Positions 1 through 64,000 of a stretch of 64,000 nt of DNA are shown here, one piece after another. The position numbers and the translations under genes are program-made. Numbering within the stretch: position 1 is the first letter of the stretch; the number at the start of each line of letters is the position of its first letter. Source of the stretch: Candidatus Omnitrophota bacterium (GTDB lineage Bacteria; Omnitrophota; Omnitrophia; JAHJGZ01; JAFGJY01); assembly GCA_016928875.1 (NCBI GenBank), contig JAFGJY010000019.1, positions 1,996 through 65,995 of the forward strand, written 5' to 3'. The notes under the pieces are model-generated. The model worked only from the letters and a program-made list of their open reading frames with translations. It was not told the origin of the DNA and ran no database searches.

Positions 1-1
1 T

Positions 2-1858
2 TTGACCACCGAAAAAGAGGGCGTTCTCTTGTACGACGCCCTGACAGGGGACAGTCCCGGAACTGTCCCCAACAAGAACAACAAGAAGACCAACAAGAGC
101 TACCTTTTTGTCGATCCCCTCAAGACCATTCGCTGTAATACAAACCGTGACCTTATTAAAAGCATTGGCGCGATCGAGCGCTATTTAAAACTCGGATGCC
201 ACGCTGCAGGTTACTTTTCTTACGAAGCAGGGTATGCCCTTGAGAGTAAATTCACAGGCACACTCGGCCGGGGCAGGTGGCCGATGCTTCATTTTGGGAT
301 CTACCGCGGCGTTTACGAGATCACGGACCTTGATCTTGATGAGATGATACCTGTCACGCCCGAGATGGATGATTTCTGGGTGCGGGACTTTAAACCTTCG
401 ATCTCCAAACAAGAATATTCACGCCAATTCGCAAAAATAAAAGAATACATCAAGGCCGGCGATGTTTACCAGATCAATTATTGCTTTAACCTTGATTTTA
501 CGATGCAGGGAAGTGTTGCCGCGCTTTTTAATGCACTCACCAAACGTCAGAAGGTTTCGTACGCCGCCTTGATCAAGACCAAGGATGAGTGTATCCTGTC
601 ACTTTCGCCGGAAATGTTCTTTGAGGTCGAAAATAAAAAGATCACCATGAAGCCCATGAAAGGAACGCTGCTTAGATCGCGCAGCGCTGCCACAAACAAA
701 CAGGCGCTTGCGAGGTTCAATAAAAGTGAAAAGAACCACGCAGAGAACCTGATGATCGTTGATCTCATACGTAACGATTGCAGCCGATTCTGCAAACCGG
801 ACACGGTCAAGACGCCGCGGCTTTTTACGGTCGAGGAATATGAAACGTTGTACCAAATGACCTCTACGATCACGGGAGAATTGAAACCGAATACTCCGCT
901 CAGCACGATCTTGACGTCACTGTTCCCGTCAGGATCGGTCACGGGCGCGCCCAAGATCCGGGCGATGGAGATCATTAATGAAGTCGAGAAAGGCCCGCGC
1001 GGTGTCTACACCGGCGCGATCGGTTTTATCGCTCCGCATAAAAAAAGGATGATCTTCAATATCCCGATCAGGACCATGGTCATTGACCAGCGCAAGGGCA
1101 GGGGGACCATGGGGATCGGTAGCGGGGTGGTCGTCGATTCAAGGCCTGATCTGGAATACAAGGAATGCGTGGGGAAGGCACGGTTTCTTACCGGGCTCGA
1201 GAAACAACATCAGTTGATCGAGACCATGCTGTTTGAGCCTAAAAAGGGCATTTTTCTGCTGGATTTGCACCTTAAAAGACTGCTTAAAAGCGCCCGTTTT
1301 TTCAACATTCCAGCGGATGAGGATCACCTTCGTGAGGAGCTTAAAAAGAGCGTAAAACGCCTAAAAAACACCAAAAAACACAAAATTAGGCTACTGTTGA
1401 ATACCAAGGGTCAATGCACCATAACAAGTACAGTTCTAAGGCCTCCAAAACGTGGTGACAGCTCCGGAACTGTCACCAAAATACGGGTCTCATCGGTAAA
1501 GACCGACCCCAGTAATATCTTTTGGTACCACAAGACCACTAATCGCGGCTTGTATGACCTCGAATACAAGAAAGCACGTAAAGAGCTCTGTTGTGATACC
1601 ATTTTCACAAATACGCACGGGGAAGTGACCGAAGGTTGCATTTCCACCATTTTTGCCAAAAAAGACGGGATATTTTACACGCCACCAGTACGATGTGGGC
1701 TCTTGCCAGGGGTCTACCGAGAACATGTACTGAAAACGGACAGGGTCCGCTACCGGGAGAAAGTGCTCAGCATGTACGATCTTAAGGACGCTGACGCCAT
1801 CTATCTGGGTAATTCGGTCAGGGGCATGACGCAGGTGGTTTTAGAAGATCGAGCATGA
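2..1858 (+). CDS. pabB: aminodeoxychorismate synthase component I fused to aminodeoxychorismate lyase-like domain (PabB-PabC), 5'-partial
   Basis: Chorismate-utilising enzyme motifs (SPEMFF, PMKGT, ENLMIVDLIRND, GSVTGAPK..RGVYTGAIGF), then a ~220-aa class IV aminotransferase/ADC-lyase-like C-terminus; the ORF has no start inside the window. Confidence 0.85.
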   Translation: MTTEKEGVLLYDALTGDSPGTVPNKNNKKTNKSYLFVDPLKTIRCNTNRDLIKSIGAIERYLKLGCHAAGYFSYEAGYALESKFTGTLGRGRWPMLHFGIYRGVYEITDLDLDEMIPVTPEMDDFWVRDFKPSISKQEYSRQFAKIKEYIKAGDVYQINYCFNLDFTMQGSVAALFNALTKRQKVSYAALIKTKDECILSLSPEMFFEVENKKITMKPMKGTLLRSRSAATNKQALARFNKSEKNHAENLMIVDLIRNDCSRFCKPDTVKTPRLFTVEEYETLYQMTSTITGELKPNTPLSTILTSLFPSGSVTGAPKIRAMEIINEVEKGPRGVYTGAIGFIAPHKKRMIFNIPIRTMVIDQRKGRGTMGIGSGVVVDSRPDLEYKECVGKARFLTGLEKQHQLIETMLFEPKKGIFLLDLHLKRLLKSARFFNIPADEDHLREELKKSVKRLKNTKKHKIRLLLNTKGQCTITSTVLRPPKRGDSSGTVTKIRVSSVKTDPSNIFWYHKTTNRGLYDLEYKKARKELCCDTIFTNTHGEVTEGCISTIFAKKDGIFYTPPVRCGLLPGVYREHVLKTDRVRYREKVLSMYDLKDADAIYLGNSVRGMTQVVLEDRA

Positions 1859-2053
1859 TTCTAAAAGTGGCCCACATGATCGCATATTTGGTGGGGATCA
1901 GATCAAATCTGAGGCGGCTTTGCCATGCTCATGAATGTTACATAACATACATTATAGGACGTTTCTAATTCCTTTTAATCTTTCGGCGCCCTCACTAATT
2001 ACCATTATTGTACGTGTTATGAATGCTGATTTGGTGAGTTGTTCAAATTAGTA

Positions 2054-2251
2054 TCATAAGGTTGGATTACTGCCGGAACCACATGCGTTTATCCCCACCG
2101 CCCCCGTTCCATTCCCACAAGATCCAGTGGCGCTCCCACCAGGAAATGTACCATTTGAACAGAATTTTGCAGGTTCTATCTGCCCGATCAATTCATCATC
2201 GGTGCAAATAGCACTGATCTGAGGTGAAATATATTCCTTTTTTCGCGGCAT
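2054..2251 (-). CDS. putative RiPP precursor peptide P1 (Cys/Gly-rich core, KK-Y-x-x-P-x-I leader family)
   Basis: 65 aa MPRKKEYISPQISAI... leader shared with four other small ORFs; the core has 5 Cys in a G/S/T/N-rich context; it sits directly downstream of an HprK-like kinase gene. Confidence 0.6.
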   Translation of the reverse strand: MPRKKEYISPQISAICTDDELIGQIEPAKFCSNGTFPGGSATGSCGNGTGAVGINACGSGSNPTL

Positions 2252-2305
2252 TCCTATCTCATTTTCTCGTTATTCCTGATTTAAACACATTTTAATACTA
2301 AAAAA

Positions 2306-3322
2306 CTAATTAAGCAAAGAAGAAATAATACCCCAAATATCGCTTGTTTTACCGAGCCCCAAATTAAATGTGGGCGTTGCCCGTAAACAATCAGTAAAAA
2401 GTGCAAAGGCATGCGCGATCCTTTTAGGGTCTTTTTTATGTACCAATCGAAAGGGCTCGGCCATCATGTAAATTGACCTTAGATTTTGTAGATCCCCCAG
2501 ATCTGCTTTCGTAAGGATGGGCTTATTATTTTTATGTAAAATAAATATCGCCTTTAATGTATTTGGTTGTATTGAAGAAATAATATATGAATCCCTATTG
2601 GATGGTATTCCGTTATCATAAAAAAAAAGGTTCGGGTCACCCACCGTAAAACTATCATTTTTTGTGTTCTGAAATATCCGCGTTGTGTCATCAGATACCT
2701 TGCAGATTTCTGCCTTCTCGCTTACAAGCCGGTCAACGCTCGTCGATTTCCCTGCCCCCGATGGGCCGAGGAATAAAATACTTTTCTGACGATACACAGC
2801 CGATGAGGCATGGATGTGAATATAATTAAGATCGACAGTTAGGCTTGATAGGATCGGATACAATGCGGTCAGTTTATGATCTTCTGAGGGTTGTTTTGAG
2901 TGTATGTTATTGTTATGCGCCGTATCTCCCATTACGTATTGTGCCGCTTGATACACGTGAAATGAACCATCAGTACATTTCATGATAAAATAAGACCGTT
3001 TGTTTTCGCTGTACCACAACTCGATCTCTGTGTTGTGATCTTTTATAAAATTAAACGTCCGAGAAAAAACGCGGTCTGTTCCATCGGGGTCGAACATACG
3101 CCATCGCCCGTCATTATCAGCATTAGTATGCAAGCCCCGCATCAGGTCATTGTCGATCCGGTAAAAATAAACGGTATATTCACGCTGATAAGAATGGATC
3201 GTTACATAAAAAGGCGCTACAGTAATAACACCTTTCTTATCCTTAATTAAATTAGCAGATCGGGGCACCGACCTGTGCGCGCATATGTGCATACGACTAT
3301 CTTCCCCCCTCCCCTCAAGCAA
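2306..3322 (-). CDS. HPr kinase-related P-loop kinase-like protein (RiPP-associated paralog 1)
   Basis: Walker A GPSGAGKST followed by the ..SDD..I block typical of the HprK C-terminal domain (compare GESGVGKSE...VADDRVEI); paralogous to 11437-12393, 41551-42636 and 43240-44346; the true start may be an internal Met. Confidence 0.6.
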   Translation of the reverse strand: MLEGRGEDSRMHICAHRSVPRSANLIKDKKGVITVAPFYVTIHSYQREYTVYFYRIDNDLMRGLHTNADNDGRWRMFDPDGTDRVFSRTFNFIKDHNTEIELWYSENKRSYFIMKCTDGSFHVYQAAQYVMGDTAHNNNIHSKQPSEDHKLTALYPILSSLTVDLNYIHIHASSAVYRQKSILFLGPSGAGKSTSVDRLVSEKAEICKVSDDTTRIFQNTKNDSFTVGDPNLFFYDNGIPSNRDSYIISSIQPNTLKAIFILHKNNKPILTKADLGDLQNLRSIYMMAEPFRLVHKKDPKRIAHAFALFTDCLRATPTFNLGLGKTSDIWGIISSLLN

Positions 3323-3408
3323 TCATTTACTTCAATTGTGATAATTATTATATCAACAATGATCCCACAACAAATCTGGCATGGCCCTACCAAGCATCTT
3401 GTAACGGG

Positions 3409-4485
3409 TCACAGCATTGATCGTTCCTTTATAGCTTCATGTATCGCTTCCGCAACACATCTCTGTCCCAACGCTGTGTAATGTCCATCCTCCAATGTAA
3501 TATCTTCAAAGGCATGTTCTTTAAGAAACCGATCGAACGCCGGGCTGATGTCGAGCCATTGCAAACCGGCTTTCCTGACAGCATTTGACATTACTGCTTT
3601 AACCTGATGGGAAATTCGTTTCCCAACAAAATCGACCCCACTGGGCAAATAGGCAAAAACAACTTCTCGGTCATGCGACAAAGCGAGCGCTCCGATATCA
3701 GCAACGATCGCGTCGATAACAGCTGTTACCGCAACGTTTGTCGGATCAAACTCAGATCTCAGTCGAGCTATCCTTTTTCTCGCGATGAATTCAGCCATTT
3801 TGACCACATGTAACGATCGCAATGACTCAACGATCAATATTGGTATATCCGGCGACAGAAAAAAAAGTGGTTTGCGCGGTGCTTTCGCGACACATACCGT
3901 GTTATCATTGTCGATACCGAGAACTGGTTTCGGATAGCCTAAAAATGTGCCGGATAGCATCCGCTCGATATCATAACAACTGATCGCAATGATCGCCATT
4001 GCGTGTTCAAACTTCTCATTATCGCGCATGTACCACAGATACATCTGATCAAGCCCATATCCTGACATACCCATATTGATCGCCTCGATCTTCGTATCGA
4101 GCTTTTCAAGCTCGACAGGCCATGTTTCATGATCATTAACTCCGAATCCCATGGTGTACGAATCACCGACACACACGACCCTGAATTTACCGGGCGGAAT
4201 AGAACGTGAATATTCCTGCGTTGCCCGTAATCCTTGTTGATTTACCGTAATACCAACGCCACGACGAAAACAATTCGGTTTATGAATACCCGGGATATGC
4301 CTCCATCCAAGCAACGGATCGAACTCAGTGTGGATCCGCTCTCGCACTGTACGCATTGGGCTATGTATGAAATGTGATCCGGCGATCATCACCCCAGCTA
4401 TTCCTTCAATGATGATAAGCATGATGATGACCAACAGTATGGTAATACCGATAAATGTAAGCGATCTCCTCACCCAACGCATCAT
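3409..4485 (-). CDS. SGNH/GDSL-family hydrolase, N-terminal membrane anchor
   Basis: N-terminal TM helix; VVCVGDSYTMGFGV block (GDSx motif). Confidence 0.5.
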   Translation of the reverse strand: MMRWVRRSLTFIGITILLVIIMLIIIEGIAGVMIAGSHFIHSPMRTVRERIHTEFDPLLGWRHIPGIHKPNCFRRGVGITVNQQGLRATQEYSRSIPPGKFRVVCVGDSYTMGFGVNDHETWPVELEKLDTKIEAINMGMSGYGLDQMYLWYMRDNEKFEHAMAIIAISCYDIERMLSGTFLGYPKPVLGIDNDNTVCVAKAPRKPLFFLSPDIPILIVESLRSLHVVKMAEFIARKRIARLRSEFDPTNVAVTAVIDAIVADIGALALSHDREVVFAYLPSGVDFVGKRISHQVKAVMSNAVRKAGLQWLDISPAFDRFLKEHAFEDITLEDGHYTALGQRCVAEAIHEAIKERSML

Positions 4486-5873
4486 CGCACCATCCCCTCT
4501 CGCCTCTCACGCACGATCTTTTCGCAGGCCGTAATGCCGTCAAGCAATGCCTCGTCCATATTACAATACATGAAAATCCCCGCTCGTCCGATACAATGCA
4601 GGTTCTCGAATGATCGCACGTGGTCAAGGACGATGTCGCGGTCAGCGTTGTATCCAATGTGGTACATCGGATACGCGTGAGGATACCGCACAACGAACCC
4701 GGTCACGAGATGCCGCTGGCAATCAAACCCGATCTTGCCCATCTCGGACAATGCATGTTCGATCAGGTCAATATCCCCCATCGACCACAATGCATCGTCG
4801 TCGCCGCAGAAATATTCAAGTCCCAGTGTCGATTTATTCTGGTCGATCACCATCGATGAGCTCCAATTCTTGTAATTCTGGATACGGGCAAGCTTGACCG
4901 ACGGGTCGTGGACATAGATCCACTGGTCAGGAAAGACATCACGCATATTCACGATCACATTGACGACCATGTAATGCCTGAATGAAAGTCGCTTAGACGC
5001 TTCAATGACCTTATCCTCCGGGTGTGGGTCCAATACCTCAGTAAATAGTGGTAACGGGATAGATGATACCAAAGTATCGACCGGCACATAGTGCACAGCA
5101 CACGCTGAGCGGTCAAGCAATGAAATACCGATAACCCGGCCATGATCGTGATGCACGCTTTTAAGTTCGTGACGCAGGTGAAACCGCGCGCCCTGTGCTT
5201 CTGCTGTAACACGCAACCGTTCGCATAATTGTCCGGGGCCTCTGCGAGGATATTTAAAGATCTCGTAAAGGTTTTTCTGTGTCTCTGAAGTATTAGGCCA
5301 TAATGCTTGTTGGAGCGCAACGCGCAGCGAAAGCCCTTCAATACGTTGCCGAGCCCAGTCCTCTGAGATCTCATCACACGCTATGCCCCACAGTTTTTCC
5401 GTGTACCCCTTAAAAAATGTCTCGTACAGCCGTTTTCCGAATTTCGCGCTGACATAATTCTCGAAATTCTTGCATTGAGGGTGTTCGTCCGCACCTCGTG
5501 ACGTGATAGCTATTAAGTAACTTGAAAAACAACGTGCTGCTTCGATGATCCCGAGATTCTTAAGTGTATTGCCAAGCGTCAGTGGATAATTGAAATACCG
5601 ATTGCGGTAATATATCCGCGAAAGCCGACGCACCTCGAGCATGTCCTTACCCATGATCCGCGAACACAGCTCATCGATCGCACGGTGTTTCGTAAGGAAT
5701 CGATGTCCGCCAATGTCGAATAAATACCCATGATGATCGATCGTACGGCACAGTCCCCCCACAGCATCATGGTGCTCGTAAACATCGACAGCGGCACCGC
5801 CCTCGGATGCGGCAAGCGCGCACCCTAACCCTGCCGGCCCGGCACCGATTATCGTAATGTGTTGTTTGTTCAT
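4482..5873 (-). CDS. FAD-dependent oxidoreductase (amine-oxidase/PPO-like Rossmann)
   Basis: N-terminal IIGAGPAGLGCALAAS...GG dinucleotide-binding motif; 463 aa. Confidence 0.6.
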   Translation of the reverse strand: MNKQHITIIGAGPAGLGCALAASEGGAAVDVYEHHDAVGGLCRTIDHHGYLFDIGGHRFLTKHRAIDELCSRIMGKDMLEVRRLSRIYYRNRYFNYPLTLGNTLKNLGIIEAARCFSSYLIAITSRGADEHPQCKNFENYVSAKFGKRLYETFFKGYTEKLWGIACDEISEDWARQRIEGLSLRVALQQALWPNTSETQKNLYEIFKYPRRGPGQLCERLRVTAEAQGARFHLRHELKSVHHDHGRVIGISLLDRSACAVHYVPVDTLVSSIPLPLFTEVLDPHPEDKVIEASKRLSFRHYMVVNVIVNMRDVFPDQWIYVHDPSVKLARIQNYKNWSSSMVIDQNKSTLGLEYFCGDDDALWSMGDIDLIEHALSEMGKIGFDCQRHLVTGFVVRYPHAYPMYHIGYNADRDIVLDHVRSFENLHCIGRAGIFMYCNMDEALLDGITACEKIVRERREGMVR

Positions 5874-6613
5874 AAAGCGGTCTTTTCCTTTGAACGTAAA
5901 TAGTTCACATACGACCCGATCACCGTGTCCGTCTTCCCCTGTTCGCGGATCGCCCCCCGATGGAGCCAGAGAGCGTCGGTACAGTAACGACGAAGCACAT
6001 CGACGTTGTGTGAGGTCATGATTATCGTTTTTCCGGCATCAATAAGGTACATTATAAAAGAATCAAGCCGTGCGGCAAATCCTTCGTCAATATGCGCAAG
6101 CGTCTCATCAAAGAGGTAAATATCCCCCTGAGCTTGCATGAAGATGCTCATGGTTAATTTTTCCTGCTGTCCTATCGATAATTCACGAAGTTGCGCATTT
6201 TTAAGATGCGCCAAGCCACATGATCCGAGTATTTCGTCGATCAATGGGGTCATTGTTTTACGTTCAATGCCGTGTATTGCGGCGATCACATACATATTAT
6301 CTATGACCGGTAGATATTGATAAAATCCAACGCAATACGCGTACAAAGCTCTTATTTGCCCCTCTATTGAAAAAGAACCACTGTCGGGACGATAAATGCC
6401 GCACAATATGCGCAATAATGTCGTCTTCCCGTGACCGCTCTCACCGATAAGGGCAAGCCTCTGCCCTTTGGCCACCTCGAACGTAACATTATTGAGGACG
6501 CGAGAATAGGCATTATCACGCCTCTTTTTGCCCGCGAGAAAAAGCACTTCCAACAAGGTATATTCCCCTGCCGCGATCCTGAAATTCTTAGATATGTTCT
6601 CTGCTCTGATCAT
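5870..6613 (-). CDS. ABC transporter ATP-binding protein (ABC-2/Wzt-TagH-like exporter ATPase)
   Basis: Walker A GESGHGKTT, signature LSIGQQEK, Walker B IYLFDE; translationally coupled to the downstream ABC-2 permease. Confidence 0.8.
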   Translation of the reverse strand: MIRAENISKNFRIAAGEYTLLEVLFLAGKKRRDNAYSRVLNNVTFEVAKGQRLALIGESGHGKTTLLRILCGIYRPDSGSFSIEGQIRALYAYCVGFYQYLPVIDNMYVIAAIHGIERKTMTPLIDEILGSCGLAHLKNAQLRELSIGQQEKLTMSIFMQAQGDIYLFDETLAHIDEGFAARLDSFIMYLIDAGKTIIMTSHNVDVLRRYCTDALWLHRGAIREQGKTDTVIGSYVNYLRSKEKTAL

Positions 6614-7455
6614 ACGTATTCATCGATCGTGTGTTCAAGAATGAGAAAGACAACATAAACAGCCCCAAGGATTACGGTCCCCTGGGCGAGACAATGGAGA
6701 TAGACGGGCCACCATGAAGCAGCGGCGCCTAAAAATGTGTTCCTGATAGCACAGATGTACGGTGTTATTGGGTTAAGGATGTATTGAACACGCGCTATGG
6801 TCGGACCTACGTCATCAAGAGAATAAAAAACAGGTGTCAAGAAAAACAATAAACGTGCAGCAAGAGACCAGATGTGTTGCACATCGCGTGTGAAGCTAAA
6901 CCCGATCGTCAGTAATAACCCTATTCCCATGGTCATCATGATAAAGCTCATGAGCAACGGCATCAAGAGGACCAGTGTTGTGATGGTCAGTAAACGCATA
7001 CAGAGGCTTATGACGATACATACCAACATTTCTAGTAAGAACTTGTAAATATGCGGTACCGCATTAGCGATAATGACGGTCTCGCGCAAGGTCATTGAAT
7101 TGACCACAACATCCTTATTGTTGCGCAATGCGTACAGTGAATACGACGTGAGCGATATGAAGAAATTTACACACGTGATCCCGATAAAAAGATAAAAAGG
7201 ATAATGCGGTATCACGTCCCCGAAAATATCGTGAAAGATCGTGTACATAAAAATAAATATAATGACGGGCGAAAATAAACTCCACATTGCCCCGACGAAC
7301 GTATTATGGTTGATGAGCTTTATGTTCGCCCTGATAAGTTCACCCAAGATCGCTTTGTTCGACGGAGCTAGAAGTGTGCGGGAACGTTCTTTAAATAGCG
7401 ATAATAGGACCATGGTCAATAAAACTTTCTGTTGTTCATGAGGTACGATATGCAT
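6610..7455 (-). CDS. ABC-2 type transporter permease
   Basis: 281 aa, six predicted TM helices; 4-nt overlap with the ATPase gene. Confidence 0.7.
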   Translation of the reverse strand: MHIVPHEQQKVLLTMVLLSLFKERSRTLLAPSNKAILGELIRANIKLINHNTFVGAMWSLFSPVIIFIFMYTIFHDIFGDVIPHYPFYLFIGITCVNFFISLTSYSLYALRNNKDVVVNSMTLRETVIIANAVPHIYKFLLEMLVCIVISLCMRLLTITTLVLLMPLLMSFIMMTMGIGLLLTIGFSFTRDVQHIWSLAARLLFFLTPVFYSLDDVGPTIARVQYILNPITPYICAIRNTFLGAAASWWPVYLHCLAQGTVILGAVYVVFLILEHTIDEYV

Positions 7456-8441
7456 CCCTTCGCAAGGCCGAACATCATGCCGGATGCCATGACCAATGAA
7501 TCGATAAAAGTAAAAAGGATAACTGCTATGTAATAACGTTTTTTCATGTGTTTGAACATCGTTGCAAATAGGCCGTAGTTAAGGCAGAACCACACTACAA
7601 GAAGAATAGCCATAATACCGTTTACTGGTCCCCCCCTCACCCCGAAGACGGCCCACAGGCTCATTATAAATATAATAACGGTAAGCGCAATCATTAATGT
7701 TTGGCTCAAGGATGCATGGGCGAAGCGTCCTTCCTTCATCGATACACGCGATACGTACCGTAATGCCAGCAGCGTCCATGACATGGGTACCAGAAAATCG
7801 TTCTTAAGCAATGAAGAGAACGAGTAGTATTTGTAGTGATCCACCATCAGGTCTTTAATGAAATGTATCTCCTTGCCTTGAGTATGGAGATAAAGCCCCA
7901 TTTCTGTATCGTCGCCGTTGTCTAGTGATGCAGGGATATGTGTCGGATCGACCTCCCGGCGAAGGGCGAATATCGAACCGTAGAGGAAATGCACTGAGCA
8001 CGGTAGGTTCGAAAATCGATAATGCATGTACAGATGCTTGTACACGCTAAAGAAATTCTTGTAGTGAGACCTTGCTGAAAGCCTTCCCGTCAGAGCCATA
8101 CATGTAGGATTCTGCATGAAGTGTTCGACGATGATCCTGATCGATGCCTCCGTGATCACTACATCCTGATCGATATTAATAATGATATCTCCCTTTGCTC
8201 TTGAATATCCTATTCTCCGCGCCGCGATCCGGCCTTTATTCCCCGGCAATCGAATAACCGTGGCGCCGTTCTCTTCGGCGAGTGCAAACGTGTTATCATT
8301 ACTGCCGTCATCTACCACGATTATTTCATCGGGCAATAGCGATGAGCGATGTATCGTAGTAAGACAGTCGACAATGGTCCTTTCAGTGTTGTAGGCCGGG
8401 ATAACAACGGAAATAATAGGGTGATGCCGGTTTATTGTCAT
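7416..8441 (-). CDS. glycosyltransferase family 2 with C-terminal TM segments
   Basis: SVVIPAYNTERTI...VVDDGSND...DQD GT-A motifs; start placed at the internal Met (MTINRHHPIISVVIPAYN), which gives an ATGA overlap with the upstream GT2. Confidence 0.75.
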   Translation of the reverse strand: MTINRHHPIISVVIPAYNTERTIVDCLTTIHRSSLLPDEIIVVDDGSNDNTFALAEENGATVIRLPGNKGRIAARRIGYSRAKGDIIINIDQDVVITEASIRIIVEHFMQNPTCMALTGRLSARSHYKNFFSVYKHLYMHYRFSNLPCSVHFLYGSIFALRREVDPTHIPASLDNGDDTEMGLYLHTQGKEIHFIKDLMVDHYKYYSFSSLLKNDFLVPMSWTLLALRYVSRVSMKEGRFAHASLSQTLMIALTVIIFIMSLWAVFGVRGGPVNGIMAILLVVWFCLNYGLFATMFKHMKKRYYIAVILFTFIDSLVMASGMMFGLAKGCISYLMNNRKFY

Positions 8442-9316
8442 GTAGTTGACCTGCCCAGTAGTTTTTGAACCATTATTATTAATTCGCGCGTGAACAATCC
8501 TGCTCGATACGTACAATTACCGACAAAAAGACAAGGAGGTAGCAGGATTATTTCATACAATGCATGATGCTTTTTAAGAGTACGCATTAATATTCTAAGC
8601 CTCTCGATGAACGTGAGGACCCGATACGGGTGTGTGCTGAGAACGAGATAGTTATAATAGGCGTAATAGAATTGTTTTCTGACCCACTTGGGCATCCTTA
8701 ACATTTCTAAGTGGCAGACCACAACATTTTGCACGAAGACGACCTTTATTGACGGGTCTTTATTAATGATCCTATGTAAGAATTCTGTATCCCCTGTCCT
8801 AACATCGATGTTAAAATGACCGTGGCGTTCAAATAATGCAGCTCGGCACGCCATATTATTAGTGTATGCATACCAGCATTCGCGCAGTTGTTCATCAAAA
8901 ATATACTGGATCCGTACATTCTCGTAATTCGCGATGCACCGCATAGCCAATGAGCTTTCCCGCGGGAACGATCGTTTCCCAAGGACTACATCGTTTCCCG
9001 CTTCGATAGAAGCGCTGATATTTTCAAGCCAATCGCGATCAACCCGACAATCAGCATCGGTAAAGGCTATGATCGCCCCTTGCGCCCGGGCAAGAGCTGT
9101 ATTACGGCACGCATAAGGCCCTTTACGCTCCTCTTGCAGGCTAATGATATCCGTGTATTCCTTAACGATCCGCAATGATTCATCAGAGGAATTATTATCG
9201 ACCATGATGATCTCATATGACTCTCGTGGTAAAGACTGATGCTCCAATGATTCAATACACTCTGCGATGAGCCGGGCCTCATTTTTATAGGGGACTATGA
9301 CGGATATTTTAACCAT
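8438..9316 (-). CDS. glycosyltransferase family 2
   Basis: SVIVPYKNEARLI...MVDNNSSDES...FTDADC motifs. Confidence 0.8.
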   Translation of the reverse strand: MVKISVIVPYKNEARLIAECIESLEHQSLPRESYEIIMVDNNSSDESLRIVKEYTDIISLQEERKGPYACRNTALARAQGAIIAFTDADCRVDRDWLENISASIEAGNDVVLGKRSFPRESSLAMRCIANYENVRIQYIFDEQLRECWYAYTNNMACRAALFERHGHFNIDVRTGDTEFLHRIINKDPSIKVVFVQNVVVCHLEMLRMPKWVRKQFYYAYYNYLVLSTHPYRVLTFIERLRILMRTLKKHHALYEIILLPPCLFVGNCTYRAGLFTRELIIMVQKLLGRSTT

Positions 9317-9585
9317 GTTCAGGCCCTTTTAGAGTCCTTTTTTGTACTTCGAGCAGTTATATTTAAAAGTTGTTTGTATGTCATTTTAAACGAATATTTA
9401 TAACATTAATAAGTATAAAAAACAACGAATTGTTTAGTCAGCTCTTCGTGGTAATGTTCGTCAATTAAATGAGATATAGCTATGTTCGAGTACTTTTTTG
9501 AAGTATAATCACGAATCATGATAAATTGTGTGTAACAGTTTAAATACGGTGATGAAAACAAACCACATAATAAGGAGTTCTATTA
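9317..9585. promoter_or_regulatory. AT-rich divergent intergenic region (putative promoters)
   Basis: 269-bp AT-rich spacer between the divergent minus-strand GT2 operon and the plus-strand ORF; AAGGAG RBS lies 8 nt before ATG 9586. Confidence 0.25.
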
Positions 9586-9984
9586 ATGGACAAACCACGC
9601 CCGAATGCCATCGCCATGATCATTTGCGATACGGTCATTGCCGACAAGAAGACCAACAAACAATCGCTCATCAATATTTTTAACAGTATCGGCGCACAGC
9701 ACGTCCCTTTTGTTCATCAAAGGCTCAATGTATTCATTTCGCTTGTCGATGGGATCGGTGAATATGACGGACGGCTTGTGTGTACGAATATCAGCACTGA
9801 TCAGCAGATCATGTCGATCAACTGCCCGGTGGAGTTTAAACGCAGATTACAAACGATCGAGTTCCACTGTGAGATCTTTGGCCTCAAGTTCCCTTCCTAC
9901 GGGACCTACATTTTTGATTTTTACTGTAATGATGAGATCGTTATTTCGAGGAAATTCGCAGTCAATGAGATAAAACCAAAATAG
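9586..9984 (+). CDS. hypothetical protein
   Basis: 132-aa ORF with a strong AAGGAG RBS; no recognisable motifs; one of only two plus-strand genes inside the 2-46 kb cluster (the other is the 39766..40959 nucleotidyltransferase). Confidence 0.5.
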   Translation: MDKPRPNAIAMIICDTVIADKKTNKQSLINIFNSIGAQHVPFVHQRLNVFISLVDGIGEYDGRLVCTNISTDQQIMSINCPVEFKRRLQTIEFHCEIFGLKFPSYGTYIFDFYCNDEIVISRKFAVNEIKPK

Positions 9985-10035
9985 CGAGATGATCATTTCT
10001 GATCCGGGTTGAACACGTTGCATAAGAAATGATAT

Positions 10036-10275
10036 TTAAATGCCTGTATACGTCAGTGGCGTGCCGCCGGCCGTGCAATTGTGCGGATCTAACCCTGGGT
10101 TGCAATTGCCCCAATAAAAAGTACTTCCCGATTTGCAACCGAACGGAGAGGCGATCACCGTGCCATTAAAACACTCAGCGCTTGCGTTGTTGCCATTACC
10201 GCAAGCAGCTGCATCGACATAACTGGGAGCAGCTTCAAGCATAATTTTTGGCGTTGCATATTGTTTTTTATTCAT
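10036..10275 (-). CDS. putative RiPP precursor peptide P2 (KK-Y-x-x-P-x-I leader family)
   Basis: 79 aa MNKKQYATPKIMLE..; core AACGNGNNASAECFNGTVIASPFGCKSGSTFYWGNCNPGLDPHNCTAGGTP.. with 6 Cys. Confidence 0.65.
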   Translation of the reverse strand: MNKKQYATPKIMLEAAPSYVDAAACGNGNNASAECFNGTVIASPFGCKSGSTFYWGNCNPGLDPHNCTAGGTPLTYTGI

Positions 10276-10342
10276 ATTTTCTTCTTCACGGTGACTTGAT
10301 TATACGGCATTATGTCATGTGTCTCAAGAAATATATTACCGG

Positions 10343-10441
10343 AACTCTATTTGCGAGCTAAAGACACGTTTAATGTTTTCGGATGCAGCTGTTAACTCTT
10401 GCGTTCCGATCGTCTCAACGGTCCGCAGGTCTACGATCAGC
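10343..10441. repeat. about 100-bp remnant copy (~95% identity) of the 3' end of the ABC exporter gene 33025..34791
   Basis: Near-identical to 33022-33130 (aactctatYtgcgagctaaagacacg...ggtctacgatcagca), which encodes the ABC C-terminus ...VETIGAQELTAASENFKRVFSSQIEF; here it lies intergenic between the rSAM gene and precursor P2. Confidence 0.8.
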
Positions 10442-10529
10442 AAAGATGGATTTACAATTTAAAGGATTTGCTTTGCACATCGCGAGATCCGTTGTGAAAT
10501 GTTAATTAGCTTATGAATAATTAAAAAGG

Positions 10530-11432
10530 TCAATACCCGGCAAACAATCCTCGTAGGTTCTCATGCTGGATCATTTTAGCAGGTCCTCTTTGGATACTTT
10601 TTACGAAGCAATTACAATCAAGAACTGAATAAGAATATTTCCTCCTTAATGCCTCTTCCATGATATCGTACACTAATCCATTATCGTACAAGTGCATTTC
10701 GTGGCATTGATAGATCTCAGCATCAGGTAATATTTTTGCGATTTTGCGGCGATTATATTGAGTTACTTCTATTTCACCTATATTTACATGATCTACGCCG
10801 ATATCCTCAATAATGGGCAACATCTCGAAGAGCTTTGTTTTATGCGGAGGCCATGCCGGTGTTTCAACGGTTAGCGCTTTAAAATACTTCCTGGCTAGGG
10901 ATACGTTTTTGTAAACGTCCTTTGAGAAATTTGATGCACCGAGATGAAACCGTATTTCATCAATGCCAAGGTCTCGGAGCTCCTCAAGTATATCTTTGGT
11001 CGCCAAAACTCCGTTTGTGTAAAGGTAAAACCACGGGCTTCCCTTAGTCTCCTTTTTGATATCATTGTACACCTTCATATATTCTCTAATGGTCTTCATG
11101 TACAAAAGTGGCTCACCGCCTCCGCTAAAACTGATCGAAGTTGGGCGATAATGAGGCTCACGCGATTCCCGTATTATTGACGTAATCGTATTGAGCAAGT
11201 CGATCTTTCCAGGTTCTTTCATTTTGTAAAAACAATAACAGCAATTGAGATTACACTTTGCTCCCGTAAGTAGATTGCGATGATATCTATCATAGACGAA
11301 ACAACTGCCGCACCCGGGAGAGATTTTTCCAATATGCACGCAATGTCCACTGGCGTGATATTGAAGCTCTTTGATGGCTTCCTGTCGCTTGAACTTTCTT
11401 GTGTATGCTTCTTGTATAGATAATAGTTTCAT
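10530..11432 (-). CDS. radical SAM protein (no SPASM domain seen)
   Basis: CNLNCCYC (CxxxCxxC) plus SFSGGGEPLL glycine motif; extra N-terminal Cys pair (GCGSCF); start taken at MKLLSIQEAY to avoid overlap with the kinase. Confidence 0.65.
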   Translation of the reverse strand: MKLLSIQEAYTRKFKRQEAIKELQYHASGHCVHIGKISPGCGSCFVYDRYHRNLLTGAKCNLNCCYCFYKMKEPGKIDLLNTITSIIRESREPHYRPTSISFSGGGEPLLYMKTIREYMKVYNDIKKETKGSPWFYLYTNGVLATKDILEELRDLGIDEIRFHLGASNFSKDVYKNVSLARKYFKALTVETPAWPPHKTKLFEMLPIIEDIGVDHVNIGEIEVTQYNRRKIAKILPDAEIYQCHEMHLYDNGLVYDIMEEALRRKYSYSVLDCNCFVKSIQRGPAKMIQHENLRGLFAGY

Positions 11433-11436
11433 CTCT

Positions 11437-12393
11437 TTAAATACGGCTTTCTGAGGATCGTGATAACTTCCTGACAAACGTAATTATGCTCTTGTCATTG
11501 ACAAATCCCAATCGGTAACACGGTACATTTTTTATTACATGCTGACATAATGAGGCAATGCTTTCTAACCCTTCCTTATCCCAGAACGTGGGAAACAATG
11601 CCGGATACAATAATTTAAATGCCTCTGCCCCGGAGACCTTCTCGGCAACATTTTTTGAAGAGTGATGAATGAAAAACAAGACATTAAGTCGGGCAGATTC
11701 TATCTTAGAGTCAAGATAATCGCTAAATTCGCCATGCCACGGAGAACCATAAATAACGAATGTTCCCGCTTCTTTACGCACAATGATCCGATCGTCATTT
11801 AAGACCATGGCTTTCGTGTGCTTATGCCACAGTCTCGCGGTCGTGGTTTTACCATCGCCTGATTTACCAGCGAAAACAAATCCTCTGCCATCAATATCTT
11901 TTACGCCGATAGCATGGGTGAATATACCTTGATTTCTTTGAGCAAGATAATTTATCAAAAGGATCTGCAAAAAGTCGTAAATGATGTCTGATGTTGTCCA
12001 CACATACCCTGCACTCTTTTTAGGCAATAGATATGCGGTTACTTTATCAAAGGTTTTATTCACTACCATAAGCTGCTTTTTATTCGCGAGTGGACAGGTA
12101 AAAATATAGCCCTTTTCGTTCTTAAATAATCTCCAGTTTTCACTGCCGTCCTCAAAATGGTATGTAACAAACAACCGTTTTTTCTTCGTTATTGCAGGCA
12201 GTTTATTAACGATCTTGATCTTAACATTGATGTGTGGTGTCCGGTTCCCCTTGCAAAAGAACTTCTCGTAGCGTTCAAGCCTTTGCTCTTGCTTGACTTG
12301 CTCTGTGAGCGTTTCGAGCGGGAAGCGGCTTGCAAGTCGAATAACCACATCAGAGATCTTTAACGTAATTGTTCCCTTTCCAGAGAGCTTCAT
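11437..12393 (-). CDS. HPr kinase-related P-loop kinase-like protein (paralog 2)
   Basis: FAGKSGDGKTT...VLNDDRIIV block homologous to the other three paralogs. Confidence 0.6.
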   Translation of the reverse strand: MKLSGKGTITLKISDVVIRLASRFPLETLTEQVKQEQRLERYEKFFCKGNRTPHINVKIKIVNKLPAITKKKRLFVTYHFEDGSENWRLFKNEKGYIFTCPLANKKQLMVVNKTFDKVTAYLLPKKSAGYVWTTSDIIYDFLQILLINYLAQRNQGIFTHAIGVKDIDGRGFVFAGKSGDGKTTTARLWHKHTKAMVLNDDRIIVRKEAGTFVIYGSPWHGEFSDYLDSKIESARLNVLFFIHHSSKNVAEKVSGAEAFKLLYPALFPTFWDKEGLESIASLCQHVIKNVPCYRLGFVNDKSIITFVRKLSRSSESRI

Positions 12394-12414
12394 AGTTCAC
12401 CTTTATTTGACCGT

Positions 12415-13284
12415 TTACATTGGAATATGCGGTTGATACACAATTCTATTCACTCCACTGTGCTTATACTCCCGTAGGCGTAATCGCGCGTTTTTATAGA
12501 ACTGTGTGTTGCCTCTAAGATAAATGATCTTAGGCATGGTTCTATGCCTCAGCTTAAATATATACCTCTGACATTCTTTTGCGCATGCCCTGATCCTGAG
12601 CAATGACTTCTCTTTCTCTTCACACCCGGCCGTAAGGCAATAAAAGGTCGTACTAATATAAACATACGGCACGTAAACTGACGCGCCTATTTTGTCTTTT
12701 GGTAATGCTAACGACAGGCCTTGCTCAGTATTATCTAACTCTATTCTGCTTATGCGCTGAGAAATTAAAAAATCGTGAATGATCGGGACGCTTGCCGTAT
12801 TTGAACCTTTGTAATACGGGTCTACTCCCGAAGGAAGCGGTTTTTGAATAAGAATAGTCCGCTTCCCAGGATTTATATAATCTACCATAAGGCGTGGTGT
12901 TACCTCTCTCTTAAGTAACGATATTATACGAGGCCCTCGTTTCTGCTTAGTAAGTAATCTGCCCAATACCGGAATAAGATTGCGATACTTACTGTTAACT
13001 AGACTTAACACTCCCCAATCATTAACTATTACCTCACACGTAATATCTTCTGACTTTAAATATTCAAACAATACCTGCAACTCCTCTAAACCACTATTTG
13101 TCACACACGGGCTCACAAGAGAAAAAGCTAATCTGCTCTGTTTGGTGTAATGTATGACGGTCTGAAGATCCCGTAATGAAGGAATGAGTCGTTCGCAGAA
13201 CTCATTACCATAATACAGTCTGGTATACATGTCATCCGCGTCGGTCAATTGAGCGATATTAGTAATAAAGAGAGCTTTTTCCAA
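12415..13284 (-). CDS. peptidase U32 family protein, short UbiV-like form
   Basis: N-terminal RLYYGNEFCE (compare UbiV VIYLGETVC) and C-terminal Cys cluster YCLTAGC..x12..C..x3..C resembling the U32 Fe-S ligand pattern; paralog of 16303-17205. Confidence 0.5.
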   Translation of the reverse strand: MEKALFITNIAQLTDADDMYTRLYYGNEFCERLIPSLRDLQTVIHYTKQSRLAFSLVSPCVTNSGLEELQVLFEYLKSEDITCEVIVNDWGVLSLVNSKYRNLIPVLGRLLTKQKRGPRIISLLKREVTPRLMVDYINPGKRTILIQKPLPSGVDPYYKGSNTASVPIIHDFLISQRISRIELDNTEQGLSLALPKDKIGASVYVPYVYISTTFYCLTAGCEEKEKSLLRIRACAKECQRYIFKLRHRTMPKIIYLRGNTQFYKNARLRLREYKHSGVNRIVYQPHIPM

Positions 13285-14163
13285 TTAGCTATCCTCTCCT
13301 TTTACGAGAACATTTTTACTCCCAGAGAAGTAGAAGGATATTTTGCCGTGCGTATCTTTCTTCGCGAAGATCAACTTATCGCGTATGTAATGGTCTGCAT
13401 TTACAGGACAAAAACTTTGGCATATTCTGCAGACCGATTTTTGATCGTACACCGCTTCATCCCAAATAGCATCTTGTTTACATGCTCGCCCTATCAGAGT
13501 CAACGTATCATTAACGACACGTTTACAGTGATCTTTGTGTGAAGCGAATAACGAGAAATTGTCGATCTGTTCACTAGGACATGCGTTCACGCAAATAGTG
13601 CAATCTTTACACCCGGGATATTCTTTGGGGTGCATGGGGGTGTTATAGTACATTTTAGTTTCGGAAAATAGCACCTGCAGTTTAATGTCAGAGCCAAATC
13701 GTGGATTGATGATCAACGAATTTTTACCGAATTGCCCCAGGCCCGCATAGTACGCAATGTCTTTCAGTAAAAGTATTTTATTTCTGGTGTCATAGCCGGT
13801 ACGTTTCAAATATGAATATTCATTACCGACAATATTCTGTTTATCCGGTTTGTTATCTCTGTCCAACACATGTGTTTTGATGCGTAATTTCTTCCATAGG
13901 ATAACGGCTACTTCCAATATAATATCTTCTACCGAATAATCCAATGCTATTGGCGTGTAATGTGCCAGAATTATTATGGATTTGACCGTGGGCATCACAT
14001 CGCGGGGCCGGGCACTGTATTTCGGCCCGCCGTATTCGAGAGGAATATGACACAGGTGTGAGTCACATCGTTCTAAATGCTCCGGATCGCAAATCCCAAT
14101 GTGGCATATTTCTCGCAACGCATTCGGCAATAATGCTTCTATATCTTGAGCGTGTATTTTCAT
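13285..14163 (-). CDS. QueG (epoxyqueuosine reductase)-like 4Fe-4S dicluster protein
   Basis: GCKDCTICVNACP and CRICQSFCP ferredoxin motifs in a QueG-like arrangement; paralog of 21073-21798. Confidence 0.55.
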   Translation of the reverse strand: MKIHAQDIEALLPNALREICHIGICDPEHLERCDSHLCHIPLEYGGPKYSARPRDVMPTVKSIIILAHYTPIALDYSVEDIILEVAVILWKKLRIKTHVLDRDNKPDKQNIVGNEYSYLKRTGYDTRNKILLLKDIAYYAGLGQFGKNSLIINPRFGSDIKLQVLFSETKMYYNTPMHPKEYPGCKDCTICVNACPSEQIDNFSLFASHKDHCKRVVNDTLTLIGRACKQDAIWDEAVYDQKSVCRICQSFCPVNADHYIRDKLIFAKKDTHGKISFYFSGSKNVLVKGEDS

Positions 14164-15215
14164 TTACGATACCCCCCCTCGAGTATTACTGAAGGATGGT
14201 AACAATTATTACCTCTACATTGATCCGCATAGTTAAACGTTGTTTGATACAAATGTTGTACTTGATGGATAAATTCTATTTTTGATATACCGTTATTATT
14301 CTCTATAATATCTAAAACCGCTCGGATAAATCGTGTACTTGTAAACCTCTTTTGCGCATCCAGCTGTCGTCCAACGATCTTAAGTAATGAAATCTTAGTC
14401 TTATTGATATCGTATAGCGCGCAGGCCCCACATTGCACGCCGTCAATGAGGTGTTTGTGAAAAGTAGGCCGTATATCAGGCTTTGTGACCTTCTTCCCTT
14501 CGTGATCGAATGTCTCAACAGAATAATCTAACCAGCATGCATCAGATTCTGCTTGCGGGTCGTACGCTGTAGCAACATGTAGCCGCTGCTGAGCGCCCCA
14601 TTCTTCATGTGAAATGTCCTCCGTTGAATCTCTCCCCGCTGTATGCAGGAACGTACAAAAGCCATCAGTGTAAACACAGAGTGTATTTAAGACAAAAACC
14701 TCGAACGCTATATCCGGATTATCATCCGACAACGTTCTCATTGATTCCAGTGTTGTTTGTCGATCCAAGACAATACGTGACGCACCTAACCTTTTATAGA
14801 ATCGTACCGCTTCGGAGTTAAAAACTGTACCACCCGTAGAAATATGGATCTGCCGCGTACATCCCATTTCTCGTAATGTCAACAAGAGACCAATATCAGC
14901 TACGATATAACTATCGATATCGATGCCCTCAAGCTGAGAAATAATTTTGAGCAGCAATGGGTATTGCTCTTTCACGTACAATCCATTCAATGTCAAATGA
15001 ACAGGTGTATTTCGTGAGTGTGCCAACGTAACTGCTTCCGTCAACTCTTTAAGATCCGTAAAATTACTGCCGCCCCCCTTGCGTTCGAACTCAAACGCCG
15101 TGTATTGTCTCGCCCATTCGGGCGACATATATCCACAATATAATTCATCTGCTCCCGCATCGATCAGACGCATTACTTCTTCTTTTTCTTTAAATGGCGC
15201 AATGATCTTTAACAT
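14160..15215 (-). CDS. peptidase U32 family protein, long UbiU/RlhA-like form
   Basis: IDAGADELYCG...FTDLKE..HLTLNG..ADIGLL..GASRIVL TIM-barrel blocks and the U32 signature-like EVFVLNTLCVYTDGFCTF; start chosen at MLKIIAPF by alignment to UbiU. Confidence 0.65.
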   Translation of the reverse strand: MLKIIAPFKEKEEVMRLIDAGADELYCGYMSPEWARQYTAFEFERKGGGSNFTDLKELTEAVTLAHSRNTPVHLTLNGLYVKEQYPLLLKIISQLEGIDIDSYIVADIGLLLTLREMGCTRQIHISTGGTVFNSEAVRFYKRLGASRIVLDRQTTLESMRTLSDDNPDIAFEVFVLNTLCVYTDGFCTFLHTAGRDSTEDISHEEWGAQQRLHVATAYDPQAESDACWLDYSVETFDHEGKKVTKPDIRPTFHKHLIDGVQCGACALYDINKTKISLLKIVGRQLDAQKRFTSTRFIRAVLDIIENNNGISKIEFIHQVQHLYQTTFNYADQCRGNNCYHPSVILEGGYRK

Positions 15216-15261
15216 ACATTTAAAACACCGTATTCGACATGAAATGTAATTACATGATCTG

Positions 15262-16299
15262 TTACACGAGAGTTTGTTTCTTGGCACGCTTCGCCAGTTC
15301 ACAATAATACGTCACGGGATTATCCATAGCACCTGTTTCTACCAGTGCTCTGCCAGGACATGAGAGGCAGTATTCTCTGGCCTCGCAGTCGTAACATTGT
15401 GAGCCTGCAGTAAGTTCCTTGCCATGTACTAATGGCAGTAATCTATTTGAGATACGTTCAATATCATCTTTAAGTACATTATATGATGGTTCCCGTATCA
15501 AAGTGCAAAGAAACATCTTCCCATGTGGATCGATGTATACGCAGTTCCTGCCGGCGATCGCACAGCGAAATAGATCGTTCGTATGCTCACGTGACGAGGT
15601 AGGCCCACAAATACCACCTTCTTCAACTTTATTATGTAGGTGCATAAACTGATCTGGAGATATTCTTAAACTGCACGGTGAAACATCCCCATTTAAACGT
15701 GCGTATAAAATATCATCCGGACGGAATTGTAACCCGAATCCCTCAACAAACTCCTTTATTTGGGGTAGATGAACGAGATTATCAGTCGTTACTTGTGTTT
15801 TGATCTTAAGTGGGATACGTGCACTCAATATCGATCGTACCCCATTCATCACTCTATCAAAAGAGCCTTGCACTTGGGATATTGCCTCGTAAACATCTTT
15901 TGTGACACCATTAAGGGTAACCTCGACCACAAAAGGAGGCCTTTTCTCAAGATACTGTGCGATCTCTTCTGTCAATGAATAGGCACTTGTAAATATGGTA
16001 ATAATGAAGCCTTTGCCCTTGGCATAAGAATAGATCTCCAGAAAATCCTCTCTCATTAACGGGTCTCCCCCCGTAAAACAAAGCCATAGTATACCTTCAT
16101 CAAATATCCTATCCAATATTCGCTTGACCTCATCGGTCTTTAATTCGTCCTTGCGGTACTCTGGCGTATTGTAGCACTCAGTATAACAGTGTTTGCAGTG
16201 CAGTCCACATCCAAAGGTAAGCTCAAACTGACAGACATTGTGCCGTTTGTTTTTCAAGTGAGTATCTAAGCTGAACGTTCTATATTGTATTTCTTTCAT
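15262..16299 (-). CDS. radical SAM/SPASM domain peptide-maturase-like protein
   Basis: CGLHCKHC (CxxxCxxC), FTGGDPLM, C-terminal SPASM Cys array CYDCEAREYCLSCPG; close paralog of 21791-22864 and 24262-25353. Confidence 0.8.
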   Translation of the reverse strand: MKEIQYRTFSLDTHLKNKRHNVCQFELTFGCGLHCKHCYTECYNTPEYRKDELKTDEVKRILDRIFDEGILWLCFTGGDPLMREDFLEIYSYAKGKGFIITIFTSAYSLTEEIAQYLEKRPPFVVEVTLNGVTKDVYEAISQVQGSFDRVMNGVRSILSARIPLKIKTQVTTDNLVHLPQIKEFVEGFGLQFRPDDILYARLNGDVSPCSLRISPDQFMHLHNKVEEGGICGPTSSREHTNDLFRCAIAGRNCVYIDPHGKMFLCTLIREPSYNVLKDDIERISNRLLPLVHGKELTAGSQCYDCEAREYCLSCPGRALVETGAMDNPVTYYCELAKRAKKQTLV

Positions 16300-16302
16300 G
16301 AT

Positions 16303-17205
16303 CTAAAACGGTAATTCGGGTTGATAAACAACTCTATCTACATCATATTGTTGTATAAGAGCAGCGTTTAAAGGATTACGGTAAAAAACGGTATTGCCTC
16401 TTTTGTAGATAACTTTTGGAATTGCGCGATTTCGTAATATGTCGTAATACCGCTGACATTCTTTTTTACACACATTGATACGATATATCTTTTGGAATGT
16501 AGTTTCCATAGGACAAAATCGGGTCGTAGAGATATTTACAAATGGTGTATAAATGGACTTCTTACACGTGATCCCCTTCACATTCAGGCCCTGAATAAGA
16601 TTATTCAATTCTACTCTGTTTATGCCGAACGTGCTTAAAAAAGCTGCGAATGACGGTGAGTTCACATAGGATGCCTTAACACCCTCTTGGTATCGTTTAT
16701 CGGGGACCTTATGGACAAATATCCGTATTTCCCCATCCTTGCCTTTGGCAGCGACGGGTAATTGCTTTCGAATAATGTGCCCCATAGACGGGTCTCTTTG
16801 TTGACGCACCAACAGCCTGCCAAATGCAAGTTCAAAGCGCCCATCACATTCACTCTTTAGATACTGCAACACCCCCCAATCATTTATCACTATTTCACAC
16901 GATATGTTAGCTTCTTTAAACCAGATGAATGTATCGCGTAATCTCTGTAAGCCGTGCTCTGTAACAAAAGGGGTAACATACGTAAATCCGAGCCCTTGTT
17001 TTTCAACTCGTTCAAATACTTTTTGTGTCGCTTCGAGCGGAGGGATCAAATTCTGACAAAACTCGTTCCCCCAATACACTCTATGATATTCATCATCCTT
17101 GAGATATTTCATTCCATTAATACTCACTACATGTACGGCCTTTTCTGTTGACGTAATAGATCCCTTGATCGACCGTTCTGAAGACATTGTAATTGCCATT
17201 GTCAA
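16303..17205 (-). CDS. peptidase U32 family protein, short UbiV-like form (paralog of 12415-13284)
   Basis: RVYWGNEFCQ N-terminal motif; C-terminal FC..x..C..x3..C cluster. Confidence 0.5.
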   Translation of the reverse strand: MTMAITMSSERSIKGSITSTEKAVHVVSINGMKYLKDDEYHRVYWGNEFCQNLIPPLEATQKVFERVEKQGLGFTYVTPFVTEHGLQRLRDTFIWFKEANISCEIVINDWGVLQYLKSECDGRFELAFGRLLVRQQRDPSMGHIIRKQLPVAAKGKDGEIRIFVHKVPDKRYQEGVKASYVNSPSFAAFLSTFGINRVELNNLIQGLNVKGITCKKSIYTPFVNISTTRFCPMETTFQKIYRINVCKKECQRYYDILRNRAIPKVIYKRGNTVFYRNPLNAALIQQYDVDRVVYQPELPF

Positions 17206-18464
17206 AGCACCTCACTTGACAGACGACCACCTACTTCTATCATATATAGTGTTTTGTACGATAATACCGTGAGTACTTCATCAGGGGGATCAAGTTGTTT
17301 ACTGACGTGCAGAAGACCTTGTGCTATCTCATCATATGAACTGCTCTCTGATATTATCTTAGATAATCGTTTTTTTATTAATGTAGCCTTTCCCGATTGC
17401 ATGCGATATTTTTTCGTGATCTTGAGAATGATATCTACAAGCATGCTCCTGATCTTTATGTGTGCTTTATCGAGTTTGTCTTTAAGGTGATAACTTTCAG
17501 CAAAATAAATGTCTTTATATTCATATGTTGTAAACGTTACATGTGCACGAGAATGACGCAGAATAAATTCGAGCATTATCTTGAAATCGTTGAAACTCTC
17601 CCCTGGATAACCAATAATTAGAATAAGCGTGATCTTTGTCGTACTGCAATATCTTTCCATCCACGATAGAAATGACATAAAATCTTGCATCTTGAAATCT
17701 TTACCAACTAACTTTATAAGTCGATCAGTTACCGTAATTAATGATATACGCATTGAATCTATCTTGCCTGATTTCAATATTGGTCTTAACTCATCTGCAT
17801 ATGATAGAAATTCAGGGTTCATACAATCAAGTCCGATCCTGTAGTTGCCAGATATTTTCAATATTCTATTCAATAAGGCAGCTAAGTTCGTACCGATGTC
17901 CCATCCGTATATCGCAGTATTCTGAGCAACGAACGAAAATCTTTCATGCTTATCTTCGAGCCCCCTCTTAAACAATGCAATAATGTCGTCTGGATCAAGG
18001 CTGCGAAGCTGGCCAAAACCGTATTTATCAACGCAAAACGTACAATCTTGATAGCACCCTTTAGCAATATATATTGAGTATAAACCGAATTGATTCACGA
18101 ACGGTTGATTGATCGTGTTAAATGGATGTGTAACACCCAAAATAGAATCTAAGTGATCTAATTCTTCATTTAATAAAAATATGATGCCTTCTCTGTCCTT
18201 GATCAGACCCTTTCTCGACGAGAGCACGCCGGTAACAATAAATAGTGCGTTGCTATTCCTATTATTATTTAAATAATCGATAGTTTTTATGGAATCTTCA
18301 TAATAAAACAAACATGTATCACATATCACGACATCTGCTTTCTTAAGATCGTTCGTAAACAGATACTCATTTATCGTCAGGTAGTTTACGAGCAGGGTTC
18401 TTTCCAAAAAGTGTTCTTGATTACCTTCTGAGACACCTTGGAAATACACGGTTTTTGAACTCAT
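17202..18464 (-). CDS. MiaB/RimO-like methylthiotransferase-family radical SAM protein (divergent N-terminal domain)
   Basis: MTTase-like N-terminal domain (VVICDTC resembles MiaB VLLNTCS) but the first cluster Cys is replaced (FQGVSEGNQ versus TWGCQMN); rSAM motif AKGCYQDCTFCV matches MiaB EGCNKYCTFCV. Confidence 0.6.
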   Translation of the reverse strand: MSSKTVYFQGVSEGNQEHFLERTLLVNYLTINEYLFTNDLKKADVVICDTCLFYYEDSIKTIDYLNNNRNSNALFIVTGVLSSRKGLIKDREGIIFLLNEELDHLDSILGVTHPFNTINQPFVNQFGLYSIYIAKGCYQDCTFCVDKYGFGQLRSLDPDDIIALFKRGLEDKHERFSFVAQNTAIYGWDIGTNLAALLNRILKISGNYRIGLDCMNPEFLSYADELRPILKSGKIDSMRISLITVTDRLIKLVGKDFKMQDFMSFLSWMERYCSTTKITLILIIGYPGESFNDFKIMLEFILRHSRAHVTFTTYEYKDIYFAESYHLKDKLDKAHIKIRSMLVDIILKITKKYRMQSGKATLIKKRLSKIISESSSYDEIAQGLLHVSKQLDPPDEVLTVLSYKTLYMIEVGGRLSSEVL

Positions 18465-18503
18465 AGGGATTTCCTCTTTAATAAAGACAAAAAATACATA
18501 TCA

Positions 18504-20039
18504 TTAAATACTACTACGCCGTGGGAGCATTCCGTTGATTTTGATCAATTTATCGACGTCATCCCTGGATATGGTACCAAGCGAATGTGTAAAGGGATAA
18601 ATAAATCTAAAAGGGAGTTCACCATCATAGGCATAGCGTATCCCATACTGTTCGGGGTCATTAAATACGGCATTATTCGGTGTCAGATAGTAAACGTTAA
18701 TGATAGGTTGTACATTTGGATACTCAACGAGCGAACAAACGGTATCCAGGGCTTCATCAATAGTTTCACTGGGAAGCCCGATCATTACCTGGCAACATAT
18801 TTTTAGCCCCACATCAGAGGCGTCCTTAAGGATACGTTTTGCAACATTTGTTCGTATGCCTTTCTTACAAAAGTTAAGGACTCGCTGGTTCATTGATTCA
18901 AGGCCGCAGACCAATTCGAAGCACCCTGCTTTCTTAATAAGCCTCAATATATCTTTGGTAATAGAATCTTCTAATCTCGAAAAAGACGACCATGCGATCT
19001 TGATATTTTCCCGAATGAGGGCATTACTGAACTCCTCCATTTGGCGTGGAGATAACACCGCATTTGAGATCAGTACGCCGTAACAATTATGCCTTTCCTT
19101 AAGTTCTTTAATGTCCCGTATCACTAATTCTATATTTTTTTCCCGATAGGGCACTTTAGGAAGCGGAAGGTCAACGCAAAATATACATTTATCCCAATAA
19201 CATCCTCTTGATGTTTCATAGGTAAGTGACAATTTGCCCTCTACATTTTTATGGTGCTCTAAGGGGATGCCTTCAAAATCAGGACACGGTAATGCGTCAA
19301 TGTCTTCCTTCGATCGCACGTTAGATGGCACAAAAGTATCGTTACGTTTGAATATCAGGTTCGGAACGTTCGACAGTGGCGTATTTCTCTTAATGGCATT
19401 TATAAGCGAGACCAAAGGGGTTTCACCCTCGGAATAGATCATGTAATCGTAAAACTCGCCGAAGTCACTTCGCTTGATAAGTTCTTCTTTGAATAAGGTT
19501 ATCCATTGGCCTCCCACAACTACTTTGATTTGCGGTATCTCAGATTTTATGACACGGCCGAAGGTGAAGGCGGAAATTACTTGTGAAGGTGCTGTAATGG
19601 ATATACCGACCATATCGTACTTATCATCTTTGATACGTTCGAGGATCTCTCTTTTAAAGAACGCTTTGAATGTATTTTCTTCTTCATCGTCGATATATCG
19701 AAACAAGTTATGTGAAGAAAGCAACTTCTCAGTAAAGTCAAAACGAGCGCCGAGTACCGGATCTACCGGTTCACTGAAACTATTTTGATTTCTATACTGA
19801 ATATCTTTGTAGTAATATACCTTATCCCGTATTTTCTCGTTCCTATACTGCTCTGTTACTATGTGATCGAGTTTATTATTGATAATATAGTTATAATATT
19901 TGTGATCTAAGTCGTCTTGATGCGCATCGATGCCCTGAGCTCTCAAAAATGCAAGAAGCGACGGTGTGCTGAGCGGCGGATGGCCTGTGTTAAATGCCGG
20001 AGGAATTAAGAGTAATATTTTAAATTCAGTGTTTTTCAT
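18504..20039 (-). CDS. B12-binding-domain radical SAM protein (class B-like)
   Basis: N-terminal Rossmann-like B12-binding-type region, then rSAM with the unusual spacing CYWDKCIFC (Cx4Cx2C); 511 aa. Confidence 0.55.
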   Translation of the reverse strand: MKNTEFKILLLIPPAFNTGHPPLSTPSLLAFLRAQGIDAHQDDLDHKYYNYIINNKLDHIVTEQYRNEKIRDKVYYYKDIQYRNQNSFSEPVDPVLGARFDFTEKLLSSHNLFRYIDDEEENTFKAFFKREILERIKDDKYDMVGISITAPSQVISAFTFGRVIKSEIPQIKVVVGGQWITLFKEELIKRSDFGEFYDYMIYSEGETPLVSLINAIKRNTPLSNVPNLIFKRNDTFVPSNVRSKEDIDALPCPDFEGIPLEHHKNVEGKLSLTYETSRGCYWDKCIFCVDLPLPKVPYREKNIELVIRDIKELKERHNCYGVLISNAVLSPRQMEEFSNALIRENIKIAWSSFSRLEDSITKDILRLIKKAGCFELVCGLESMNQRVLNFCKKGIRTNVAKRILKDASDVGLKICCQVMIGLPSETIDEALDTVCSLVEYPNVQPIINVYYLTPNNAVFNDPEQYGIRYAYDGELPFRFIYPFTHSLGTISRDDVDKLIKINGMLPRRSSI

Positions 20040-21076
20040 CGCTTTACAAAGGCCTCGTCTTTAAAAACCGAAGGGTAATAACAGTCATAACGATTGCATG
20101 TAACGTGAAACACCTTTTTAAATAACGTCTTACATTTTTGCACGTATTCTTTTTTTGAAATAGCATCATCGATCAAGAATCCTAATGATTCTTTAATAAA
20201 TAATGTTGCTTTTACTTTCTCTTCCAAGGGTAAATTTCTATCCAGGACTTTTAGGTTACGAGCGCCGATCCTCATTAAGTCATATATAGCACAGGCACCA
20301 CAGCCTTCGATGTCCCGGTCCATCCAATATTTAAACGGTATTGAAGAAGTTTTATTCTTAGTTTTATTTAAGAAGACTCTTTGTCGACGAAATCGGCTCC
20401 GACATCCGCCGGCAAAGCCGCGCTTCGATATACGTGAGGAGCTATAAAAAAAGATGTTTTCCCTTCCAATTCCCTCTTCATTCAATTCACCGGTATCTTC
20501 TTTGCAGTACGTGCAAAGGCCGTCTTCAAAATAACATTGGTCATGGATAATGAATATTTCATATTCCATGTCCGCGTCGTGTATTATCACGTCCCGGATT
20601 TCGCCGATTGTCATTGCTCTAGGTAAAACCACCCTCGTCGCACCCAATGATCTATAAAATTCCACAGCACTGCTATTACAAATGACAGCATCCGTACCGA
20701 TCACGACATCTTTACCACTCAGCACCGCCGGATCCATACGTATAAGCAATGCTGGGTCTGCAAATATTATCCCATCAGCGCCCGCAGACAATACGTCCCG
20801 AATAATACGCTCTGCCATCTCATATTGTTCATCTAAATAATAAAATGCGTTCATAGCAACGTGAACTTTAACACCATGCTTATGAGCTACAGAAATAGCG
20901 TTATCAAGATCAGCCAGTTTCGTAAAATTAGCATGTGACGAACGCTGGTTAATACTAAAGTTTTTATATCTCTTTCGCCAGCTATGCGGTTCTATGCCAC
21001 AGAACAACTCATCAGCCCCCGCCTCACACAACGGTTCCACTTCATAAATATGCGCTAAAGGAGATTTGATTCTCAT
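20036..21076 (-). CDS. peptidase U32 family protein, long UbiU-like form
   Basis: CEAGADELFCG...FTKLAD...HVAMNAF...ADPALL...GATRVVL and a C-terminal Cys cluster DQCYFEDGLCTYC; start set at the internal Met, giving an ATGA overlap. Confidence 0.65.
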   Translation of the reverse strand: MRIKSPLAHIYEVEPLCEAGADELFCGIEPHSWRKRYKNFSINQRSSHANFTKLADLDNAISVAHKHGVKVHVAMNAFYYLDEQYEMAERIIRDVLSAGADGIIFADPALLIRMDPAVLSGKDVVIGTDAVICNSSAVEFYRSLGATRVVLPRAMTIGEIRDVIIHDADMEYEIFIIHDQCYFEDGLCTYCKEDTGELNEEGIGRENIFFYSSSRISKRGFAGGCRSRFRRQRVFLNKTKNKTSSIPFKYWMDRDIEGCGACAIYDLMRIGARNLKVLDRNLPLEEKVKATLFIKESLGFLIDDAISKKEYVQKCKTLFKKVFHVTCNRYDCYYPSVFKDEAFVKR

Positions 21077-21798
21077 TGATTTCCGAAGCTCTTCATGCAT
21101 AATGGATCATTTCTTAACATGGTTACTTGACACTTTGTCTGCTCCTGGCATGCCCGGCAATGATTTAAACCACCGCTTACCCCGCTAAAAACACTGGCCC
21201 TGGCTTCTACTTCATGCCTGACCTCATCATTGTTTATAACTGCCAAGCACTTGGTCATATCGAATCGAAATGTTTCGAGTGTAGTGCCTGAAAAAGCGTG
21301 TCCCGGACATGCGTGATGGCATCGTAAGCAATCAGTATTACATGCGGGAAGGTATTCGGGCAAATTAGGTTTTTGATATCCTTTGATCTCATCGCAAAAG
21401 GCCCATGCAACTATTTTGCAATCAAAACCAAACTTAGGGTTCCAGATCAGATTATTATATCCTCGACAACCAAGACCCGCTTTAACAGCTGCCTCCTTTA
21501 GATCAAGCCTGATCATAAAAATGTTTTTTTTAAAATATGCTGTCAGAATATTTTGTGTTTTCGGCTTGATGTCATAATCATGGGCAACATCGCTATATTT
21601 TACAATGATCAGACTATTTTCTATTTTATTCCAATATTTCTCAGTCCCTTGGTCCAAAGGGATCACCCCTGAAGTAGAATATGCGTCTAGAAGCTTTAAC
21701 TTCATTCTCCCTAATCGCCATGTTTCTTCTTTGTCTAAAACACCGATCTGATATATATCTTCGCGAAAGAGGTTCTTTATTGTTTTGAACTCAATCAT
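21073..21798 (-). CDS. QueG-like 4Fe-4S dicluster protein
   Basis: AGLGCRGYNNLIWNPKFG (QueG-like block), CLRCHHACPG and CRACQEQTKC clusters; start set at MIEFKTIK to remove a 158-nt overlap. Confidence 0.55.
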   Translation of the reverse strand: MIEFKTIKNLFREDIYQIGVLDKEETWRLGRMKLKLLDAYSTSGVIPLDQGTEKYWNKIENSLIIVKYSDVAHDYDIKPKTQNILTAYFKKNIFMIRLDLKEAAVKAGLGCRGYNNLIWNPKFGFDCKIVAWAFCDEIKGYQKPNLPEYLPACNTDCLRCHHACPGHAFSGTTLETFRFDMTKCLAVINNDEVRHEVEARASVFSGVSGGLNHCRACQEQTKCQVTMLRNDPLCMKSFGNQ

Positions 21799-22864
21799 GG
21801 CATACACTACCCTTTGAATAGTCCATTTCTGCAAAGGCACGGCTTTCCGGTTCGCACGAGCTAAAATCATTATTAAAAAGCCACCCTCGTGCCGGGCACC
21901 ATTTACAATATGAAGCAAGTTCACAGGTATCACACTGATAATTATCACCAGGAGTTATACGGGCAACCAACTCTTTAAGCCGTTTCCAGCACCCTTCAAG
22001 CGAGCTGTCTAATATCTTATATTTAGGATGATCTATCATCAGGCACATCTTTAACTCACCCAGTGGCGTGATCGCAGCCTGCGTTCTCCCCACCCCGCAT
22101 TTGAAAAACTCATGCTGAGTGTATTTTTCGTGGATCATTGACCGGTCACAATCAGGATCGTTAGACCGCTTCTTTTGGGACGAAGGATCCGGCGCCTCTA
22201 TGTTATCTGAGGTATACTTCAAAGGTCTTCGATACTTAAATGGCTCGTATGATCCATCGAGGCACGGAGAAAGCAACGCATCTACACGATGCTGTGCTTT
22301 GAGTGAATGCGCAAATTCCTGTATCTGGTCTATCTCGGTTTCATTGCTGTTTAAAACACACGTCTTGAATCCTAAATGCATTCCCTTAGTATGGAGTAAC
22401 TTTATTACATTAAATACCTTGTCTCGTGAGCCTGGTGCTCGACTAACAGACTCAAAGGTCTCACGACGAATGCCTGGTATGGTTATATCTATTAGATTTG
22501 GGCGTAACAGCGCTAATTGCTCCGCGATATGTTCGTCGATCAATGATCCATTAGTATAGAGAATGATCTGAAATCCTAATTCTTTTGCGTACCAAAGGAT
22601 GTCTACTATATCCTCTCTTACGAACGGTTCTCCTCCGGTAAAGCCCAAGTAAAGACAGCCTATGGCTGAAAGTTGATCTAATATATAAAAGACCTCTGTC
22701 GTTGAGAGCTCTTTATACTTTCTGTAACTGTACGGAATATAACAATGACCGCACTCGAAATTGCAGCGATAGGTTAGTTCGAACATTACGCGTAAAGGAA
22801 AGCCTTTATCATGTGCAACATTATGGATACGTTTTCTGAACTCATCATACTGTTGAGATTTCAT
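21791..22864 (-). CDS. radical SAM/SPASM domain peptide-maturase-like protein
   Basis: CNFECGHC, FTGGEPFV, SPASM array CDTCELASYCKWCPARG. Confidence 0.8.
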   Translation of the reverse strand: MKSQQYDEFRKRIHNVAHDKGFPLRVMFELTYRCNFECGHCYIPYSYRKYKELSTTEVFYILDQLSAIGCLYLGFTGGEPFVREDIVDILWYAKELGFQIILYTNGSLIDEHIAEQLALLRPNLIDITIPGIRRETFESVSRAPGSRDKVFNVIKLLHTKGMHLGFKTCVLNSNETEIDQIQEFAHSLKAQHRVDALLSPCLDGSYEPFKYRRPLKYTSDNIEAPDPSSQKKRSNDPDCDRSMIHEKYTQHEFFKCGVGRTQAAITPLGELKMCLMIDHPKYKILDSSLEGCWKRLKELVARITPGDNYQCDTCELASYCKWCPARGWLFNNDFSSCEPESRAFAEMDYSKGSVCHD

Positions 22865-24255
22865 TGTACTACCTCATGAGCTTTTGCCTTACGTATGCAC
22901 TTATCTATTTCTATGCTGCTCAGCTCCGTTCTACCCATATTTCTATAACATCGCGCGAGAGCAAGTGCTACGCAGGCATCATCCGGATTTATCTTTTCTT
23001 CCTTTTTGTATTCTTTTATTGCCCCTGTATATTCTTCCATTTTTTCATAACAAAGCCCTAAGAAGAAATGAGCTCCTTTTGCACCGTTCCTTAATTCCAA
23101 GAAACTCCGCGTATACTTTATCGCATCCATATATTGCCCGACATTAAAACAGGCTCTACTTACCAATTCATAAATATATTCTCTATTGCTGCCTGACGAT
23201 GTTTTTAAGATATTTTCATATACCCGTATGGCGTTTAATTCGTCCTGCTTCCGATCTTGTCCTGAGAAGTCTCGATTAACAACCGTTGCCTTGTGAGCGA
23301 GCATAGTGCAGTATCGACAAGCACTGCAGTTACCATCACAAGCGATCATCGCATTAAAGAAATCGCTGTCACGCAGTGTCTTGTAATCGATGTACTCAAA
23401 ATACACAAGTCCGGGACTATCTAATAGTTCTAAGAGATTACCGTTGAACTCCCGGTTAATATAAGATTCAAGACATAATTGGATCCGGTTCGTGGGAAAT
23501 ACACGCGTTGACAATTTATAATAATCAATAAAGGATTCGTAGTAATTCAGTGCCTCAGGCGGTATAAATGGTACACTAAAAACCTTTTCCTTCTTTCGCT
23601 CATAGATCTCCGTACAGGGATTATCGGCAGCAATACCTTCTGCCACCTTATCAGTGATACTGCTATGGTGCGACAGATTATTATAATGCATAACACGATA
23701 TGGGCAATTACGTAAACATCCTTCATTAAGCATTAAACGTATTTTTAGCGCTGTCCGTTCTTTTATCTGTTTGATCAAGGGTATGTTCCTATTTATATCT
23801 CTGTCAATGGTGAGCACATCAACGCCCAGTTCTTTAAGATATACGGCGTGTTCAACGGTTTTAACGTAGCAATTCACTGACGACTCTATGCGAATATCAC
23901 TGATATGTGTCCGTATCTTTGAAATATACACAGGATTTGTAACCACGACTGAACCAAGGCCCATGTCGCGTAATTCCTTTATATAATCCACTAATCTCTC
24001 AAAATATCTCTTATCGAGACCAACACCTCCCTCGCATGTTGCGTTTAATAAAAGTTGAGAGGTGATATTGAGAGAAGTGCACTTCGCGATGATGTTAGGT
24101 ATCTCTTGGGTATAATTGTGTGCCGGTGAAGTGATTCTTCCTGAACCGATGTATTGGACAGGTGCGGGAAAGTAAAGCGCTTCGATATTCTCTTGATAAG
24201 AACTTAGAAGGTCAAGCAGCTGAGCATCATGGTTATAACCAATTGAGAACTTCAT
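22861..24255 (-). CDS. U32-like TIM-barrel protein with C-terminal TPR repeats
   Basis: N-terminal region resembles the U32 barrel (LKELGVDVLTIDRD...NEGCLRNCPY); the C-terminal ~120 aa are TPR-like (MGRTELSSIEIDKC..); weak call. Confidence 0.35.
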   Translation of the reverse strand: MKFSIGYNHDAQLLDLLSSYQENIEALYFPAPVQYIGSGRITSPAHNYTQEIPNIIAKCTSLNITSQLLLNATCEGGVGLDKRYFERLVDYIKELRDMGLGSVVVTNPVYISKIRTHISDIRIESSVNCYVKTVEHAVYLKELGVDVLTIDRDINRNIPLIKQIKERTALKIRLMLNEGCLRNCPYRVMHYNNLSHHSSITDKVAEGIAADNPCTEIYERKKEKVFSVPFIPPEALNYYESFIDYYKLSTRVFPTNRIQLCLESYINREFNGNLLELLDSPGLVYFEYIDYKTLRDSDFFNAMIACDGNCSACRYCTMLAHKATVVNRDFSGQDRKQDELNAIRVYENILKTSSGSNREYIYELVSRACFNVGQYMDAIKYTRSFLELRNGAKGAHFFLGLCYEKMEEYTGAIKEYKKEEKINPDDACVALALARCYRNMGRTELSSIEIDKCIRKAKAHEVVQ

Positions 24256-24261
24256 TTATAT

Positions 24262-25353
24262 CTATCTTTGTTTTGAACAATGTAATGCTTCCCTATACCG
24301 TTTATTCTCTTCAGCGAGTCGGCAATAGTATTCAACGGGTGCTTCTTCGTCACCAGTCTCAAGCAGCGCCTTTGCCGGACAGGTAAAACAGAGAGCTTTT
24401 AGATCACAAAACTGACATTTTGAGTTGGTCTTAAACTCCTCTTTTAACAATTGCGGGAATGTGTGATAAAAGCCTTCTTTGAACGGCGTTGTTCTTAGAT
24501 CTACGCTAAATTTATCAGTGAGGATACAGAACTTAAGCCTTCCATACGGATTGACAAAAAACTGCCTCATCCAACTATTGCATTGATACAAATAACGTCT
24601 ATCCCTTTGGAGGTCTTCGTATCCACTATGCAGACATTTTTTGTATTCCTTCCAGATATCGGGATCATCTTTTCTGGCTTCCATGAGCTCATCAAAAGAA
24701 AGTCGATATCGACACGACGAAGTATCACCATTGAGCCGGGGCGAAATTATCGGGTCATATTTAAAGCGATATGCATTCTTAGACAGCTTCCCGATATTCT
24801 GTTCCGTCCATTCTTTTATCTTCGGGATTTCGTCTTTATTGACAGAAAGGTAATTTGATTTTATCATCAAATAAAGCCCACCATGTATCATTTTGTTGAT
24901 TGCCGTCATACACCGCTCAAAAGATCCCTCAACCTGCGTCACCGTTTCATAGGTATCCTTTGTTATGCCATTTAAGGTCACCTCTATCAGCATAGGAGGA
25001 GATTTTATTAAATATTCTATTACTGTATCACTTACGGCATGAGCATTGGTAAATAAAGTGATGATAAAGCCCTTATCCTTCGCATACGAATATAGCTCAA
25101 GAAAATCATCTCGTAATGATGGTTCGCCGCCACTCATAGTGAGCCAGACGCAACCTTCTCTCTGTATTTCATCAAAGATCTCCTTCCACTCATTGAGAGA
25201 TAATTCTTGGCTTTTATCTTCGTTCCCCTTACAGTAACAATGAATACAATCGAGATCGCAACGGTAGGTAAGTTCAATATGACCATGCAACGGTTTATGA
25301 TCCCATTTATTGGCTACTGTCTTGTGGAAGTCACCAAAATCGATGTGCTTCAT
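24262..25353 (-). CDS. radical SAM/SPASM domain peptide-maturase-like protein
   Basis: CDLDCIHC, MSGGEPSL, SPASM array CQFCDLKALCFTCPAKA; lies directly downstream of a precursor and RRE. Confidence 0.8.
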   Translation of the reverse strand: MKHIDFGDFHKTVANKWDHKPLHGHIELTYRCDLDCIHCYCKGNEDKSQELSLNEWKEIFDEIQREGCVWLTMSGGEPSLRDDFLELYSYAKDKGFIITLFTNAHAVSDTVIEYLIKSPPMLIEVTLNGITKDTYETVTQVEGSFERCMTAINKMIHGGLYLMIKSNYLSVNKDEIPKIKEWTEQNIGKLSKNAYRFKYDPIISPRLNGDTSSCRYRLSFDELMEARKDDPDIWKEYKKCLHSGYEDLQRDRRYLYQCNSWMRQFFVNPYGRLKFCILTDKFSVDLRTTPFKEGFYHTFPQLLKEEFKTNSKCQFCDLKALCFTCPAKALLETGDEEAPVEYYCRLAEENKRYREALHCSKQR

Positions 25354-25493
25354 ACAACCCCTTTATCTTTTGCCGACTATGATGGTATGTAAGATAAGCC
25401 CAATGTGGTCGATGTTCTAGCGGAGACGTTATTATTAGATGGTAAGAAATTATAACTGCACCGTAACCTGTACTGCTTACTATTCAAACGATC

Positions 25494-25745
25494 TTAGGAA
25501 CTTGCTGTACCTGAGGTATGAGCAAAGCCGTAGTATCCCGTAAGTGGATTAGTATAGCACGGTTTGTGGTTCGTTGAGTCTCTCCCCCACGTGCACATTG
25601 CACGGTCAATATAGCTACTGTGTGCGATCCAGCTTCGGTGTGTCCATTGCATCCCGATCGCCATGCACGTACACGCGAGCACTGCCTGCTCGGGATTAAG
25701 CTTTACTCTGGTGATCTCAGGTTTGAATTTTGGTTTTTTTGCCAT
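25494..25745 (-). CDS. putative RiPP precursor peptide X (distinct family)
   Basis: 83 aa with a strong AGGAGA RBS and an 11-nt gap from the PqqD gene; leader KPEITRVKLNPEQAVL then a Cys/Trp/His-rich core CTCMAIGMQWTH..C.W..C. Confidence 0.55.
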   Translation of the reverse strand: MAKKPKFKPEITRVKLNPEQAVLACTCMAIGMQWTHRSWIAHSSYIDRAMCTWGRDSTNHKPCYTNPLTGYYGFAHTSGTASS

Positions 25746-25756
25746 TTTTTATCTCC

Positions 25757-26044
25757 TCATATTGACTTAAGAGCCTGTATTTCCCGCAGTTCTTCTAAAT
25801 ATTTTTGCATTTCTTCTTCTATTTCCTCTGGTGTGGCGTCATATTTCTTTAAGATCTCTGCTTTTATATCAGCCACCGTTTTTTTTCCATCGATCAATCC
25901 CCACACCTCCGAAGCAACCTTGTTCAGCGTATAGATGCAATCAATATCGTTGGAAGATTTATAGATCGGAAGAAGAATCGTCTCATCATCGATCACTCTT
26001 GTTACCATATCTTCGTTCTTACGCAAAATCGTGGTATTTTCCAT
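25757..26044 (-). CDS. PqqD-family RiPP recognition element (stand-alone RRE)
   Basis: 95 aa; IYTLNKVASEVWGLIDGKKTVADI matches the PqqD core. Confidence 0.75.
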   Translation of the reverse strand: MENTTILRKNEDMVTRVIDDETILLPIYKSSNDIDCIYTLNKVASEVWGLIDGKKTVADIKAEILKKYDATPEEIEEEMQKYLEELREIQALKSI

Positions 26045-26057
26045 CTTTTAGCTCCTT

Positions 26058-27545
26058 TTATCCTATTACATTATTTGTACGTATTTTTTTAATTTGCTTA
26101 TCTATCATTTGCAGCTTTCTGGCAAGTTCTCGCGAGCCATGGCCGGTCTTCTTGCCTTTCTTGTTTATACTTTGTTTTCTACGTAACTCATTAAATTTAA
26201 TGCGAATAAGAGTAATCATATCATCTGAAATGGTATAATTCAAACCTATTTTTAGGATCCTAATTATCGCATTGTCGATATTGTAGCCAAACCTTATTGT
26301 GTCAGAATATTTTTTAACAGCTGCTTCATAATTCCCCTCTTTTTCATATATCTGGGCTACCATATAATAACACTCAGGTGCCATCGGCTCAATAGCCAGA
26401 TAGGACAGCAACAATTTCTTTGCGATAGAATATTCCTTTAACCCAAATTCTGCCTGCCCCAAACCTAAAAGGGCTTGAGATGTTGCCCTAGAAAATAGTT
26501 TATCTCGACTGGCTTTGAGCGCAGAAGAAAATAACATTCGAGCTTTGATAAACTCTTTATCTTTTAATGCAATAAACCCCAAGCCACAAAGACAAAAGGA
26601 ATTCTCAGGATCGGCCGCATTGATCCTTAAGAACTCTTTGTGCGCCTTGGAGAATTTACGCACACCAAAATACAACGGCCCATAATTATTATCCCCGGCT
26701 CGATAAGTATGATTTAATGTAATAGCCTTCTTATAAAGATCTTTTTTATCAGAAGAAGTAAAGAGAGAGAAATAGTGTGCCGCCTCAGAATTCCGTAGAA
26801 AACGCTTTCTAAACTGTTTCGGGGAGAAAAGATAGGCGATTTCATCACCAAAATGTTTATAAACCATAGGTGTATATCCGCCGTTTACAGAATAGGCGAT
26901 AGTAATGATTTCCGGATCTAGTATCTTTTGTTTAAGTCTTTCCACTAAACAGTTCGGTGAGATCCATGGTTTGCGTTTCCCTATGTTTGTCGTATTTTCA
27001 GCATTCACAAGACTGTCTACAACCAAATAATCAGTATCAATGTCTAGTAATACATTCCTCTGCAAAAGCGGTAATTTTTCTAATGTAGATATAATGAACT
27101 TTCTTCCAAATAACTCTGTTTCGAATATCCCTTGGTTCAATGTGTAAGATAAACGCCCACGGTTGGACGGATCTCGTTTTGCTAAATTCCTCAGTATTCT
27201 TTTTATAAATACGGTCGATTCTTTAAATTCCTTCGATCCTCCGGGGACGATCCAATAAAAATCCTTGACGATTTCCGCCTCGATCGCCGGGTAAATATAG
27301 TTACCAATATTGGTCTGCTTATCAAGATCACTTTGGTACTGTTTGAAAGCGAGTGTATACTCTAGTTTTTGCTTCAATTCCTTTACGCTTGTTGCCGTAT
27401 TGAATATTGTATCTATTGGTTGAGCCTGATGAAATCCAAAATCCATATGAGCATCGATATGTACCAGATCAAGGCCTTTGATCTGGTTATCTCTCCAGAC
27501 CTTCAATGCCTCATCATGATCTTCAATAAGGAATATTTTAGCCAT
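26058..27545 (-). CDS. hypothetical protein with N-terminal UPF0489/arginase-fold-like HIDAHxD motif and C-terminal TPR repeats
   Basis: LVHIDAHMDF motif near the N-terminus; TPR-like repeats in the last ~200 aa; weak. Confidence 0.3.
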   Translation of the reverse strand: MAKIFLIEDHDEALKVWRDNQIKGLDLVHIDAHMDFGFHQAQPIDTIFNTATSVKELKQKLEYTLAFKQYQSDLDKQTNIGNYIYPAIEAEIVKDFYWIVPGGSKEFKESTVFIKRILRNLAKRDPSNRGRLSYTLNQGIFETELFGRKFIISTLEKLPLLQRNVLLDIDTDYLVVDSLVNAENTTNIGKRKPWISPNCLVERLKQKILDPEIITIAYSVNGGYTPMVYKHFGDEIAYLFSPKQFRKRFLRNSEAAHYFSLFTSSDKKDLYKKAITLNHTYRAGDNNYGPLYFGVRKFSKAHKEFLRINAADPENSFCLCGLGFIALKDKEFIKARMLFSSALKASRDKLFSRATSQALLGLGQAEFGLKEYSIAKKLLLSYLAIEPMAPECYYMVAQIYEKEGNYEAAVKKYSDTIRFGYNIDNAIIRILKIGLNYTISDDMITLIRIKFNELRRKQSINKKGKKTGHGSRELARKLQMIDKQIKKIRTNNVIG

Positions 27546-27628
27546 TAGTGCTTATCTCCAATTTGATCCCGGAAAAAGTTCCTGTATGATGCACGTTCTG
27601 CCATGGGTTGAGTATGTAACATCCCCCC

Positions 27629-28957
27629 TCAGGACTCATCTAAGAAATACCATTTAAAGAATTCTTCTCGGAATTTATCCCTCTTTTCAAAGAGGACATT
27701 GTTCGTAGGGACCTTGCCTTCTTCCCGCGCACGGTCATCTACTGCCACATGTGAGGATAATTCTTGTTCTATGAGTGAATGATACTCAATATGATGAATC
27801 CCTGAAAATATCTTCAAGAAGAACAAAGCATACGGAGTGTAAAAAGAGATAAAATCAATTGGACGTTTGTTCCTGTATGACTCCCAGTCCCCAGAGATCA
27901 TTTTTACTTTCTCTGTGGCCAAAAGGGCCACTAGTTTATCGATAATATTTGAATACTCATATTTTTTAACTGAAGATCGTGCGTTTTTCTCCATAACCGC
28001 GACTTCTTTTCGATTCTGCAGATAATGAGAAATCCAATGTATCCACTCTTCTTTATTAATATCAACATCATACGCAGAAATAGATTTAAGGGGGATGATC
28101 ACACCATTTATACCGTTCGTAATAAATTCTGAATTAGCAGCCCAATCAGATGCAATAACCGGCAATCCACAGGCCAATGCCTCAATATTGACAAGGCTAA
28201 ACGTTTCGTATCGTGCAAAGGTAGGGTTTAGTAAGAATAAGCTTCTGCTGAGCATCTCCAGCTTTTCGATCCCAACACGCAATCCTTCAAAGCGGACATA
28301 TTCTTCAAGATGTTTTTCCGCAATACGATTGTTAAGCGTAGAAACGTAATCGGACGGCGTGGTATCATCAAGATAATCTCCGTACAAGGGACCAATGATC
28401 TTTAGATGTGCCGGACCTGCCTTTGCAATGATCTCATCCCACCATTCAATCAAGAATGTGAGTCCTTTATCATAAGAAAGACGTCCTAAAAAGCATACAC
28501 TGTTTTCCTTCTTTTGTTCTTTTACTGTACGGATTTCTTCAAAATCAAGGCCGTAGGGTATAATATGAACAGTGGCTCTTTTTGTGAGTTTTTCAAATAA
28601 TCGTTTGCAGTATGCAGAGGGAACAATTACTACATCATGGTTTTCTAACAGTGGAAGAGCGGCGGCCATCCTGAAGAAAGATATGTAGATTGTGTGGACC
28701 CTAACAAGGTAAGGCACGGTGTAGCTACACTTTTTTCTTACAATAAGCGATAACAACAAATATTCTTGATCATCAATGTAAAGATAGTTAATATTCCTCT
28801 CTAAAAGCCTTGCAATGGCAGATTCAATTTGATTCGAATTCGATATTTCTTCCTTGAGCAGCTCGACCTTCCTCCCGAGATATTCAAAAAAGGTGCTTTC
28901 GATCGATTTCATCGAAATGAATGTAACTGACGATCTAACAACAGTACCTATTTTCAT
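27629..28957 (-). CDS. glycosyltransferase family 4 (GT-B)
   Basis: C-terminal EALACGLPVIASDWAANSEFI motif typical of GT4/GT1. Confidence 0.75.
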   Translation of the reverse strand: MKIGTVVRSSVTFISMKSIESTFFEYLGRKVELLKEEISNSNQIESAIARLLERNINYLYIDDQEYLLLSLIVRKKCSYTVPYLVRVHTIYISFFRMAAALPLLENHDVVIVPSAYCKRLFEKLTKRATVHIIPYGLDFEEIRTVKEQKKENSVCFLGRLSYDKGLTFLIEWWDEIIAKAGPAHLKIIGPLYGDYLDDTTPSDYVSTLNNRIAEKHLEEYVRFEGLRVGIEKLEMLSRSLFLLNPTFARYETFSLVNIEALACGLPVIASDWAANSEFITNGINGVIIPLKSISAYDVDINKEEWIHWISHYLQNRKEVAVMEKNARSSVKKYEYSNIIDKLVALLATEKVKMISGDWESYRNKRPIDFISFYTPYALFFLKIFSGIHHIEYHSLIEQELSSHVAVDDRAREEGKVPTNNVLFEKRDKFREEFFKWYFLDES

Positions 28958-29098
28958 TGCATCACTATGTCTTTTGTAACAATAAAAGCACGCAATAAAA
29001 TAAAAGTGCAGTTCTTACAAAGCATATCTTCATTTGCTTACCCCATTTTGGGAAAGTTACATGAGTTTGACGGAGCTCAAGCTCCTAACACCTCTATC

Positions 29099-29272
29099 CA
29101 GTGTCTGGTACTCTAACAAAATTGGCTTCCCCATATTATCAATATGTACTCGCAAGAATGATGGGCGCTTAAGGATTCTAAACTTAACCCCATTTCTTGT
29201 AAGGGAATGCTCTGTGCCAATCAATGCCGAAGGCTGATCCGCCTCTGGTGGAAGCCCAGCTAACCGCACGCA
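29099..29272. repeat. degenerate copy of the tRNA-Asp 5' half plus a tRNA-Val-like sequence (direct repeat of 46612-46950)
   Basis: cagtgtctggtactctaacaaaattggcttcccca matches 46612-46648; ggcgcttaaggattctaaacttaacccc...aagggaatgctct[gtgccaatcaatgccgaaggctgatccgcctctggtggaag]cccagctaaccgcacg matches the insertion-bearing tRNA-Val copy at 46821-46950; same orientation. Confidence 0.75.
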
Positions 29273-29350
29273 ATGAGTAAAATATGTCCAATGCGAACGC
29301 CGAAAGAATGAGTATTATAATCAAGCAGGTCATATTTGCCAAATAGAAAG

Positions 29351-30712
29351 CTAGTGAGAATTATTTCTTGTAAATCTTGTTAATATCAATTCATCAAGGA
29401 CTGTTTTAACGTTTTGGGCGATTAATCTATTTCCTTTTGGCGTGCAATGACCGAATTCACCACCGAAAATATCTATAAAATATGTGACATATCCACCGTT
29501 TGCAACGGCGTCTTTAAAAACCTCTTCATTTGATACAAAATTTACCTGTTCCGGATACAGAAAGTGGTCTTTTATTTCATCTACATCTCTAAGCGGGTAT
29601 TGAAGGGCCACAATCGGAATACCATGTTTTAATGCTTTTTCTTCGATAAGTCGGTAATTCTTTCCCGTATAAGGATTAGAAGATCGTTCCCTGATCTTGC
29701 GGGCACGCAAAAAATATTCCTCAGCGAGTTGGCGCTCATTACGATTTAGCTCAACGGTACCAAGTGCGCCCCATAATTTATCATTGCCTGGCAAATGATG
29801 AAGGCCTTTCTTTAATATATCTTCAGCCTCTTCGTAGTTGCTCTCTCTTAAGTATAGTTCAGCTAATACAAGATAGCCGGATAGACTATCACGTTCAATT
29901 TCTATCATCCGTTTGCCAAGTTGGAAAGATTCATCTTCCAACCCCTTCAACGCTTGCTCATGACCCGGTCTCAATTCCAGAGCTTTTAATAGATTCGTGC
30001 GTGATTCTTCGCGCTGACCGACCCAACGTTGTATTGTTCCTAAATATGCTAAGATATCCGCATTCTCAGAAAAACGCTCCGCACCGATCTCTAGTGCTTT
30101 CAGTGCACGTCTATGGGCATTTAAGGAATCAATGTGGTCAACATATTCGATCAGTTCCTCTGCACTCATGCTGTGTAAAGAAGCTATTTGAGCTGTACTA
30201 AGCTGCTCGGATGTGGTGTTATCAAGCAATAATGGGAACCATTTCAATATTACAGCTCTAGATAGACGATAAAAAGTACGAACAAAATGTACTAAACGTA
30301 GGTTACCATATAAATACCAAGGATCGACTTGTTCCATATTGTCGTTTATCCCCATCATGGTAACAATGATGTCCGGATGGTACTGATCAATATATTCTTC
30401 TAATCGAAGGGCGATCCTTCCTGTTGTTGTACCAACCTCCCCTTTATTAATGACTTTTACCCGTTTCACTGCATCGTTACTATCCATTAGCTGTTGCAAT
30501 ATCCATGGATAAGAATACATTCCGCCCGCTGTGGTCGACTCACCAATACAGAGTATACGAACATCGTTATCATTGTGCTGAAAAGTAATATTACTATGTT
30601 CCTGTATCAGGCTAAAGGTGAACCCTAGCAAACGTAGGAACAGCTCAAGAAGCAAAAGTATTATTAGAAAGGCGAGAAGACTAAAAAAGCACTTTTTACG
30701 ATATTTTATCAT
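29351..30712 (-). CDS. membrane-anchored SGNH-like hydrolase with TPR repeats
   Basis: N-terminal TM; ILCIGESTTAGG (a GDS(L)-like block with Glu); central TPR-like repeats; weak functional call. Confidence 0.35.
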   Translation of the reverse strand: MIKYRKKCFFSLLAFLIILLLLELFLRLLGFTFSLIQEHSNITFQHNDNDVRILCIGESTTAGGMYSYPWILQQLMDSNDAVKRVKVINKGEVGTTTGRIALRLEEYIDQYHPDIIVTMMGINDNMEQVDPWYLYGNLRLVHFVRTFYRLSRAVILKWFPLLLDNTTSEQLSTAQIASLHSMSAEELIEYVDHIDSLNAHRRALKALEIGAERFSENADILAYLGTIQRWVGQREESRTNLLKALELRPGHEQALKGLEDESFQLGKRMIEIERDSLSGYLVLAELYLRESNYEEAEDILKKGLHHLPGNDKLWGALGTVELNRNERQLAEEYFLRARKIRERSSNPYTGKNYRLIEEKALKHGIPIVALQYPLRDVDEIKDHFLYPEQVNFVSNEEVFKDAVANGGYVTYFIDIFGGEFGHCTPKGNRLIAQNVKTVLDELILTRFTRNNSH

Positions 30713-30755
30713 GTTGGATGGGAATTAATATCACGACAGATTTCTTGACAGCTAC

Positions 30756-30820
30756 TTTATAATTCTCCCTTTTTCATATATCTGGACTACGATACAATAA
30801 TGCTCAGGTACCAAAGGAAT
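30756..30820. repeat. about 63-bp remnant copy of an internal segment of the TPR gene 26058..27545
   Basis: tttataattctccctttttcatatatctggactacgatacaataatgctcaggtaccaaagg versus 26325-26387 ttcataattcccctctttttcatatatctgggctaccatataataacactcaggtgccatcgg. Confidence 0.65.
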
Positions 30821-30823
30821 ATT

Positions 30824-32587
30824 TTACCCATTTTTACTTAATTGTTCTTCCATTTGATTACGAAAAAAATCTCTGTATACCTGGCTTCCTGATAATAGTT
30901 GCGCATGAGTACCAACTTCTATTTTCCCCTGATTTAAAAAATATATCCTTTCTGCGTCTTTCACTGAAAACAATCTATGTGAAATAATTATAGTGTTTAA
31001 ACCTTGCCTTTTATCTCGTAAGGCCCGAAATATCTTTTCCTCAGTATGTAAATCTACGGCAGAAGTGGCTTCGTCGAGAATAAGCAAGTCAGGGGCTCTC
31101 ACTATGGCTCTCGCCAACGCGATCCGCTGTTTAAGACCTTGTGATAAACGACAGGCGTCTTCACCGATAAAACTATCATAACCATCGGGCAATTGGCTAA
31201 TATAATCATGCACAGAGGCGATCGATGACGCGGCTTCTATTTCTTTCCGGCTCATTCCTTTTAATCCATAGGTGATGTTTTCGCATATTGAAACATCAAA
31301 TAGAAAAGGTTCTTGAGTAGCAATAGTAATGCGTTTGCGTAATGATGTTAATGTTATGTCCTTCAAGTTTAGCCCGTCTAAAAGTACTTCGCCCGCCCAA
31401 GGCTCGTATAGCCTGATCAATAAGTTCATTAACGTGGTTTTACCACTGCCAGAAGGGCCAACGAGCGCCACCCAGGAGCACCCGGGAACATCTAAATTAA
31501 GCTCGTTAAATATTGGCCGATCTTTCTGATATCCAAATGATACATTTTTAAAAGAGATATCTCTATGTATCGACTTTAATGTTTTTGCACCGGCACTATC
31601 CTTTATCTGTGGTTCTATATCCATGACCTCGAATAATTTATCGAACGATACCGCTTCCTGAATAAGATACCCGAATCTGTCCCCCATAGCCTTGAATAAA
31701 CAACCAAGTTGAGTCAAATAAAGCATTACTGCTGTATAGCTGCCGATGCTTATTTTATTATCAATTATGAGCATGCCTCCATAAAACGCAACTCCGCCAA
31801 ATATAGCTTTGGATAAAATAGAAGAACCCACAGAGTTAATGATTGACCAACGAAAGCTTTTGATCCCCCATCGAATATTTTTGATCAAATGTTTTGTGTA
31901 TGTTCGCCTTTGAAAAGACTCGAGGCCAAAAGCCTTAACGATCAGCATCTTGGAGAAACCTTCGTGAATGATGTGGGCCAACTGTGCACCATGCTTCCAA
32001 ACTTCCTCATAAAGTGGCTTCAATTTATTCTGCAGATATATATTGGGAATTATAAATAGAGGACATACAATCAGGAAAAATATAGTCATCCGAAGATCGA
32101 TCCATAATGAAATTACTAATATGATCGAGATCTTGCAAACATCAATCAAGAAAGATGGGCACTGTTCAAGTATAATATTGCAAAGTGTCTCCGTATCAGA
32201 AAGTCTGAATATATTTTCGCCTATTGATTTTGACCGAAAATATTCAAGATCCAGGGAGAATAACTTCTTAATATACTTATCTGCGATATTAAGTCTTATC
32301 TTTATTGATATCCTATTTTTTATGACATCTCGCATAACACCCACAAACATGCTAAAGAGAAATACTATCACTCCGACAACGGATATATCAAGAAATGTAT
32401 CTATATCTTTAGTTAAAAAAGCCTTATCTATGAACAACTTTGAAATTAATGGCCCCACCAAATAGAATATTGAATTGACCAATCCAAATAAGAACAAGAT
32501 GATAATATTTCTCTTGTAAGCGTAGAACACTTTTAAGATGCGATGTGTTGTATTTACTTTATTCTGTTTTGCTAATGTGCAATTCAT
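30824..32587 (-). CDS. ABC exporter, fused permease/ATPase (type I exporter; no C39 peptidase domain)
   Basis: 6-TM N-terminal half; Walker A GPSGSGKTT, LSQGLKQRIALARA, Walker B LILDEATSAVD. Confidence 0.85.
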   Translation of the reverse strand: MNCTLAKQNKVNTTHRILKVFYAYKRNIIILFLFGLVNSIFYLVGPLISKLFIDKAFLTKDIDTFLDISVVGVIVFLFSMFVGVMRDVIKNRISIKIRLNIADKYIKKLFSLDLEYFRSKSIGENIFRLSDTETLCNIILEQCPSFLIDVCKISIILVISLWIDLRMTIFFLIVCPLFIIPNIYLQNKLKPLYEEVWKHGAQLAHIIHEGFSKMLIVKAFGLESFQRRTYTKHLIKNIRWGIKSFRWSIINSVGSSILSKAIFGGVAFYGGMLIIDNKISIGSYTAVMLYLTQLGCLFKAMGDRFGYLIQEAVSFDKLFEVMDIEPQIKDSAGAKTLKSIHRDISFKNVSFGYQKDRPIFNELNLDVPGCSWVALVGPSGSGKTTLMNLLIRLYEPWAGEVLLDGLNLKDITLTSLRKRITIATQEPFLFDVSICENITYGLKGMSRKEIEAASSIASVHDYISQLPDGYDSFIGEDACRLSQGLKQRIALARAIVRAPDLLILDEATSAVDLHTEEKIFRALRDKRQGLNTIIISHRLFSVKDAERIYFLNQGKIEVGTHAQLLSGSQVYRDFFRNQMEEQLSKNG

Positions 32588-33015
32588 TTATTATCTCGTA
32601 CTTTCTTCCGAATAATACCATGCAACGGTTTAAATAGTGTAAGCAAGGGTGCTAATTCTACTATCGCCCGATTAATATATCTGTATCTGCGCTTCGTAAG
32701 ATCGATCATTGTATCATTTTTCAAAATCCCTACCACTTTACCTAATAACATTTCGTTAGTTATACATTCAGGCGCCGACGGAGAATTGTCCCCGCGGACA
32801 TAAAGATGGCTTTTTTTTGCGTCTAGGGACCTTCTTATTAAGCGATGGCAAACCATTTGATCGTTTATTCGATACAATATGATATCGCCGATCACTAGGT
32901 CCTTGAGAGACACTTTTTTGATCAGCAACTTTTGTCCTTGCCTCACAAATGGCCACATACTAAAGCCAATGGCATCAATAAAAATAATATTCTGAAAATC
33001 TCTATTTAAGCCCAT
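32584..33015 (-). CDS. S24/S26-family (signal peptidase I-like) serine peptidase
   Basis: 143 aa; nucleophile motif IGFSMWP (GxSMxP) and GDIILYR...VCHRLI block. Confidence 0.55.
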   Translation of the reverse strand: MGLNRDFQNIIFIDAIGFSMWPFVRQGQKLLIKKVSLKDLVIGDIILYRINDQMVCHRLIRRSLDAKKSHLYVRGDNSPSAPECITNEMLLGKVVGILKNDTMIDLTKRRYRYINRAIVELAPLLTLFKPLHGIIRKKVRDNK

Positions 33016-33024
33016 AATATAATA

Positions 33025-34791
33025 TCACCTAAACTCTATCTGCGAGCTAAAGACACGCTTAAAGTTCTCGGATGCAGCTGTTAACTCTTGCGCTCCGATC
33101 GTCTCGACGGTCCGCGGGTCTACGATCAGCATGATCTTCTCACAATGACGGATAGCTGACAATCGATGCGAAATAACGACAATAGTCGCACTCGGTATCA
33201 GTTGCCGTACATTGGCAAATATATCCGCTTCGGTTGCACTGTCAACGGCGGAGAGCCCCTCATCCATAATTAGAAATTCCGGCTTTTTCAGTAATGCCCG
33301 CGCCAGCGCAATACGCTGCTTTTGTCCTTGCGATAGCTTCACCCCTTCTTCACCGATCATCGTCTTATACCCGTCCTTAAGCCCCGTTATGAATGTATGT
33401 ATCTCACTCATACGACATACTTCTTCGATATCAGAGAACGATGCTGGCAAATGTCCGAAACGCACATTATCCTCAATAGAACTGTTCATAAGAAGCGGTT
33501 GTTGCATTACCATTGCGGCTTTTTCATAGAATGATTTTTTATTAAGGCACCTAAGGTCATTATCACCGATCATGATCGAACCCTCTTGCGGAGATAACAA
33601 ACCAAGCAATAAATATGCTAATGTGGTCTTGCCACATCCGGAATGTCCGACGATCCCCAATGACTCGCCGGGCTGTATCGAGTAGTCGATGTGCTCTAAT
33701 ACCGATTTTCCTGCGCGATACGCGAACGACACATGTTTGACCCTTATTGTCTTATCCAGTAGCGAATCTATCAAAACGCCTTTCTCTGTTGTGACTATGT
33801 TATGTTCATCATGTGCCATGATCTCATTGACCCGTTTGCAGCTTGCCGCTGTAACGACGAGCCTCCGTAACATGAAGGAAACGTGAGACTGTAGCGATAC
33901 GATCTGTCCGGCATAGGCAAGTATTGCGCTCAGCGTCCCAAGCGTGATATCTCCCCGAATGACGCGCACGCATGCATAGATACCTATTACACCAACAAGA
34001 CCGCGCGTTATGACATTGTGTGAGATCATGAGAATAAATTCGAAACGTGCTATCTCGATCGATCGGCGTATGTGCGTTACCAGATCACCGATAATGGAAT
34101 GCTTGATGTACCGCTCGCGATTAAATGCCTTAATGAGGAGAACATGTGCGAATAGTTCGCGAACACCCATTAAAATACGTTCAAAGTATTCCCACAATCC
34201 CGTGTGAAGACTGCGGATCTTTTCATGCGTAAGGAAGATCGGCAATGCAATGATCGGAGCGGCTATGATAAAGAACAGCCCGACTGTGCGATCAAGGATA
34301 AATATAAAATAAAATGAGAAGACCATGCGCGGCAACATCTCGACGAATTCGATCGGGATCGATGTCAACGATTCAGAGATCCGGTCAGTATCGAACATGA
34401 TCCTGTTGGTACCCTGGCTGGAATCGTTATCTATATGGAAACTGATGTCGCGTTGCAAATAACAATTTATGACCTTGTGCCGCAACAAAAACGCGACCTT
34501 GTTCTTCACTATGGTTTGATACATTTGCCGCCATTGTGTGGCCAACAGAGACACACCGCTCAATACTGCGCCAGTTATCGCGATCATAAAGAACAATTGA
34601 AAATCCTTTTCCATTATTCCCTTATCGATCCCCTGACGCATAAACATCGGCAAAAGCAACGTTATACATAAGGGGATCATCGAGGCGAAAGAAAGCATAG
34701 CAAGCGCACGTCGATATCGCCTCACGAAAGGAATGAAGCGCAAACATTCGACGAGTGAATCTTTAATGGATACGATCGAGCGTAGGTTCAT
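33025..34791 (-). CDS. ABC exporter, fused permease/ATPase
   Basis: GHSGCGKTT, LSQGQKQRIALARA, LIMDEGLSAVD; 6-TM N-terminal half. Confidence 0.85.
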   Translation of the reverse strand: MNLRSIVSIKDSLVECLRFIPFVRRYRRALAMLSFASMIPLCITLLLPMFMRQGIDKGIMEKDFQLFFMIAITGAVLSGVSLLATQWRQMYQTIVKNKVAFLLRHKVINCYLQRDISFHIDNDSSQGTNRIMFDTDRISESLTSIPIEFVEMLPRMVFSFYFIFILDRTVGLFFIIAAPIIALPIFLTHEKIRSLHTGLWEYFERILMGVRELFAHVLLIKAFNRERYIKHSIIGDLVTHIRRSIEIARFEFILMISHNVITRGLVGVIGIYACVRVIRGDITLGTLSAILAYAGQIVSLQSHVSFMLRRLVVTAASCKRVNEIMAHDEHNIVTTEKGVLIDSLLDKTIRVKHVSFAYRAGKSVLEHIDYSIQPGESLGIVGHSGCGKTTLAYLLLGLLSPQEGSIMIGDNDLRCLNKKSFYEKAAMVMQQPLLMNSSIEDNVRFGHLPASFSDIEEVCRMSEIHTFITGLKDGYKTMIGEEGVKLSQGQKQRIALARALLKKPEFLIMDEGLSAVDSATEADIFANVRQLIPSATIVVISHRLSAIRHCEKIMLIVDPRTVETIGAQELTAASENFKRVFSSQIEFR

Positions 34792-34817
34792 GGGCGTGTT
34801 ATGTACTTATGTGGTTT

Positions 34818-36455
34818 TTAAACATTTAACCTTGAAAATGTAAAGAGGTCATAGACCTTGAATGTCTTTTTTGCCGTTATAGCATAATTGCCATGGTGCT
34901 GCAACAGATCGAGCGGGAGAGCCTGGGAAGCTGTCATATAATAAAATGTCTCTACGCCGCGAGCATTGAACGTAGATAACATATCCGCAAACTCATCATT
35001 GTTCCGGGCAACAAGCATGCGGCGGTCAAAATACTTCAGCCCCGCGTGTTCGAACAATGAGTTCCTGGTAAAGACGATAATATCGCCGTCATCGGTAAAC
35101 TCTTCTATGAACGTTGTCCGTTCCGCATTGAGTTGCTTGAAATATAAGATATCGCAACGGAACCGAAATACAACGCATCCGATGGTCGCAATGCACAAAA
35201 AGATAAAGACCACGAATATGTTCTTTCTTTTAATAATATCTTCGAATCGTATGCCGATCGCGATCATAACAAAGGGGATCATGGGCAGAAGATAACGCAC
35301 ATTATTATCCGGGTTCCTATAAAATAATATTCCGACCAATGTCATGAAGATAATGAAAACGATGAAGAATAGCTTCAATAGCGTGTTCACATCGTACGCC
35401 CCGAAACGTTCTTGATCAGGTCCTTCCGCTTTGACGGCATAAAACCACAACAAGAAGATACTTAATGGATATTCGATGAACACGCGATCGGTCACTGACT
35501 CTTGCAGCAAAAGGACGATATATCCGCTCCACAGAAGTACGCATAAAAGATCGAATGATTGATCGCTCGATGATCTTCTTGAAGTCATTGATAACCAGAT
35601 CCATGTGCCTATAAATGCGATAACGACCACGAGTTTATCGAATTGGATAAAACGCGGCGGCGGATTGCACGTGACATGCAGTCCGAAGATCGTGCCGTAA
35701 AGCCATTGGTTAACTGCGCAATGTAGCCCAACAACAAAGCCCGTGCCCGCAACGATCGCTGCAACCTCCCGCCAGCGTTTCTTTAGAAGGAAGTATAGTC
35801 CCACCGGCCCCAAGAACGCCACGATAAGGCCGTAACATTCGGTCCGGAAGAAGATCGTCAGCGCTATGCATGCAGAACCGGCTACCATATAACGTATTTT
35901 CTTTGGATCATCATAAACAGAGCGTGTAAAGAGATACAGGCCCGTAACAAGAAAAGCAAGCAAAGGCACGTGGTCCCAAAACGTGATCGCGTATAAACTG
36001 GTCGGGTTTACACACACATAGATAATGGTCAGAATAAGGGCGTACTTCGGCTTGAGCAGGCGCATTATTTTATAAAAAAATAAAGCCCCGACCCAGAACG
36101 CGAGTAGGGGGAAAAACAGAACACACCGCTCCCCTAAAAACGGATAGAGAAAACTTGTCATAAAGGGCAATAATACTTGGTAGGAACTTATCAATCGGCC
36201 GTTATGCAATAACCATTTTCGGTGTGTACCTATGAATGTATATTCGGGATCCAGGTCTTTGGCAGGATAAACAAGCGACAACGACTTCCAATCATTGATG
36301 CAAAAACTTCGCATTTGGATGTATTTTATGCCGAAATCATCGGCATATAATCCGTTCGGGACGAAATGGTAACAGAGGACCAGAACGATCCCCAGCAACA
36401 CGAAGAACAACGTTGCATACGCACCCGCATTGAGTGCACCAGTTCTCTCTCTCAT
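34818..36455 (-). CDS. polytopic membrane protein, GT-C-fold glycosyltransferase-like (ArnT/PMT-like)
   Basis: 545 aa with more than 10 TM helices; DD motif (LYADDFGIKY) in the first extracytoplasmic loop as in GT-C enzymes; weak. Confidence 0.35.
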   Translation of the reverse strand: MRERTGALNAGAYATLFFVLLGIVLVLCYHFVPNGLYADDFGIKYIQMRSFCINDWKSLSLVYPAKDLDPEYTFIGTHRKWLLHNGRLISSYQVLLPFMTSFLYPFLGERCVLFFPLLAFWVGALFFYKIMRLLKPKYALILTIIYVCVNPTSLYAITFWDHVPLLAFLVTGLYLFTRSVYDDPKKIRYMVAGSACIALTIFFRTECYGLIVAFLGPVGLYFLLKKRWREVAAIVAGTGFVVGLHCAVNQWLYGTIFGLHVTCNPPPRFIQFDKLVVVIAFIGTWIWLSMTSRRSSSDQSFDLLCVLLWSGYIVLLLQESVTDRVFIEYPLSIFLLWFYAVKAEGPDQERFGAYDVNTLLKLFFIVFIIFMTLVGILFYRNPDNNVRYLLPMIPFVMIAIGIRFEDIIKRKNIFVVFIFLCIATIGCVVFRFRCDILYFKQLNAERTTFIEEFTDDGDIIVFTRNSLFEHAGLKYFDRRMLVARNNDEFADMLSTFNARGVETFYYMTASQALPLDLLQHHGNYAITAKKTFKVYDLFTFSRLNV

Positions 36456-36493
36456 AGAAAGGCATTACTCCAGCGTTTCAGGCTTCCCTGTTT

Positions 36494-36802
36494 TTATGAT
36501 TCGATCAGAAAACCGCTTTGTTTTAACTTTTCAATATGCTCATCAAGGTCTTTCTTTGCCTCGGCTTCACCGACCTCGTATTCATCAAGGATATTCTTTA
36601 AAAGAGTATCGATCGTTACCGGCTGTTCACATCTGTCCCAAATAAACCGTGCTGTTTCATTGATCACGATAAAATTCGCCGTATCCGCATTAAAGAGGAA
36701 TGTCTCATCCCCCTCATCACGCGTCACCACGTTTTCCGCATGTTTTAACTGCTTCTCTGACATGATCGTATTTCCTCCCTCAGCCTTTGTGGGGACAGAC
36801 AC
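36494..36802 (-). CDS. PqqD-family RiPP recognition element
   Basis: 102 aa; FLFNADTANFIVINETARFIWDRCEQPVTIDTLL matches the PqqD core. Confidence 0.7.
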   Translation of the reverse strand: MSVPTKAEGGNTIMSEKQLKHAENVVTRDEGDETFLFNADTANFIVINETARFIWDRCEQPVTIDTLLKNILDEYEVGEAEAKKDLDEHIEKLKQSGFLIES

Positions 36803-36826
36803 CAGTGTCTGTCCATAATGATTTAT

Positions 36827-37294
36827 TTATTCTACTTCACATTGTGCGTGGTCTGTCTTCCTGAGCCGCGCATGCGACAATTTTCTATGCAACCACTTAA
36901 ACGGCGACAATGTCTTGATCCGCGCATATATTTTAGAATTATTCAAGAAAACGAACAATTTCTGTGCCCGCTTTATAAATCTTCCACTATCTTCGATCGG
37001 TATCTCATCTGTGCCGCGGTATGCCGCGATGACCTTCCCTTTTATCTTATCATACGGGACACGGAAGGCATCGGCTTGCACCAGTGTCGAATCCGGTTTT
37101 GTCATCAGTGAACCATCGGGGTTTATCGACAATATCCTATGGGTTATCAACTTCGAATTATCACTGTTTTCAAAGACGACAATATCGCCTATTGCGAACG
37201 TCACATAGTCGGCTTTCTTGATCAACAGCGCATCGCCGATCTTAAGCAGCGGCTCCATGCTGTTACCGATAAGTTTGGCGGACATGTATTTCAT
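36827..37294 (-). CDS. S26-family signal peptidase I-like serine peptidase
   Basis: 155 aa; canonical GNSMEP nucleophile motif, then GDIVVFE and ITHRIL blocks. Confidence 0.65.
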   Translation of the reverse strand: MKYMSAKLIGNSMEPLLKIGDALLIKKADYVTFAIGDIVVFENSDNSKLITHRILSINPDGSLMTKPDSTLVQADAFRVPYDKIKGKVIAAYRGTDEIPIEDSGRFIKRAQKLFVFLNNSKIYARIKTLSPFKWLHRKLSHARLRKTDHAQCEVE

Positions 37295-37360
37295 GGTGAC
37301 ATCTCTGCTTGGCTATGATTACTGCTCATCGTTGGTAGACGCGGCAACTTCGGATACAAT

Positions 37361-37436
37361 GTCTTTCCCGCGAAAGCGGGAATCAAGGTACTTTTATGCC
37401 TAGATCTTGGATAAGCCTTCGGCTTTCCGGGACGAC
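37361..37436. repeat. REP-like nested-hairpin intergenic repeat, family A
   Basis: gtctttcccgcgaaagcgggaa...ggataagccttcggctttccgggacgac; the same architecture occurs at about seven intergenic sites between 47 and 60 kb. Confidence 0.7.
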
Positions 37437-37477
37437 ACTAGGACCGGCCATGGCAATTACGACAATAAACAAGGAAC

Positions 37478-38581
37478 TTAGATACTGACCTTTTTGTATT
37501 TAAACTTCTCCGGAAACAGGCCCAACCTATCCGCTTCCTCGCAAAAATAGAACGGAGCCAAAAGGTCGCCATGGGAATAAAAGGCCTCTGCCCTGCATTT
37601 GCCGAGACAAAAGTTCTTGAACATACACTCCCCGCAGATGCCTTGCAGCTTGCTCGGGAGGTCACTGCGCAATGTTTTCAGTATTGCAGAATCGTGCCAT
37701 ATTTCTTTTAAAGAGCGTTCATGGATCGTGCCCAATAAAAGTTCAGGCGTACTTGCCCCGATACCGCAGATCGACATGCGGCCATCGGCCAAAACCCCGA
37801 GAATATTAAATATTCCACATCGCCCTTTATGCCTGCTTTTGGCCGGGAAGAAAGAGAACACGGGTGGTATGTCGAAGATCATGGCTACCTTTATCTGAGG
37901 CTGGACTTCTTCATCGATCACTTTTTTAATATCCAAATAATCCTTGACCGAAAGAACATCGTTTGAAGCGGCCAAACTTTTTCCGCGTTCAATATCGTTG
38001 ATACAATTGAGCTTCAGACTTGCCGCACCCAGCGACTGCGCCAGACGCGCCGTCTCTAAAATATATCGGACGTTAGGCCGGTAAAGAGACATGATCACCT
38101 GCGGCCTAAATCCCCGCTCGGCACATATTTTTACGCCGCGGCATGCTTTGTCGAATGAACCCGGCACCCCGCGCAACGCTTCGTGTATCTCCGCCGTAGG
38201 ACCGTCGATGCTTATCGAAATATGCGAAAGCTTCATCTCTTTAAAGAAATCTCCCGTCTCATCATCGATCAAAATGCCGTTGGTTTCCATAGTCATATAC
38301 AGGTTCTTTTCTTTGGCATACTTCATGAGCGGTCGTGTATGCAGACTTAAGAGCGGTTCTCCGCCGGTAAATTTTATGCTTTGCAGACCGAGCGGGATGG
38401 CTTGATCGATTATGGTGGTAAAGGTTTCGTACGGAGCTTCCTCCGGCGCTGTCGTTGCATCGAGATATTCAGGGGCTATCCAGCAATGTTTGCACGCACA
38501 ATTACAATACGACGTCATGTAAAAATATAACATGCCAAGTGGCGGAGTATTTGGTGCAAGGTCAAGGACACGTTCGTTCAT
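37478..38581 (-). CDS. radical SAM/SPASM domain peptide-maturase-like protein
   Basis: CNCACKHC, FTGGEPLL, SPASM CGECMFKNFCLGKC. Confidence 0.8.
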   Translation of the reverse strand: MNERVLDLAPNTPPLGMLYFYMTSYCNCACKHCWIAPEYLDATTAPEEAPYETFTTIIDQAIPLGLQSIKFTGGEPLLSLHTRPLMKYAKEKNLYMTMETNGILIDDETGDFFKEMKLSHISISIDGPTAEIHEALRGVPGSFDKACRGVKICAERGFRPQVIMSLYRPNVRYILETARLAQSLGAASLKLNCINDIERGKSLAASNDVLSVKDYLDIKKVIDEEVQPQIKVAMIFDIPPVFSFFPAKSRHKGRCGIFNILGVLADGRMSICGIGASTPELLLGTIHERSLKEIWHDSAILKTLRSDLPSKLQGICGECMFKNFCLGKCRAEAFYSHGDLLAPFYFCEEADRLGLFPEKFKYKKVSI

Positions 38582-39627
38582 AATGTGTTAAAGACCTCCT
38601 CTTTAATGCAATATAATTTTTTGTTCATGAACTTCCCTGGATTATGATATGGTTGACAGCGATGGCCAAGATAACAGAGCCGCAAATATTCACAGTTCAC
38701 ACACTCAGCTATCTCTTCGGCTTGTAGGTAAGCAGGTTCACGGAATTGATTCATCACCGGTGAATTGAGCCAAATATCTTTAAGCGAGGTTTCATAAAGG
38801 TCGCCGGCCACACAATCCCAGATTATCTCGCACGGGACGACTTTCCCGTCGGGACGGATGGCACACTGTTTCATCGCTGCCCCGCAGGGACTGACCATGA
38901 GCGGAAATTCAAATGTTGGCGGTGCCTCGCGTAATTTATCCAAGATCTCGACTTGCGTCATAACAGAACCCGTTATTGCATTTTTATATTTTTTGTTCAG
39001 TTCACGTACAACATCGAGCGATTGAAAGGTTTCTGCCGGCGTCATCAGTATTTGGTCGGAATAACAGGCGGCATTGCCGACATAGCACACATTGTTGAAA
39101 CGAATACTGTTAATGCCAAGCTCGCACGAAAGTTTATACATATTTTCAATATCGTGGTAATTGAATTTGGTCAGGATCGCAGACAGCGTAATGCCCCTCT
39201 TTATGCGTTTGATCTCTTCGATACCGCGGATCACCTTATCGAACGAACCCTGGCCGCGAAACGCGTCATGTACTTCGGCGCACGATCCGTCAATGCTGAT
39301 GCAATATGATCTGATCTTCGAACGTGCAAGCCAATCAGCTTCTTCACGATCGATCAATGTTCCGTTAGTGTTCACGCTTATCGTCAGCGGACATTTCCCC
39401 AGTTCCTCGGCAACAAAATGAAAATGTTCGGACATGAATGGCTCACCGCCGAATATCGAAACACTGAAGATCTTCATATCGCGTATCTGATGAATGATAT
39501 TGAGGAGCATTTCACGAGAAAATTCACGGCAGCCTGTCGTGCTGCTCGCCAGACAGTGCTTACAGGCTAAATTACACTTATTGGTTATACCGAAACTGAT
39601 ATTGTGCGGCGCGCTTAAAGTCTTCAT
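38578..39627 (-). CDS. radical SAM/SPASM domain peptide-maturase-like protein
   Basis: CNLACKHC, IFGGEPFM, SPASM CVNCEYLRLCYLGHRC; translationally coupled to 37478-38581. Confidence 0.8.
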   Translation of the reverse strand: MKTLSAPHNISFGITNKCNLACKHCLASSTTGCREFSREMLLNIIHQIRDMKIFSVSIFGGEPFMSEHFHFVAEELGKCPLTISVNTNGTLIDREEADWLARSKIRSYCISIDGSCAEVHDAFRGQGSFDKVIRGIEEIKRIKRGITLSAILTKFNYHDIENMYKLSCELGINSIRFNNVCYVGNAACYSDQILMTPAETFQSLDVVRELNKKYKNAITGSVMTQVEILDKLREAPPTFEFPLMVSPCGAAMKQCAIRPDGKVVPCEIIWDCVAGDLYETSLKDIWLNSPVMNQFREPAYLQAEEIAECVNCEYLRLCYLGHRCQPYHNPGKFMNKKLYCIKEEVFNTL

Positions 39628-39765
39628 ATGTAAATATTTCCATTCATGGGAGCGAGTGCGGTTTATATTTTAGATAATTTACGTTGGAAGAAACTACTAT
39701 ATTATAATATGATTGAACAATCAATAATTAATTTGCTAATCATTTATATTGAATAAGTTAGCGCT

Positions 39766-40959
39766 ATGGTACCATACCGCAAAGACCTGACCGAAAAACT
39801 TCTGATGTTCATCATGAAACATGATGCGCGCGATCTTATTTCTGCAGACGCCCTTGAGCATACTGACTGGAGCACATTCCTGCCGTTCGTGCGCTATCAC
39901 GGTTTACATAGCATGTTGTACCCGCTGCTCAAGCCCTTTCGTGAGCATATCCCCCATGTGCATTACGCTAGTTTTCATAAATCGTATTTTCAAGCGATCG
40001 CATTCAATGTGCGGGCAAAAGGATCATTTATGAAGATCAAAGATCTTTTTGACGGGAACGGTATCCAACTCGTACCGCTTAAAGGTATGGCGCTCATCTT
40101 CGATATTTATTCCTCGCATCCCTCGCGGCCAATGTGCGACCTTGATATCCTGATCACAGATAGTGATTACGAACGAGCGAAGGATCTTCTTAAGCAGATC
40201 GGATACATTAAAAATGTCTCTGATGATAGTGAACACTACTGGCGCAATGAACAGATGCACGTGAGCTTTGGTCCGAGAGACGGTACATTACCATTGTGTA
40301 TACTTGAGATGCACTGGCAGCTTGATTACACGCGCAAGTATCCCCTTTTGTCTGATCTCTGGCACCGCGTCCGGACTATCCCTGATGAAGGCGATGAAAT
40401 TGTGACCCTCTCGCCGGAAGATACACTGTTCTCGCTGGCACTACATCAGCGAAGGTTTGGTGCGCCACTCCAACTTAAGTATGCGTTTGATACGGCGTTG
40501 CTCTTTAAAAAGTATGAGAATAGTATTGATATTGATTATCTTATAAGTGAAGGCCGCAGGTCGCGGATACGATCGGCCCTGTATGCCCTCGTCAAGCAAT
40601 GTTCTTTTTTTTACTCTGATACGTCGGTTGAAAGATTACTAAAGGAATTACACATCTCAACGCTACGCAAGAACTGCCTGGACGCAATGATCAAAAAGAA
40701 CACATTTGAAATACAGAACAACACAAAGCAGCTGTTTGCCACCCTGCATCTGTTCCTCTTTGATAGCTGGAACGAACCATTATTCTACATGCTGAACATA
40801 CCCTATGTGCAGTTCTGCAAATATTACGGTCTTCTCCCCGGGCAGAAATATTCCCGCTTCTTGTACTCTCTCCGTTATTTTTACTATGGAATTGGGCTGA
40901 TACAATTAGGTGTGCAAAAGCTGTGTTTTTTACTACGGGGCGAAGCGGAGAAAAGATGA
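39766..40959 (+). CDS. nucleotidyltransferase-fold family protein (RiPP-cluster associated)
   Basis: PLKGMALIFDIY...CDLDILI matches the pol-beta NTase G[SG]x(n)DxD motif; the family is known next to HprK-like kinases in lasso-peptide clusters. Confidence 0.5.
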   Translation: MVPYRKDLTEKLLMFIMKHDARDLISADALEHTDWSTFLPFVRYHGLHSMLYPLLKPFREHIPHVHYASFHKSYFQAIAFNVRAKGSFMKIKDLFDGNGIQLVPLKGMALIFDIYSSHPSRPMCDLDILITDSDYERAKDLLKQIGYIKNVSDDSEHYWRNEQMHVSFGPRDGTLPLCILEMHWQLDYTRKYPLLSDLWHRVRTIPDEGDEIVTLSPEDTLFSLALHQRRFGAPLQLKYAFDTALLFKKYENSIDIDYLISEGRRSRIRSALYALVKQCSFFYSDTSVERLLKELHISTLRKNCLDAMIKKNTFEIQNNTKQLFATLHLFLFDSWNEPLFYMLNIPYVQFCKYYGLLPGQKYSRFLYSLRYFYYGIGLIQLGVQKLCFLLRGEAEKR

Positions 40960-40980
40960 ACGATCGTTCCCCTGCGTTCT

Positions 40981-41210
40981 TTACAAAGGAAATAGTAACG
41001 GGCCGGCCCCGCCGATACAATCATTAGGCGAAGGACCTGCCGTACAGCTACCAAAAGAGTATCCTACCTCACAAAACCCAGGATGCATGATCGAATTATT
41101 AGTGTTCCATGCGCCGCTCGCAGCATTACCGTGGCCACATGCTAAACATGAGCCGGATACCCTTGGTTATATTCAAAAACTTGTGGCGCAGTATAATGTT
41201 TTTTCGATAT
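40981..41210 (-). pseudogene. decayed precursor gene of the KK-Y-x-x-P-x-I family (start lost, 1-nt frameshift)
   Basis: The minus strand reads ..SKKHYTAPQVFEYNQGYPAHV* then, in the +1 frame, CGHGNAASGAWNTNNSIMHPGFCEVGYSFGSCTAGPSPNDCIGG..*; the DNA aligns to P3 (41228-41473) with ATG changed to TCG and a 1-nt deletion. Confidence 0.6.
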
Positions 41211-41227
41211 ACAATTTGCTGACTGTG

Positions 41228-41473
41228 TTATATCGCGGGCCATACTTGCGGCGAATCACCGGCGGTGCAATTATTAGGGCTACCGCCGGAAGTACAATTC
41301 CCGAACGAATACCCTATGGTGCAATAGCCGGGATAGGCGATTGAATTCCCAATACTGCATGTACCGCTCGCTGTACTCCCCAGGCCACAAGCATATGCAT
41401 CTGCCGGATGCCCTTGGTTATATTCTATGATCTGTGGTGGGCTATAATCTTTTTTATTTTTCATTATTTCCAA
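41228..41473 (-). CDS. putative RiPP precursor peptide P3 (KK-Y-x-x-P-x-I leader family)
   Basis: 81 aa MEIMKNKKDYSPPQIIEY..; core with 6 Cys, ..NCTAGDSPQVWPAI. Confidence 0.65.
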   Translation of the reverse strand: MEIMKNKKDYSPPQIIEYNQGHPADAYACGLGSTASGTCSIGNSIAYPGYCTIGYSFGNCTSGGSPNNCTAGDSPQVWPAI

Positions 41474-41550
41474 ATCTATGATTTTATACTTGTGTAAGAA
41501 TTATAACACATTAGGTATGATTCGCGGATATTTTTGCTGTTTAAAAGCCA

Positions 41551-42636
41551 TTACCGATCTCCATGATCAAGTTTGTTTACTAGATCGTTAAAGTCATCGC
41601 TGAGATCTGCTTTTAACGGGAATTTAAGTTCATAAGAAGGAATACCTGTAGCAATGTCGGCTAGCATATTAAAATAGAAGCTATTACTCTCACGGTCGGC
41701 ATTCATTGCCATAAGCTGTAATGGTTGATCGTAAAAAAGGAAACGACTGAGAGCATCACGCACATCGATGGGCGTTGCTTTTAAAACATCTGATTTCTCA
41801 AGGAAGAATATATATTTGATCGGAAATGAGCGTGATACCATGTCGGCGCTCATACTTCCCTGCTTGTACTCGTTCCACCATGGCGTTGCAACCGCAGAAA
41901 ATCCACCCTGTTCATCGGTCACAATGATACTGAGATCGTCACTCAGACCCCTGTACTTTTTAAGTGTTTTTACGATCGTTGATTTCCCATCGCCTCCCTT
42001 GCCTAAAAATACATACCCTGCCCCCTCACGAGCACACGAAGCCGCATGCATAATGACACCTTTTCGAGCGGCCATAAGTGATGTCCTGAATATCTCGTAC
42101 AGCGCTTGAACGCGAACTAAATGCTGTACTTTTATCTCAAGCGGGTCTGCTTCACCAATGATCAAGCGGAACATGAACCCGCACCGCTGTTGCTTGCAAA
42201 AAAAGCTCAACACTGCGCCGGACGAGACAACCGTCGCATCTTCAGTCTTTACTCCATCCAGAAGTACCTCAAAAAGCTGTGGGTGTGCGTCAAAATACGC
42301 CGCAAAAAAGAATTTAAACGTATCCTCGAGGCAATCTTTGGGATTATTGTACAGTAATACGATCTTCTTCTTAAGCAGCGTGATAAACTCGTGATACTTG
42401 GCTGGTAATCTTTCCCGTCGCGCTTCCACTAAATATTCTATGTAATAATTATAGTCGTTCTCTTCTTCTTGGACCACAGGATACTGTGCGAACGGTGTGT
42501 AGTCTAATATCATGCCTATTTCAGCCTTGCGGCTCACATCAAAATGGATGTTAACGCAGATGCCTGCTATACATACTCTCACCCTATCGAACTGCCGTTT
42601 TTTGAATAGACTATCATGCGATATCATACCATTCAT
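41551..42636 (-). CDS. HPr kinase-related P-loop kinase-like protein (paralog 3)
   Basis: VIMHAASCAREGAGYVFLGKGGDGKSTIV..LSDDLSIIV. Confidence 0.6.
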   Translation of the reverse strand: MNGMISHDSLFKKRQFDRVRVCIAGICVNIHFDVSRKAEIGMILDYTPFAQYPVVQEEENDYNYYIEYLVEARRERLPAKYHEFITLLKKKIVLLYNNPKDCLEDTFKFFFAAYFDAHPQLFEVLLDGVKTEDATVVSSGAVLSFFCKQQRCGFMFRLIIGEADPLEIKVQHLVRVQALYEIFRTSLMAARKGVIMHAASCAREGAGYVFLGKGGDGKSTIVKTLKKYRGLSDDLSIIVTDEQGGFSAVATPWWNEYKQGSMSADMVSRSFPIKYIFFLEKSDVLKATPIDVRDALSRFLFYDQPLQLMAMNADRESNSFYFNMLADIATGIPSYELKFPLKADLSDDFNDLVNKLDHGDR

Positions 42637-42838
42637 ATATGCTCAATCATGTCTTCCATGTTTTTTAAAAGTATTCTATATTGCAATGGACATTAAATTA
42701 TTTTTTATTAACGCCGGCATATCGTACATACTTACATTATGTGGTGAGAATTCCTGACCGGGAACAAAAGAAGGGATTCATAGGCTCATCTTGTGTGAAT
42801 TATCTGCAGCTTCTTGAATAATAACACTTAGAATAAAC

Positions 42839-43087
42839 TCAGTAAACGACGTTGCTACCAAAAGAACAATAGCCTGTTGCAGCAGTGCCGGCCTCGCACA
42901 GCGAAGGGGCGAATCCTGTGTTACATATGTTATTAGCAGCCGTACCAGTACCGCAAGCAGTGCTAGCAGCGCCACCGGAGTTGCACACCCCAATGACGCC
43001 TGATCCGGGATCACAGAGGCCAACACCTTCAGAATCAGAGGGGGGATTAAAAAATGCTATTTGTGGTTTTAAATATGGTCGCTTCAT
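42839..43087 (-). CDS. putative RiPP precursor peptide P4 (KK-Y-x-x-P-x-I leader family)
   Basis: 82 aa MKRPYLKPQIAFF..; core with 7 Cys in a G/S/T/A-rich context. Confidence 0.65.
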   Translation of the reverse strand: MKRPYLKPQIAFFNPPSDSEGVGLCDPGSGVIGVCNSGGAASTACGTGTAANNICNTGFAPSLCEAGTAATGYCSFGSNVVY

Positions 43088-43239
43088 ATATTCAATTCAT
43101 TGTATATTCCTAGAAATGCTTACTCAAATGTTTGTATTATAAATAGTTATAATAATATGTCAATGTATCTTTAACTACGCGCCCGCATTTTTTGAACGCC
43201 TGCTGATTACGGATTACGGGATCTGTTATCTGGGTATAT

Positions 43240-44346
43240 TTACCGTAAATTCCCCTTTATTTTCTCAAAGGCATCTGACAGGTCTTCGGTAATTGGGAAT
43301 TCAAGCTCGTAACACGCACATCGTCGTGTCAGCGTTCGTAAGAAATCAAAATAAAAAGCAATGCTCTTTTTATCTGTGGAAATTCCCTGAAAACGAAATG
43401 GCGAGTCATCATAAAGAAAGCGCCTCATCGCATCGCTTCGGGAAAGAGGGATCATTGCCAGTTTCGTTGCTTTTTTAAGAAAGAAAACATGGCGCAATAC
43501 GTTATCAATGCAAACTTCATGTGCCCTACCCTTACGGGCAACCACATCATCGTTATTCCACAACGATGGAGCGAGCATAAAATCTCCCTTATCCACAGGA
43601 TTTAATACTATGCTTACGTCATCGCTTAAGACATGATATCCCTTGAGACTGTTAATGATCGTCGACTTCCCTCCTCCTCCTCTGCCCATAAAGAGGTTCG
43701 CATCATTACTTTTAAGATTGGATGCACCATGGAGCATAATGCCTTTTCTCTCACCTGCAAGCACGGTTCTTGTGATCATATATAACATTTCCATGCCGGC
43801 TCGACGGTCATAATGGTCAGTCCCCTCATCGGCAGGTGGCACAACAGACAACACGATCCCCACTTTTGCACGTGGGCAGTAGAATACTATCATGATCGAC
43901 GATACGCACATATAGCAATCGCCGTCCAGCAGGATCTTTTTGATCACGTTGAAAATATGGGGGTATTGATCAAAATACGAGGCAAGGTACTGACGCATTA
44001 GTGAATCTCCCTTGATGCATCTATTTCGGTCAAAGTACACAATATTCTTATCGAGGTACGTTAAGATCGTACGATAGTCCGAGTTCACATTGCTAACGTC
44101 AGATCGACGCAGAAAACACAGGTAATAGTCCGCACCGCTTACTACATATCTTGTAGGATCGCTCTGTGTATTCGTACATGCTTCTTTAATAAACGACTGC
44201 TCAACGAAACCATTGTCGTTAGGATCGAATCGTAAGGTTGCATGGATGTACCCCATCTTAAAATACAAGCTAGATGTGAATGTGCTATTGAGAAGCTCTT
44301 TATTCAAACTAGTATCCTTACCGTTAATGATATTTGCATTCATCAT
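43240..44346 (-). CDS. HPr kinase-related P-loop kinase-like protein (paralog 4)
   Basis: GIMLHGASNLKSNDANLFMGRGGGGKSTII..LSDDVSIVL. Confidence 0.6.
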   Translation of the reverse strand: MMNANIINGKDTSLNKELLNSTFTSSLYFKMGYIHATLRFDPNDNGFVEQSFIKEACTNTQSDPTRYVVSGADYYLCFLRRSDVSNVNSDYRTILTYLDKNIVYFDRNRCIKGDSLMRQYLASYFDQYPHIFNVIKKILLDGDCYMCVSSIMIVFYCPRAKVGIVLSVVPPADEGTDHYDRRAGMEMLYMITRTVLAGERKGIMLHGASNLKSNDANLFMGRGGGGKSTIINSLKGYHVLSDDVSIVLNPVDKGDFMLAPSLWNNDDVVARKGRAHEVCIDNVLRHVFFLKKATKLAMIPLSRSDAMRRFLYDDSPFRFQGISTDKKSIAFYFDFLRTLTRRCACYELEFPITEDLSDAFEKIKGNLR

Positions 44347-44457
44347 GTTATTTTCTGCAAAAGGACATAACGAATACTATCAGTAAAGATGAGTTTTGCC
44401 CCGATCTTATTTAATATGAATTCAAATGTCCTTATGGTATAAAATGAAATATGCGTT

Positions 44458-45166
44458 TCATCGCGTATATACTACTATTTCAGGAAATGATTGTCGAACG
44501 CTGTTCTTACCATCCTCCTGATAAGGTGTTTTGTACGCATAGGGGTTCCCGGCATTGATACGTACCAATGACATATCATCAGCAAGACAACAATTCGGCT
44601 CGAGAGTTCGAGCGACCGTTGGTTTACCCTGGTCCGCTGGCCCCCAAAGCAAAGTGTGCTTTACCATTTATTACAACCGCTGCCCCATGCATAAGCAACA
44701 GGTCTATTGTGTGGCATGCAACAAGTCTTACCATATCTTTTATTGTTGCCGAATAGAGACATTCACAGTTCATGGAGTTTTGAGATCGCAGTCGGTATAG
44801 TGGCATCATTCCGGAAGGTATGTGATACGTTATGAATTGATCAGGGTAAACATGCACAGCCTAGGTATTGTCGTTGACAGTGTATACCCGTTGTGCTGGG
44901 TTACGTGCGGCGAGGAGATCATAGCGATCGTTCAAAGAAACACTGGTATTGTTCCTTGCGCATAAAATAACTTCTTCTAGCCTGTCAAATGAGAACGCTT
45001 CATTATTGAAACAATCGATATCCTCGATCCTTACCGTAATGTATTGGTCATGGTCGCCAAAATGATCATTTCTTACATAAAGTGCACGGTGCCGTGCATC
45101 ATGCTCATTCAAATTTATGAGAAAGCTATCATGACTGGAAGAAAAAGCAATACCGGCTGATGACAA
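44458..45166 (-). pseudogene. HprK-like kinase pseudogene (in-frame TAG at 44861-44863 plus a frameshift; C-terminally truncated)
   Basis: ORFs 44861-45166 and 44624-44857 share one frame, separated only by TAG; the second ends ..LLLMHGAAVVINGKAHFALGASGPG (P-loop). The third ORF, 44458-44667, in a shifted frame, continues GKPTVARTLE..LADDMSLV, homologous to the GKST..LSDD..I block. Confidence 0.6.
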
Positions 45167-45229
45167 TTATCTTATTATAATCGATTTAAGAACATAGATA
45201 AATGAAAATAAATAATAATGCAAAGCTGC

Positions 45230-45487
45230 TCATACCGGATATGGCGCCGGAGAACCGCCAAAAACACAATCATTCGGCTTAGCGCCCCACGTACAACTTC
45301 CAAACGTCCCCCCTTGCTCACAAAAACCGGAGATTGCAGTTCCGATAACAGTGCCGTTCATACATGTACCAGATGCAGAACTCCCGCCTCCACATGCGTC
45401 TGCGTATGCAGAAAATGAGTCACCATATTCTAATATAGTTGGTTGAGAATATTTTTTTTTCATAGCGCCTAAACGATTTACTTTCAC
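45230..45487 (-). CDS. putative RiPP precursor peptide P5 (KK-Y-x-x-P-x-I leader family)
   Basis: 85 aa MKKKYSQPTILEY..; core ADACGGGSSASGTCMNGTVIGTAISGFCEQGGTFGSCTWGAKPNDCVFGGSP. Confidence 0.65.
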   Translation of the reverse strand: MKVNRLGAMKKKYSQPTILEYGDSFSAYADACGGGSSASGTCMNGTVIGTAISGFCEQGGTFGSCTWGAKPNDCVFGGSPAPYPV

Positions 45488-45529
45488 TCATAATACGCTA
45501 TTAACTCTGCGTTGTCAAACCAAAATCCT

Positions 45530-46189
45530 TCATCCTTTCTTCTTCATAACACAATATTTCACGTTGTCATTGGATAGCAGGACCCCGCCGATCGCATTGG
45601 CAATAACTCTCAACGTGTTAACTGTATAAAATGAAATATGTGTTTCATCCCTTATGTACCACCATTTAAGGAACTCAATGTCATTGCCAGGATGAAAGCG
45701 TGTCATGATCGCGAGAATTCCATGAGGATTAAGGCGTGACACCAGTTCAGATAATTGCATAAGTGGGCTTTTAAGATGCTCGATCACTTCTGTAGTTGTG
45801 ATCAGATCATACTTCTTTTTAAAGACCTCTTCGTGAGGATAAAAATACGGGTCATAATGATCAACGTATTCTATGTGCTCTTTTAATAATGTTGCAAGCA
45901 CCGGCGTAGTCCCGCAGCCGAAATCGAGGGCTGAAGAGACATGGTCCTTGTGAGGCAGGATCGCGGAATCAATAAAACTCAGGAACATATCGACATATCC
46001 CTTATTTTCGAACGTATTATTATGCAGTTCGTAGCGGCGTTTTTCTTCATCCGGGGCCAGGATCAAACATTCATCAAGTGATATAAACTCGCAGTTCTCA
46101 CACACAACGTAGCGCTTTGATGTTTCTCTGTGTATCAGTATCCTGGTTTGTGAACTACATATTTTGCACGATGGAGTAGGCATTGGCAT
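45530..46189 (-). CDS. class I SAM-dependent methyltransferase with N-terminal Cys4 zinc-ribbon
   Basis: CKICSS...CENCEF ribbon; LDFGCGTTPVLATLL is methyltransferase motif I. Confidence 0.7.
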   Translation of the reverse strand: MPMPTPSCKICSSQTRILIHRETSKRYVVCENCEFISLDECLILAPDEEKRRYELHNNTFENKGYVDMFLSFIDSAILPHKDHVSSALDFGCGTTPVLATLLKEHIEYVDHYDPYFYPHEEVFKKKYDLITTTEVIEHLKSPLMQLSELVSRLNPHGILAIMTRFHPGNDIEFLKWWYIRDETHISFYTVNTLRVIANAIGGVLLSNDNVKYCVMKKKG

Positions 46190-46308
46190 ACCTTAGTTCT
46201 TGTGGTGCCGTATGAGTAAACTACCACGCCCTTACAGACACGGCATTTGTCTAAAAAACCAAGCTGCGCTTGTCCGCGGTCTTTTTGGTACATATATTTT
46301 TATCGGTT

Positions 46309-46452
46309 GGTGGCCGCAGGCTTTAGCCTGCGCTGTACCAAAACCTTGAAAAACATACAATCCACCTACGAGGTGTGAAAAGAGCTTTTCTCACACCTCG
46401 TAGGTGAAGAATCCGTAATTAGTACAAACGCGGGCCAAAGCCTGCGGCTACC
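46309..46452. repeat. nested palindrome (about 30-bp outer arms around a 45-bp near-perfect inner palindrome) in a non-coding spacer
   Basis: Outer arms ggtggccgcaggctttagcctgcgctgtacc and gtacaaacgcgggccaaagcctgcggctacc; inner ccacctacgaggtgtgaaaagagcttttctcacacctcgtaggtg. Confidence 0.6.
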
Positions 46453-46533
46453 ATTCATTCTTGACTCTTCGGACGACCGCGGATTCGCATCCATCCACGC
46501 GCTTACGGACGTGGTATTGTGTGAGGATGCCAT

Positions 46534-46570
46534 AAAAAAGCCGCAACAGAACTGTTACGGCTTTTTTTTA
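46534..46570. terminator. Rho-independent (bidirectional) terminator downstream of tRNA-Asp
   Basis: aaaaaaGCCGCAACAGaaCTGTTACGGCtttttttt: a 10-bp stem with one mismatch, flanked by A and T tracts. Confidence 0.55.
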
Positions 46571-46648
46571 TGGCGGGAGCGACGGGACTTGAACCCGCAA
46601 CACCCAGATCGACAGTCTGGTACTCTAACCAAATTGAGCTACGCCCCC
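46571..46648 (-). tRNA. tRNA-Asp (anticodon GTC), CCA encoded
   Basis: The reverse complement GGGGGCGTAGCTCAATTTGGTTAGAGTACCAGACTGTCGATCTGGGTGTTGCGGGTTCAAGTCCCGTCGCTCCCGCCA folds as a cloverleaf with a 7-bp acceptor stem (one G-U), anticodon loop CTGTCGA and TPsiC GTTCAAG. Confidence 0.85.
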
Positions 46649-46665
46649 ATATATCAATGAATACC

Positions 46666-46740
46666 TGGGCGTTTAAGGATTCGAACCTTAGACCCCTTCC
46701 TTGTAAGGGAAGTGCTCTAAACCAGCTGAGCTAAACGCCC
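46666..46740 (-). tRNA. tRNA-Val (anticodon TAC)
   Basis: The reverse complement GGGCGTTTAGCTCAGCTGGTTTAGAGCACTTCCCTTACAAGGAAGGGGTCTAAGGTTCGAATCCTTAAACGCCCA has acceptor GGGCGTT/AACGCCC and anticodon loop CTTACAA; CCA is not encoded. Confidence 0.85.
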
Positions 46741-46820
46741 GTCAATACAAAAAACAAATTAAGCTTTCTTGGATTCTCCGCCACACGACGTGGCGCATTC
46801 GCCAATATCAGGAAGATATA

Positions 46821-46950
46821 ATGGCGAAGAACCTTAGACCCCTTCCTTGTAAGCCGAGTAGGTCCGCCGTTTTTATTCGCGGAGGAAGTGCTCTGTACAA
46901 ACCTCAGCCAAAGGCTGATCCGCCTCTGGCGGAAGCTGAGCTAAACGCCC
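46821..46950 (-). pseudogene. disrupted second tRNA-Val copy carrying two short insertions
   Basis: gaaccttagaccccttccttgtaag[ccgagtaggtccgccgtttttattcgcggag]gaagtgctct[gtacaaacctcagccaaaggctgatccgcctctggcggaag]ctgagctaaacgcccg; the insertions fall in the anticodon-stem and D-loop regions; insertion 1 recurs at 50613-50645. Confidence 0.7.
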
Positions 46951-47060
46951 GTCAATGCTTAAAATATGTCAAAAGTCCAAGCGAAAGAAGGTGTATTATA
47001 AGCAAGCCCTCTTCATTTGTCAAATAGTAACGCCCAATTTTTTGTTTTACCCACAGCATA

Positions 47061-47196
47061 TCGTCCCGGCCGTTCTTTGGTGTCGTCCCCGCCATTCTTT
47101 GCTGTCGTCCCCGCGCAAGCGGGGATCGAGGCACCGAGATCCCGGATAAGCCTCCCGCCACAAGACGAGGCGGGCAGGTCGGCTTTCCGGGACGAC
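47061..47196. repeat. REP-like nested-hairpin repeat, family A (with internal duplication and an extra hairpin insert)
   Basis: gtcgtccccgcgcaagcggggatc...cccggataagcc[tcccgccacaagacgaggcgggcagg]tcggctttccgggacgac. Confidence 0.75.
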
Positions 47197-47250
47197 GTGA
47201 AGAGGGTGCGGGGATGATATGGTACCTTCTGCGAAGATGACCCTAACTAA

Positions 47251-48213
47251 CTATCCCGACTGTACATGGGCATCCTTTGTAATGGTATTTATCCTCTCGG
47301 CAAGCTCCTTTGCCTCAGTAAAAAGCTGGTCTAACTGTGCCGTATCAGGCATGTGACGCGCGAATTTTACCAGGTCGCAATCCTGAAGGAACGTGATCAA
47401 ACGATTATGGACCTCGATCTCGACACCGACCTCGGCACACCGTGCGTTCAGTTCACTGGTCGTCAGGTCCATCGTCTCGAAGGTGAACGCCACACCGAGA
47501 TACCATCGGACGATATCGGATATCTTGTCCGTGAATTCCGATATCCGTCCTTCCGCGATAAGCCGGCTCTGCCGCAACTCGAAAAGTTTTTTCATCGTCC
47601 GCTCATACGGCGTAAGCAAAAGGTCTTTGTCAGCTGTAAGACGACGAATGATCGTACGGATGAGAAGAAATAACGCAAACCCAATGATAAGGACAACTGC
47701 GCCCCATCCCGCATATGAAATATACCGCAATAAAGTCTTTTTGGGGTCAACGATGTCCTTGATCGCGTGAATATCATCCGCTTCTTCTTTAATGACCGAG
47801 CCGACAGCAATAACAATGCTCTCTGATATCAAGGTCTCGACCGCCTCAGCTTCGGCAGAACGCTTGTATTGTATCGAAACAGGATGGATCACTAGTTCGC
47901 CCACAGAATACGGCACTACCACAAAGTCGCGCGTAATTATATGCTTCCCCTCGCCCTCAGGGTGACGGGCACTATCGTCGATATCTTTGATTGTGAATTC
48001 GGAGAGATGCGTAAGAGAAATATCGCTTACCACAACGATCGGATCATTATAGACCAGCTCAACGCGGTATTTGATCTTTGTACCGATCGTGGCAATAGTC
48101 TTGTCAGCTGAAACATTCAGCGCAATGCCATCAGCTGCACAAGCGATGTTCATACCCGCTACCATAATGAACAGCGCAGCTGAGCACAAGAACAATAAAG
48201 ATCGTTTACGCAT
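47251..48213 (-). CDS. BatD-like membrane protein (signal peptide, beta-rich ectodomain, single TM)
   Basis: Signal peptide, TM around aa 165-185; sits downstream of the MoxR-DUF58 pair as in Bat operons; paralog of 50782-51681. Confidence 0.45.
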   Translation of the reverse strand: MRKRSLLFLCSAALFIMVAGMNIACAADGIALNVSADKTIATIGTKIKYRVELVYNDPIVVVSDISLTHLSEFTIKDIDDSARHPEGEGKHIITRDFVVVPYSVGELVIHPVSIQYKRSAEAEAVETLISESIVIAVGSVIKEEADDIHAIKDIVDPKKTLLRYISYAGWGAVVLIIGFALFLLIRTIIRRLTADKDLLLTPYERTMKKLFELRQSRLIAEGRISEFTDKISDIVRWYLGVAFTFETMDLTTSELNARCAEVGVEIEVHNRLITFLQDCDLVKFARHMPDTAQLDQLFTEAKELAERINTITKDAHVQSG

Positions 48214-49087
48214 GTTTCCTCTGCTCTCGTTTCATGAAGAATTTCATGATCGGATCGACATACGGAAGCGTTACATCGATATTGATGGTATCGACGCCGT
48301 ATGAGGTCAATTTTTTAATGAGCTGCTTCATGTCCTCGGTGCGTTGCTTCTCGAACTGTTCCCGCAATTTCTTATTGGATGTGTTAACGCAACGCACTTC
48401 TCCTGTCTCCGGGTCCTCCAACTCTATGAGCCCGACATTCGGTAACGCTCTCTCGCGCGGATCATTGATGATCATCCCGATCGCATCATGGTAGCGCGCG
48501 AGGATCTTAAGCGGCTTATCATACCCTGCATCCATAAAATCCGAGATAATAAAAATAACCGCTCGCCGGGTGAGCACTTTATTGATGTATTCCAAGGCCT
48601 GCCCCAGATTAGTCCGCACCCCTTCCGGTTTGTTGTAAAGGATCTCGCGTACGACCCTGAGGACATGCTGGGTGCCCTTTTGCATGGGGATGTACTTCTC
48701 GACCTTGTCGGTGAACGTAAGCAGTCCGACCTTATCGTTGTTTTTCACTGCTGAAAATGCCAATAATGCGCTAATTTCCGCGGCTACCTCAGATTTTAAC
48801 TTATCCTGGGAACCGAAAAAATGTGATGATGAAATATCGACCAGAAAAACGACCGCCAGCTCTCGTTCCTCCATGAATTGTTTGACATGCGGGCTGCCGG
48901 TGCGGGCGGTCACGTTCCAATCGATTGTTCTGATGTCGTCACCATAGGTGTAACTGCGCACGTCCGCGAACTCGATCCCCTGTCCTTTAAAGACGGACTG
49001 GTACTCGCCGCCGAAGAACTCATTGACGAGTTTTGTCGTGCGGATCTCGATATTGCGTACTTGCTTAAGTATCTCTTTTGGGATCAT
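48206..49087 (-). CDS. DUF58 (vWA-like) domain protein
   Basis: FKGQGIEFADVRSYTYGDDIRTIDWNVTART and VFLVDISSS blocks classic for DUF58; overlaps the downstream gene by 8 nt. Confidence 0.8.
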   Translation of the reverse strand: MIPKEILKQVRNIEIRTTKLVNEFFGGEYQSVFKGQGIEFADVRSYTYGDDIRTIDWNVTARTGSPHVKQFMEERELAVVFLVDISSSHFFGSQDKLKSEVAAEISALLAFSAVKNNDKVGLLTFTDKVEKYIPMQKGTQHVLRVVREILYNKPEGVRTNLGQALEYINKVLTRRAVIFIISDFMDAGYDKPLKILARYHDAIGMIINDPRERALPNVGLIELEDPETGEVRCVNTSNKKLREQFEKQRTEDMKQLIKKLTSYGVDTINIDVTLPYVDPIMKFFMKREQRKHA

Positions 49088-49366
49088 CGTGTGTTCCTGG
49101 TGCGCGTACTGCGTATTGCGTCAAATCAAAACTATTTACTCCCCCACCCCGTCGTCATTGCGGGCATAAGGGTTAAAAAGTGTTGCTGCTTGATTTTGTA
49201 ATTAAATGATCGTTAAGGCGTTAGAACTAAAATTTAGGCTCATTATCAAAGTGTTTTAATAATGGGGCTTAAATCTGTTTCTAACTCACTGCATTCACGA
49301 CCACTAACATTTTTACTTAGCAACATTTTTTAACCAATATGCACATTGCGAGGAAATAAACTCTAT

Positions 49367-49458
49367 GTCGTCCCCGCGAAAGCGGGGACCTAGTCCTTTA
49401 GATCCGGGATAAGCCTCCCGCCACAAGACGAGGCGGGCAGGTCGGCTTTCCGGGACGA
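49367..49458. repeat. REP-like nested-hairpin repeat, family A
   Basis: gtcgtccccgcgaaagcggggacc...gggataagcctcccgccacaagacgaggcgggcaggtcggctttccgggacgac. Confidence 0.75.
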
Positions 49459-49578
49459 CCTTATAATATAAGCAGCACTGCTCGATATTGTACTGAGATC
49501 CTTCACCCGCCTCCTGCGGGTTCAGGATGCCGTGATTTCCTATGAGTTTCGTCGCTCTAAGCAACGCAACTCATGAAA

Positions 49579-50568
49579 TCACGGCACTTCGATCTGGTCT
49601 AGGATCTTCGTAATAATGTCCTCAGACGTCAACTCCTCTGCCTCCGCTTCATAGGAAACGATGATACGATGGCGCAAGACATCATAGGCGATCTGCTTTA
49701 TGTCGTCGGGTGTAACATATCCACGGCCGCGGATAAAGGCGTGTGCCTTAGCAGCTGTCGTGAGCGCCAATGTCGCACGCGGGGATGCCCCGTAATTGAT
49801 GAGCGGCGCAAGATCATCGAGTTTGAACTTTTGCGGCTCGCGGGTCGCGAACACGATATCGAGGATATATTCCTTGATCTTCACATCAACATAGATCTCG
49901 GTCGTGAGCGCGCGAAGCTTCAGAACGTCTTCCGGCTTTATCACCGCTTTTACCTCGGGCAAGGTCGCCTGGGTCATGGTATCAAGGATCACTTTTTCTT
50001 CTTTGCGGGTCGGATAGGTGATCTTGATCTTGAGCATGAAACGGTCGACCTGCGCTTCCGGCAGCGGATAAGTGCCTTCCTGTTCGATCGGGTTTTGGGT
50101 CGCAAGCACAAGAAATGGTTCTGTAAGCGGAAAGGTGGTCTCGCCGATCGTGATCTGCCGCTCCTGCATCGCCTCGAGCAGCGCACTTTGCACTTTGGAG
50201 GGCGCGCGGTTGATTTCGTCAGCGAGGATGATATTAGAAAAAAGCGGCCCTTTTTTAATAGTGAATTCGCCCTCCTTTTGATTGAAGATCAAGGTCCCGA
50301 GCAGATCCGCCGGTAAAAGATCGGGCGTGAACTGAATACGCTGGAATTTAGTGCTGATCGTGCGCGATAAGGTCTTGACCGCGAGGGTCTTGGCCAAGCC
50401 CGGCACGCCCTCGATCAGGATATGGCCGTTGGCAAGCATCCCGATCATCATCCGCTCGAGCAAATATTTCTGTCCGACCAGGATCTTCGAGATCTCATTG
50501 AAGACCTCATCAATCTTATGATAGTGCTCCTTTATTTTATCGTTGATTATCCTGATCTCATTGTCCAT
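49579..50568 (-). CDS. moxR: MoxR-family AAA+ ATPase
   Basis: Walker A EGVPGLAKT, Walker B ILADEINRA, sensor motifs; 329 aa. Confidence 0.85.
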   Translation of the reverse strand: MDNEIRIINDKIKEHYHKIDEVFNEISKILVGQKYLLERMMIGMLANGHILIEGVPGLAKTLAVKTLSRTISTKFQRIQFTPDLLPADLLGTLIFNQKEGEFTIKKGPLFSNIILADEINRAPSKVQSALLEAMQERQITIGETTFPLTEPFLVLATQNPIEQEGTYPLPEAQVDRFMLKIKITYPTRKEEKVILDTMTQATLPEVKAVIKPEDVLKLRALTTEIYVDVKIKEYILDIVFATREPQKFKLDDLAPLINYGASPRATLALTTAAKAHAFIRGRGYVTPDDIKQIAYDVLRHRIIVSYEAEAEELTSEDIITKILDQIEVP

Positions 50569-50600
50569 GCCGCTCCTCCTTTATGATATAAGCTGCCGTC

Positions 50601-50737
50601 TCCCCTTTTAAGGCCGAGTAGGTCCGCCGTTTTTATTGGCGGAGGAGTGGCCGAAGGCCGAGGGGTTTTGCGTACAATGTACGTGACCTTAAAACCCCCC
50701 TGCGACTCCGTCGCTTCCCCCCTTGCAAGGGGGGACG
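50601..50737. repeat. multi-hairpin intergenic repeat, family B
   Basis: ...ggggttttgcgtacaatgtacgtgaccttaaaacccccctgcgactccgtcgcttccccccttgcaaggggggac; a homologous copy lies at 58083-58230; it also contains the ccgagtaggtccgccgtttttattggcggagg hairpin. Confidence 0.7.
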
Positions 50738-50781
50738 TTAATATTTTTTTATTGCGAATAGGTTTCATACACCAGTGTCTA

Positions 50782-51681
50782 TCAATGTTCACAAACCGCT
50801 TTAAAATCATCGAGCAAGCCGCGTACTTCATGGCGCTCGAACGTAATGCCGGAATAACGCGCTTCTTCGGCACGCTTGAAGATCTTCGTAAGCGTTGCGC
50901 GATGTTTTTCACTTATTTGCCGGAATGCATCATCCGCACCGAGCGTCTCTGCGGGGAGCGATGGCATTCCCGCGATCCCCAGTATTTCAAATAAATACAA
51001 TTGCGCCAGTTTCTCAAGCCGTTCTACAACGGTATTGTACTCCCCCTTATCGAAGATTGCTTGCACCTCTTTAAGTGAATGTGCCAGTTCTTCACGCGGG
51101 TTGCGTTGCTCGCTCCCCGCACGGCGTTTTCTGAGCATATGTACGATCAGGAACCCAAGGATGAGGAGAACAACTGCACCGGCCATGAAGAGTATCGTTC
51201 TCTGCCGTAATAATGGGACACGCTCTGCCATGATGGTCATCGACATCGCGGGCAACGTGATAAAACGCGGGCTTACCTCCCCTTCAACGCTATAATTTAT
51301 CGTGAGCGCCTCGACCATGCCCGTACCAGCTTCGTGAGCGGCAAGGTCATAATCATAGGTACGCACCTTGTAACGTACGCCGTCATCTTCGATCGTTTGC
51401 GTCGCTGTGGCAACATTGACCACCTGCAGCTTGGCAGGATCAATGTGCGGCGGTGTAATACGATACCGTGTTCCGTCATCCACCCAGCGAAACGTTATCG
51501 TGAACGTAAGACGCTCACCCGCAGTTACCTCACTGCGGTCAAAATGCGCTTCTGCTTCGACATTAGGTTCGCGAGTGATGATCCCCGGGCTGATATCAGG
51601 TGTCGCATCCTGCGCGGCGATAGATCGGCCAATCATGCAACATATTATTATATATATAGTTATGAATACAATCCGCTTCAT
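50782..51681 (-). CDS. BatD-like membrane protein (paralog)
   Basis: Signal peptide MKRIVFITIYIIICCMIGRSIAA, TM near aa 160-185; same architecture as 47251-48213. Confidence 0.45.
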   Translation of the reverse strand: MKRIVFITIYIIICCMIGRSIAAQDATPDISPGIITREPNVEAEAHFDRSEVTAGERLTFTITFRWVDDGTRYRITPPHIDPAKLQVVNVATATQTIEDDGVRYKVRTYDYDLAAHEAGTGMVEALTINYSVEGEVSPRFITLPAMSMTIMAERVPLLRQRTILFMAGAVVLLILGFLIVHMLRKRRAGSEQRNPREELAHSLKEVQAIFDKGEYNTVVERLEKLAQLYLFEILGIAGMPSLPAETLGADDAFRQISEKHRATLTKIFKRAEEARYSGITFERHEVRGLLDDFKAVCEH

Positions 51682-51700
51682 ATTGGTACCGATGACCGAT

Positions 51701-51758
51701 GGGGACAGCGCCCAGTGTTTAAAAAAGCTTTTTTAAACACTGGGCGCTGTCCCCTTTT
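51701..51758. terminator. perfect 54-bp palindromic hairpin (bidirectional terminator-like)
   Basis: ggggacagcgcccagtgtttaaaaaagcttttttaaacactgggcgctgtcccc followed by tttt; sits between convergent/tandem gene ends. Confidence 0.6.
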
Positions 51759-51765
51759 GAACATA

Positions 51766-52137
51766 TTATTTTTTCATGGCCAGATCGACCATGGCCAGCA
51801 GTTCGTTATTATCGAATGGTTTTGCAAGCAAATACTGTCCTGCCATCTTGTGGCCGGTCAGCTTCGCTTCTTCGTCATTAACAACGCCGGTAAGAAAAAT
51901 GATCGGAATATTTTTGGTCGCTGCATCGCCTTCAAGCACCGAGGCCATTTTACCGCCGCTTACGCCCGGCATCATCAAATCTGAAATGATCAGGTCCGGT
52001 TTTTCGCTCTTTACTTTCTCGGCGCCCTCTTTACCGTCAGCAGCGAGTATCACCTGATAACCACTCGACGTGAGCACATCATTAAGTGCATCCCGGATCG
52101 CTTCTTCATCATCGACAACCACTATTTTCTTCGCCAT
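51766..52137 (-). CDS. single-domain response regulator (CheY-like receiver)
   Basis: VVDDEEAIR...DLIISDLMMPGVSG...K receiver motifs. Confidence 0.8.
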   Translation of the reverse strand: MAKKIVVVDDEEAIRDALNDVLTSSGYQVILAADGKEGAEKVKSEKPDLIISDLMMPGVSGGKMASVLEGDAATKNIPIIFLTGVVNDEEAKLTGHKMAGQYLLAKPFDNNELLAMVDLAMKK

Positions 52138-52229
52138 GCTCTCCTCCTTTGTTCTCTCATGTTCGTTCTATGGTTCCCAACAATAACATCTTCACCTCTG
52201 GTGTCAGGCACGGTGCCTGAGACCGATCG

Positions 52230-52964
52230 TTATTTCCCGCGTGAGAGGCGCTCGGATAAGATCCGCGGCAAGCCGGCTTTCATGATCTTTGACTGCGCCT
52301 TCGCAACGTCATACTCGACCCGGCGGATCTCTATCACACGCTTAGCCGTGTCAAAAACAGCATATGAGGCGCGCGCATCACCATCACGCGGTTGACCGAC
52401 GCTCCCGACATTAACGATGTATTTGTTCGAATGACGCAGTTCAAGCCGCTCGGTCTTAAAACAATCCACCATCTCATCCGCAGCAAAAACAAGCGGCTGA
52501 TGAGAATGCCCGATAAAACACACCTGCCGCTCGAGCAATTTCACATTCTCATCTGCATCGTCGATATCAAAGATATATCCCCACTCGGCCGGTGCCTTAA
52601 GAGTTGAGTGAACGATACTGCAATCATCACAATGCTTGACAAGCTCGAGGCGTTCCAAATACGCCAGATCATCGCCGCCGAGCTGATCGCGCGTCCACTC
52701 GGCTGCGATCCGTGCGTGAATATTGAACTGCTCGATCGATGTCATCCCGCACGCCGCACGATCATGGTTCCCGGCAATGCACATGCACGGGTGCTCCTTG
52801 CACAAGCGTTCCAATACCGCAATACACGCTGCAGGATCGGCGCCATAGCCGACCACATCGCCCAGGAACAGGTATGTATCGATCTTTTCGCTCGATAATG
52901 CCTCAAGTACTGCCTGGAATGCCTCGAGGTTCGCATGTATATCAGAAAAAATACCGTATCTCAT
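52230..52964 (-). CDS. metallophosphoesterase (YfcE/MJ0936-like)
   Basis: GIFSDIHAN, GDVVGYG, GNHD motifs. Confidence 0.8.
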   Translation of the reverse strand: MRYGIFSDIHANLEAFQAVLEALSSEKIDTYLFLGDVVGYGADPAACIAVLERLCKEHPCMCIAGNHDRAACGMTSIEQFNIHARIAAEWTRDQLGGDDLAYLERLELVKHCDDCSIVHSTLKAPAEWGYIFDIDDADENVKLLERQVCFIGHSHQPLVFAADEMVDCFKTERLELRHSNKYIVNVGSVGQPRDGDARASYAVFDTAKRVIEIRRVEYDVAKAQSKIMKAGLPRILSERLSRGK

Positions 52965-53458
52965 TCCGTCTGGCTTCTGGTTCTCGTATCAGGATACAAC
53001 TTCAAGAGAAATCGTTCCGCGCCGTGGACAACGGTCACTCTATTCGGCGTTATGCTCTCAACCCTGCAGCCCATGATCTCGTCGCCTACCCGCAGCATCT
53101 GATCGTTGATGATCGCATTCGGCACGCCCTGCTCAAAGAACACCCCCATAAGATCGAGCTTGGAGATATCAAATTGCGGGGCCGCTTCCGCTTTCTTGAT
53201 CGGCTCGAACGGACTTATCATTTCTTCGTACTGCGGAACTCCGGCATTGTGCTTAAGTTGTGTCTTTAATTTGCCAAGATCAGGCAGTGGTGCACCGTCT
53301 GTTTTCTGTGGCACCATTACCGCCGACTGATTCGCTTGGCCAACATGCGGTGCCGTTACCGGAAGCGTCTTTTTACCATCCTTTGAAAGCGTCATAACGA
53401 GCCATACCACGATCACGATGACCATGCAGATACCTATATTTCTCTCACGTTTTGTCAT
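52961..53458 (-). CDS. PilP-like pilus assembly lipoprotein/inner-membrane protein
   Basis: N-terminal TM; C-terminal LRVGDEIMGCRVESITPNRVTVV beta-domain block; follows pilMNO. Confidence 0.45.
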   Translation of the reverse strand: MTKRERNIGICMVIVIVVWLVMTLSKDGKKTLPVTAPHVGQANQSAVMVPQKTDGAPLPDLGKLKTQLKHNAGVPQYEEMISPFEPIKKAEAAPQFDISKLDLMGVFFEQGVPNAIINDQMLRVGDEIMGCRVESITPNRVTVVHGAERFLLKLYPDTRTRSQTE

Positions 53459-54048
53459 TGCCCCGTCCCCCTGCCCGCCGCGTCCGCTTCAACGGTCTGG
53501 GCCTTGAACAAGGTATACACCGTCAACTGAACATCCAATAACGTGCCTCCGGCATTGATCGTGAGCCCTTCAACGCCTGCTATGCTCGGAGAAGCCTCGA
53601 TCGCGTCGAGAAATTTAAAAAGGCTCGCATACTGTGTCTTGAAATTCATGCTCATCGGCAACACCTCGTGGTCGCCTTGCGCGCGTTCAGCCATCGGTCG
53701 TACGGTTGAAAGCTCGACTCTGTAATTGTCCGCTATCTTGATTATTTCCTGGGTCAGGAGCGCCACGTTCTTCTCCTGGATGACCTTGGTGCTCATCGCG
53801 CTGACAGCAGACTGAAAAACGACCATACTTTCGGCGATCTCTGCCATTTCCTCCTCAAGATCGGCCTGGATGCGTTTAAGCTGCTCGCGGTCGATTGAAT
53901 TGACCGCGGCTTTTTCCGCCGTGATCTCGTCCTTGAGCGCGCTCATCGCCGCCATGTGCACGCGCACATCGATCGCGATCGTCGTAATGACCACGATCAT
54001 GATCGCGAACCATTGCCAGCGTAATAATCGTCTAAGATAAATGTCCAT
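53455..54048 (-). CDS. pilO: PilO-like type IV pilus assembly protein
   Basis: 197 aa, N-terminal TM plus coiled coil; in pilM-N-O order. Confidence 0.55.
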   Translation of the reverse strand: MDIYLRRLLRWQWFAIMIVVITTIAIDVRVHMAAMSALKDEITAEKAAVNSIDREQLKRIQADLEEEMAEIAESMVVFQSAVSAMSTKVIQEKNVALLTQEIIKIADNYRVELSTVRPMAERAQGDHEVLPMSMNFKTQYASLFKFLDAIEASPSIAGVEGLTINAGGTLLDVQLTVYTLFKAQTVEADAAGRGTGQ

Positions 54049-54085
54049 GCATCCCTTCCAGTCATCATTGAATATAAAATATCAT

Positions 54086-54143
54086 GTCGTCCCGGCCGTA
54101 GAGCCGGGACCCCGGTTCCTAGATCCCCGCTTCCGCGGGGACG
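54086..54143. repeat. REP-like nested-hairpin repeat, family A variant
   Basis: gtcgtcccggccgtagagccgggaccccggttcctagatccccgcttccgcggggacgac. Confidence 0.7.
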
Positions 54144-54231
54144 ACACCGAAGAACTTCCGGAACGACATCTTTTCTTCAATATTCCTTCTGCTCACCACC
54201 TGCGAGGTCGGGAATACTGTGTTCTTTCCTA

Positions 54232-54777
54232 CTATTCAAACGTGCAGGTCAAACTGAACGTGATCGTTGTCCCATCCGCTGCGGTATTCGACTGCATCGA
54301 CGTCAGGTCGACCGTATTAAAATACGGTATTTTTTTGATCTCGAGCAAGAACTCGCTCACCAGCTGGGCATCATACGCCTTGCCTTTCATCTCCAGCGTC
54401 TTTTTTTGGCTGCTCACCGTAACGCTGTTAAGCCACACCTTATTGCGCGCGCTATCGCCGATCAATTTCATCATCGCTTTGTAATGCACACGTTGCGCAG
54501 CGATCTCAAGCAGTGCTTGGTTTTCAGAGACGAAGGCATTTCTCTCATTGCGCAGTAATGTCACTTCACTGCGCACTTTATCAAGTTCTGGCATAGCACG
54601 CGAGAGCTTGATCGCGGTCAGTTCATTCTTAAGTCCCTTGACACCGTCCGCGAGCCATATGTGAACCGGCACAATGCACACGATCACAATGACTGCGCTG
54701 ACGATCATCGTCTTCTTGAGCGCTGCCATGCGCATCTGGTGCTGGTATGCTTCCGGTAAAAGGTTTATTTGTCGCAT
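54232..54777 (-). CDS. pilN: PilN-like type IV pilus assembly protein
   Basis: MRQINLLPE N-terminal motif plus a TM. Confidence 0.65.
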   Translation of the reverse strand: MRQINLLPEAYQHQMRMAALKKTMIVSAVIVIVCIVPVHIWLADGVKGLKNELTAIKLSRAMPELDKVRSEVTLLRNERNAFVSENQALLEIAAQRVHYKAMMKLIGDSARNKVWLNSVTVSSQKKTLEMKGKAYDAQLVSEFLLEIKKIPYFNTVDLTSMQSNTAADGTTITFSLTCTFE

Positions 54778-54860
54778 CTCATCCTTTTGTTATCTTATGT
54801 GTCTATATCTCTCGTCGTCATTGCAGTGAGTCCCAAGTACCCTGTAGCCCTAAACACCAT

Positions 54861-54932
54861 GTCATCCCCGCGAAAGCGGGGATCCAGTTCATGTGTCCAG
54901 ATCCCGGATAAGCCTTCGGCTTTCCGGGACGA
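54861..54932. repeat. REP-like nested-hairpin repeat, family A
   Basis: gtcatccccgcgaaagcggggatccagttcatgtgtccagatcccggataagccttcggctttccgggacgac. Confidence 0.75.
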
Positions 54933-54992
54933 CCTTAAAACCATCAGTAGCGACACGACCCGTACCCACCTGCATAGGTTTGGCGTTAATTT

Positions 54993-56144
54993 TTACAACA
55001 ATGCTGCGCCAAAGGCAGCTGCCACGGTCGGCGCCATCGTATGCATTGCTTCCCGATCGCGCTTTTTCATCTTGACCGAATGGTCTTTAAAAATATCGCC
55101 TCGTTCTACAATTACGCCCAATTTCTCAGCTAAAAACGAATCGATCCCGTTCATCAGAGAACCACCGCCGAAAAGATATGCCTTCTCGATCCGCTCGACC
55201 AGTATCTCTGCTTCACAATACGCGAACGAACGGTTTATTTCAGCTGCAAGCTGAGTTAACGCAGTCTCAATATGGGTTATGAGCGCGCTCTCGCCGTAGT
55301 TCGATCCTGCCCCGCTCGGCCTGAGCGGTTGTTCTTTCTTGATCTGCTCTGCCTCCAGAAAACCGATCTTAAGCCCGTCCTTTATCGCAGAGGTAAAGGT
55401 ATTGCCGGCAATATCGATCGAACGCAGGAACAGCAATTTTCCGTCCTTGACGACCGCCATCACCGTCCGTGAGGCCCCCATATCGATGAGTGCGACCATC
55501 TTGTCCTTCTCGACCGTATGGGTCTTTAAGAACGCTTTGATAAGCGCAAAGGCCGTAATATCCACTTTGGTCGGGACCATCTTAAGCTCGCGCAAAAGCG
55601 CGATATATTTGTTGATCGCATCATTGTGCGCAACGACAAGCACCACATCCTTATTCTCCGCCCCGTGTCCTACGGGCCCGCCCAGGTCCTGGAAATCGAC
55701 CACTGCTTGCTCGAGCGGAAAACTGATGAACTTCTCTGCCCGCCACCTGATGGCCTTTAAAAGTTCAAGCTCTGAAAGGCACGGAACGTTGATCTGTTGC
55801 GATATCACCGCGGTGTCCGATATCGTAAGCGCAATACGTTTGTCCTTGATCTTGCATTCCTTGATCAAGGTCTTGAGTTCTTTCTCGATAAGCACGGTAT
55901 CCTGCCACGAATTCCCGCTGTCAAGCGACGGTGCCAGTTCTTTATATCCGACCTTTATCACGCTCACGGAATTCGGCATCTCCTTAAGCGCGGCAATTTT
56001 GACCGAATGTGAGCCGATATCGATCCCGATCTGTGCGGCTTCTTTGTACATCGGCCTGAGCGGATTGCACACATCGAGATACGATGCGATCTTGGTCGCT
56101 TCAAGTACCTCGTTCACCTTGTTCCACTGTTCGCGTATGTCCAT
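54993..56144 (-). CDS. pilM: PilM type IV pilus assembly ATPase-fold protein
   Basis: IGIDIGSHSVKIAAL actin-like N-terminus; 383 aa. Confidence 0.8.
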   Translation of the reverse strand: MDIREQWNKVNEVLEATKIASYLDVCNPLRPMYKEAAQIGIDIGSHSVKIAALKEMPNSVSVIKVGYKELAPSLDSGNSWQDTVLIEKELKTLIKECKIKDKRIALTISDTAVISQQINVPCLSELELLKAIRWRAEKFISFPLEQAVVDFQDLGGPVGHGAENKDVVLVVAHNDAINKYIALLRELKMVPTKVDITAFALIKAFLKTHTVEKDKMVALIDMGASRTVMAVVKDGKLLFLRSIDIAGNTFTSAIKDGLKIGFLEAEQIKKEQPLRPSGAGSNYGESALITHIETALTQLAAEINRSFAYCEAEILVERIEKAYLFGGGSLMNGIDSFLAEKLGVIVERGDIFKDHSVKMKKRDREAMHTMAPTVAAAFGAALL

Positions 56145-56187
56145 GTGGTATTAGCCTCTGTTTGCATTAAATCAAAACTCAAAACAT

Positions 56188-56290
56188 GTCGTCCCCGCGC
56201 CTGTCCTCGCATCTTCGTTTTCGAAGAAAACGGCAGAGGAAAAGCGGGGACCTAGATCCCGGCTCTGCGCTTCGCTTCGACCGGGACGAC
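56188..56290. repeat. REP-like nested-hairpin repeat, family A (long-loop variant)
   Basis: gtcgtccccgcgcctgtcctcgcatcttcgttttcgaagaaaacggcagaggaaaagcggggacc...cccggctctgcgcttcgcttcgaccgggacgac. Confidence 0.7.
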
Positions 56291-56333
56291 AGCAAGAAAA
56301 TATTATCAAAATAACGGTGAGTAATTATCTAAC

Positions 56334-58034
56334 TTAATTACCTTCCCCTATCGGCAGGCGTATCGTGAATGTCGTACCTTTTCCGACCTGGCTGTCTAAT
56401 AAGATCTGCCCGCCGTGATTGGCCACGATGTCCGAACTCACCGACAACCCAAGCCCGGTTCCTTTGCCCTCGCCCTTGGTCGTAAAGAGCGCCTGAAAGA
56501 TCTTTTGTTTAATATCGTCCGGTATCCCGTGGCCGGTATCCGTAAACAGCGTATCGACCCATTTCCCGTCCGTTAGCTTTGTCGTGATCGTGAGACTGCC
56601 GCCATGCTCGAGCATGGAATCCTTGGCATTGATGATCATATTGAGGAACACCTGCTGGATCTGGTTCGGATCGACCAAGACCTTAGGAATGTCCTCGCCC
56701 AAGTGCTTAATGACCTCGATCGCGTTCTTGCTCATGTGATAGCGCGCGACCTCAAGTGCCGCCTCCGCGATATCATTGACACTGTTTGGCGCGGTCTCCG
56801 CCTTTTTCTTGCGCGCCAAATGCAGGAGGTCCTTGGCGATCTTATGGCAACGCTGGCCTTCTTTGTTGATCACACCCGCGTATTTGATGTAATTTTTTAT
56901 ATTTTCCTCGGCAAGTTTGCCTGCCTCGAGGTTCTTGCCTATTAATTCAGAATAACTGATCACACTGGTGAGCGGGTTATTGATCTCATGCACGATCCCG
57001 CCCGCAAGCGCACCGAGGGCTGCGATCTTCTCTGCCTCAACTAACGCTGCTTGTCTGTTCTTGAGCTCTTCGTACGCCCGCTTAAGATCATCGAATAGTT
57101 GCGCGTTCGCTATTGCCAGCCCCACCTCACGCGAAACAACACTTAAGAGCTCCAGGTCCTCCTGCGTAAACGCCTTTGTAGCGCTCTTTGTATCTACGTT
57201 CAGGATCCCCAGGATCTCGTCTTTATGCTTGATCGGCACGCACATCGCGGAGCGGATCTGATGGAAGATGATACTTTCCGAGACCTGCATGTTCTTTTTG
57301 TCTTGCGCATCCGAAATGAGCAACGCCTCGCCGCGCTTTACTACCTGATCGATGATCGTGCGTGAGATCGCGATCTCGGCTGAGCTCTTTGATCCTGACT
57401 TGGTCTTATGGACCACCTGTGGCAGCGGCTCCTTCGTCTCTTTGTCAAGAAGCAGAATATAACCGCGGTCCGCTTTTGTGATGTCCAGTACCAGCGCGAG
57501 GATCTTATCGAGCACGGTCGGCATATCTTCGACCGTACCGATACTGTAATTTACCTTGTAGAGAATATTAAGGCGCTCATACGCGCTCGTGAGTTTTGCG
57601 GGATCGGCCTTCACCTCTTCGGCTGTGACCGGTTTTACCTGATCGGGCTTAACCGAAAATTGAACGGTAAGGCCGTCAAGTATCTGACCGGCTTCGCCGA
57701 TCGTGACCCGCGATATATTCTCTGCGCCCTCGGCCCGTTCAAGCGCTGAATCGGACATGAAGGTCAGACTGATCTTGCCCAGCCGTATCTCGTCGCCGAA
57801 CTTCAGGACTTTATGCGCGACCTTATCGTTATTGACGAATGTCCCGTTCGTGCTGCCAAGGTCTTCGATCATGTACCCGTCCGAGGTCCATGAAATGCGC
57901 GCGTGCGTACGCGAGACCTGCTGGTCTGGCACGACGATATTGTTCGACCCATCGCGGCCTATCGAGACTTCGGCTGCGCTTATCCTCAGTTCTTCGCCCG
58001 CTCGCTCTCCTGTATTGACTATCAACTTTGGCAT
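56334..58034 (-). CDS. sensor histidine kinase with N-terminal FHA and central GAF domains
   Basis: FHA (GRDGSNNIVV..SRTHARI..GSTNGTFVN), GAF, HisKA HEINNPLTSV, HATPase GTGLGLSVS. Confidence 0.8.
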   Translation of the reverse strand: MPKLIVNTGERAGEELRISAAEVSIGRDGSNNIVVPDQQVSRTHARISWTSDGYMIEDLGSTNGTFVNNDKVAHKVLKFGDEIRLGKISLTFMSDSALERAEGAENISRVTIGEAGQILDGLTVQFSVKPDQVKPVTAEEVKADPAKLTSAYERLNILYKVNYSIGTVEDMPTVLDKILALVLDITKADRGYILLLDKETKEPLPQVVHKTKSGSKSSAEIAISRTIIDQVVKRGEALLISDAQDKKNMQVSESIIFHQIRSAMCVPIKHKDEILGILNVDTKSATKAFTQEDLELLSVVSREVGLAIANAQLFDDLKRAYEELKNRQAALVEAEKIAALGALAGGIVHEINNPLTSVISYSELIGKNLEAGKLAEENIKNYIKYAGVINKEGQRCHKIAKDLLHLARKKKAETAPNSVNDIAEAALEVARYHMSKNAIEVIKHLGEDIPKVLVDPNQIQQVFLNMIINAKDSMLEHGGSLTITTKLTDGKWVDTLFTDTGHGIPDDIKQKIFQALFTTKGEGKGTGLGLSVSSDIVANHGGQILLDSQVGKGTTFTIRLPIGEGN

Positions 58035-58082
58035 CGTGTACTCCTTTGTGAAAATGTATCAAAACCCAAAACAAAATAATTC

Positions 58083-58230
58083 TCCCCTTGAGGGGAGTGG
58101 CTCCGCAGGAGCCGACCTTGTCCCGTTGGATTCCACCGCCTGTGGCGGGGTCCCTTTGCGGGAGGGGTGTTGCGTACCTATTCTCAACATCCCCCTGCGA
58201 CTTCGTCGCTTCCCCCTTCAAAGGGGGACT
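58083..58230. repeat. multi-hairpin intergenic repeat, family B
   Basis: ccccttgaggggag, ggctccgcaggagcc and ccgcctgtggcgg hairpins, then gggtgttgcgtacc...ccccctgcgacttcgtcgcttcccccttcaaagggggac, homologous to 50601-50737. Confidence 0.7.
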
Positions 58231-58286
58231 CCCTCTACTACAAAACCAATTATTTGTTTAAAAAAACGGATAATAAAACATCTACG

Positions 58287-59606
58287 TCAGCCCAGCCGCT
58301 CCTGGGCCTCTGCCCTGAGCCGTCCGGTATCATCATACTTAACTACGCTTTGCCATGCCTTGCGTGCATCGGCCGTCTTGCCTTTCTTCTCCAGCGCGAG
58401 CGCCAGCTCTCGATAGTATGGCGCATGATCAGGACGCAGCATGATCGCTTTTTTGAGCGCGTATATCGCCTGATCGACCTCACCGATACTCATAAGTTTC
58501 TCTGCCTGCGAAACCTTCTCCTCAGCCTGCTCGAGGACCTTAAGATGACGCTCAACTTCTCCCATGAGATCTTTTTCGCCCAAGATCATCGATTTTGCCT
58601 TCTCAATGTACTCCTCACTGTACAATCTGATCTCATCTTTGTATTTCGGCACAAAGTACACTGCAAGCGCCCCTATCACCGCGATCACAATGAGCCCCAT
58701 CGGAAACCTCTTGGTGCCAGGCACGGTGTCAGGCACGGTGCCAGGCACCACTCTGGTCGCACCCTGCATGATCACCGTTGCGGATTCCTTGTTCTCAGGC
58801 GCCTTGGCAACGAATGCTTTAATGTCACTTATAAGATCGTCCGCGCGCTGATACCGCTCACCGAGATTCTTTGCCATTGCCTTTAACGTAATACGCTCTA
58901 CTTCAGGCGGGATTCCCTTTACGAATGTACTCATCGGCGGCGGCGCCTCTTGTTTATGTTTCTGGAAGATCGCCTGAAATGACTCGCCCTGGAACGGCGT
59001 CCGTCCGGTAAGCATTTCATACATGGTTACCCCAAGCGCGTAAATGTCAGTACGCGAATCAACCTGATCCCCATCGATCTGTTCCGGGGACATGTACTCC
59101 GGTGTCCCCATTGATGACCCCGTTGCAGTTAATTTGGTCACACCCGGCAATTTTACAAGACCGAAATCCATGACCTTAACCACGCCTTGGTTCGTGATCA
59201 TGATGTTCGCCGGCTTGATATCACGGTGATACATGAGTTCTTTATGCGCATAGGCCAGCACATCTGCAACCTGCACAATGATCGATAATGTTTGGTCAAC
59301 TGAGAAACGGCCCTTGTTCTTTATAAGGGTCTTCAGATTATCACCCTCGACATATTCCATGGCGATGTAATGGCTCCCGCCGCTTGCGCCGACCTCATAG
59401 ACCTCGATGATGTTCGGATGTTTAAGCCGCTGCACTGCTGCAGCCTCACGATTGAAACGCCCGACCATGCTTGGATCGACCATCGTCTGCAAGAGCACCT
59501 TGATCGCCGCGACCTTACCTGCCGCATTGACCCCTTTGTAGACGACCGCCATGCCGCCTTTGCCGATCTCCCGTTGAATTTTAAATTTACCGATCTCTTT
59601 TTCCAT
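58287..59606 (-). CDS. Hanks-type Ser/Thr protein kinase with TM and C-terminal TPR
   Basis: GKGGMAVVYKG, HRDIKPANI, DFGL, GTPEYMSPE; a TM near aa 300; TPR-like tail. Confidence 0.85.
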   Translation of the reverse strand: MEKEIGKFKIQREIGKGGMAVVYKGVNAAGKVAAIKVLLQTMVDPSMVGRFNREAAAVQRLKHPNIIEVYEVGASGGSHYIAMEYVEGDNLKTLIKNKGRFSVDQTLSIIVQVADVLAYAHKELMYHRDIKPANIMITNQGVVKVMDFGLVKLPGVTKLTATGSSMGTPEYMSPEQIDGDQVDSRTDIYALGVTMYEMLTGRTPFQGESFQAIFQKHKQEAPPPMSTFVKGIPPEVERITLKAMAKNLGERYQRADDLISDIKAFVAKAPENKESATVIMQGATRVVPGTVPDTVPGTKRFPMGLIVIAVIGALAVYFVPKYKDEIRLYSEEYIEKAKSMILGEKDLMGEVERHLKVLEQAEEKVSQAEKLMSIGEVDQAIYALKKAIMLRPDHAPYYRELALALEKKGKTADARKAWQSVVKYDDTGRLRAEAQERLG

Positions 59607-59636
59607 ATTGTTCTCCTAATGGCTTCTCCTCTTTAT

Positions 59637-59706
59637 GTCATCCCCGCGGACGCGGGGATCTCAGTTCTTAGATCCCGGCTCTTCGCTATGCTTCGGCCGG
59701 GACGAC
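59637..59706. repeat. REP-like nested-hairpin repeat, family A
   Basis: gtcatccccgcggacgcggggatctcagttcttagatcccggctcttcgctatgcttcggccgggacgac. Confidence 0.75.
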
Positions 59707-59760
59707 CTTAAAAGGGCATTACCCAACCGCGTAGGTTGATTTTAACACCAATTGTTATGT

Positions 59761-60873
59761 TCAATCTGTCGAATGCCCTTTCCACGACACGACCTCAATA
59801 TGATCAGGCCCTGAATCTCCCCCGGTGAAATTATACGGCCGAAGTGTCGGGTCATAATTGATGGTAAAATCCGTAAGCATCTCCGGCACAGGATCCAAAT
59901 AAATGTTCTGGCGCGCAACCACCGCCCCGTTGATCACTATGTTTTGCACACTATCAAAATATATATTCCCGCGAGCATACACAAGTCCGTTAATGCGAAC
60001 GTCACTTAGCGGTCCCGTCAATAAATGATTGAATTGGATATTGCCGCCCGCCACCAAAGCCGGATAATCATTTGTAGACCGATCCGCGTACAGGGTAAAT
60101 CCATCGGCATCGGTATGAATATAGATATCACCGGTCGCAACAATAAAACCCGTAATGCTCACATTCTGCGCGTTAATATACACATCACCATCAACGAAAT
60201 AACTTTGTTCGTCTTCCATGTAATCAGTACTAAGGACATAGTCGCCCATGTGGGTAACGCTTGCATGCGATTGATAGGCAAGCGTCAGGTTCCCGCTCCC
60301 CGCGACATCAGGGATCTTGAGAATCCCTTCTGACGGAAGGCCGAATGACTCTATCGTACCAACAAGCGAAAGGTCGGACGCATATGCTAAGTTCGGCGAA
60401 TACTGATAATATGCACGCACATTACCATTGATCGTGCCCGTTATTTGTGTCACTGTCCCCGAATAATCAATGCTGCGTCCGGCGAGTATCGCACTGGTAA
60501 ACCCGCTGTTATTCAAGACCGCTTCAAGCGATTTGCGATACATCGTATCGCCCGCGACCTCCACTAAACACGTGTGATCGCTCGCGGTATAACTAATACG
60601 ATAATCATTTGCAGAATCATTATTAATGTCGCAATAAAGATACCCCACAGGAGAATCCAAACTATTTGCACCTAATAATTCCAAGTAAGCCATCATGTGA
60701 TAAAGGCCTGCCTGAGCATCATATTGTCGCTTGAGCATGAGATAGTGGCTATCGGCGATCTTTGTATCAAGACGCATCGCGCCCAAATAGGTAACACCGA
60801 CAGTTATTATCAGCATACCGATACCGAGCGCTATTATATAAACGATCCCTGAATTTTGCGTGGTCCGCAACAT
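59761..60873 (-). CDS. GspK/PilX-like minor pseudopilin (large, N-terminal TM)
   Basis: 370 aa with an N-terminal hydrophobic segment; position after the G-H-I-J-like genes. Confidence 0.4.
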   Translation of the reverse strand: MLRTTQNSGIVYIIALGIGMLIITVGVTYLGAMRLDTKIADSHYLMLKRQYDAQAGLYHMMAYLELLGANSLDSPVGYLYCDINNDSANDYRISYTASDHTCLVEVAGDTMYRKSLEAVLNNSGFTSAILAGRSIDYSGTVTQITGTINGNVRAYYQYSPNLAYASDLSLVGTIESFGLPSEGILKIPDVAGSGNLTLAYQSHASVTHMGDYVLSTDYMEDEQSYFVDGDVYINAQNVSITGFIVATGDIYIHTDADGFTLYADRSTNDYPALVAGGNIQFNHLLTGPLSDVRINGLVYARGNIYFDSVQNIVINGAVVARQNIYLDPVPEMLTDFTINYDPTLRPYNFTGGDSGPDHIEVVSWKGHSTD

Positions 60874-60888
60874 ATCACCCTTTGAGTA

Positions 60889-61440
60889 TCATACATTTCT
60901 CATACAAGCAGTGGCTATCAGTCTGACTTCATTCCCGAACTCATCTAATACGCCGAGCGTTACTTCCACGGCGACCACGGCATCATGTACTCCCATCGCA
61001 TTAGTAAGGCCACCCGTCGTGTTCTCTTTAAGCAATCGCGTCTGCAATACTGAAATACGAATGTCGCCCGGCCCAACGCCTGCGATAACTGTTGCGGGCT
61101 CGCCATTGATCGACCGCTCCAAAACGTCACCGTTTTTGTGATAGAGAATGACTTCTGCATGCCAATCATCATTGACGCGCGTGCGCGTATAAAATTCAAG
61201 TACGTCGGTCGGAGCGCCTTTTATCTTTGCCGCATACCGTAGGTCTCTTATTATTTTATCCATCGCAAGACGCGCATGCTGCAATGCTTCATTGTTGCTG
61301 AACGTTAAGCGGCTATTTGTAAGCGAGACTTGAAATGCCATAGCCACCGCAGAGATAATGACCGCGCTTACCGCTAATGACAATATAACCTCAAAAAGGG
61401 TAAATCCCGTCTTTGATGATCGCCGTATATGCATTATCAT
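60889..61440 (-). CDS. prepilin-type N-terminal cleavage/methylation domain protein (GspJ/PilW-like)
   Basis: KTGFTLFEVILSLAV prepilin motif. Confidence 0.7.
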   Translation of the reverse strand: MIMHIRRSSKTGFTLFEVILSLAVSAVIISAVAMAFQVSLTNSRLTFSNNEALQHARLAMDKIIRDLRYAAKIKGAPTDVLEFYTRTRVNDDWHAEVILYHKNGDVLERSINGEPATVIAGVGPGDIRISVLQTRLLKENTTGGLTNAMGVHDAVVAVEVTLGVLDEFGNEVRLIATACMRNV

Positions 61441-61485
61441 TGTGATCCCCCCCTCGCGCGGACAAATATAGCGATATGATCGTAA

Positions 61486-61875
61486 CTATTGACTATGGGG
61501 CAAAAACGTTTCTATCTCAACCTGATGTTTGATATCACCCGCGGGCCATGCTACAGTCACGACCACTCGTTTTAAGTACATTTCCAGTCCCGCCGGCACA
61601 TGCCCCGTGCCGATCTTTTCTACAACAGTATACATGTACTGGCTAAATTGAGCCTCAGGAAAAATGGCACTCCCGTTAACATGCTCATCTGCGGGAAGTG
61701 CGCTGATCTCTTCCAATTTCCGCTCAAGGAGAAATAGTGCAATAGAGCGTTCCTTATTGAGTCGTGAGAATTTCGTGCCGCATTGCATGAATGTGATGCC
61801 GGAAACAACTATAACCCCCATCACAAATAGCGCAGCTACCGCTTCGATCAACGTAAACGACCGTTTATTGAACAA
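61486..61875 (-). CDS. prepilin-type protein (GspI/PilV-like)
   Basis: KRSFTLIEAVAALFV prepilin motif; 129 aa. Confidence 0.7.
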   Translation of the reverse strand: MFNKRSFTLIEAVAALFVMGVIVVSGITFMQCGTKFSRLNKERSIALFLLERKLEEISALPADEHVNGSAIFPEAQFSQYMYTVVEKIGTGHVPAGLEMYLKRVVVTVAWPAGDIKHQVEIETFLPHSQ

Positions 61876-61894
61876 AATTCCTCCTTACCGTATA

Positions 61895-62407
61895 TTATGC
61901 TGCAGTCACGGTGATCCTGCCGGATATCGGTTCAACCGTCACGTCATATGCTATCCCTGAAGCAGATTCGTGAACAAGCCGTACCGTACCGCCTTCATTC
62001 GGCTCGCCGAACTCATTAAAACGTATGCTGGGCATAGGGAGCGAATCCCACACGATAATTCTGGAGAATGTTATCGGCCCGAACTCCACATTGTCCGGCA
62101 GATGCTCAAATCCTCTGTTCGGGAACGTTCCGTCGGCATTAATATCAGTATCGCTATCGCTATAATGGAATGAATATTGATGTGGAATCTCCGAGTTGTC
62201 GAAGCGTAATGCCCACATTTTCCCTTCAGCGATTGCCCGCTGCTGCACGTCCCATAATAGATATTTCAGCTCCATCGCCGCATTCTTAACGTCATTCTTC
62301 GGAACGTTCTGTATGATCTTAGGCACAATAATACTGGCAGAAACAGCGATTATCATGATCGCCATGATGAGCTCTAAGATAGTAAACCCTTGCCTATGTC
62401 GTGCCAT
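61895..62407 (-). CDS. prepilin-type protein (GspH/FimT-like)
   Basis: The internal start MARHRQGFTILELIMAI carries the prepilin motif; the longer ORF start at 62560 is unlikely. Confidence 0.65.
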   Translation of the reverse strand: MARHRQGFTILELIMAIMIIAVSASIIVPKIIQNVPKNDVKNAAMELKYLLWDVQQRAIAEGKMWALRFDNSEIPHQYSFHYSDSDTDINADGTFPNRGFEHLPDNVEFGPITFSRIIVWDSLPMPSIRFNEFGEPNEGGTVRLVHESASGIAYDVTVEPISGRITVTAA

Positions 62408-62432
62408 GTTACGAGAATAATTCAAAATTGGA

Positions 62433-62876
62433 TTACCATTGATCATACGTAGTCGTACCATCGGCTGTCGGTGCGGCGCTGTTAACATAAATATCATATT
62501 CGGTAGGTGAAACATAATAATACCACCACCCACCGTTGTTACCAGAAGGCATCGCACCACCCATCACTATTGCATTCGACACTGGATTGGTCGCATTGAT
62601 CACACGCGCATCGGGAATACTTCTCATCATCGTTAGCAACGCTGTTTCAAGCGTAGGCCCGGTAATAGGCAACACATTAGCATCATCAGACATATACATC
62701 TGCAACGCTGATCTCAGATTTTCTAAATTCGCTCTTGTTGCTGCGTCATCAGCCTTTGTTTTCTGGCTTGAGAATTTCGGCATGATGATGGCCGCCAGCA
62801 CACCGATGATCGCGATGACCATCACAAGCTCGACCAGCGTGAAGCCTTTCCTTTTCCGAACGAACACCTTGAACAT
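62433..62876 (-). CDS. major pseudopilin/pilin (GspG/PilA-like)
   Basis: KGFTLVELVMVIAIIGVLAAI is a class III signal peptide. Confidence 0.8.
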   Translation of the reverse strand: MFKVFVRKRKGFTLVELVMVIAIIGVLAAIIMPKFSSQKTKADDAATRANLENLRSALQMYMSDDANVLPITGPTLETALLTMMRSIPDARVINATNPVSNAIVMGGAMPSGNNGGWWYYYVSPTEYDIYVNSAAPTADGTTTYDQW

Positions 62877-62919
62877 AATCCCTCCTTTGTGATATTAGTT
62901 GTAGTGTAGTAATACGTAA

Positions 62920-64000
62920 TCATCCCATGCTTTGCATGATATCCGTAAGCGGCATAAAGATCGATACCGCGATAAACCCAACGATGATAGTCATAAAAAT
63001 GATCAAGACCGGTTCGATGATCTTGGTAAAGTTCTTGATCATATTGTCGACTTCACGTGTGTAATAGCTCGCTACTTTCGCAAGCATCTTATCGAGCTCC
63101 CCTGTCTCTTCACCTACGTTGATCATATTGACCACCATCTGCGGAAAAAGTTTACTCTCATCAAGCGGCTGCGAGATCGAACGGCCTTCTTTGACGCGCA
63201 CTGAAACGTCCTTGAGCACTTTTACGACCAACGTATTGTCGATCGTGTCCATCGCGACCTCAAGGGCCACAAGGATCGTAATGCCGCTGCTGACAAGTAT
63301 CGATAGTGTTTGCGCGAATTGTGAGACGATGGATTTAGTCACGACCATACCTATGACAGGAATCTTAAGAATAAAACGATCATACACTATACGACCTGGT
63401 TTTGTGTTGTGAACCAGCTTAAGAAAGAAAACAATGGCGCTTACGGCTATCAAGACCAAGTACCATTTCTCTCGTAAGAAGGTGCTTACATTAAGCAAGA
63501 ATTGTGTCGGTCCGGGGATCGGTGTCCCCAGGTCTTCGAAGACCAGCATGAATTTGGGCAACACAAAGGTTACCAGGAAGAACGCCACTCCGATACACGC
63601 TGTTAGCAGTATCGCCGGGTAACTGAGCGCGGATCTGATATTCGATTGGACTTCAGCCTGTTTCTCAAGATATTCCGCAAGCCGCCTGACCATTTCATCC
63701 AGCACCCCTCCAACTTCACCCGCAGCGGCCATCTGAACGTAAAGCCGCGAGAAATAGTGCGGATGCTCCCGCAATGCTTCTGAAAACGATGCGCCTTCTT
63801 CGATCCTGCGGATCATGGTCTGCACGATCGACTTCCATTTTTTATCCTCCATCTGTGTCTCAAGGGTTTTGAGCGCATTGATAAGCGGCAAGCCCGCATC
63901 GAGCATGGTGTAAAGTTGCCAGCTAAAGACTGAGACCTCGGTCAGTTTCGCCTTTTTAGGGCCAAAGAGCGGAATATCAAAGAGGGACTTTTTCGATGAT
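62920..64000 (-). CDS. GspF/PilC-family inner-membrane platform protein, 3'-partial in the window (the N-terminus runs off the end)
   Basis: The reading frame stays open to position 64000 (..FGPKKAKLTEVSVFSWQLYTMLDAGLPL, the T2SF domain motif); there is a second T2SF-like repeat and 3 TM helices. Confidence 0.8.
   Translation of the reverse strand, partial: SSKKSLFDIPLFGPKKAKLTEVSVFSWQLYTMLDAGLPLINALKTLETQMEDKKWKSIVQTMIRRIEEGASFSEALREHPHYFSRLYVQMAAAGEVGGVLDEMVRRLAEYLEKQAEVQSNIRSALSYPAILLTACIGVAFFLVTFVLPKFMLVFEDLGTPIPGPTQFLLNVSTFLREKWYLVLIAVSAIVFFLKLVHNTKPGRIVYDRFILKIPVIGMVVTKSIVSQFAQTLSILVSSGITILVALEVAMDTIDNTLVVKVLKDVSVRVKEGRSISQPLDESKLFPQMVVNMINVGEETGELDKMLAKVASYYTREVDNMIKNFTKIIEPVLIIFMTIIVGFIAVSIFMPLTDIMQSMG

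Follow-up and report, generated by a model that had tools for sequence, protein, structure and literature searches.

The 64,000-nt window that we analysed, from contig JAFGJY010000019.1 of a Candidatus Omnitrophota bacterium, contains a segment of ~17.6 kb flanked by direct copies of a tRNA-Val/tRNA-Asp pair, as the initial annotation had proposed. The reading that we prefer, and to which we give about even odds, is that these tRNA-derived repeats are the borders of an old direct duplication of a ~17.6-kb unit whose second copy has decayed or been replaced, and that they are not att sites. The initial annotation had placed a tRNA-targeting island in its headline, and this is contradicted by the anatomy of the repeats, the lack of an integrase, the lack of a GC3 step on the left, a gene relic, and the gene order of a relative; the evidence agrees instead with the fallback kept there, another duplication process.

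The left repeat (29069-29349) and the right repeat (46581-47030) lie in the same orientation and are 73–77% identical, with E values of 1e-12 to 1e-22. By BLAST, 29202-29349 matches 46883-47030 at 77% over 150 nt (E 1.9e-22) and 29087-29213 matches 46599-46718 at 73% (E 3.9e-12), and the repeat-search families D2, D5, D6, D7, and D14 are concordant with these matches, which bears out the same-orientation repeat for which a dot-plot had been suggested. The repeat runs from just 5′ of a −35 box to nucleotide 65 of tRNA-Asp. A left copy does exist where one had been placed (29099-29272), but its real extent is 29069-29349. No further tRNA-derived fragments are present elsewhere in the window.

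The right-hand operon (T) contains the tRNAs that are intact, which are exactly two by both ARAGORN and Rfam: tRNA-Val(TAC) at 46666-46740 and tRNA-Asp(GTC) at 46571-46648, both on the minus strand. Its sigma-70 promoter (P, 46995-47023, minus strand; TTGACA, 17-nt spacer, TATAAT) matches the consensus at 12 of 12 positions, and a terminator-like hairpin with a T-run lies downstream of tRNA-Asp at about 46530-46565. Directly 3′ of the promoter, sequence comparison reveals a tRNA-Val pseudogene (ValX, 46771-46950, minus strand) that neither ARAGORN nor Rfam calls. The tRNA-derived parts of ValX match the intact tRNA-Val at 100%, its 3′ acceptor strand is unrecognisable, and insertions break it up in three places: the D-loop, the boundary between anticodon stem and loop, and the T-loop. 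The D-loop insertion, antisense and after tRNA nucleotide 17, is a 30-nt double hairpin (el, 46904-46933, plus strand) with the sequence TCAGCC-AAA-GGCTGA-TCCGCC-TCT-GGCGGA. Two more hairpin insertions, also on the plus strand, accompany it. One is a 30-nt hairpin element (el2, 46854-46883) between anticodon positions 31 and 32, whose stem arms TCCGCC/GGCGGA are identical to those of the second el hairpin and which recurs at 50614-50643 with one mismatch. The other, read from the sequence, is a 52-nt double hairpin (el3, 46777-46828; fold energy −23.7 kcal/mol) inserted exactly in the T-loop, between GGTTC and GAATCC.

The left copy (T′) has its counterparts on the minus strand. Its promoter (P′, 29314-29342; TTGGCA, 17-nt spacer, TATAAT) keeps 11 of 12 consensus positions, and the hexamers are retained despite a diverged spacer. 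Val′ (29162-29269) spans the full length of tRNA-Val but has decayed: its acceptor stem contains mismatches, and a search at E ≤ 10 still fails to identify it as a tRNA. Asp′ (29069-29133) is 73% identical to tRNA-Asp by repeat search (D5), BLAST, and alignment; its homology ends at nucleotide 65 and the final 10 nt, the 3′ acceptor strand, have been replaced. Val′ carries a degenerate el at 29221-29252, in the same site and orientation and with the same extra 4 nt as in ValX, whereas the intact tRNA-Val has neither el nor the extra 4 nt; el2 and el3 are both missing from Val′. The D-loop insertion noticed earlier is thus common to both copies, but it amounts to a net 34 nt (the 30-nt element plus 4 nt) and not 43 nt. 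Likewise, what had been called the 5′ half of tRNA-Asp is an Asp′ nearly complete to nucleotide 65, together with a promoter and a full-length Val′. Judged by this layout, the left copy is a whole decayed pseudo-operon, P′-Val′-Asp′, and not an att-like 3′ tRNA fragment, and P′ now probably drives the downstream glycosyltransferase operon.

Along the minus strand, a BatD-like gene is followed by T (P-ValX-Val-Asp), the module M (methyltransferase to ABC#1), block U (S24#2-ABC#2-GDSL-TPR), T′, block Bleft, a relic of the ABC#1 3′ end, and block D, which begins with a precursor. By Pfam and homology, M (33025-46189, minus strand) is a RiPP-type module with a Methyltransf_23 protein, precursors, two paralogous kinase-like proteins, NTP_transf_5 (on the plus strand), two rSAM-SPASM proteins, an S26-like peptidase, PqqD, a 545-aa orphan protein, and ABC exporter #1. 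U (29351-33015, minus strand; GC3 0.34–0.39) encodes S24-like peptidase #2, ABC exporter #2, and a GDSL-TPR protein, the first two only 26–27% identical to their counterparts in M. Bleft (10443-29068, minus strand; GC3 about 0.41), between Asp′ and the ABC relic, is a second cluster with rSAM, U32-peptidase, PqqD, and glycosyltransferase genes. Directly downstream of the relic and outside the bracket lies a precursor-like ORF (10036-10275, minus strand), found by homology and 41–44% identical to 41228-41473 and 45230-45487. Pfam confirms most of the gene content first proposed for the bracket (two ABC exporters, PqqD, two rSAM-SPASM proteins, the nucleotidyltransferase as NTP_transf_5, and the methyltransferase as Methyltransf_23), and the three precursor-like ORFs (P3-P5) are mutually homologous. 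The two S26 peptidases are S24/S26-like by Pfam, at scores under the curated cut-off; the two kinases are mutual paralogues but match no Pfam family above threshold, and a kinase pseudogene was not confirmed.

Several of these features resemble tRNA-targeting islands, in which an accessory cluster 3′ of a tRNA gene is surrounded by tRNA-derived direct repeats. Here, such repeats bracket accessory, lower-GC DNA 3′ of an intact tRNA-Asp, the Asp′ breakpoint between nucleotides 65 and 66 lies within the 3′ acceptor region used by such integrases, and synteny with relative L001, in which a BatD-like gene is followed by BatA/BatB, ends exactly at the tRNA locus. Williams, in 2002, is said to have distinguished sublocation classes among the att duplications of tyrosine integrases in tRNA genes. 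Nevertheless, we consider it very unlikely that the segment is a 17-kb integrative island whose repeats are degenerate attL and attR and whose integrase was lost later. Unlike in such islands, the distal repeat is a complete promoter and two-tRNA operon with whole tRNA genes, at 73–77% identity, and it stops short of the last 10 nt at the 3′ end of tRNA-Asp, the part expected in an att repeat, which contradicts the att reading. No ORF from 2.3 to 47 kb contains a recombinase domain, and the absence of an integrase reported earlier extends, by Pfam, to integrase, recombinase, and transposase domains alike. The GC check proposed for the island also goes against it, as composition does not change at the left repeat, across which GC3 is flat (0.34–0.39 inside vs 0.36–0.39 outside). 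The bracketed DNA is heterogeneous in itself, with a GC3 within M of 0.42 in 41-46 kb and 0.52 in 33-41 kb, and composition is thus a weak guide here. In addition, the module family extends outside the bracket, in the precursor at 10036-10275 and the ABC relic, and the flanks of both supposed att copies are contiguous in a relative.

The ABC relic is the second trace of a duplicated unit. BLAST identifies a 110-nt direct repeat whose right member (33022-33131, minus strand) is the 3′ end of ABC exporter #1, comprising the last 35 codons, the stop codon, and 3 nt, and whose other member is an orphan copy (10333-10442, minus strand; 91% identity) that lies, collinear, 19 kb beyond the left tRNA repeat. 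Silent changes, including TGA to TAA in the stop codon, make up 7 of the 10 differences, and 3 are non-synonymous; with an expected non-synonymous fraction of 0.77, this ratio has P = 0.002. We interpret 10333-10442 as the relic of a second, apparently once-functional module copy. In a Logan assembly made independently (L244), 17629-38957 recurs at 99.98% identity, and T′, the junction between M and U, and the relic are on a single contig. The retrieved Logan contigs stop short of the right-hand locus (46385-47167), so that the join there is backed by the MAG assembly alone.

A relative suggests the ancestral arrangement of the flanks. Contig JGI 3300075153, known here from its gene order, has GDSL, GDSL-TPR, a 950-nt gap, Methyltransf_23, NTP_transf_5 (minus strand), rSAM, rSAM, a 158-aa protein, PqqD, and, further on, a kinase and ABC. 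Its GDSL-TPR protein (56% identity) adjoins the methyltransferase/rSAM module directly upstream, and the whole is in a different chromosomal context, with IleRS upstream. Since GDSL-TPR and the module are contiguous in this relative, each operon copy in the window keeps one ancestral flank; going by gene order, this is the pattern made by duplication or homologous recombination, not by foreign insertion into a tRNA 3′ end.

It is unlikely, though less so than an integrative island, that the low-GC block 10443-33021 (U, T′, and Bleft) was instead acquired whole from a related lower-GC donor with its own Val/Asp operon. Recombination at the ABC#1 3′ end would then have left the 110-nt repeat, and T′ would be xenologous and decayed because it was redundant. 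In keeping with this, GC3 climbs steeply at 33.0 kb (from 0.39 to 0.53) and also jumps at 10.4 kb, positions that coincide exactly with the 110-nt repeats; by 4-mer distance, the nearest block to U is Bleft (15.0 vs 27.4 to the adjacent part of M); a 75-nt repeat has one copy on each side of T′ (30740-30813 and 26309-26383); and the low identity of ABC#2 and S24#2 to the M copies is that of a distinct system. Block transfer would, however, make the place of GDSL-TPR upstream of T′ a coincidence, given its position directly upstream of an M-type module in the relative, and M is itself compositionally mixed. Moreover, the silent-biased relic was once a functional gene copy, and a second ABC#1-type gene is required even under block transfer.

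For the direct duplication that we favour, we infer an ancestral order U-T-M-D, in which el would have invaded tRNA-Val before the ~17.6-kb unit was duplicated directly, either in tandem or through a second copy that entered at the tRNA operon by homologous (Campbell-type) recombination. This would have given T-M-U-T′-M°-D, with M° standing for the duplicate of M. The redundant second operon would have decayed while its promoter survived, and M° would have been functional for some time before Bleft replaced it over the stretch between the Asp′ 3′ acceptor strand and a point 110 nt short of the ABC stop codon. As in segmental duplication or Campbell-type insertion followed by pseudogenisation, both the tRNA operon and the ABC 3′ end have left a collinear relic in the same orientation, one member of each pair is intact and one decayed, and each copy has one ancestral flank; unlike in the standard case, the second unit is mostly overwritten by an unrelated cluster. 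Against the model, the spacing is 17.5–17.7 kb for the tRNA repeats and 22.7 kb for the ABC repeat, so that an additional replacement event is required. The outer copy of U expected of a simple tandem is absent, with BatD and a MITE there instead, U is nearer to Bleft than to M in composition, and the supporting relative shares just 56% identity, sits in another chromosomal setting, and has a 950-nt gap in which a tRNA operon is conjectural.

The presence of el in both operon copies implies that it predates the duplication. Its exact 21-nt core occurs in >240 contigs of many phyla, identical across phyla, often within partial tRNA duplicates adjoining intact tRNAs, and in 18 loci beside genes for GIY-YIG proteins of ~80 aa. 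These contexts mark el elsewhere as the terminal part of a small GIY-YIG nuclease cassette, which inserts into tRNA loops and after which a broken partial copy remains beside an intact tRNA; ValX/Val would be such a cassette minus its ORF. Local duplications flank 19% of el copies elsewhere vs 0.8% in controls, and tandem arrays occur at el loci L027, L084, L114, and L209. SegB of phages T4 and T6, also a GIY-YIG nuclease, cleaves tRNA genes at a motif in the T-loop and causes amplification in cis and in trans of segments up to tens of kb away (PMC13096335). The parallel covers small GIY-YIG genes at tRNA genes, duplicated tRNA segments, tandem amplification in related loci, and the SegB motif RAWTSGAAC, which is the T-loop and also an el insertion point (between GGTTC and GAATC). 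By this analogy, the 17.6-kb repeat could be a by-product of the cassette, with a putative nuclease breaking the tRNA operon and repair proceeding by unequal recombination, but we regard this as improbable, somewhat more so than block transfer. The window holds ORF-less relics only, with neither a GIY-YIG ORF nor a remnant of one detected; duplications at the other loci measure tens to hundreds of nt and fall far short of 17 kb; and tRNA-gene cutting by these small proteins is putative. They are, unlike SegB, predicted nucleases of catalytic domain only, encoded on the chromosomes of uncultured bacteria from many phyla, and associated with a conserved 30-nt double hairpin.

No Rfam family matches el, and the literature that we searched contained no matching paper. 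REPs are species-specific single hairpins tagged GTAG/CGTC, and REP/REPIN sequences are mobilised by RAYT transposases. Like these and other bacterial MITEs, el is a short, palindromic, dispersed repeat with no coding capacity; unlike them, it consists of two hairpins and has a 21-nt core that does not vary between phyla, and clustering of el neighbours gave no RAYT-like gene. As far as the account in PMC10085805 goes (citing Paquin et al. 2000), the double-hairpin elements (DHEs) of fungal mitochondria are similarly GC-rich, about 30–35 nt, built of two adjacent hairpins, dispersed in RNA genes and intergenic DNA, identical across species, and suspected to be mobile. In contrast to them, el is bacterial, specifically associated with tRNA loops, and physically linked to GIY-YIG ORFs. 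This distribution and context of el are a more interesting result than the repeat itself.

The intact tRNA locus (T) lies on the minus strand and contains tRNA-Asp(GTC) at 46571-46648 and tRNA-Val(TAC) at 46666-46740, with a perfect sigma-70-type promoter (TTGACA, 17 nt, TATAAT; 47023-46995) upstream of both intact tRNAs and, between this promoter and the intact tRNA-Val, a broken tRNA-Val copy that we call ValX. A degenerate copy of the locus (T′) is found in the same orientation at 29069-29349. By BLAST, the two loci match at 77% identity over 150 nt (E 1.9e-22) and at 73% over 132 nt (E 3.9e-12), and repeat families D2, D5, D7 and D14 from a repeat search of the window agree with this pairing. 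The initial annotation had read a direct repeat of the 5′ half of tRNA-Asp and a tRNA-Val-like sequence with a shared 43-nt D-loop insertion; the repeat itself is real, but it is longer than was read, and the insertion measures a net 34 nt. From a point 7 nt beyond the −35 box on its upstream side, the repeat extends to tRNA-Asp nucleotide 65. In the left copy, the promoter (P′, 29314-29342; TTGGCA, 17 nt, TATAAT) matches the consensus at 11 of 12 positions and is followed by a tRNA-Val copy of full length (Val′) and by a tRNA-Asp copy (Asp′) up to nucleotide 65, with the terminal 3′ 10 nt of tRNA-Asp absent. Val′ and Asp′ give no tRNA match even at E ≤ 10, and no additional tRNA-derived fragments are present in the window beyond the two loci. 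The left copy is not an assembly artefact, because the independent Logan assembly of run SRR13394437 (contig L244) reproduces 17629-38957 at 99.98% identity. The hexamers of P′ have been kept while its spacer and the tRNAs decayed, and this conservation suggests that P′ may now serve the glycosyltransferase operon (27629-28957).

That repeat had been read as a candidate pair of att sites left by an old tRNA-targeting island, a reading that the evidence does not support, and as a genomic-island candidate the finding is ordinary. At the intact tRNA locus, the GC content rises from 0.44 to 0.50. However, the GC3 is flat across the left repeat, where the genes immediately outside have values of 0.36-0.39, so there is no compositional discontinuity at both boundaries. 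Nor is the repeat a short near-exact copy of a tRNA 3′ end; it is a whole-operon repeat, 73-77% identical, that lacks the terminal 10 nt. Pfam scans of the ORFs at 2.3-49 kb revealed no integrase, recombinase or transposase domain, in line with the absence of an integrase noted at the outset, and precomputed Pfam annotation of L244 was concordant. We therefore consider an integrase-mediated island highly improbable. The fallback that had been offered, some other duplication process, is supported by the whole-operon repeat together with a collinear relic of an ABC exporter gene, described below.

The source of the window is a Candidatus Omnitrophica MAG, in which 34818-36455 corresponds to NCBI protein JW938_01635, encoded on a 74-kb contig. 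Pfam bears out the genes that had been listed for the bracketed segment, except that a proposed kinase pseudogene was not confirmed on checking. The two ABC exporters share only 26-27% identity with each other, as do the two S24/S26-like peptidases, and the interior of the bracket is heterogeneous in composition, with GC3 values of 0.34-0.39 at 29.35-33.0 kb, 0.47-0.56 at 33-41 kb and 0.31-0.46 at 41-46 kb. Rather than forming a single unit, the bracketed 17.6 kb combines two systems, and it holds a RiPP-type module (M) that includes ABC exporter #1 as well as a unit (U) made of S24-like peptidase #2, ABC exporter #2 and a GDSL-TPR gene. Accessory low-GC DNA spans from about 2.3 kb to the tRNA locus and so extends beyond the boundary at 29 kb, and a precursor ORF outside the bracket, at 10036-10275, shares 41-44% identity with the precursor ORFs located at 41228-41473 and 45230-45487.

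The lineage is sparsely sampled, with the closest relatives 56-57% identical at the protein level, and exact-protein searches with the BatD-like gene, the methyltransferase and the left-end kinase gave no match or only a short Logan contig. A 545-aa orphan protein has a single distant homologue in an unrelated context and gives no module synteny. The best relative of the BatD-like gene, at 57% identity, is on contig L001, where BatA/BatB come next and no tRNA is present, so synteny breaks at the tRNA locus. In the window, the Bat/MoxR operon at 47251-52137 (response regulator, BatD-domain protein, MoxR, DUF58 and BatD-like genes) is truncated relative to L001, whose next genes, BatA and BatB-TPR, are both absent from the 64 kb. 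A homologue of the GDSL-TPR gene, at 56% identity, is found on a 23.8-kb JGI contig (3300075153), which reads IleRS, PLP enzyme, GDSL, GDSL-TPR, a 950-nt gap, Methyltransf_23, NTP_transf_5 (on the opposite strand), two rSAM-SPASM genes, a 158-aa protein, PqqD and, further on, a kinase and an ABC exporter. GDSL-TPR and Methyltransf_23 are neighbors in this relative. In the window, GDSL-TPR immediately precedes the left pseudo-operon, and the intact operon is followed first by Methyltransf_23, so each operon copy retains one flank of the arrangement in the relative.

Comparison of the window with itself also revealed a 110-nt direct repeat of 91% identity between 33022-33131, which comprises the last 35 codons of ABC exporter #1, its stop codon and 3 nt, and 10333-10442, an orphan fragment directly upstream of the outside precursor ORF. 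Seven of the 10 differences are silent, including the change of the stop from TGA to TAA, where 77% non-synonymous differences are expected under random substitution (P = 0.002). We conclude from this silent bias that the relic comes from a second ABC#1-type gene that was coding-constrained for some time, and we reject a target duplication from an insertion because the divergence is of this coding type. There are thus two collinear repeat markers, T/T′ and the ABC#1 3′ end with its relic, both direct and with their order kept. On the minus strand, the layout reads BatD, T, M, U, T′, Bleft, ABC relic and D, where Bleft is a rSAM/U32-peptidase/PqqD/glycosyltransferase cluster and D is the region with the outside precursor-like ORF.

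The reading that we propose, to which we give an even chance of being right, is that T and T′ are the eroded ends of an old direct duplication of about 17.6 kb that was later partly replaced. From an ancestral order U-T-M-D, direct duplication of the ~17.6-kb unit would have produced T-M-U-T′-M°-D (M° being the second copy of M), either in tandem or with a second copy recombining homologously, in a Campbell-type event, at the tRNA operon. T′ would have been redundant at once and would have decayed, and it is now 23-27% diverged, while M° may have stayed functional longer, its relic being 9% diverged and mostly at silent positions. Bleft (10443-29068) would then have taken the place of M°, between the acceptor strand of Asp′ and a point 110 nt short of the ABC stop codon. 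This model explains the extent of the repeat over a whole operon, the flanks seen in the relative, the position of the ABC relic just before the true downstream continuation of the cluster, and the differing ages of the relics. If instead 10.4-33.0 kb had been gained as a single low-GC block with a xenologous operon, the composition would be explained, and GC3 together with the 110-nt repeat did speak for one inserted block; the synteny of GDSL-TPR with M-type genes in the relative and the silent-biased divergence of the ABC relic argue against it, and for these two reasons we have downgraded it to a rival that we regard as unlikely. The result is a caution that direct repeats derived from tRNA genes can flank a biosynthetic cluster without being att sites, and the drawing of RiPP cluster boundaries is affected here, as the cluster continues at 2-10 kb.

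Bleft (10443-29068) encodes no fewer than six radical-SAM proteins, of which one has a B12-binding domain, and three U32-peptidase-like proteins. It also has a PqqD of its own (25757-26044) and a Cys-rich, precursor-like ORF of 83 aa (25494-25745), and its start falls within the 3′ acceptor strand of the decayed Asp′. A 75-nt direct repeat of 84% identity (30740-30813 and 26309-26383) spans the left pseudo-operon and is a piece of a TPR/UPF0489 gene that recurs in intergenic DNA upstream of the GDSL-TPR gene. A 146-nt imperfect palindrome (46308-46453) with a central perfect 22-bp inverted repeat (46363-46406) is located between the methyltransferase gene and the terminator of tRNA-Asp, and a Logan contig ends at its exact center. 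A perfect 54-nt palindrome occupies 51701-51754, between the response-regulator gene and the BatD-domain gene. The window also carries a MITE-like, lineage-specific intergenic family whose members measure 80-95 nt and are bounded by the terminal inverted repeats GTCGTCCCCGCG...CCGGGACGAC, with copies at 37356-37436 (within the rSAM module), 47081-47196 (between the BatD-like gene and the tRNA promoter), 49357-49459, 54104-54168, 54851-54940, 56253-56290 and 59635-59713, and on L001 at 11676-11720; breaks in the Logan assembly coincide with two copies.

The insertion in the ValX D-loop contains a 30-nt element (el) at 46904-46933, TCAGCC-AAA-GGCTGA-TCCGCC-TCT-GGCGGA, which forms two 6-bp hairpins (−17.2 kcal/mol), and no comparable double hairpin was found in shuffled sequence. 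The left copy has a degenerate el (29221-29252) whose site and orientation are the same, and ValX and Val′ have in common 4 extra nt that are absent from the intact tRNA-Val, from which we conclude that el predates the duplication. Exact matches to the 17- and 21-nt core were found in at least 120 contigs from metagenomes and at least 120 from GTDB MAGs, and hosts among the listed matches include Patescibacteria, Omnitrophota, Ignavibacteria, Binatia, Chloroflexota, Planctomycetota, Verrucomicrobiota, Delta- and Gammaproteobacteria, Elusimicrobia and Bdellovibrionota/Bdellovibrionales, independently of the GC content of the flanks. In 211 non-redundant copies, for which the core was fixed by the search, conservation of the outer arms is 94-99%, with NNA as the first loop and a preference for YY|el|RA in the flanks. 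Compensated arm variants also exist (CTCGCC/GGCGAG, TGTGCC/GGCACA and TGAGCC/GGCTCA), although, having been found by a search for perfect pairing, they give no unbiased test of covariation, and a closing stem in the flanks is not enriched relative to controls.

Several simpler identities for el were rejected. A chance 17-mer does not explain why about 85% of the metagenome matches have the full 30-nt structure and the flank preferences, and a CRISPR repeat is excluded because the "spacers" of the arrays are identical, 14 or 40 nt long, and made of tRNA fragments. No covariance model of a known ribozyme, intron or Rfam family matched (Rfam gave no family over el, with thresholds of E ≤ 10 for the window and E ≤ 1 for 12 further loci), and the group I tRNA introns of Patescibacteria are distinct and much larger. 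With just seven matches in 2.9 million viral contigs, el is not phage-borne.

Elsewhere, an intact tRNA gene is found 8-56 nt away from 13% of el copies, each of which lies within a partial duplicate of that tRNA. When el is in the D-loop, a 5′ tRNA fragment lies upstream of the intact gene (Val, Arg, Asn), and when it is in the T-loop (GGTTC|el|GAATC), a 3′ fragment lies downstream of it (Arg, Gln, Ser, Leu); in tRNA-Lys, el is in the anticodon loop. Direct repeats of at least 9 nt flank 19% of el copies vs. 0.8% of controls. A partial tRNA carrying el beside an intact copy of the same tRNA, as in ValX-Val, is found at L159, L079, L126, L186, L187, L089, L037, L018, L027, L056, L099, L136, L044 and L189, and at L055 and L016 together with a GIY-YIG ORF. 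The largest protein family neighboring el is a ~80-aa GIY-YIG catalytic-domain protein (PF01541, E 1e-12 to 1e-16), present beside el in 18 other loci, with 19 of the 36 such ORFs in the retrieved loci no more than 200 nt from el and 13 no more than 26 nt. At L055, the unit reads tRNA-Lys(1-36), el, tRNA(37-44), GIY-YIG ORF and intact tRNA-Lys, and at L016 it reads tRNA-Asn(1-12), el, tRNA(13-20) and an ORF whose stop codon is inside the next intact tRNA-Asn. The ValX-Val architecture is a unit of this type minus the ORF; tblastn and hmmsearch found no GIY-YIG ORF in the window, and since one is present in 18 other loci, the el copies here are relics at most.

ValX carries two further insertions, a 52-nt double hairpin exactly in its T-loop and, at the anticodon stem/loop boundary (31|32), a 30-nt hairpin element (el2, CCGAGTAGGTCCGCCGTTTTTATT[C/G]GCGGA; 46854-46883). 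A second el2 copy is intergenic, upstream of the MoxR gene (50614-50643), and el2 is absent from 1.7 Mb of other loci. Nested or variant double hairpins in one tRNA D-arm (for example, CTCGCC-AGA-GGCGAG-TCCGCC-TAA-GGCGGA and TCAGCC-AGA-GGCTGA-TGTGCC-TCT-GGCACA), with multiple insertions per tRNA fragment, were seen at L168, L224 and L136, and their sequences suggest repeated colonization of one pseudo-tRNA, like ValX.

Taken together, these observations make it a real but tentative possibility, somewhat short of even, that el and its variants with the ~80-aa GIY-YIG ORF are an undescribed, phylum-crossing family of tiny selfish elements. Such a family would home into the D-, anticodon and T-loops of tRNA genes, spare the host by leaving an intact tRNA beside the broken copy, use the tRNA promoter and decay to solo hairpins of the kind seen in ValX and Val′, and it may seed larger duplications such as that of 17.6 kb. 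That the nuclease itself caused the 17.6-kb duplication is speculation, and we consider it decidedly doubtful. Paquin and colleagues reportedly described mitochondrial double-hairpin elements near a mobile GIY-YIG ORF in Allomyces. Those of fungal mitochondria are GC-rich, ~35 nt long, dispersed and identical across species (PMC10085805), and SegB of T-even phages is a free-standing GIY-YIG endonuclease that cleaves tRNA genes at a motif in the T-loop and is a driver of both cis and trans segmental amplification (PMC13096335). By analogy, the bacterial elements, with their putative nuclease, may work like these systems, a likeness from which membership does not follow; the el copies in the window differ in being without an ORF.

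The searched literature contained neither the el sequence nor a description of such elements, and the 30-nt double hairpin with its GIY-YIG partner at tRNA genes appears to be undescribed and to justify follow-up. Although it is a by-product of the island question, el outweighs that question in importance. If these elements are active homing cassettes, they would explain many of the broken or duplicated tRNA genes in MAGs, mark horizontal transfer among uncultured groundwater and sediment lineages, provide a bacterial counterpart of the mitochondrial double-hairpin elements and be a source of very small tRNA-gene-specific nucleases.

Follow-up and report, generated by a model that had tools for sequence, protein, structure and literature searches.

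Hairpin repeats of an Omnitrophota pilus-Bat gene string as probable members of the CGTC-1/SRM class of REP elements

Seven hairpin elements on the + strand of a 64-kb stretch of Omnitrophota DNA (the window), here called family A, very probably belong to the CGTC/TGTC-tagged class of REP sequences, the same class as the dRS3/NTS repeats of Neisseria and the "Ssn-related motif" (SRM). This identity is the best explanation of the observations as a whole. Family A is already a known kind of repeat, and its Omnitrophota host is new with respect to the 2013 survey of these sequences (PMC3733652). All seven elements are head-to-head dimers of CGTC/TGTC-tagged hairpins located between co-directional minus-strand genes. 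In each arm an unpaired GTC tag precedes a GC-rich stem of 8 bp, which is closed by a short loop and followed by a short tail; (T/C)GTC opens the arm on its own strand in 14 of 14 cases.

The canonical copy, A5 (54860-54933, +; folding z -5.5; 45.3 bits with the covariance model), occupies the gap between the PilM and PilN genes. Its left arm is TGTCATCCCCGCGAAAGCGGGGATCCAG. The left arms of A5 and A7 (59636-59706, +) share the form ATCCCCGC-GAAA/GGAC-GCGGGGAT with a CCA tail in A5; that of A7 reads TGTCATCCCCGC-GGAC-GCGGGGAT, and its right arm is CCCGGC..GCCGGGACGAC. In the remaining arms of the window the first pair varies (GT..AC, TT..AT) or the loop is longer. The head-to-head dimer A1 (37360-37436, +; 39.1 bits; z -3.3) has an S24/S26-peptidase-like gene on one side and a radical-SAM/SPASM gene on the other. 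Its left arm, TGTC-TTTCCCGC-GAAA-GCGGGAAT-C, contains an NTS-like TCCCGC stem, and its right arm is GATCTTGGATAAGCC-TTC-GGCTTTCCGGGACGAC. A4 (54085-54146, +; z -3.4), in the PilN/PilO gap, is made up of the left arm GTCGTCCCGGC-CGTAGA-GCCGGGAC, the right arm TGTCGTCCCCGCGGAAGCGGGGATCTAG (- strand) and a partial third arm, which extends to 54167. Ahead of A2 (47103-47196, +; z -4.1) its own head is repeated in tandem, in 2.5 copies of 22 nt (47061-47114). A3 (49366-49459, +) has the architecture of A2 and is 90% identical to it over 94 nt. In A6 (56187-56290, +) a module of some 40 nt (56200-56239) enlarges the left-arm GAAA loop, and the right-arm loop is CTCTGCGCTTCGCTTCGA.

The CGTC-1 REP family of Di Nocera, De Gregorio & Rocco is defined by an unpaired CGTC (or TGTC/CCTC) tag, an 8-bp stem opening with A-T and T-A pairs, a 4-nt loop and a short CCA-like tail, mostly in head-to-head dimers flanked by unidirectional or convergent ORFs (PMC3733652). 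The left arm of A5 fits this description, having the tag TGTC, an 8-bp stem (ATCCCCGC) that starts from AT, a 4-nt loop and the tail CCA. The resemblance extends to the head-to-head dimers, often heterodimers, to the co-directional ORFs around them and to the lack of an associated transposase. Departures from CGTC-1 are the GT or TT that opens many arms in place of AT, a right arm of a long, bulged form (CCCGGATAAGCC-loop-GGCTTTCCGGG, also present in high-GC metagenome contigs), secondary hairpins nested in the loops, and a host phylum, Omnitrophota, that is not one of the five listed in 2013 (PMC3733652). The Rickettsia repeats RPE-4 and RPE-6 (CGTC-4 and CGTC-1, PMC3733652) are part of the same superfamily. 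They insert in unusual places, even inside genes, whereas the copies in the window are intergenic, the sole "genic" case being a broken tRNA-Val copy.

Likeness to the Neisseria elements is apparent at the level of sequence. The NTS consensus CGTCATTCCCGCGMAVGCGGGAATCYRG (PMC11893778) can be compared with the window arms TGTCATCCCCGCGAAAGCGGGGATCCAG and TGTCTTTCCCGCGAAAGCGGGAATCAAG, and the A1 arm is identical to it at 25 of 28 positions. The strict SRM pattern (HGTCWY N0-2 YYVSBRH N0-5 WNVSBRG N0-2 RNCYNB) has one match in the window, the A5 left arm (54860-54887, +), compared with 0.18 expected from shuffles; when its fifth base, W, is freed to N, there are three matches against 0.26 expected. 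The other arms of the window are near-misses of the pattern, mostly with GTCG for GTCA, variant tails or expanded loops.

The tag motif GTCRTCCCSGC, with at most one mismatch, occurs 20 times in the window and 2.35 +/- 1.4 times in shuffles; the left-arm-plus-spacer pattern occurs four times and not at all in shuffles. The covariance model detects no further family A arms in the rest of the window. All nine copies of the preliminary description (seven of family A and two of a second family, B) were located, and their anatomy and these counts uphold its view of them as REP-like, nested-hairpin, multi-copy intergenic elements. Its statement that they occupy almost every intergenic gap is accurate for the region between 47 and 60 kb, with an A or B element in 8 of 11 gaps, and does not extend to the remainder of the window. 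Folded as single-stranded DNA, every copy of both families is more stable than its own shuffles (z -2.4 to -5.5). The left-arm stems of the window occur as the variants ATCCCCGC/GCGGGGAT, GTCCCCGC/GCGGGGAC, TTTCCCGC/GCGGGAAT and GTCCCGGC/GCCGGGAC. Among 27 arms from many genomes, double changes are found at six of the eight stem pairs and 98.6% of the stem cells are paired, values that none of 500 shuffles reached; the stems are thus maintained by compensatory change, as had been proposed. Such covariation suits an RNA structure no better than a single-stranded DNA hairpin.

The left-arm pattern of family A matches at least 120 genome stretches from Alpha- and Gammaproteobacteria, Patescibacteria, Omnitrophota, Bdellovibrionota, Planctomycetia, Acidobacteriota and others, a taxonomic breadth that errors of MAG binning could inflate. 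Nearly all of the listed matches represent the same dimer, GTCATCCCCGC-loop-GCGGGGATC..AGATC-stem-loop-stem-GATGAC. Among the 120 matches listed, five have a single-domain GIY-YIG gene (92-105 aa) no more than 0.5 kb away from the hairpin. The Omnitrophota GIY-YIG proteins P0167 and P0237 have SRM hairpins on both flanks, the downstream hairpin being identical to the A5 arm at 27 of 28 positions, and on Omnitrophota contigs other than that of the window (L137-L141) a 96-aa PF01541 protein is located between SRMs. The Omnitrophota genes are called Ssn-like because of their Pfam GIY-YIG domain and the architecture of the flanking repeats, rather than by similarity to Neisseria SsnA.

Ssn is a GIY-YIG nuclease of about 96 aa, the target of which is a single-stranded DNA hairpin of the SRM type (Chenal 2025, PMC11893778). 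RNA and double-stranded DNA are not bound by it, and strand-specific binding and cleavage of the hairpin are known from that paper alone, for Neisseria and Wolbachia homologs (PMC11893778). The same paper offers Ssn as the driver of repeat spread only as a hypothesis, and the transformation-modulating role of SsnA, shown there for Neisseria, is not to be assumed for Omnitrophota (PMC11893778). The Neisseria repeats and those described here are alike in gathering around particular genes, and the repeat-ssn-repeat layout is present in the Omnitrophota contigs; unlike the Neisseria system described there, the window contains no ssn gene, and its units are mostly heterodimers with expanded loops (PMC11893778). 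Because no ssn gene is found within the 64 kb, the cognate nuclease can only be inferred; it would be encoded elsewhere in the same genome.

The preservation of the same 25-nt sequence across phyla points to a sequence-specific protein partner and not to a local RNA function. It can be argued that the elements are selected by the host as stabilisers, processing sites or attenuators within a polycistronic pil-bat transcript, their character as DNA repeats being secondary. The copies all stand between co-directional genes, with 30-280 nt to the next start codon, the polarity of the family A elements is identical in seven of seven, the hairpins have folding energies of -15 to -29 kcal/mol, which makes them strong, and carry GNRA-type loops on the + strand, the B2 copy of family B has a terminator-like end on the mRNA strand, and REPs have often been argued to work as RNA. 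However, the same operon of close relatives does without the elements, and the GNRA-type loops fall on the non-coding strand. No family A element is called as an intrinsic terminator on the mRNA (-) strand, where a U-tract is lacking, and none matches a curated RNA family; the Rfam matches in the window are limited to tRNAs and chance miRNA matches. A primary role in RNA is therefore improbable. The functions as IHF or gyrase sites, terminators or mRNA stabilisers that the preliminary description raised are hypothetical.

The pilMNO-moxR-bat gene string is otherwise compact, and its gaps have been colonised by elements in the lineage of the window. The relatives L121, L136 and L135 (MoxR 88%, 82% and 77% identical) are syntenic and have compact gaps with no elements. 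Orthologous gaps measure 9-48 nt in L121 versus 154-491 nt in the window, and the gap that holds A7 is 9 nt long in L121. In L122 (MoxR 89% identical) three related elements are found at sites that differ from those of the window. Since three relatives are free of elements and the fourth has them elsewhere, family A elements are insertion-polymorphic between close relatives. The intergenic sequence of L121 has diverged from the window beyond the point where exact insertion junctions can be defined. A2, with its tandem heads, marks the exact point where synteny with the three relatives stops: batA and batB, the VWA genes, are absent, and next comes a broken copy of tRNA-Val. The earlier proposal that the repeats promoted rearrangements gains only circumstantial support from this position.

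Insertion-polymorphic elements might be classical MITEs, i.e. deletion derivatives of DDE or IS110-type insertion sequences mobilised in trans via their terminal inverted repeats, or else landing pads of the IS110 family. The ends of family A are indeed inverted repeats (ATGTCGTCCC..GGGACGACAT), the IS110 transposase of L122 touches an A-type element with its upstream end, and in Neisseria a phage recombinase is known to target dRS3 (PMC11893778). Nevertheless, no target-site duplication is visible at the seven family A copies and no insertion sequence with family A termini was seen. The apparent terminal repeats are made up of the tag and stem of each of two independent hairpins, and such hairpins are also found as singletons and flanking ssn genes, and adjacency to IS110 is expected where REP-like sites are targets rather than derivatives. 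Both versions of this explanation are highly improbable.

Also highly improbable is a possibility raised by the preliminary description, that family A consists of REPINs (REP doublets) produced and mobilised by a RAYT (TnpA-REP), which is a Y1 transposase of IS200/IS605 type. Two inverted hairpins with an unpaired tetranucleotide at the 5' side follow the REPIN/BIME layout (PMC6006769), and an intergenic, multi-copy, insertion-polymorphic element would suit it, but the tag is CGTC/TGTC and not GTAG/GTGG, CGTC repeats never flank RAYT genes in the published survey (PMC3733652), the genes beside these hairpins in other genomes encode GIY-YIG proteins, and no Y1_Tnp or other transposase was detected among the 50 ORFs of the window scanned against Pfam. 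For most of the other predicted ORFs, which belong to the pilus-Bat string, an orthologue exists in L121, and the Pfam families precomputed for these orthologues include no transposase.

Extra hairpins, of four kinds, always sit in the loops of older hairpins. The additional CCCGCC..GGCGGG hairpin of the preliminary description is present in A2 (47154-47178) and A3 (49417-49441) as a 25-nt insert in the right-arm loop, and the GAAA-loop module of A6, about 40 nt long, recurs within the arms of two L122 elements. A partial second copy of tRNA-Val (46829-46953, +) is broken up by hairpin modules. A 30-nt insert (46854-46883), 97% identical to a module of B1, is located at the junction of the anticodon loop and stem, and another of about 34 nt (within 46895-46933) is located in the D loop. 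The two sites of the 30-nt module, in family B and in the anticodon arm of the tRNA-Val copy, are loop/stem junctions of near-identical sequence, TAAG^GGA(A)G. It is conceivable, though rather doubtful, that SRM-type hairpins and their small companions are actively mobile in this Omnitrophota lineage and integrate specifically into single-stranded loops of pre-existing DNA hairpins. We know of no transposition mechanism for CGTC elements, and such integration, if true, would offer a first clue at the sequence level to CGTC/SRM transposition, namely targeting of hairpin loops in single-stranded DNA, presumably catalysed by Ssn.

Family B is best explained as a second, lineage-restricted mosaic of small hairpin modules like those of family A, in two copies only. 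B1 (50600-50738, +; z -4.3), upstream of moxR, is a string of five to six small hairpins, with the 30-nt module (50613-50643) nested in the loop of the first. Its 3' module, CCCCCCTGCGACTCCGTCGCTTCCCCCCTTGCAAGGGGGGAC, reads on the - strand as CGTC followed by a C-rich hairpin. B2 (58082-58230, +; z -4.2), one end of which is terminator-like, lies between a Ser/Thr kinase gene and an FHA-GAF-histidine kinase gene. B1 and B2 share a 5' hairpin (CTCCCC..GGGGAG) and, on the 3' side, a module of about 55 nt (identity 76% overall and about 90% over the last 40 nt); their middles differ. Uniqueness to the window, which had been considered for both families, does not apply to family A, found in many other genomes. 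For family B, the 22-mer CTGCGACTYCGTCGCTTCCCCC is absent from the 134 genome loci and the viral contigs searched. Family B and the composite gaps are similar to the NIMEs (Neisseria intergenic mosaic elements) and to the BIMEs of E. coli, which are intergenic mosaics of several small hairpin types, but this likeness is one of layout, and family B is known from only two copies.

By combining these data with what is reported on Ssn (PMC11893778), it is possible to outline how the elements might operate. In single-stranded DNA each family A arm would fold into a hairpin, and a cognate Ssn of about 96 aa would bind it and cut a single strand, immediately 5' of the stem. As cutting is restricted to one strand, a head-to-head dimer would offer one cleavable hairpin per strand. 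The elements enlarge as further small hairpins become nested in the loops of those already present. By analogy with REP and RAYT, they may spread as non-autonomous selfish DNA that depends on an Ssn gene located elsewhere in the genome. Rather than serving as designed RNA signals, they would probably affect the cell chiefly at the level of single-stranded DNA, through cleavage of incoming or replicating single strands and as recombination break points.

CGTC/SRM repeats have long been an orphan class, the partner nuclease of which was reported only in 2025 (PMC11893778). The class can now be placed in Omnitrophota, a phylum that is not in the 2013 survey (PMC3733652) and is also absent from the main text of the 2025 paper (PMC11893778). 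For annotation, these GC-rich hairpins are a warning, as they enlarge intergenic gaps, give rise to spurious ORFs and mark a synteny break beside a broken tRNA gene. The operon itself represents a natural experiment, being element-free in three relatives, saturated in the window and otherwise populated in a fourth relative, and the several insertions nested in loops hint at a target preference.

Family A consists of seven copies, each made of two inverted hairpins with a GTC tag facing outward on each: A1 (37360-37436), A2 (47103-47196), A3 (49366-49459), A4 (54085-54146, followed by part of a third arm up to 54167), A5 (54860-54933), A6 (56187-56290) and A7 (59636-59706). The common layout of the dimers is [T-GTC-(A/G)TCCCCGC-loop-GCGGGGA(T/C)-C] - 10-20 nt - AGATC-[CCGG... 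...CCGGGA-CGAC], and the loop of the right arm (hairpin 2) is a TTC triloop. In the window there are 20 occurrences of the tag motif (2.35 expected) and four of the left-arm-plus-spacer pattern (0 expected). Family B is represented by B1 (50600-50738) and B2 (58082-58230), both of which are strings of five or six small hairpins. The copy positions in the preliminary description were confirmed on the sequence for both families, and its claim that the copies fold is borne out by ssDNA z values of -2.4 to -5.5 for every copy relative to its own shuffles. The impression that almost every gap is occupied holds between 47 and 60 kb, where 8 of 11 gaps contain an A or B element, but a covariance model of the family A arm found no further arms elsewhere in the window. 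All seven family A copies have the same orientation (plus strand; two-sided p about 0.016), a value confounded by all genes lying on one strand with one sign of GC skew. An argument from uniform polarity relative to the genes in nine of nine elements, with the syntenic relative L122 included in the count, was dropped, as the stem type and the loop-module type give conflicting orientations for the L122 element at 11579.

When the left arm and spacer were scanned against one genome per species, at least 120 loci in many phyla matched, which places family A well beyond the window. The matches listed include Alpha- and Gammaproteobacteria, Omnitrophota, Bdellovibrionota, Planctomycetia, Verrucomicrobiia, Acidobacteriota, Patescibacteria (WWE3, Paceibacterota and a single-cell genome) and others, and nearly all of them carry the same dimer, GTCATCCCCGC-loop-GCGGGGATC ... 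AGATC-stem-loop-stem-GATGAC. As judged from its sequence, this dimer belongs to the superfamily of CGTC-tagged REPs described by Di Nocera et al. 2013 (PMC3733652). The earlier reading of family A as REP-like was right in kind. The CGTC-1 arm carries CGTC or TGTC as its tag, the 8-bp stem opens with the pairs A-T and T-A, the loop is 4 nt long and the tail is CCA; the arm occurs mostly as head-to-head dimers, often heterodimers, between co-directional or convergent ORFs, and has been equated with Neisseria dRS3 and Rickettsia RPE-6 (PMC3733652). The left arm of A5, TGTCATCCCCGCGAAAGCGGGGATCCAG, has every one of the CGTC-1 features. Chenal et al. 2025 redefine the repeat as NTS (CGTCATTCCCGCGMAVGCGGGAATCYRG) within a broader "Ssn-related motif", or SRM (PMC11893778). 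The published SRM pattern has one strict match in the window, the A5 left arm (0.18 in shuffles), and three matches when its fifth base is freed (0.26 in shuffles); the other arms are near-misses with GTCG for GTCA, variant tails or expanded loops. With the lineage-specific right arm as query, a scan of metagenomes gave 12 contigs (L123-L134) of 64-71% GC, all of them unrelated and none a close relative. The long right-arm variant GATCCCGGATAAGCC(GC)-loop-(GC)GGCTTTCCGGGACGAC is conserved in them, its bulged A included, which indicates that this type of arm crosses phyla and is no Omnitrophota invention.

The genes decorated by the elements form a co-directional string on the minus strand, coding for pseudopilins, a Ser/Thr kinase, an FHA-GAF-histidine kinase, PilM, PilN, PilO, a metallophosphatase, a response regulator, MoxR, DUF58 and a BatD-like protein. 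The window derives from an Omnitrophota MAG contig, and its MoxR is 100% identical to an NCBI entry from a contig of 74 kb. Gene order is unchanged in the syntenic relative L121 (GCA_042576765.1; MoxR 88% identical), where the gaps are 9-48 nt, compared with 154-491 nt in the window, and GTC-tagged hairpins are absent. The elements were likewise not found in L136 (82%) or L135 (77%), and L122 (89%) has three related elements at positions that differ from those in the window. Because three relatives are empty and the fourth is filled at other sites, the elements are insertion-polymorphic additions to a conserved operon and lie outside its ancestral design. In the alignment with L121, intergenic divergence is too high for exact insertion junctions to be read.

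The "nested hairpins" within the elements are insertions into loops. A 25-nt CCCGCC..GGCGGG hairpin lies within the TTC loop of the right arm in A2 and A3 and is missing from A1 and A5. In A6 a module of about 40 nt lies within the GAAA loop of the left arm, and it also occurs inside the arms of two L122 elements. The 30-nt module CCGAGTAGGTCCGCCGTTTTTATTSGCGGA (CCGAGTAGGTCCGCC..GGCGGA) is present in two copies that are 97% identical, one in the loop of the first hairpin of B1 (50613-50643) and the other (46854-46883) at the junction of anticodon loop and stem in a partial tRNA-Val copy; the D loop of this tRNA copy holds one more hairpin insert. The window has five CCGCC-loop-GGCGG mini-hairpins, and every one of them falls within an A or B element or this tRNA copy. 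Insertion of REPs into pre-existing palindromes has been reported (PMC3733652). Alternatively, the pattern could reflect survivorship, with insertions being tolerated in loops, instead of true loop targeting. The two sites of the 30-nt module look alike (TAAG^GGA(A)GTG), which may reflect target specificity or common descent. There is also a resemblance between the 5' hairpin of family B and the anticodon arm of tRNA-Val.

B1 and B2 have their first hairpin in common, as well as a 3' module of some 55 nt, and their middles differ. Read on the minus strand, the end of family B is CGTC or AGTC with a C-rich hairpin directly behind it, an arrangement that recalls a tag. Family B does not match the SRM pattern or R1, the covariance model of the arm, and its 22-mer core is absent from 134 fetched loci and from viral contigs. 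With two copies, both of them in the window, family B is best regarded as a mosaic of hairpins that is restricted to the lineage and can be likened to a NIME or BIME.

In L121, L122 and L135, the batA/batB VWA genes come after the BatD-like gene; in that place the window has, in order, A2, tandem A2 heads, the broken tRNA-Val copy, tRNA-Val and tRNA-Asp. The tandem heads (47061-47114) are 2.5 copies of the 22-nt unit TCGTCCCCGCCATTCTTTGCTG with a 90% match, duplicate the tag and half-stem of A2, and may have been left by repeated rounds of cleavage and repair, or by slippage. It had been proposed that the elements may have promoted rearrangement: the coincidence of A2 with the synteny break is suggestive of a link but does not amount to evidence of causation. 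The tRNA-Asp and tRNA-Val genes (46571-46740, minus strand) have diverged copies, 73-85% identical, at 29069-29270, and the partial tRNA-Val copy spans 46829-46953, interrupted by its hairpin inserts. These tRNA genes and copies bracket a 17.5-kb island, with A1 inside it, that codes for PqqD, two radical-SAM/SPASM enzymes, S24/S26-like peptidases, ABC exporters and an NTP_transf_5 protein; from its gene content this looks like an integrated RiPP-type gene island. Elsewhere, the 110 nt at 10333-10442 are 91% identical to 33022-33131, the 3' end of an ABC exporter gene (33025-34791), and are, to judge by that identity, a gene-fragment copy; they adjoin a low-GC (38-41%) cluster at 10-28 kb that is rich in radical-SAM and U32-peptidase genes.

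The superfamily has a partner nuclease. According to Chenal et al. (PMC11893778), SsnA is a small single-domain GIY-YIG protein that attaches to the hairpin and cleaves immediately upstream, acting only on ssDNA and in one orientation, with RNA and dsDNA not being targets; ssn genes typically have the repeat on their flanks, and in N. meningitidis the Ssn system lowers the integration of repeat-carrying transforming DNA. Among the 120 pattern loci listed, five have a protein of 92-105 aa within 0.5 kb of the hairpin, and all five proteins are single-domain PF01541 GIY-YIG. Their profile retrieved two Omnitrophota-labelled homologs, P0167 and P0237, for which no specific NCBIfam family was found. 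On the contigs of these homologs (L137-L141), TGTCATTCCCGCGCAAGCGGGAATCCAG flanks the 96-aa gene on its upstream side, and its downstream flank carries, on the other strand, TGTCATCCCCGCGAAAGCGGGGATCCAT, which is identical to the A5 arm at 27 of 28 positions. The repeat-ssn-repeat unit is thus present in Omnitrophota with essentially the hairpin of the window. No Ssn-like gene was found in the window itself when phmmer was run on every six-frame ORF of 40 aa or more (E up to 10). At L137 444-2468 and L141 6001-8126, the SRM-flanked Ssn-like gene sits directly upstream of a large serine recombinase, with miaB-like (UPF0004/radical SAM) genes as neighbors; on L141 it is preceded by HTH, primase-polymerase-like and TIR genes. 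From this setting, the nuclease may be carried by an integrative element.

The mechanism by which family A spreads is something that we infer. That no dedicated transposase is known for CGTC repeats has been stressed (PMC3733652). Among the 65 ORFs predicted in the window, 50 were scanned against Pfam, including almost all of those outside the pilus-Bat string, and no Y1/RAYT, IS110 or DDE transposase was detected; for most of that string, the L121 orthologues have no transposase among their precomputed Pfam families. The expectation of a RAYT gene was wrong for the scanned ORFs. The RAYT/REPIN reading of family A was rejected on this result together with the tag, which is CGTC/TGTC and not GTAG/GTGG, the published survey in which CGTC repeats never flanked RAYT genes (PMC3733652), and the GIY-YIG genes that adjoin these hairpins elsewhere. 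The DDE-MITE reading was rejected as well, with no target-site duplication visible at the seven copies and no insertion sequence with these termini seen. IS110-family elements have a habit of targeting REP-like sites. The stretch 141-1549 of L122 contains an IS110-family transposase gene (DEDD_Tnp_IS110 and Transposase_20), the upstream non-coding end of which abuts an A-type element at 1391-1549, and this adjacency fits such targeting.

Compensatory changes in the stems, which had been proposed for the copies, are real. An ungapped alignment was made of 27 distinct 25-nt arms: 17 right arms of the genome scan chosen by tags alone, five window arms, four from Omnitrophota ssn loci and one form seen in locus L117 that is the consensus of the L092 arms. 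Two-sided changes occur in six of eight stem pairs, and 98.6% of cells are paired compared with 91.0% after shuffling, a level reached in none of 500 shuffles; register-shifted controls are only 30-51% paired. Within the window, the left-arm stem has four mutually compensated forms. As Ssn recognizes hairpins of ssDNA and not RNA, compensation alone is no argument for an RNA function. The suggested RNA and terminator roles are unsupported, since family A has no match in Rfam and no U-tract follows its hairpins on the mRNA (minus) strand; the terminator reading was rejected on the latter ground. The gap between the response-regulator gene and its neighbor contains a perfect 20-bp inverted repeat at 51702-51753 (GGGGACAGCGCCCAGTGTTT..AAACACTGGGCGCTGTCCCC) that has A/T runs at either side and looks like a bidirectional terminator. 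This inverted repeat has no relation to families A and B, and it accounts for weak chance matches to Rfam miRNAs. In the gap upstream of the response-regulator gene, a short palindrome (52200-52224, GGTGTCAGGCACGGTGCCTGAGACC) resembles the tandem GGCACGGTG(C/T)CAG repeat at 58713-58749, which codes for GTVPDTVPGT in the Ser/Thr kinase gene.

Family A is a new Omnitrophota member of a known superfamily, with a partner nuclease known from the 2025 literature. The clean comparison of filled and empty operons is worth keeping, and so is the pattern of nesting in loops.
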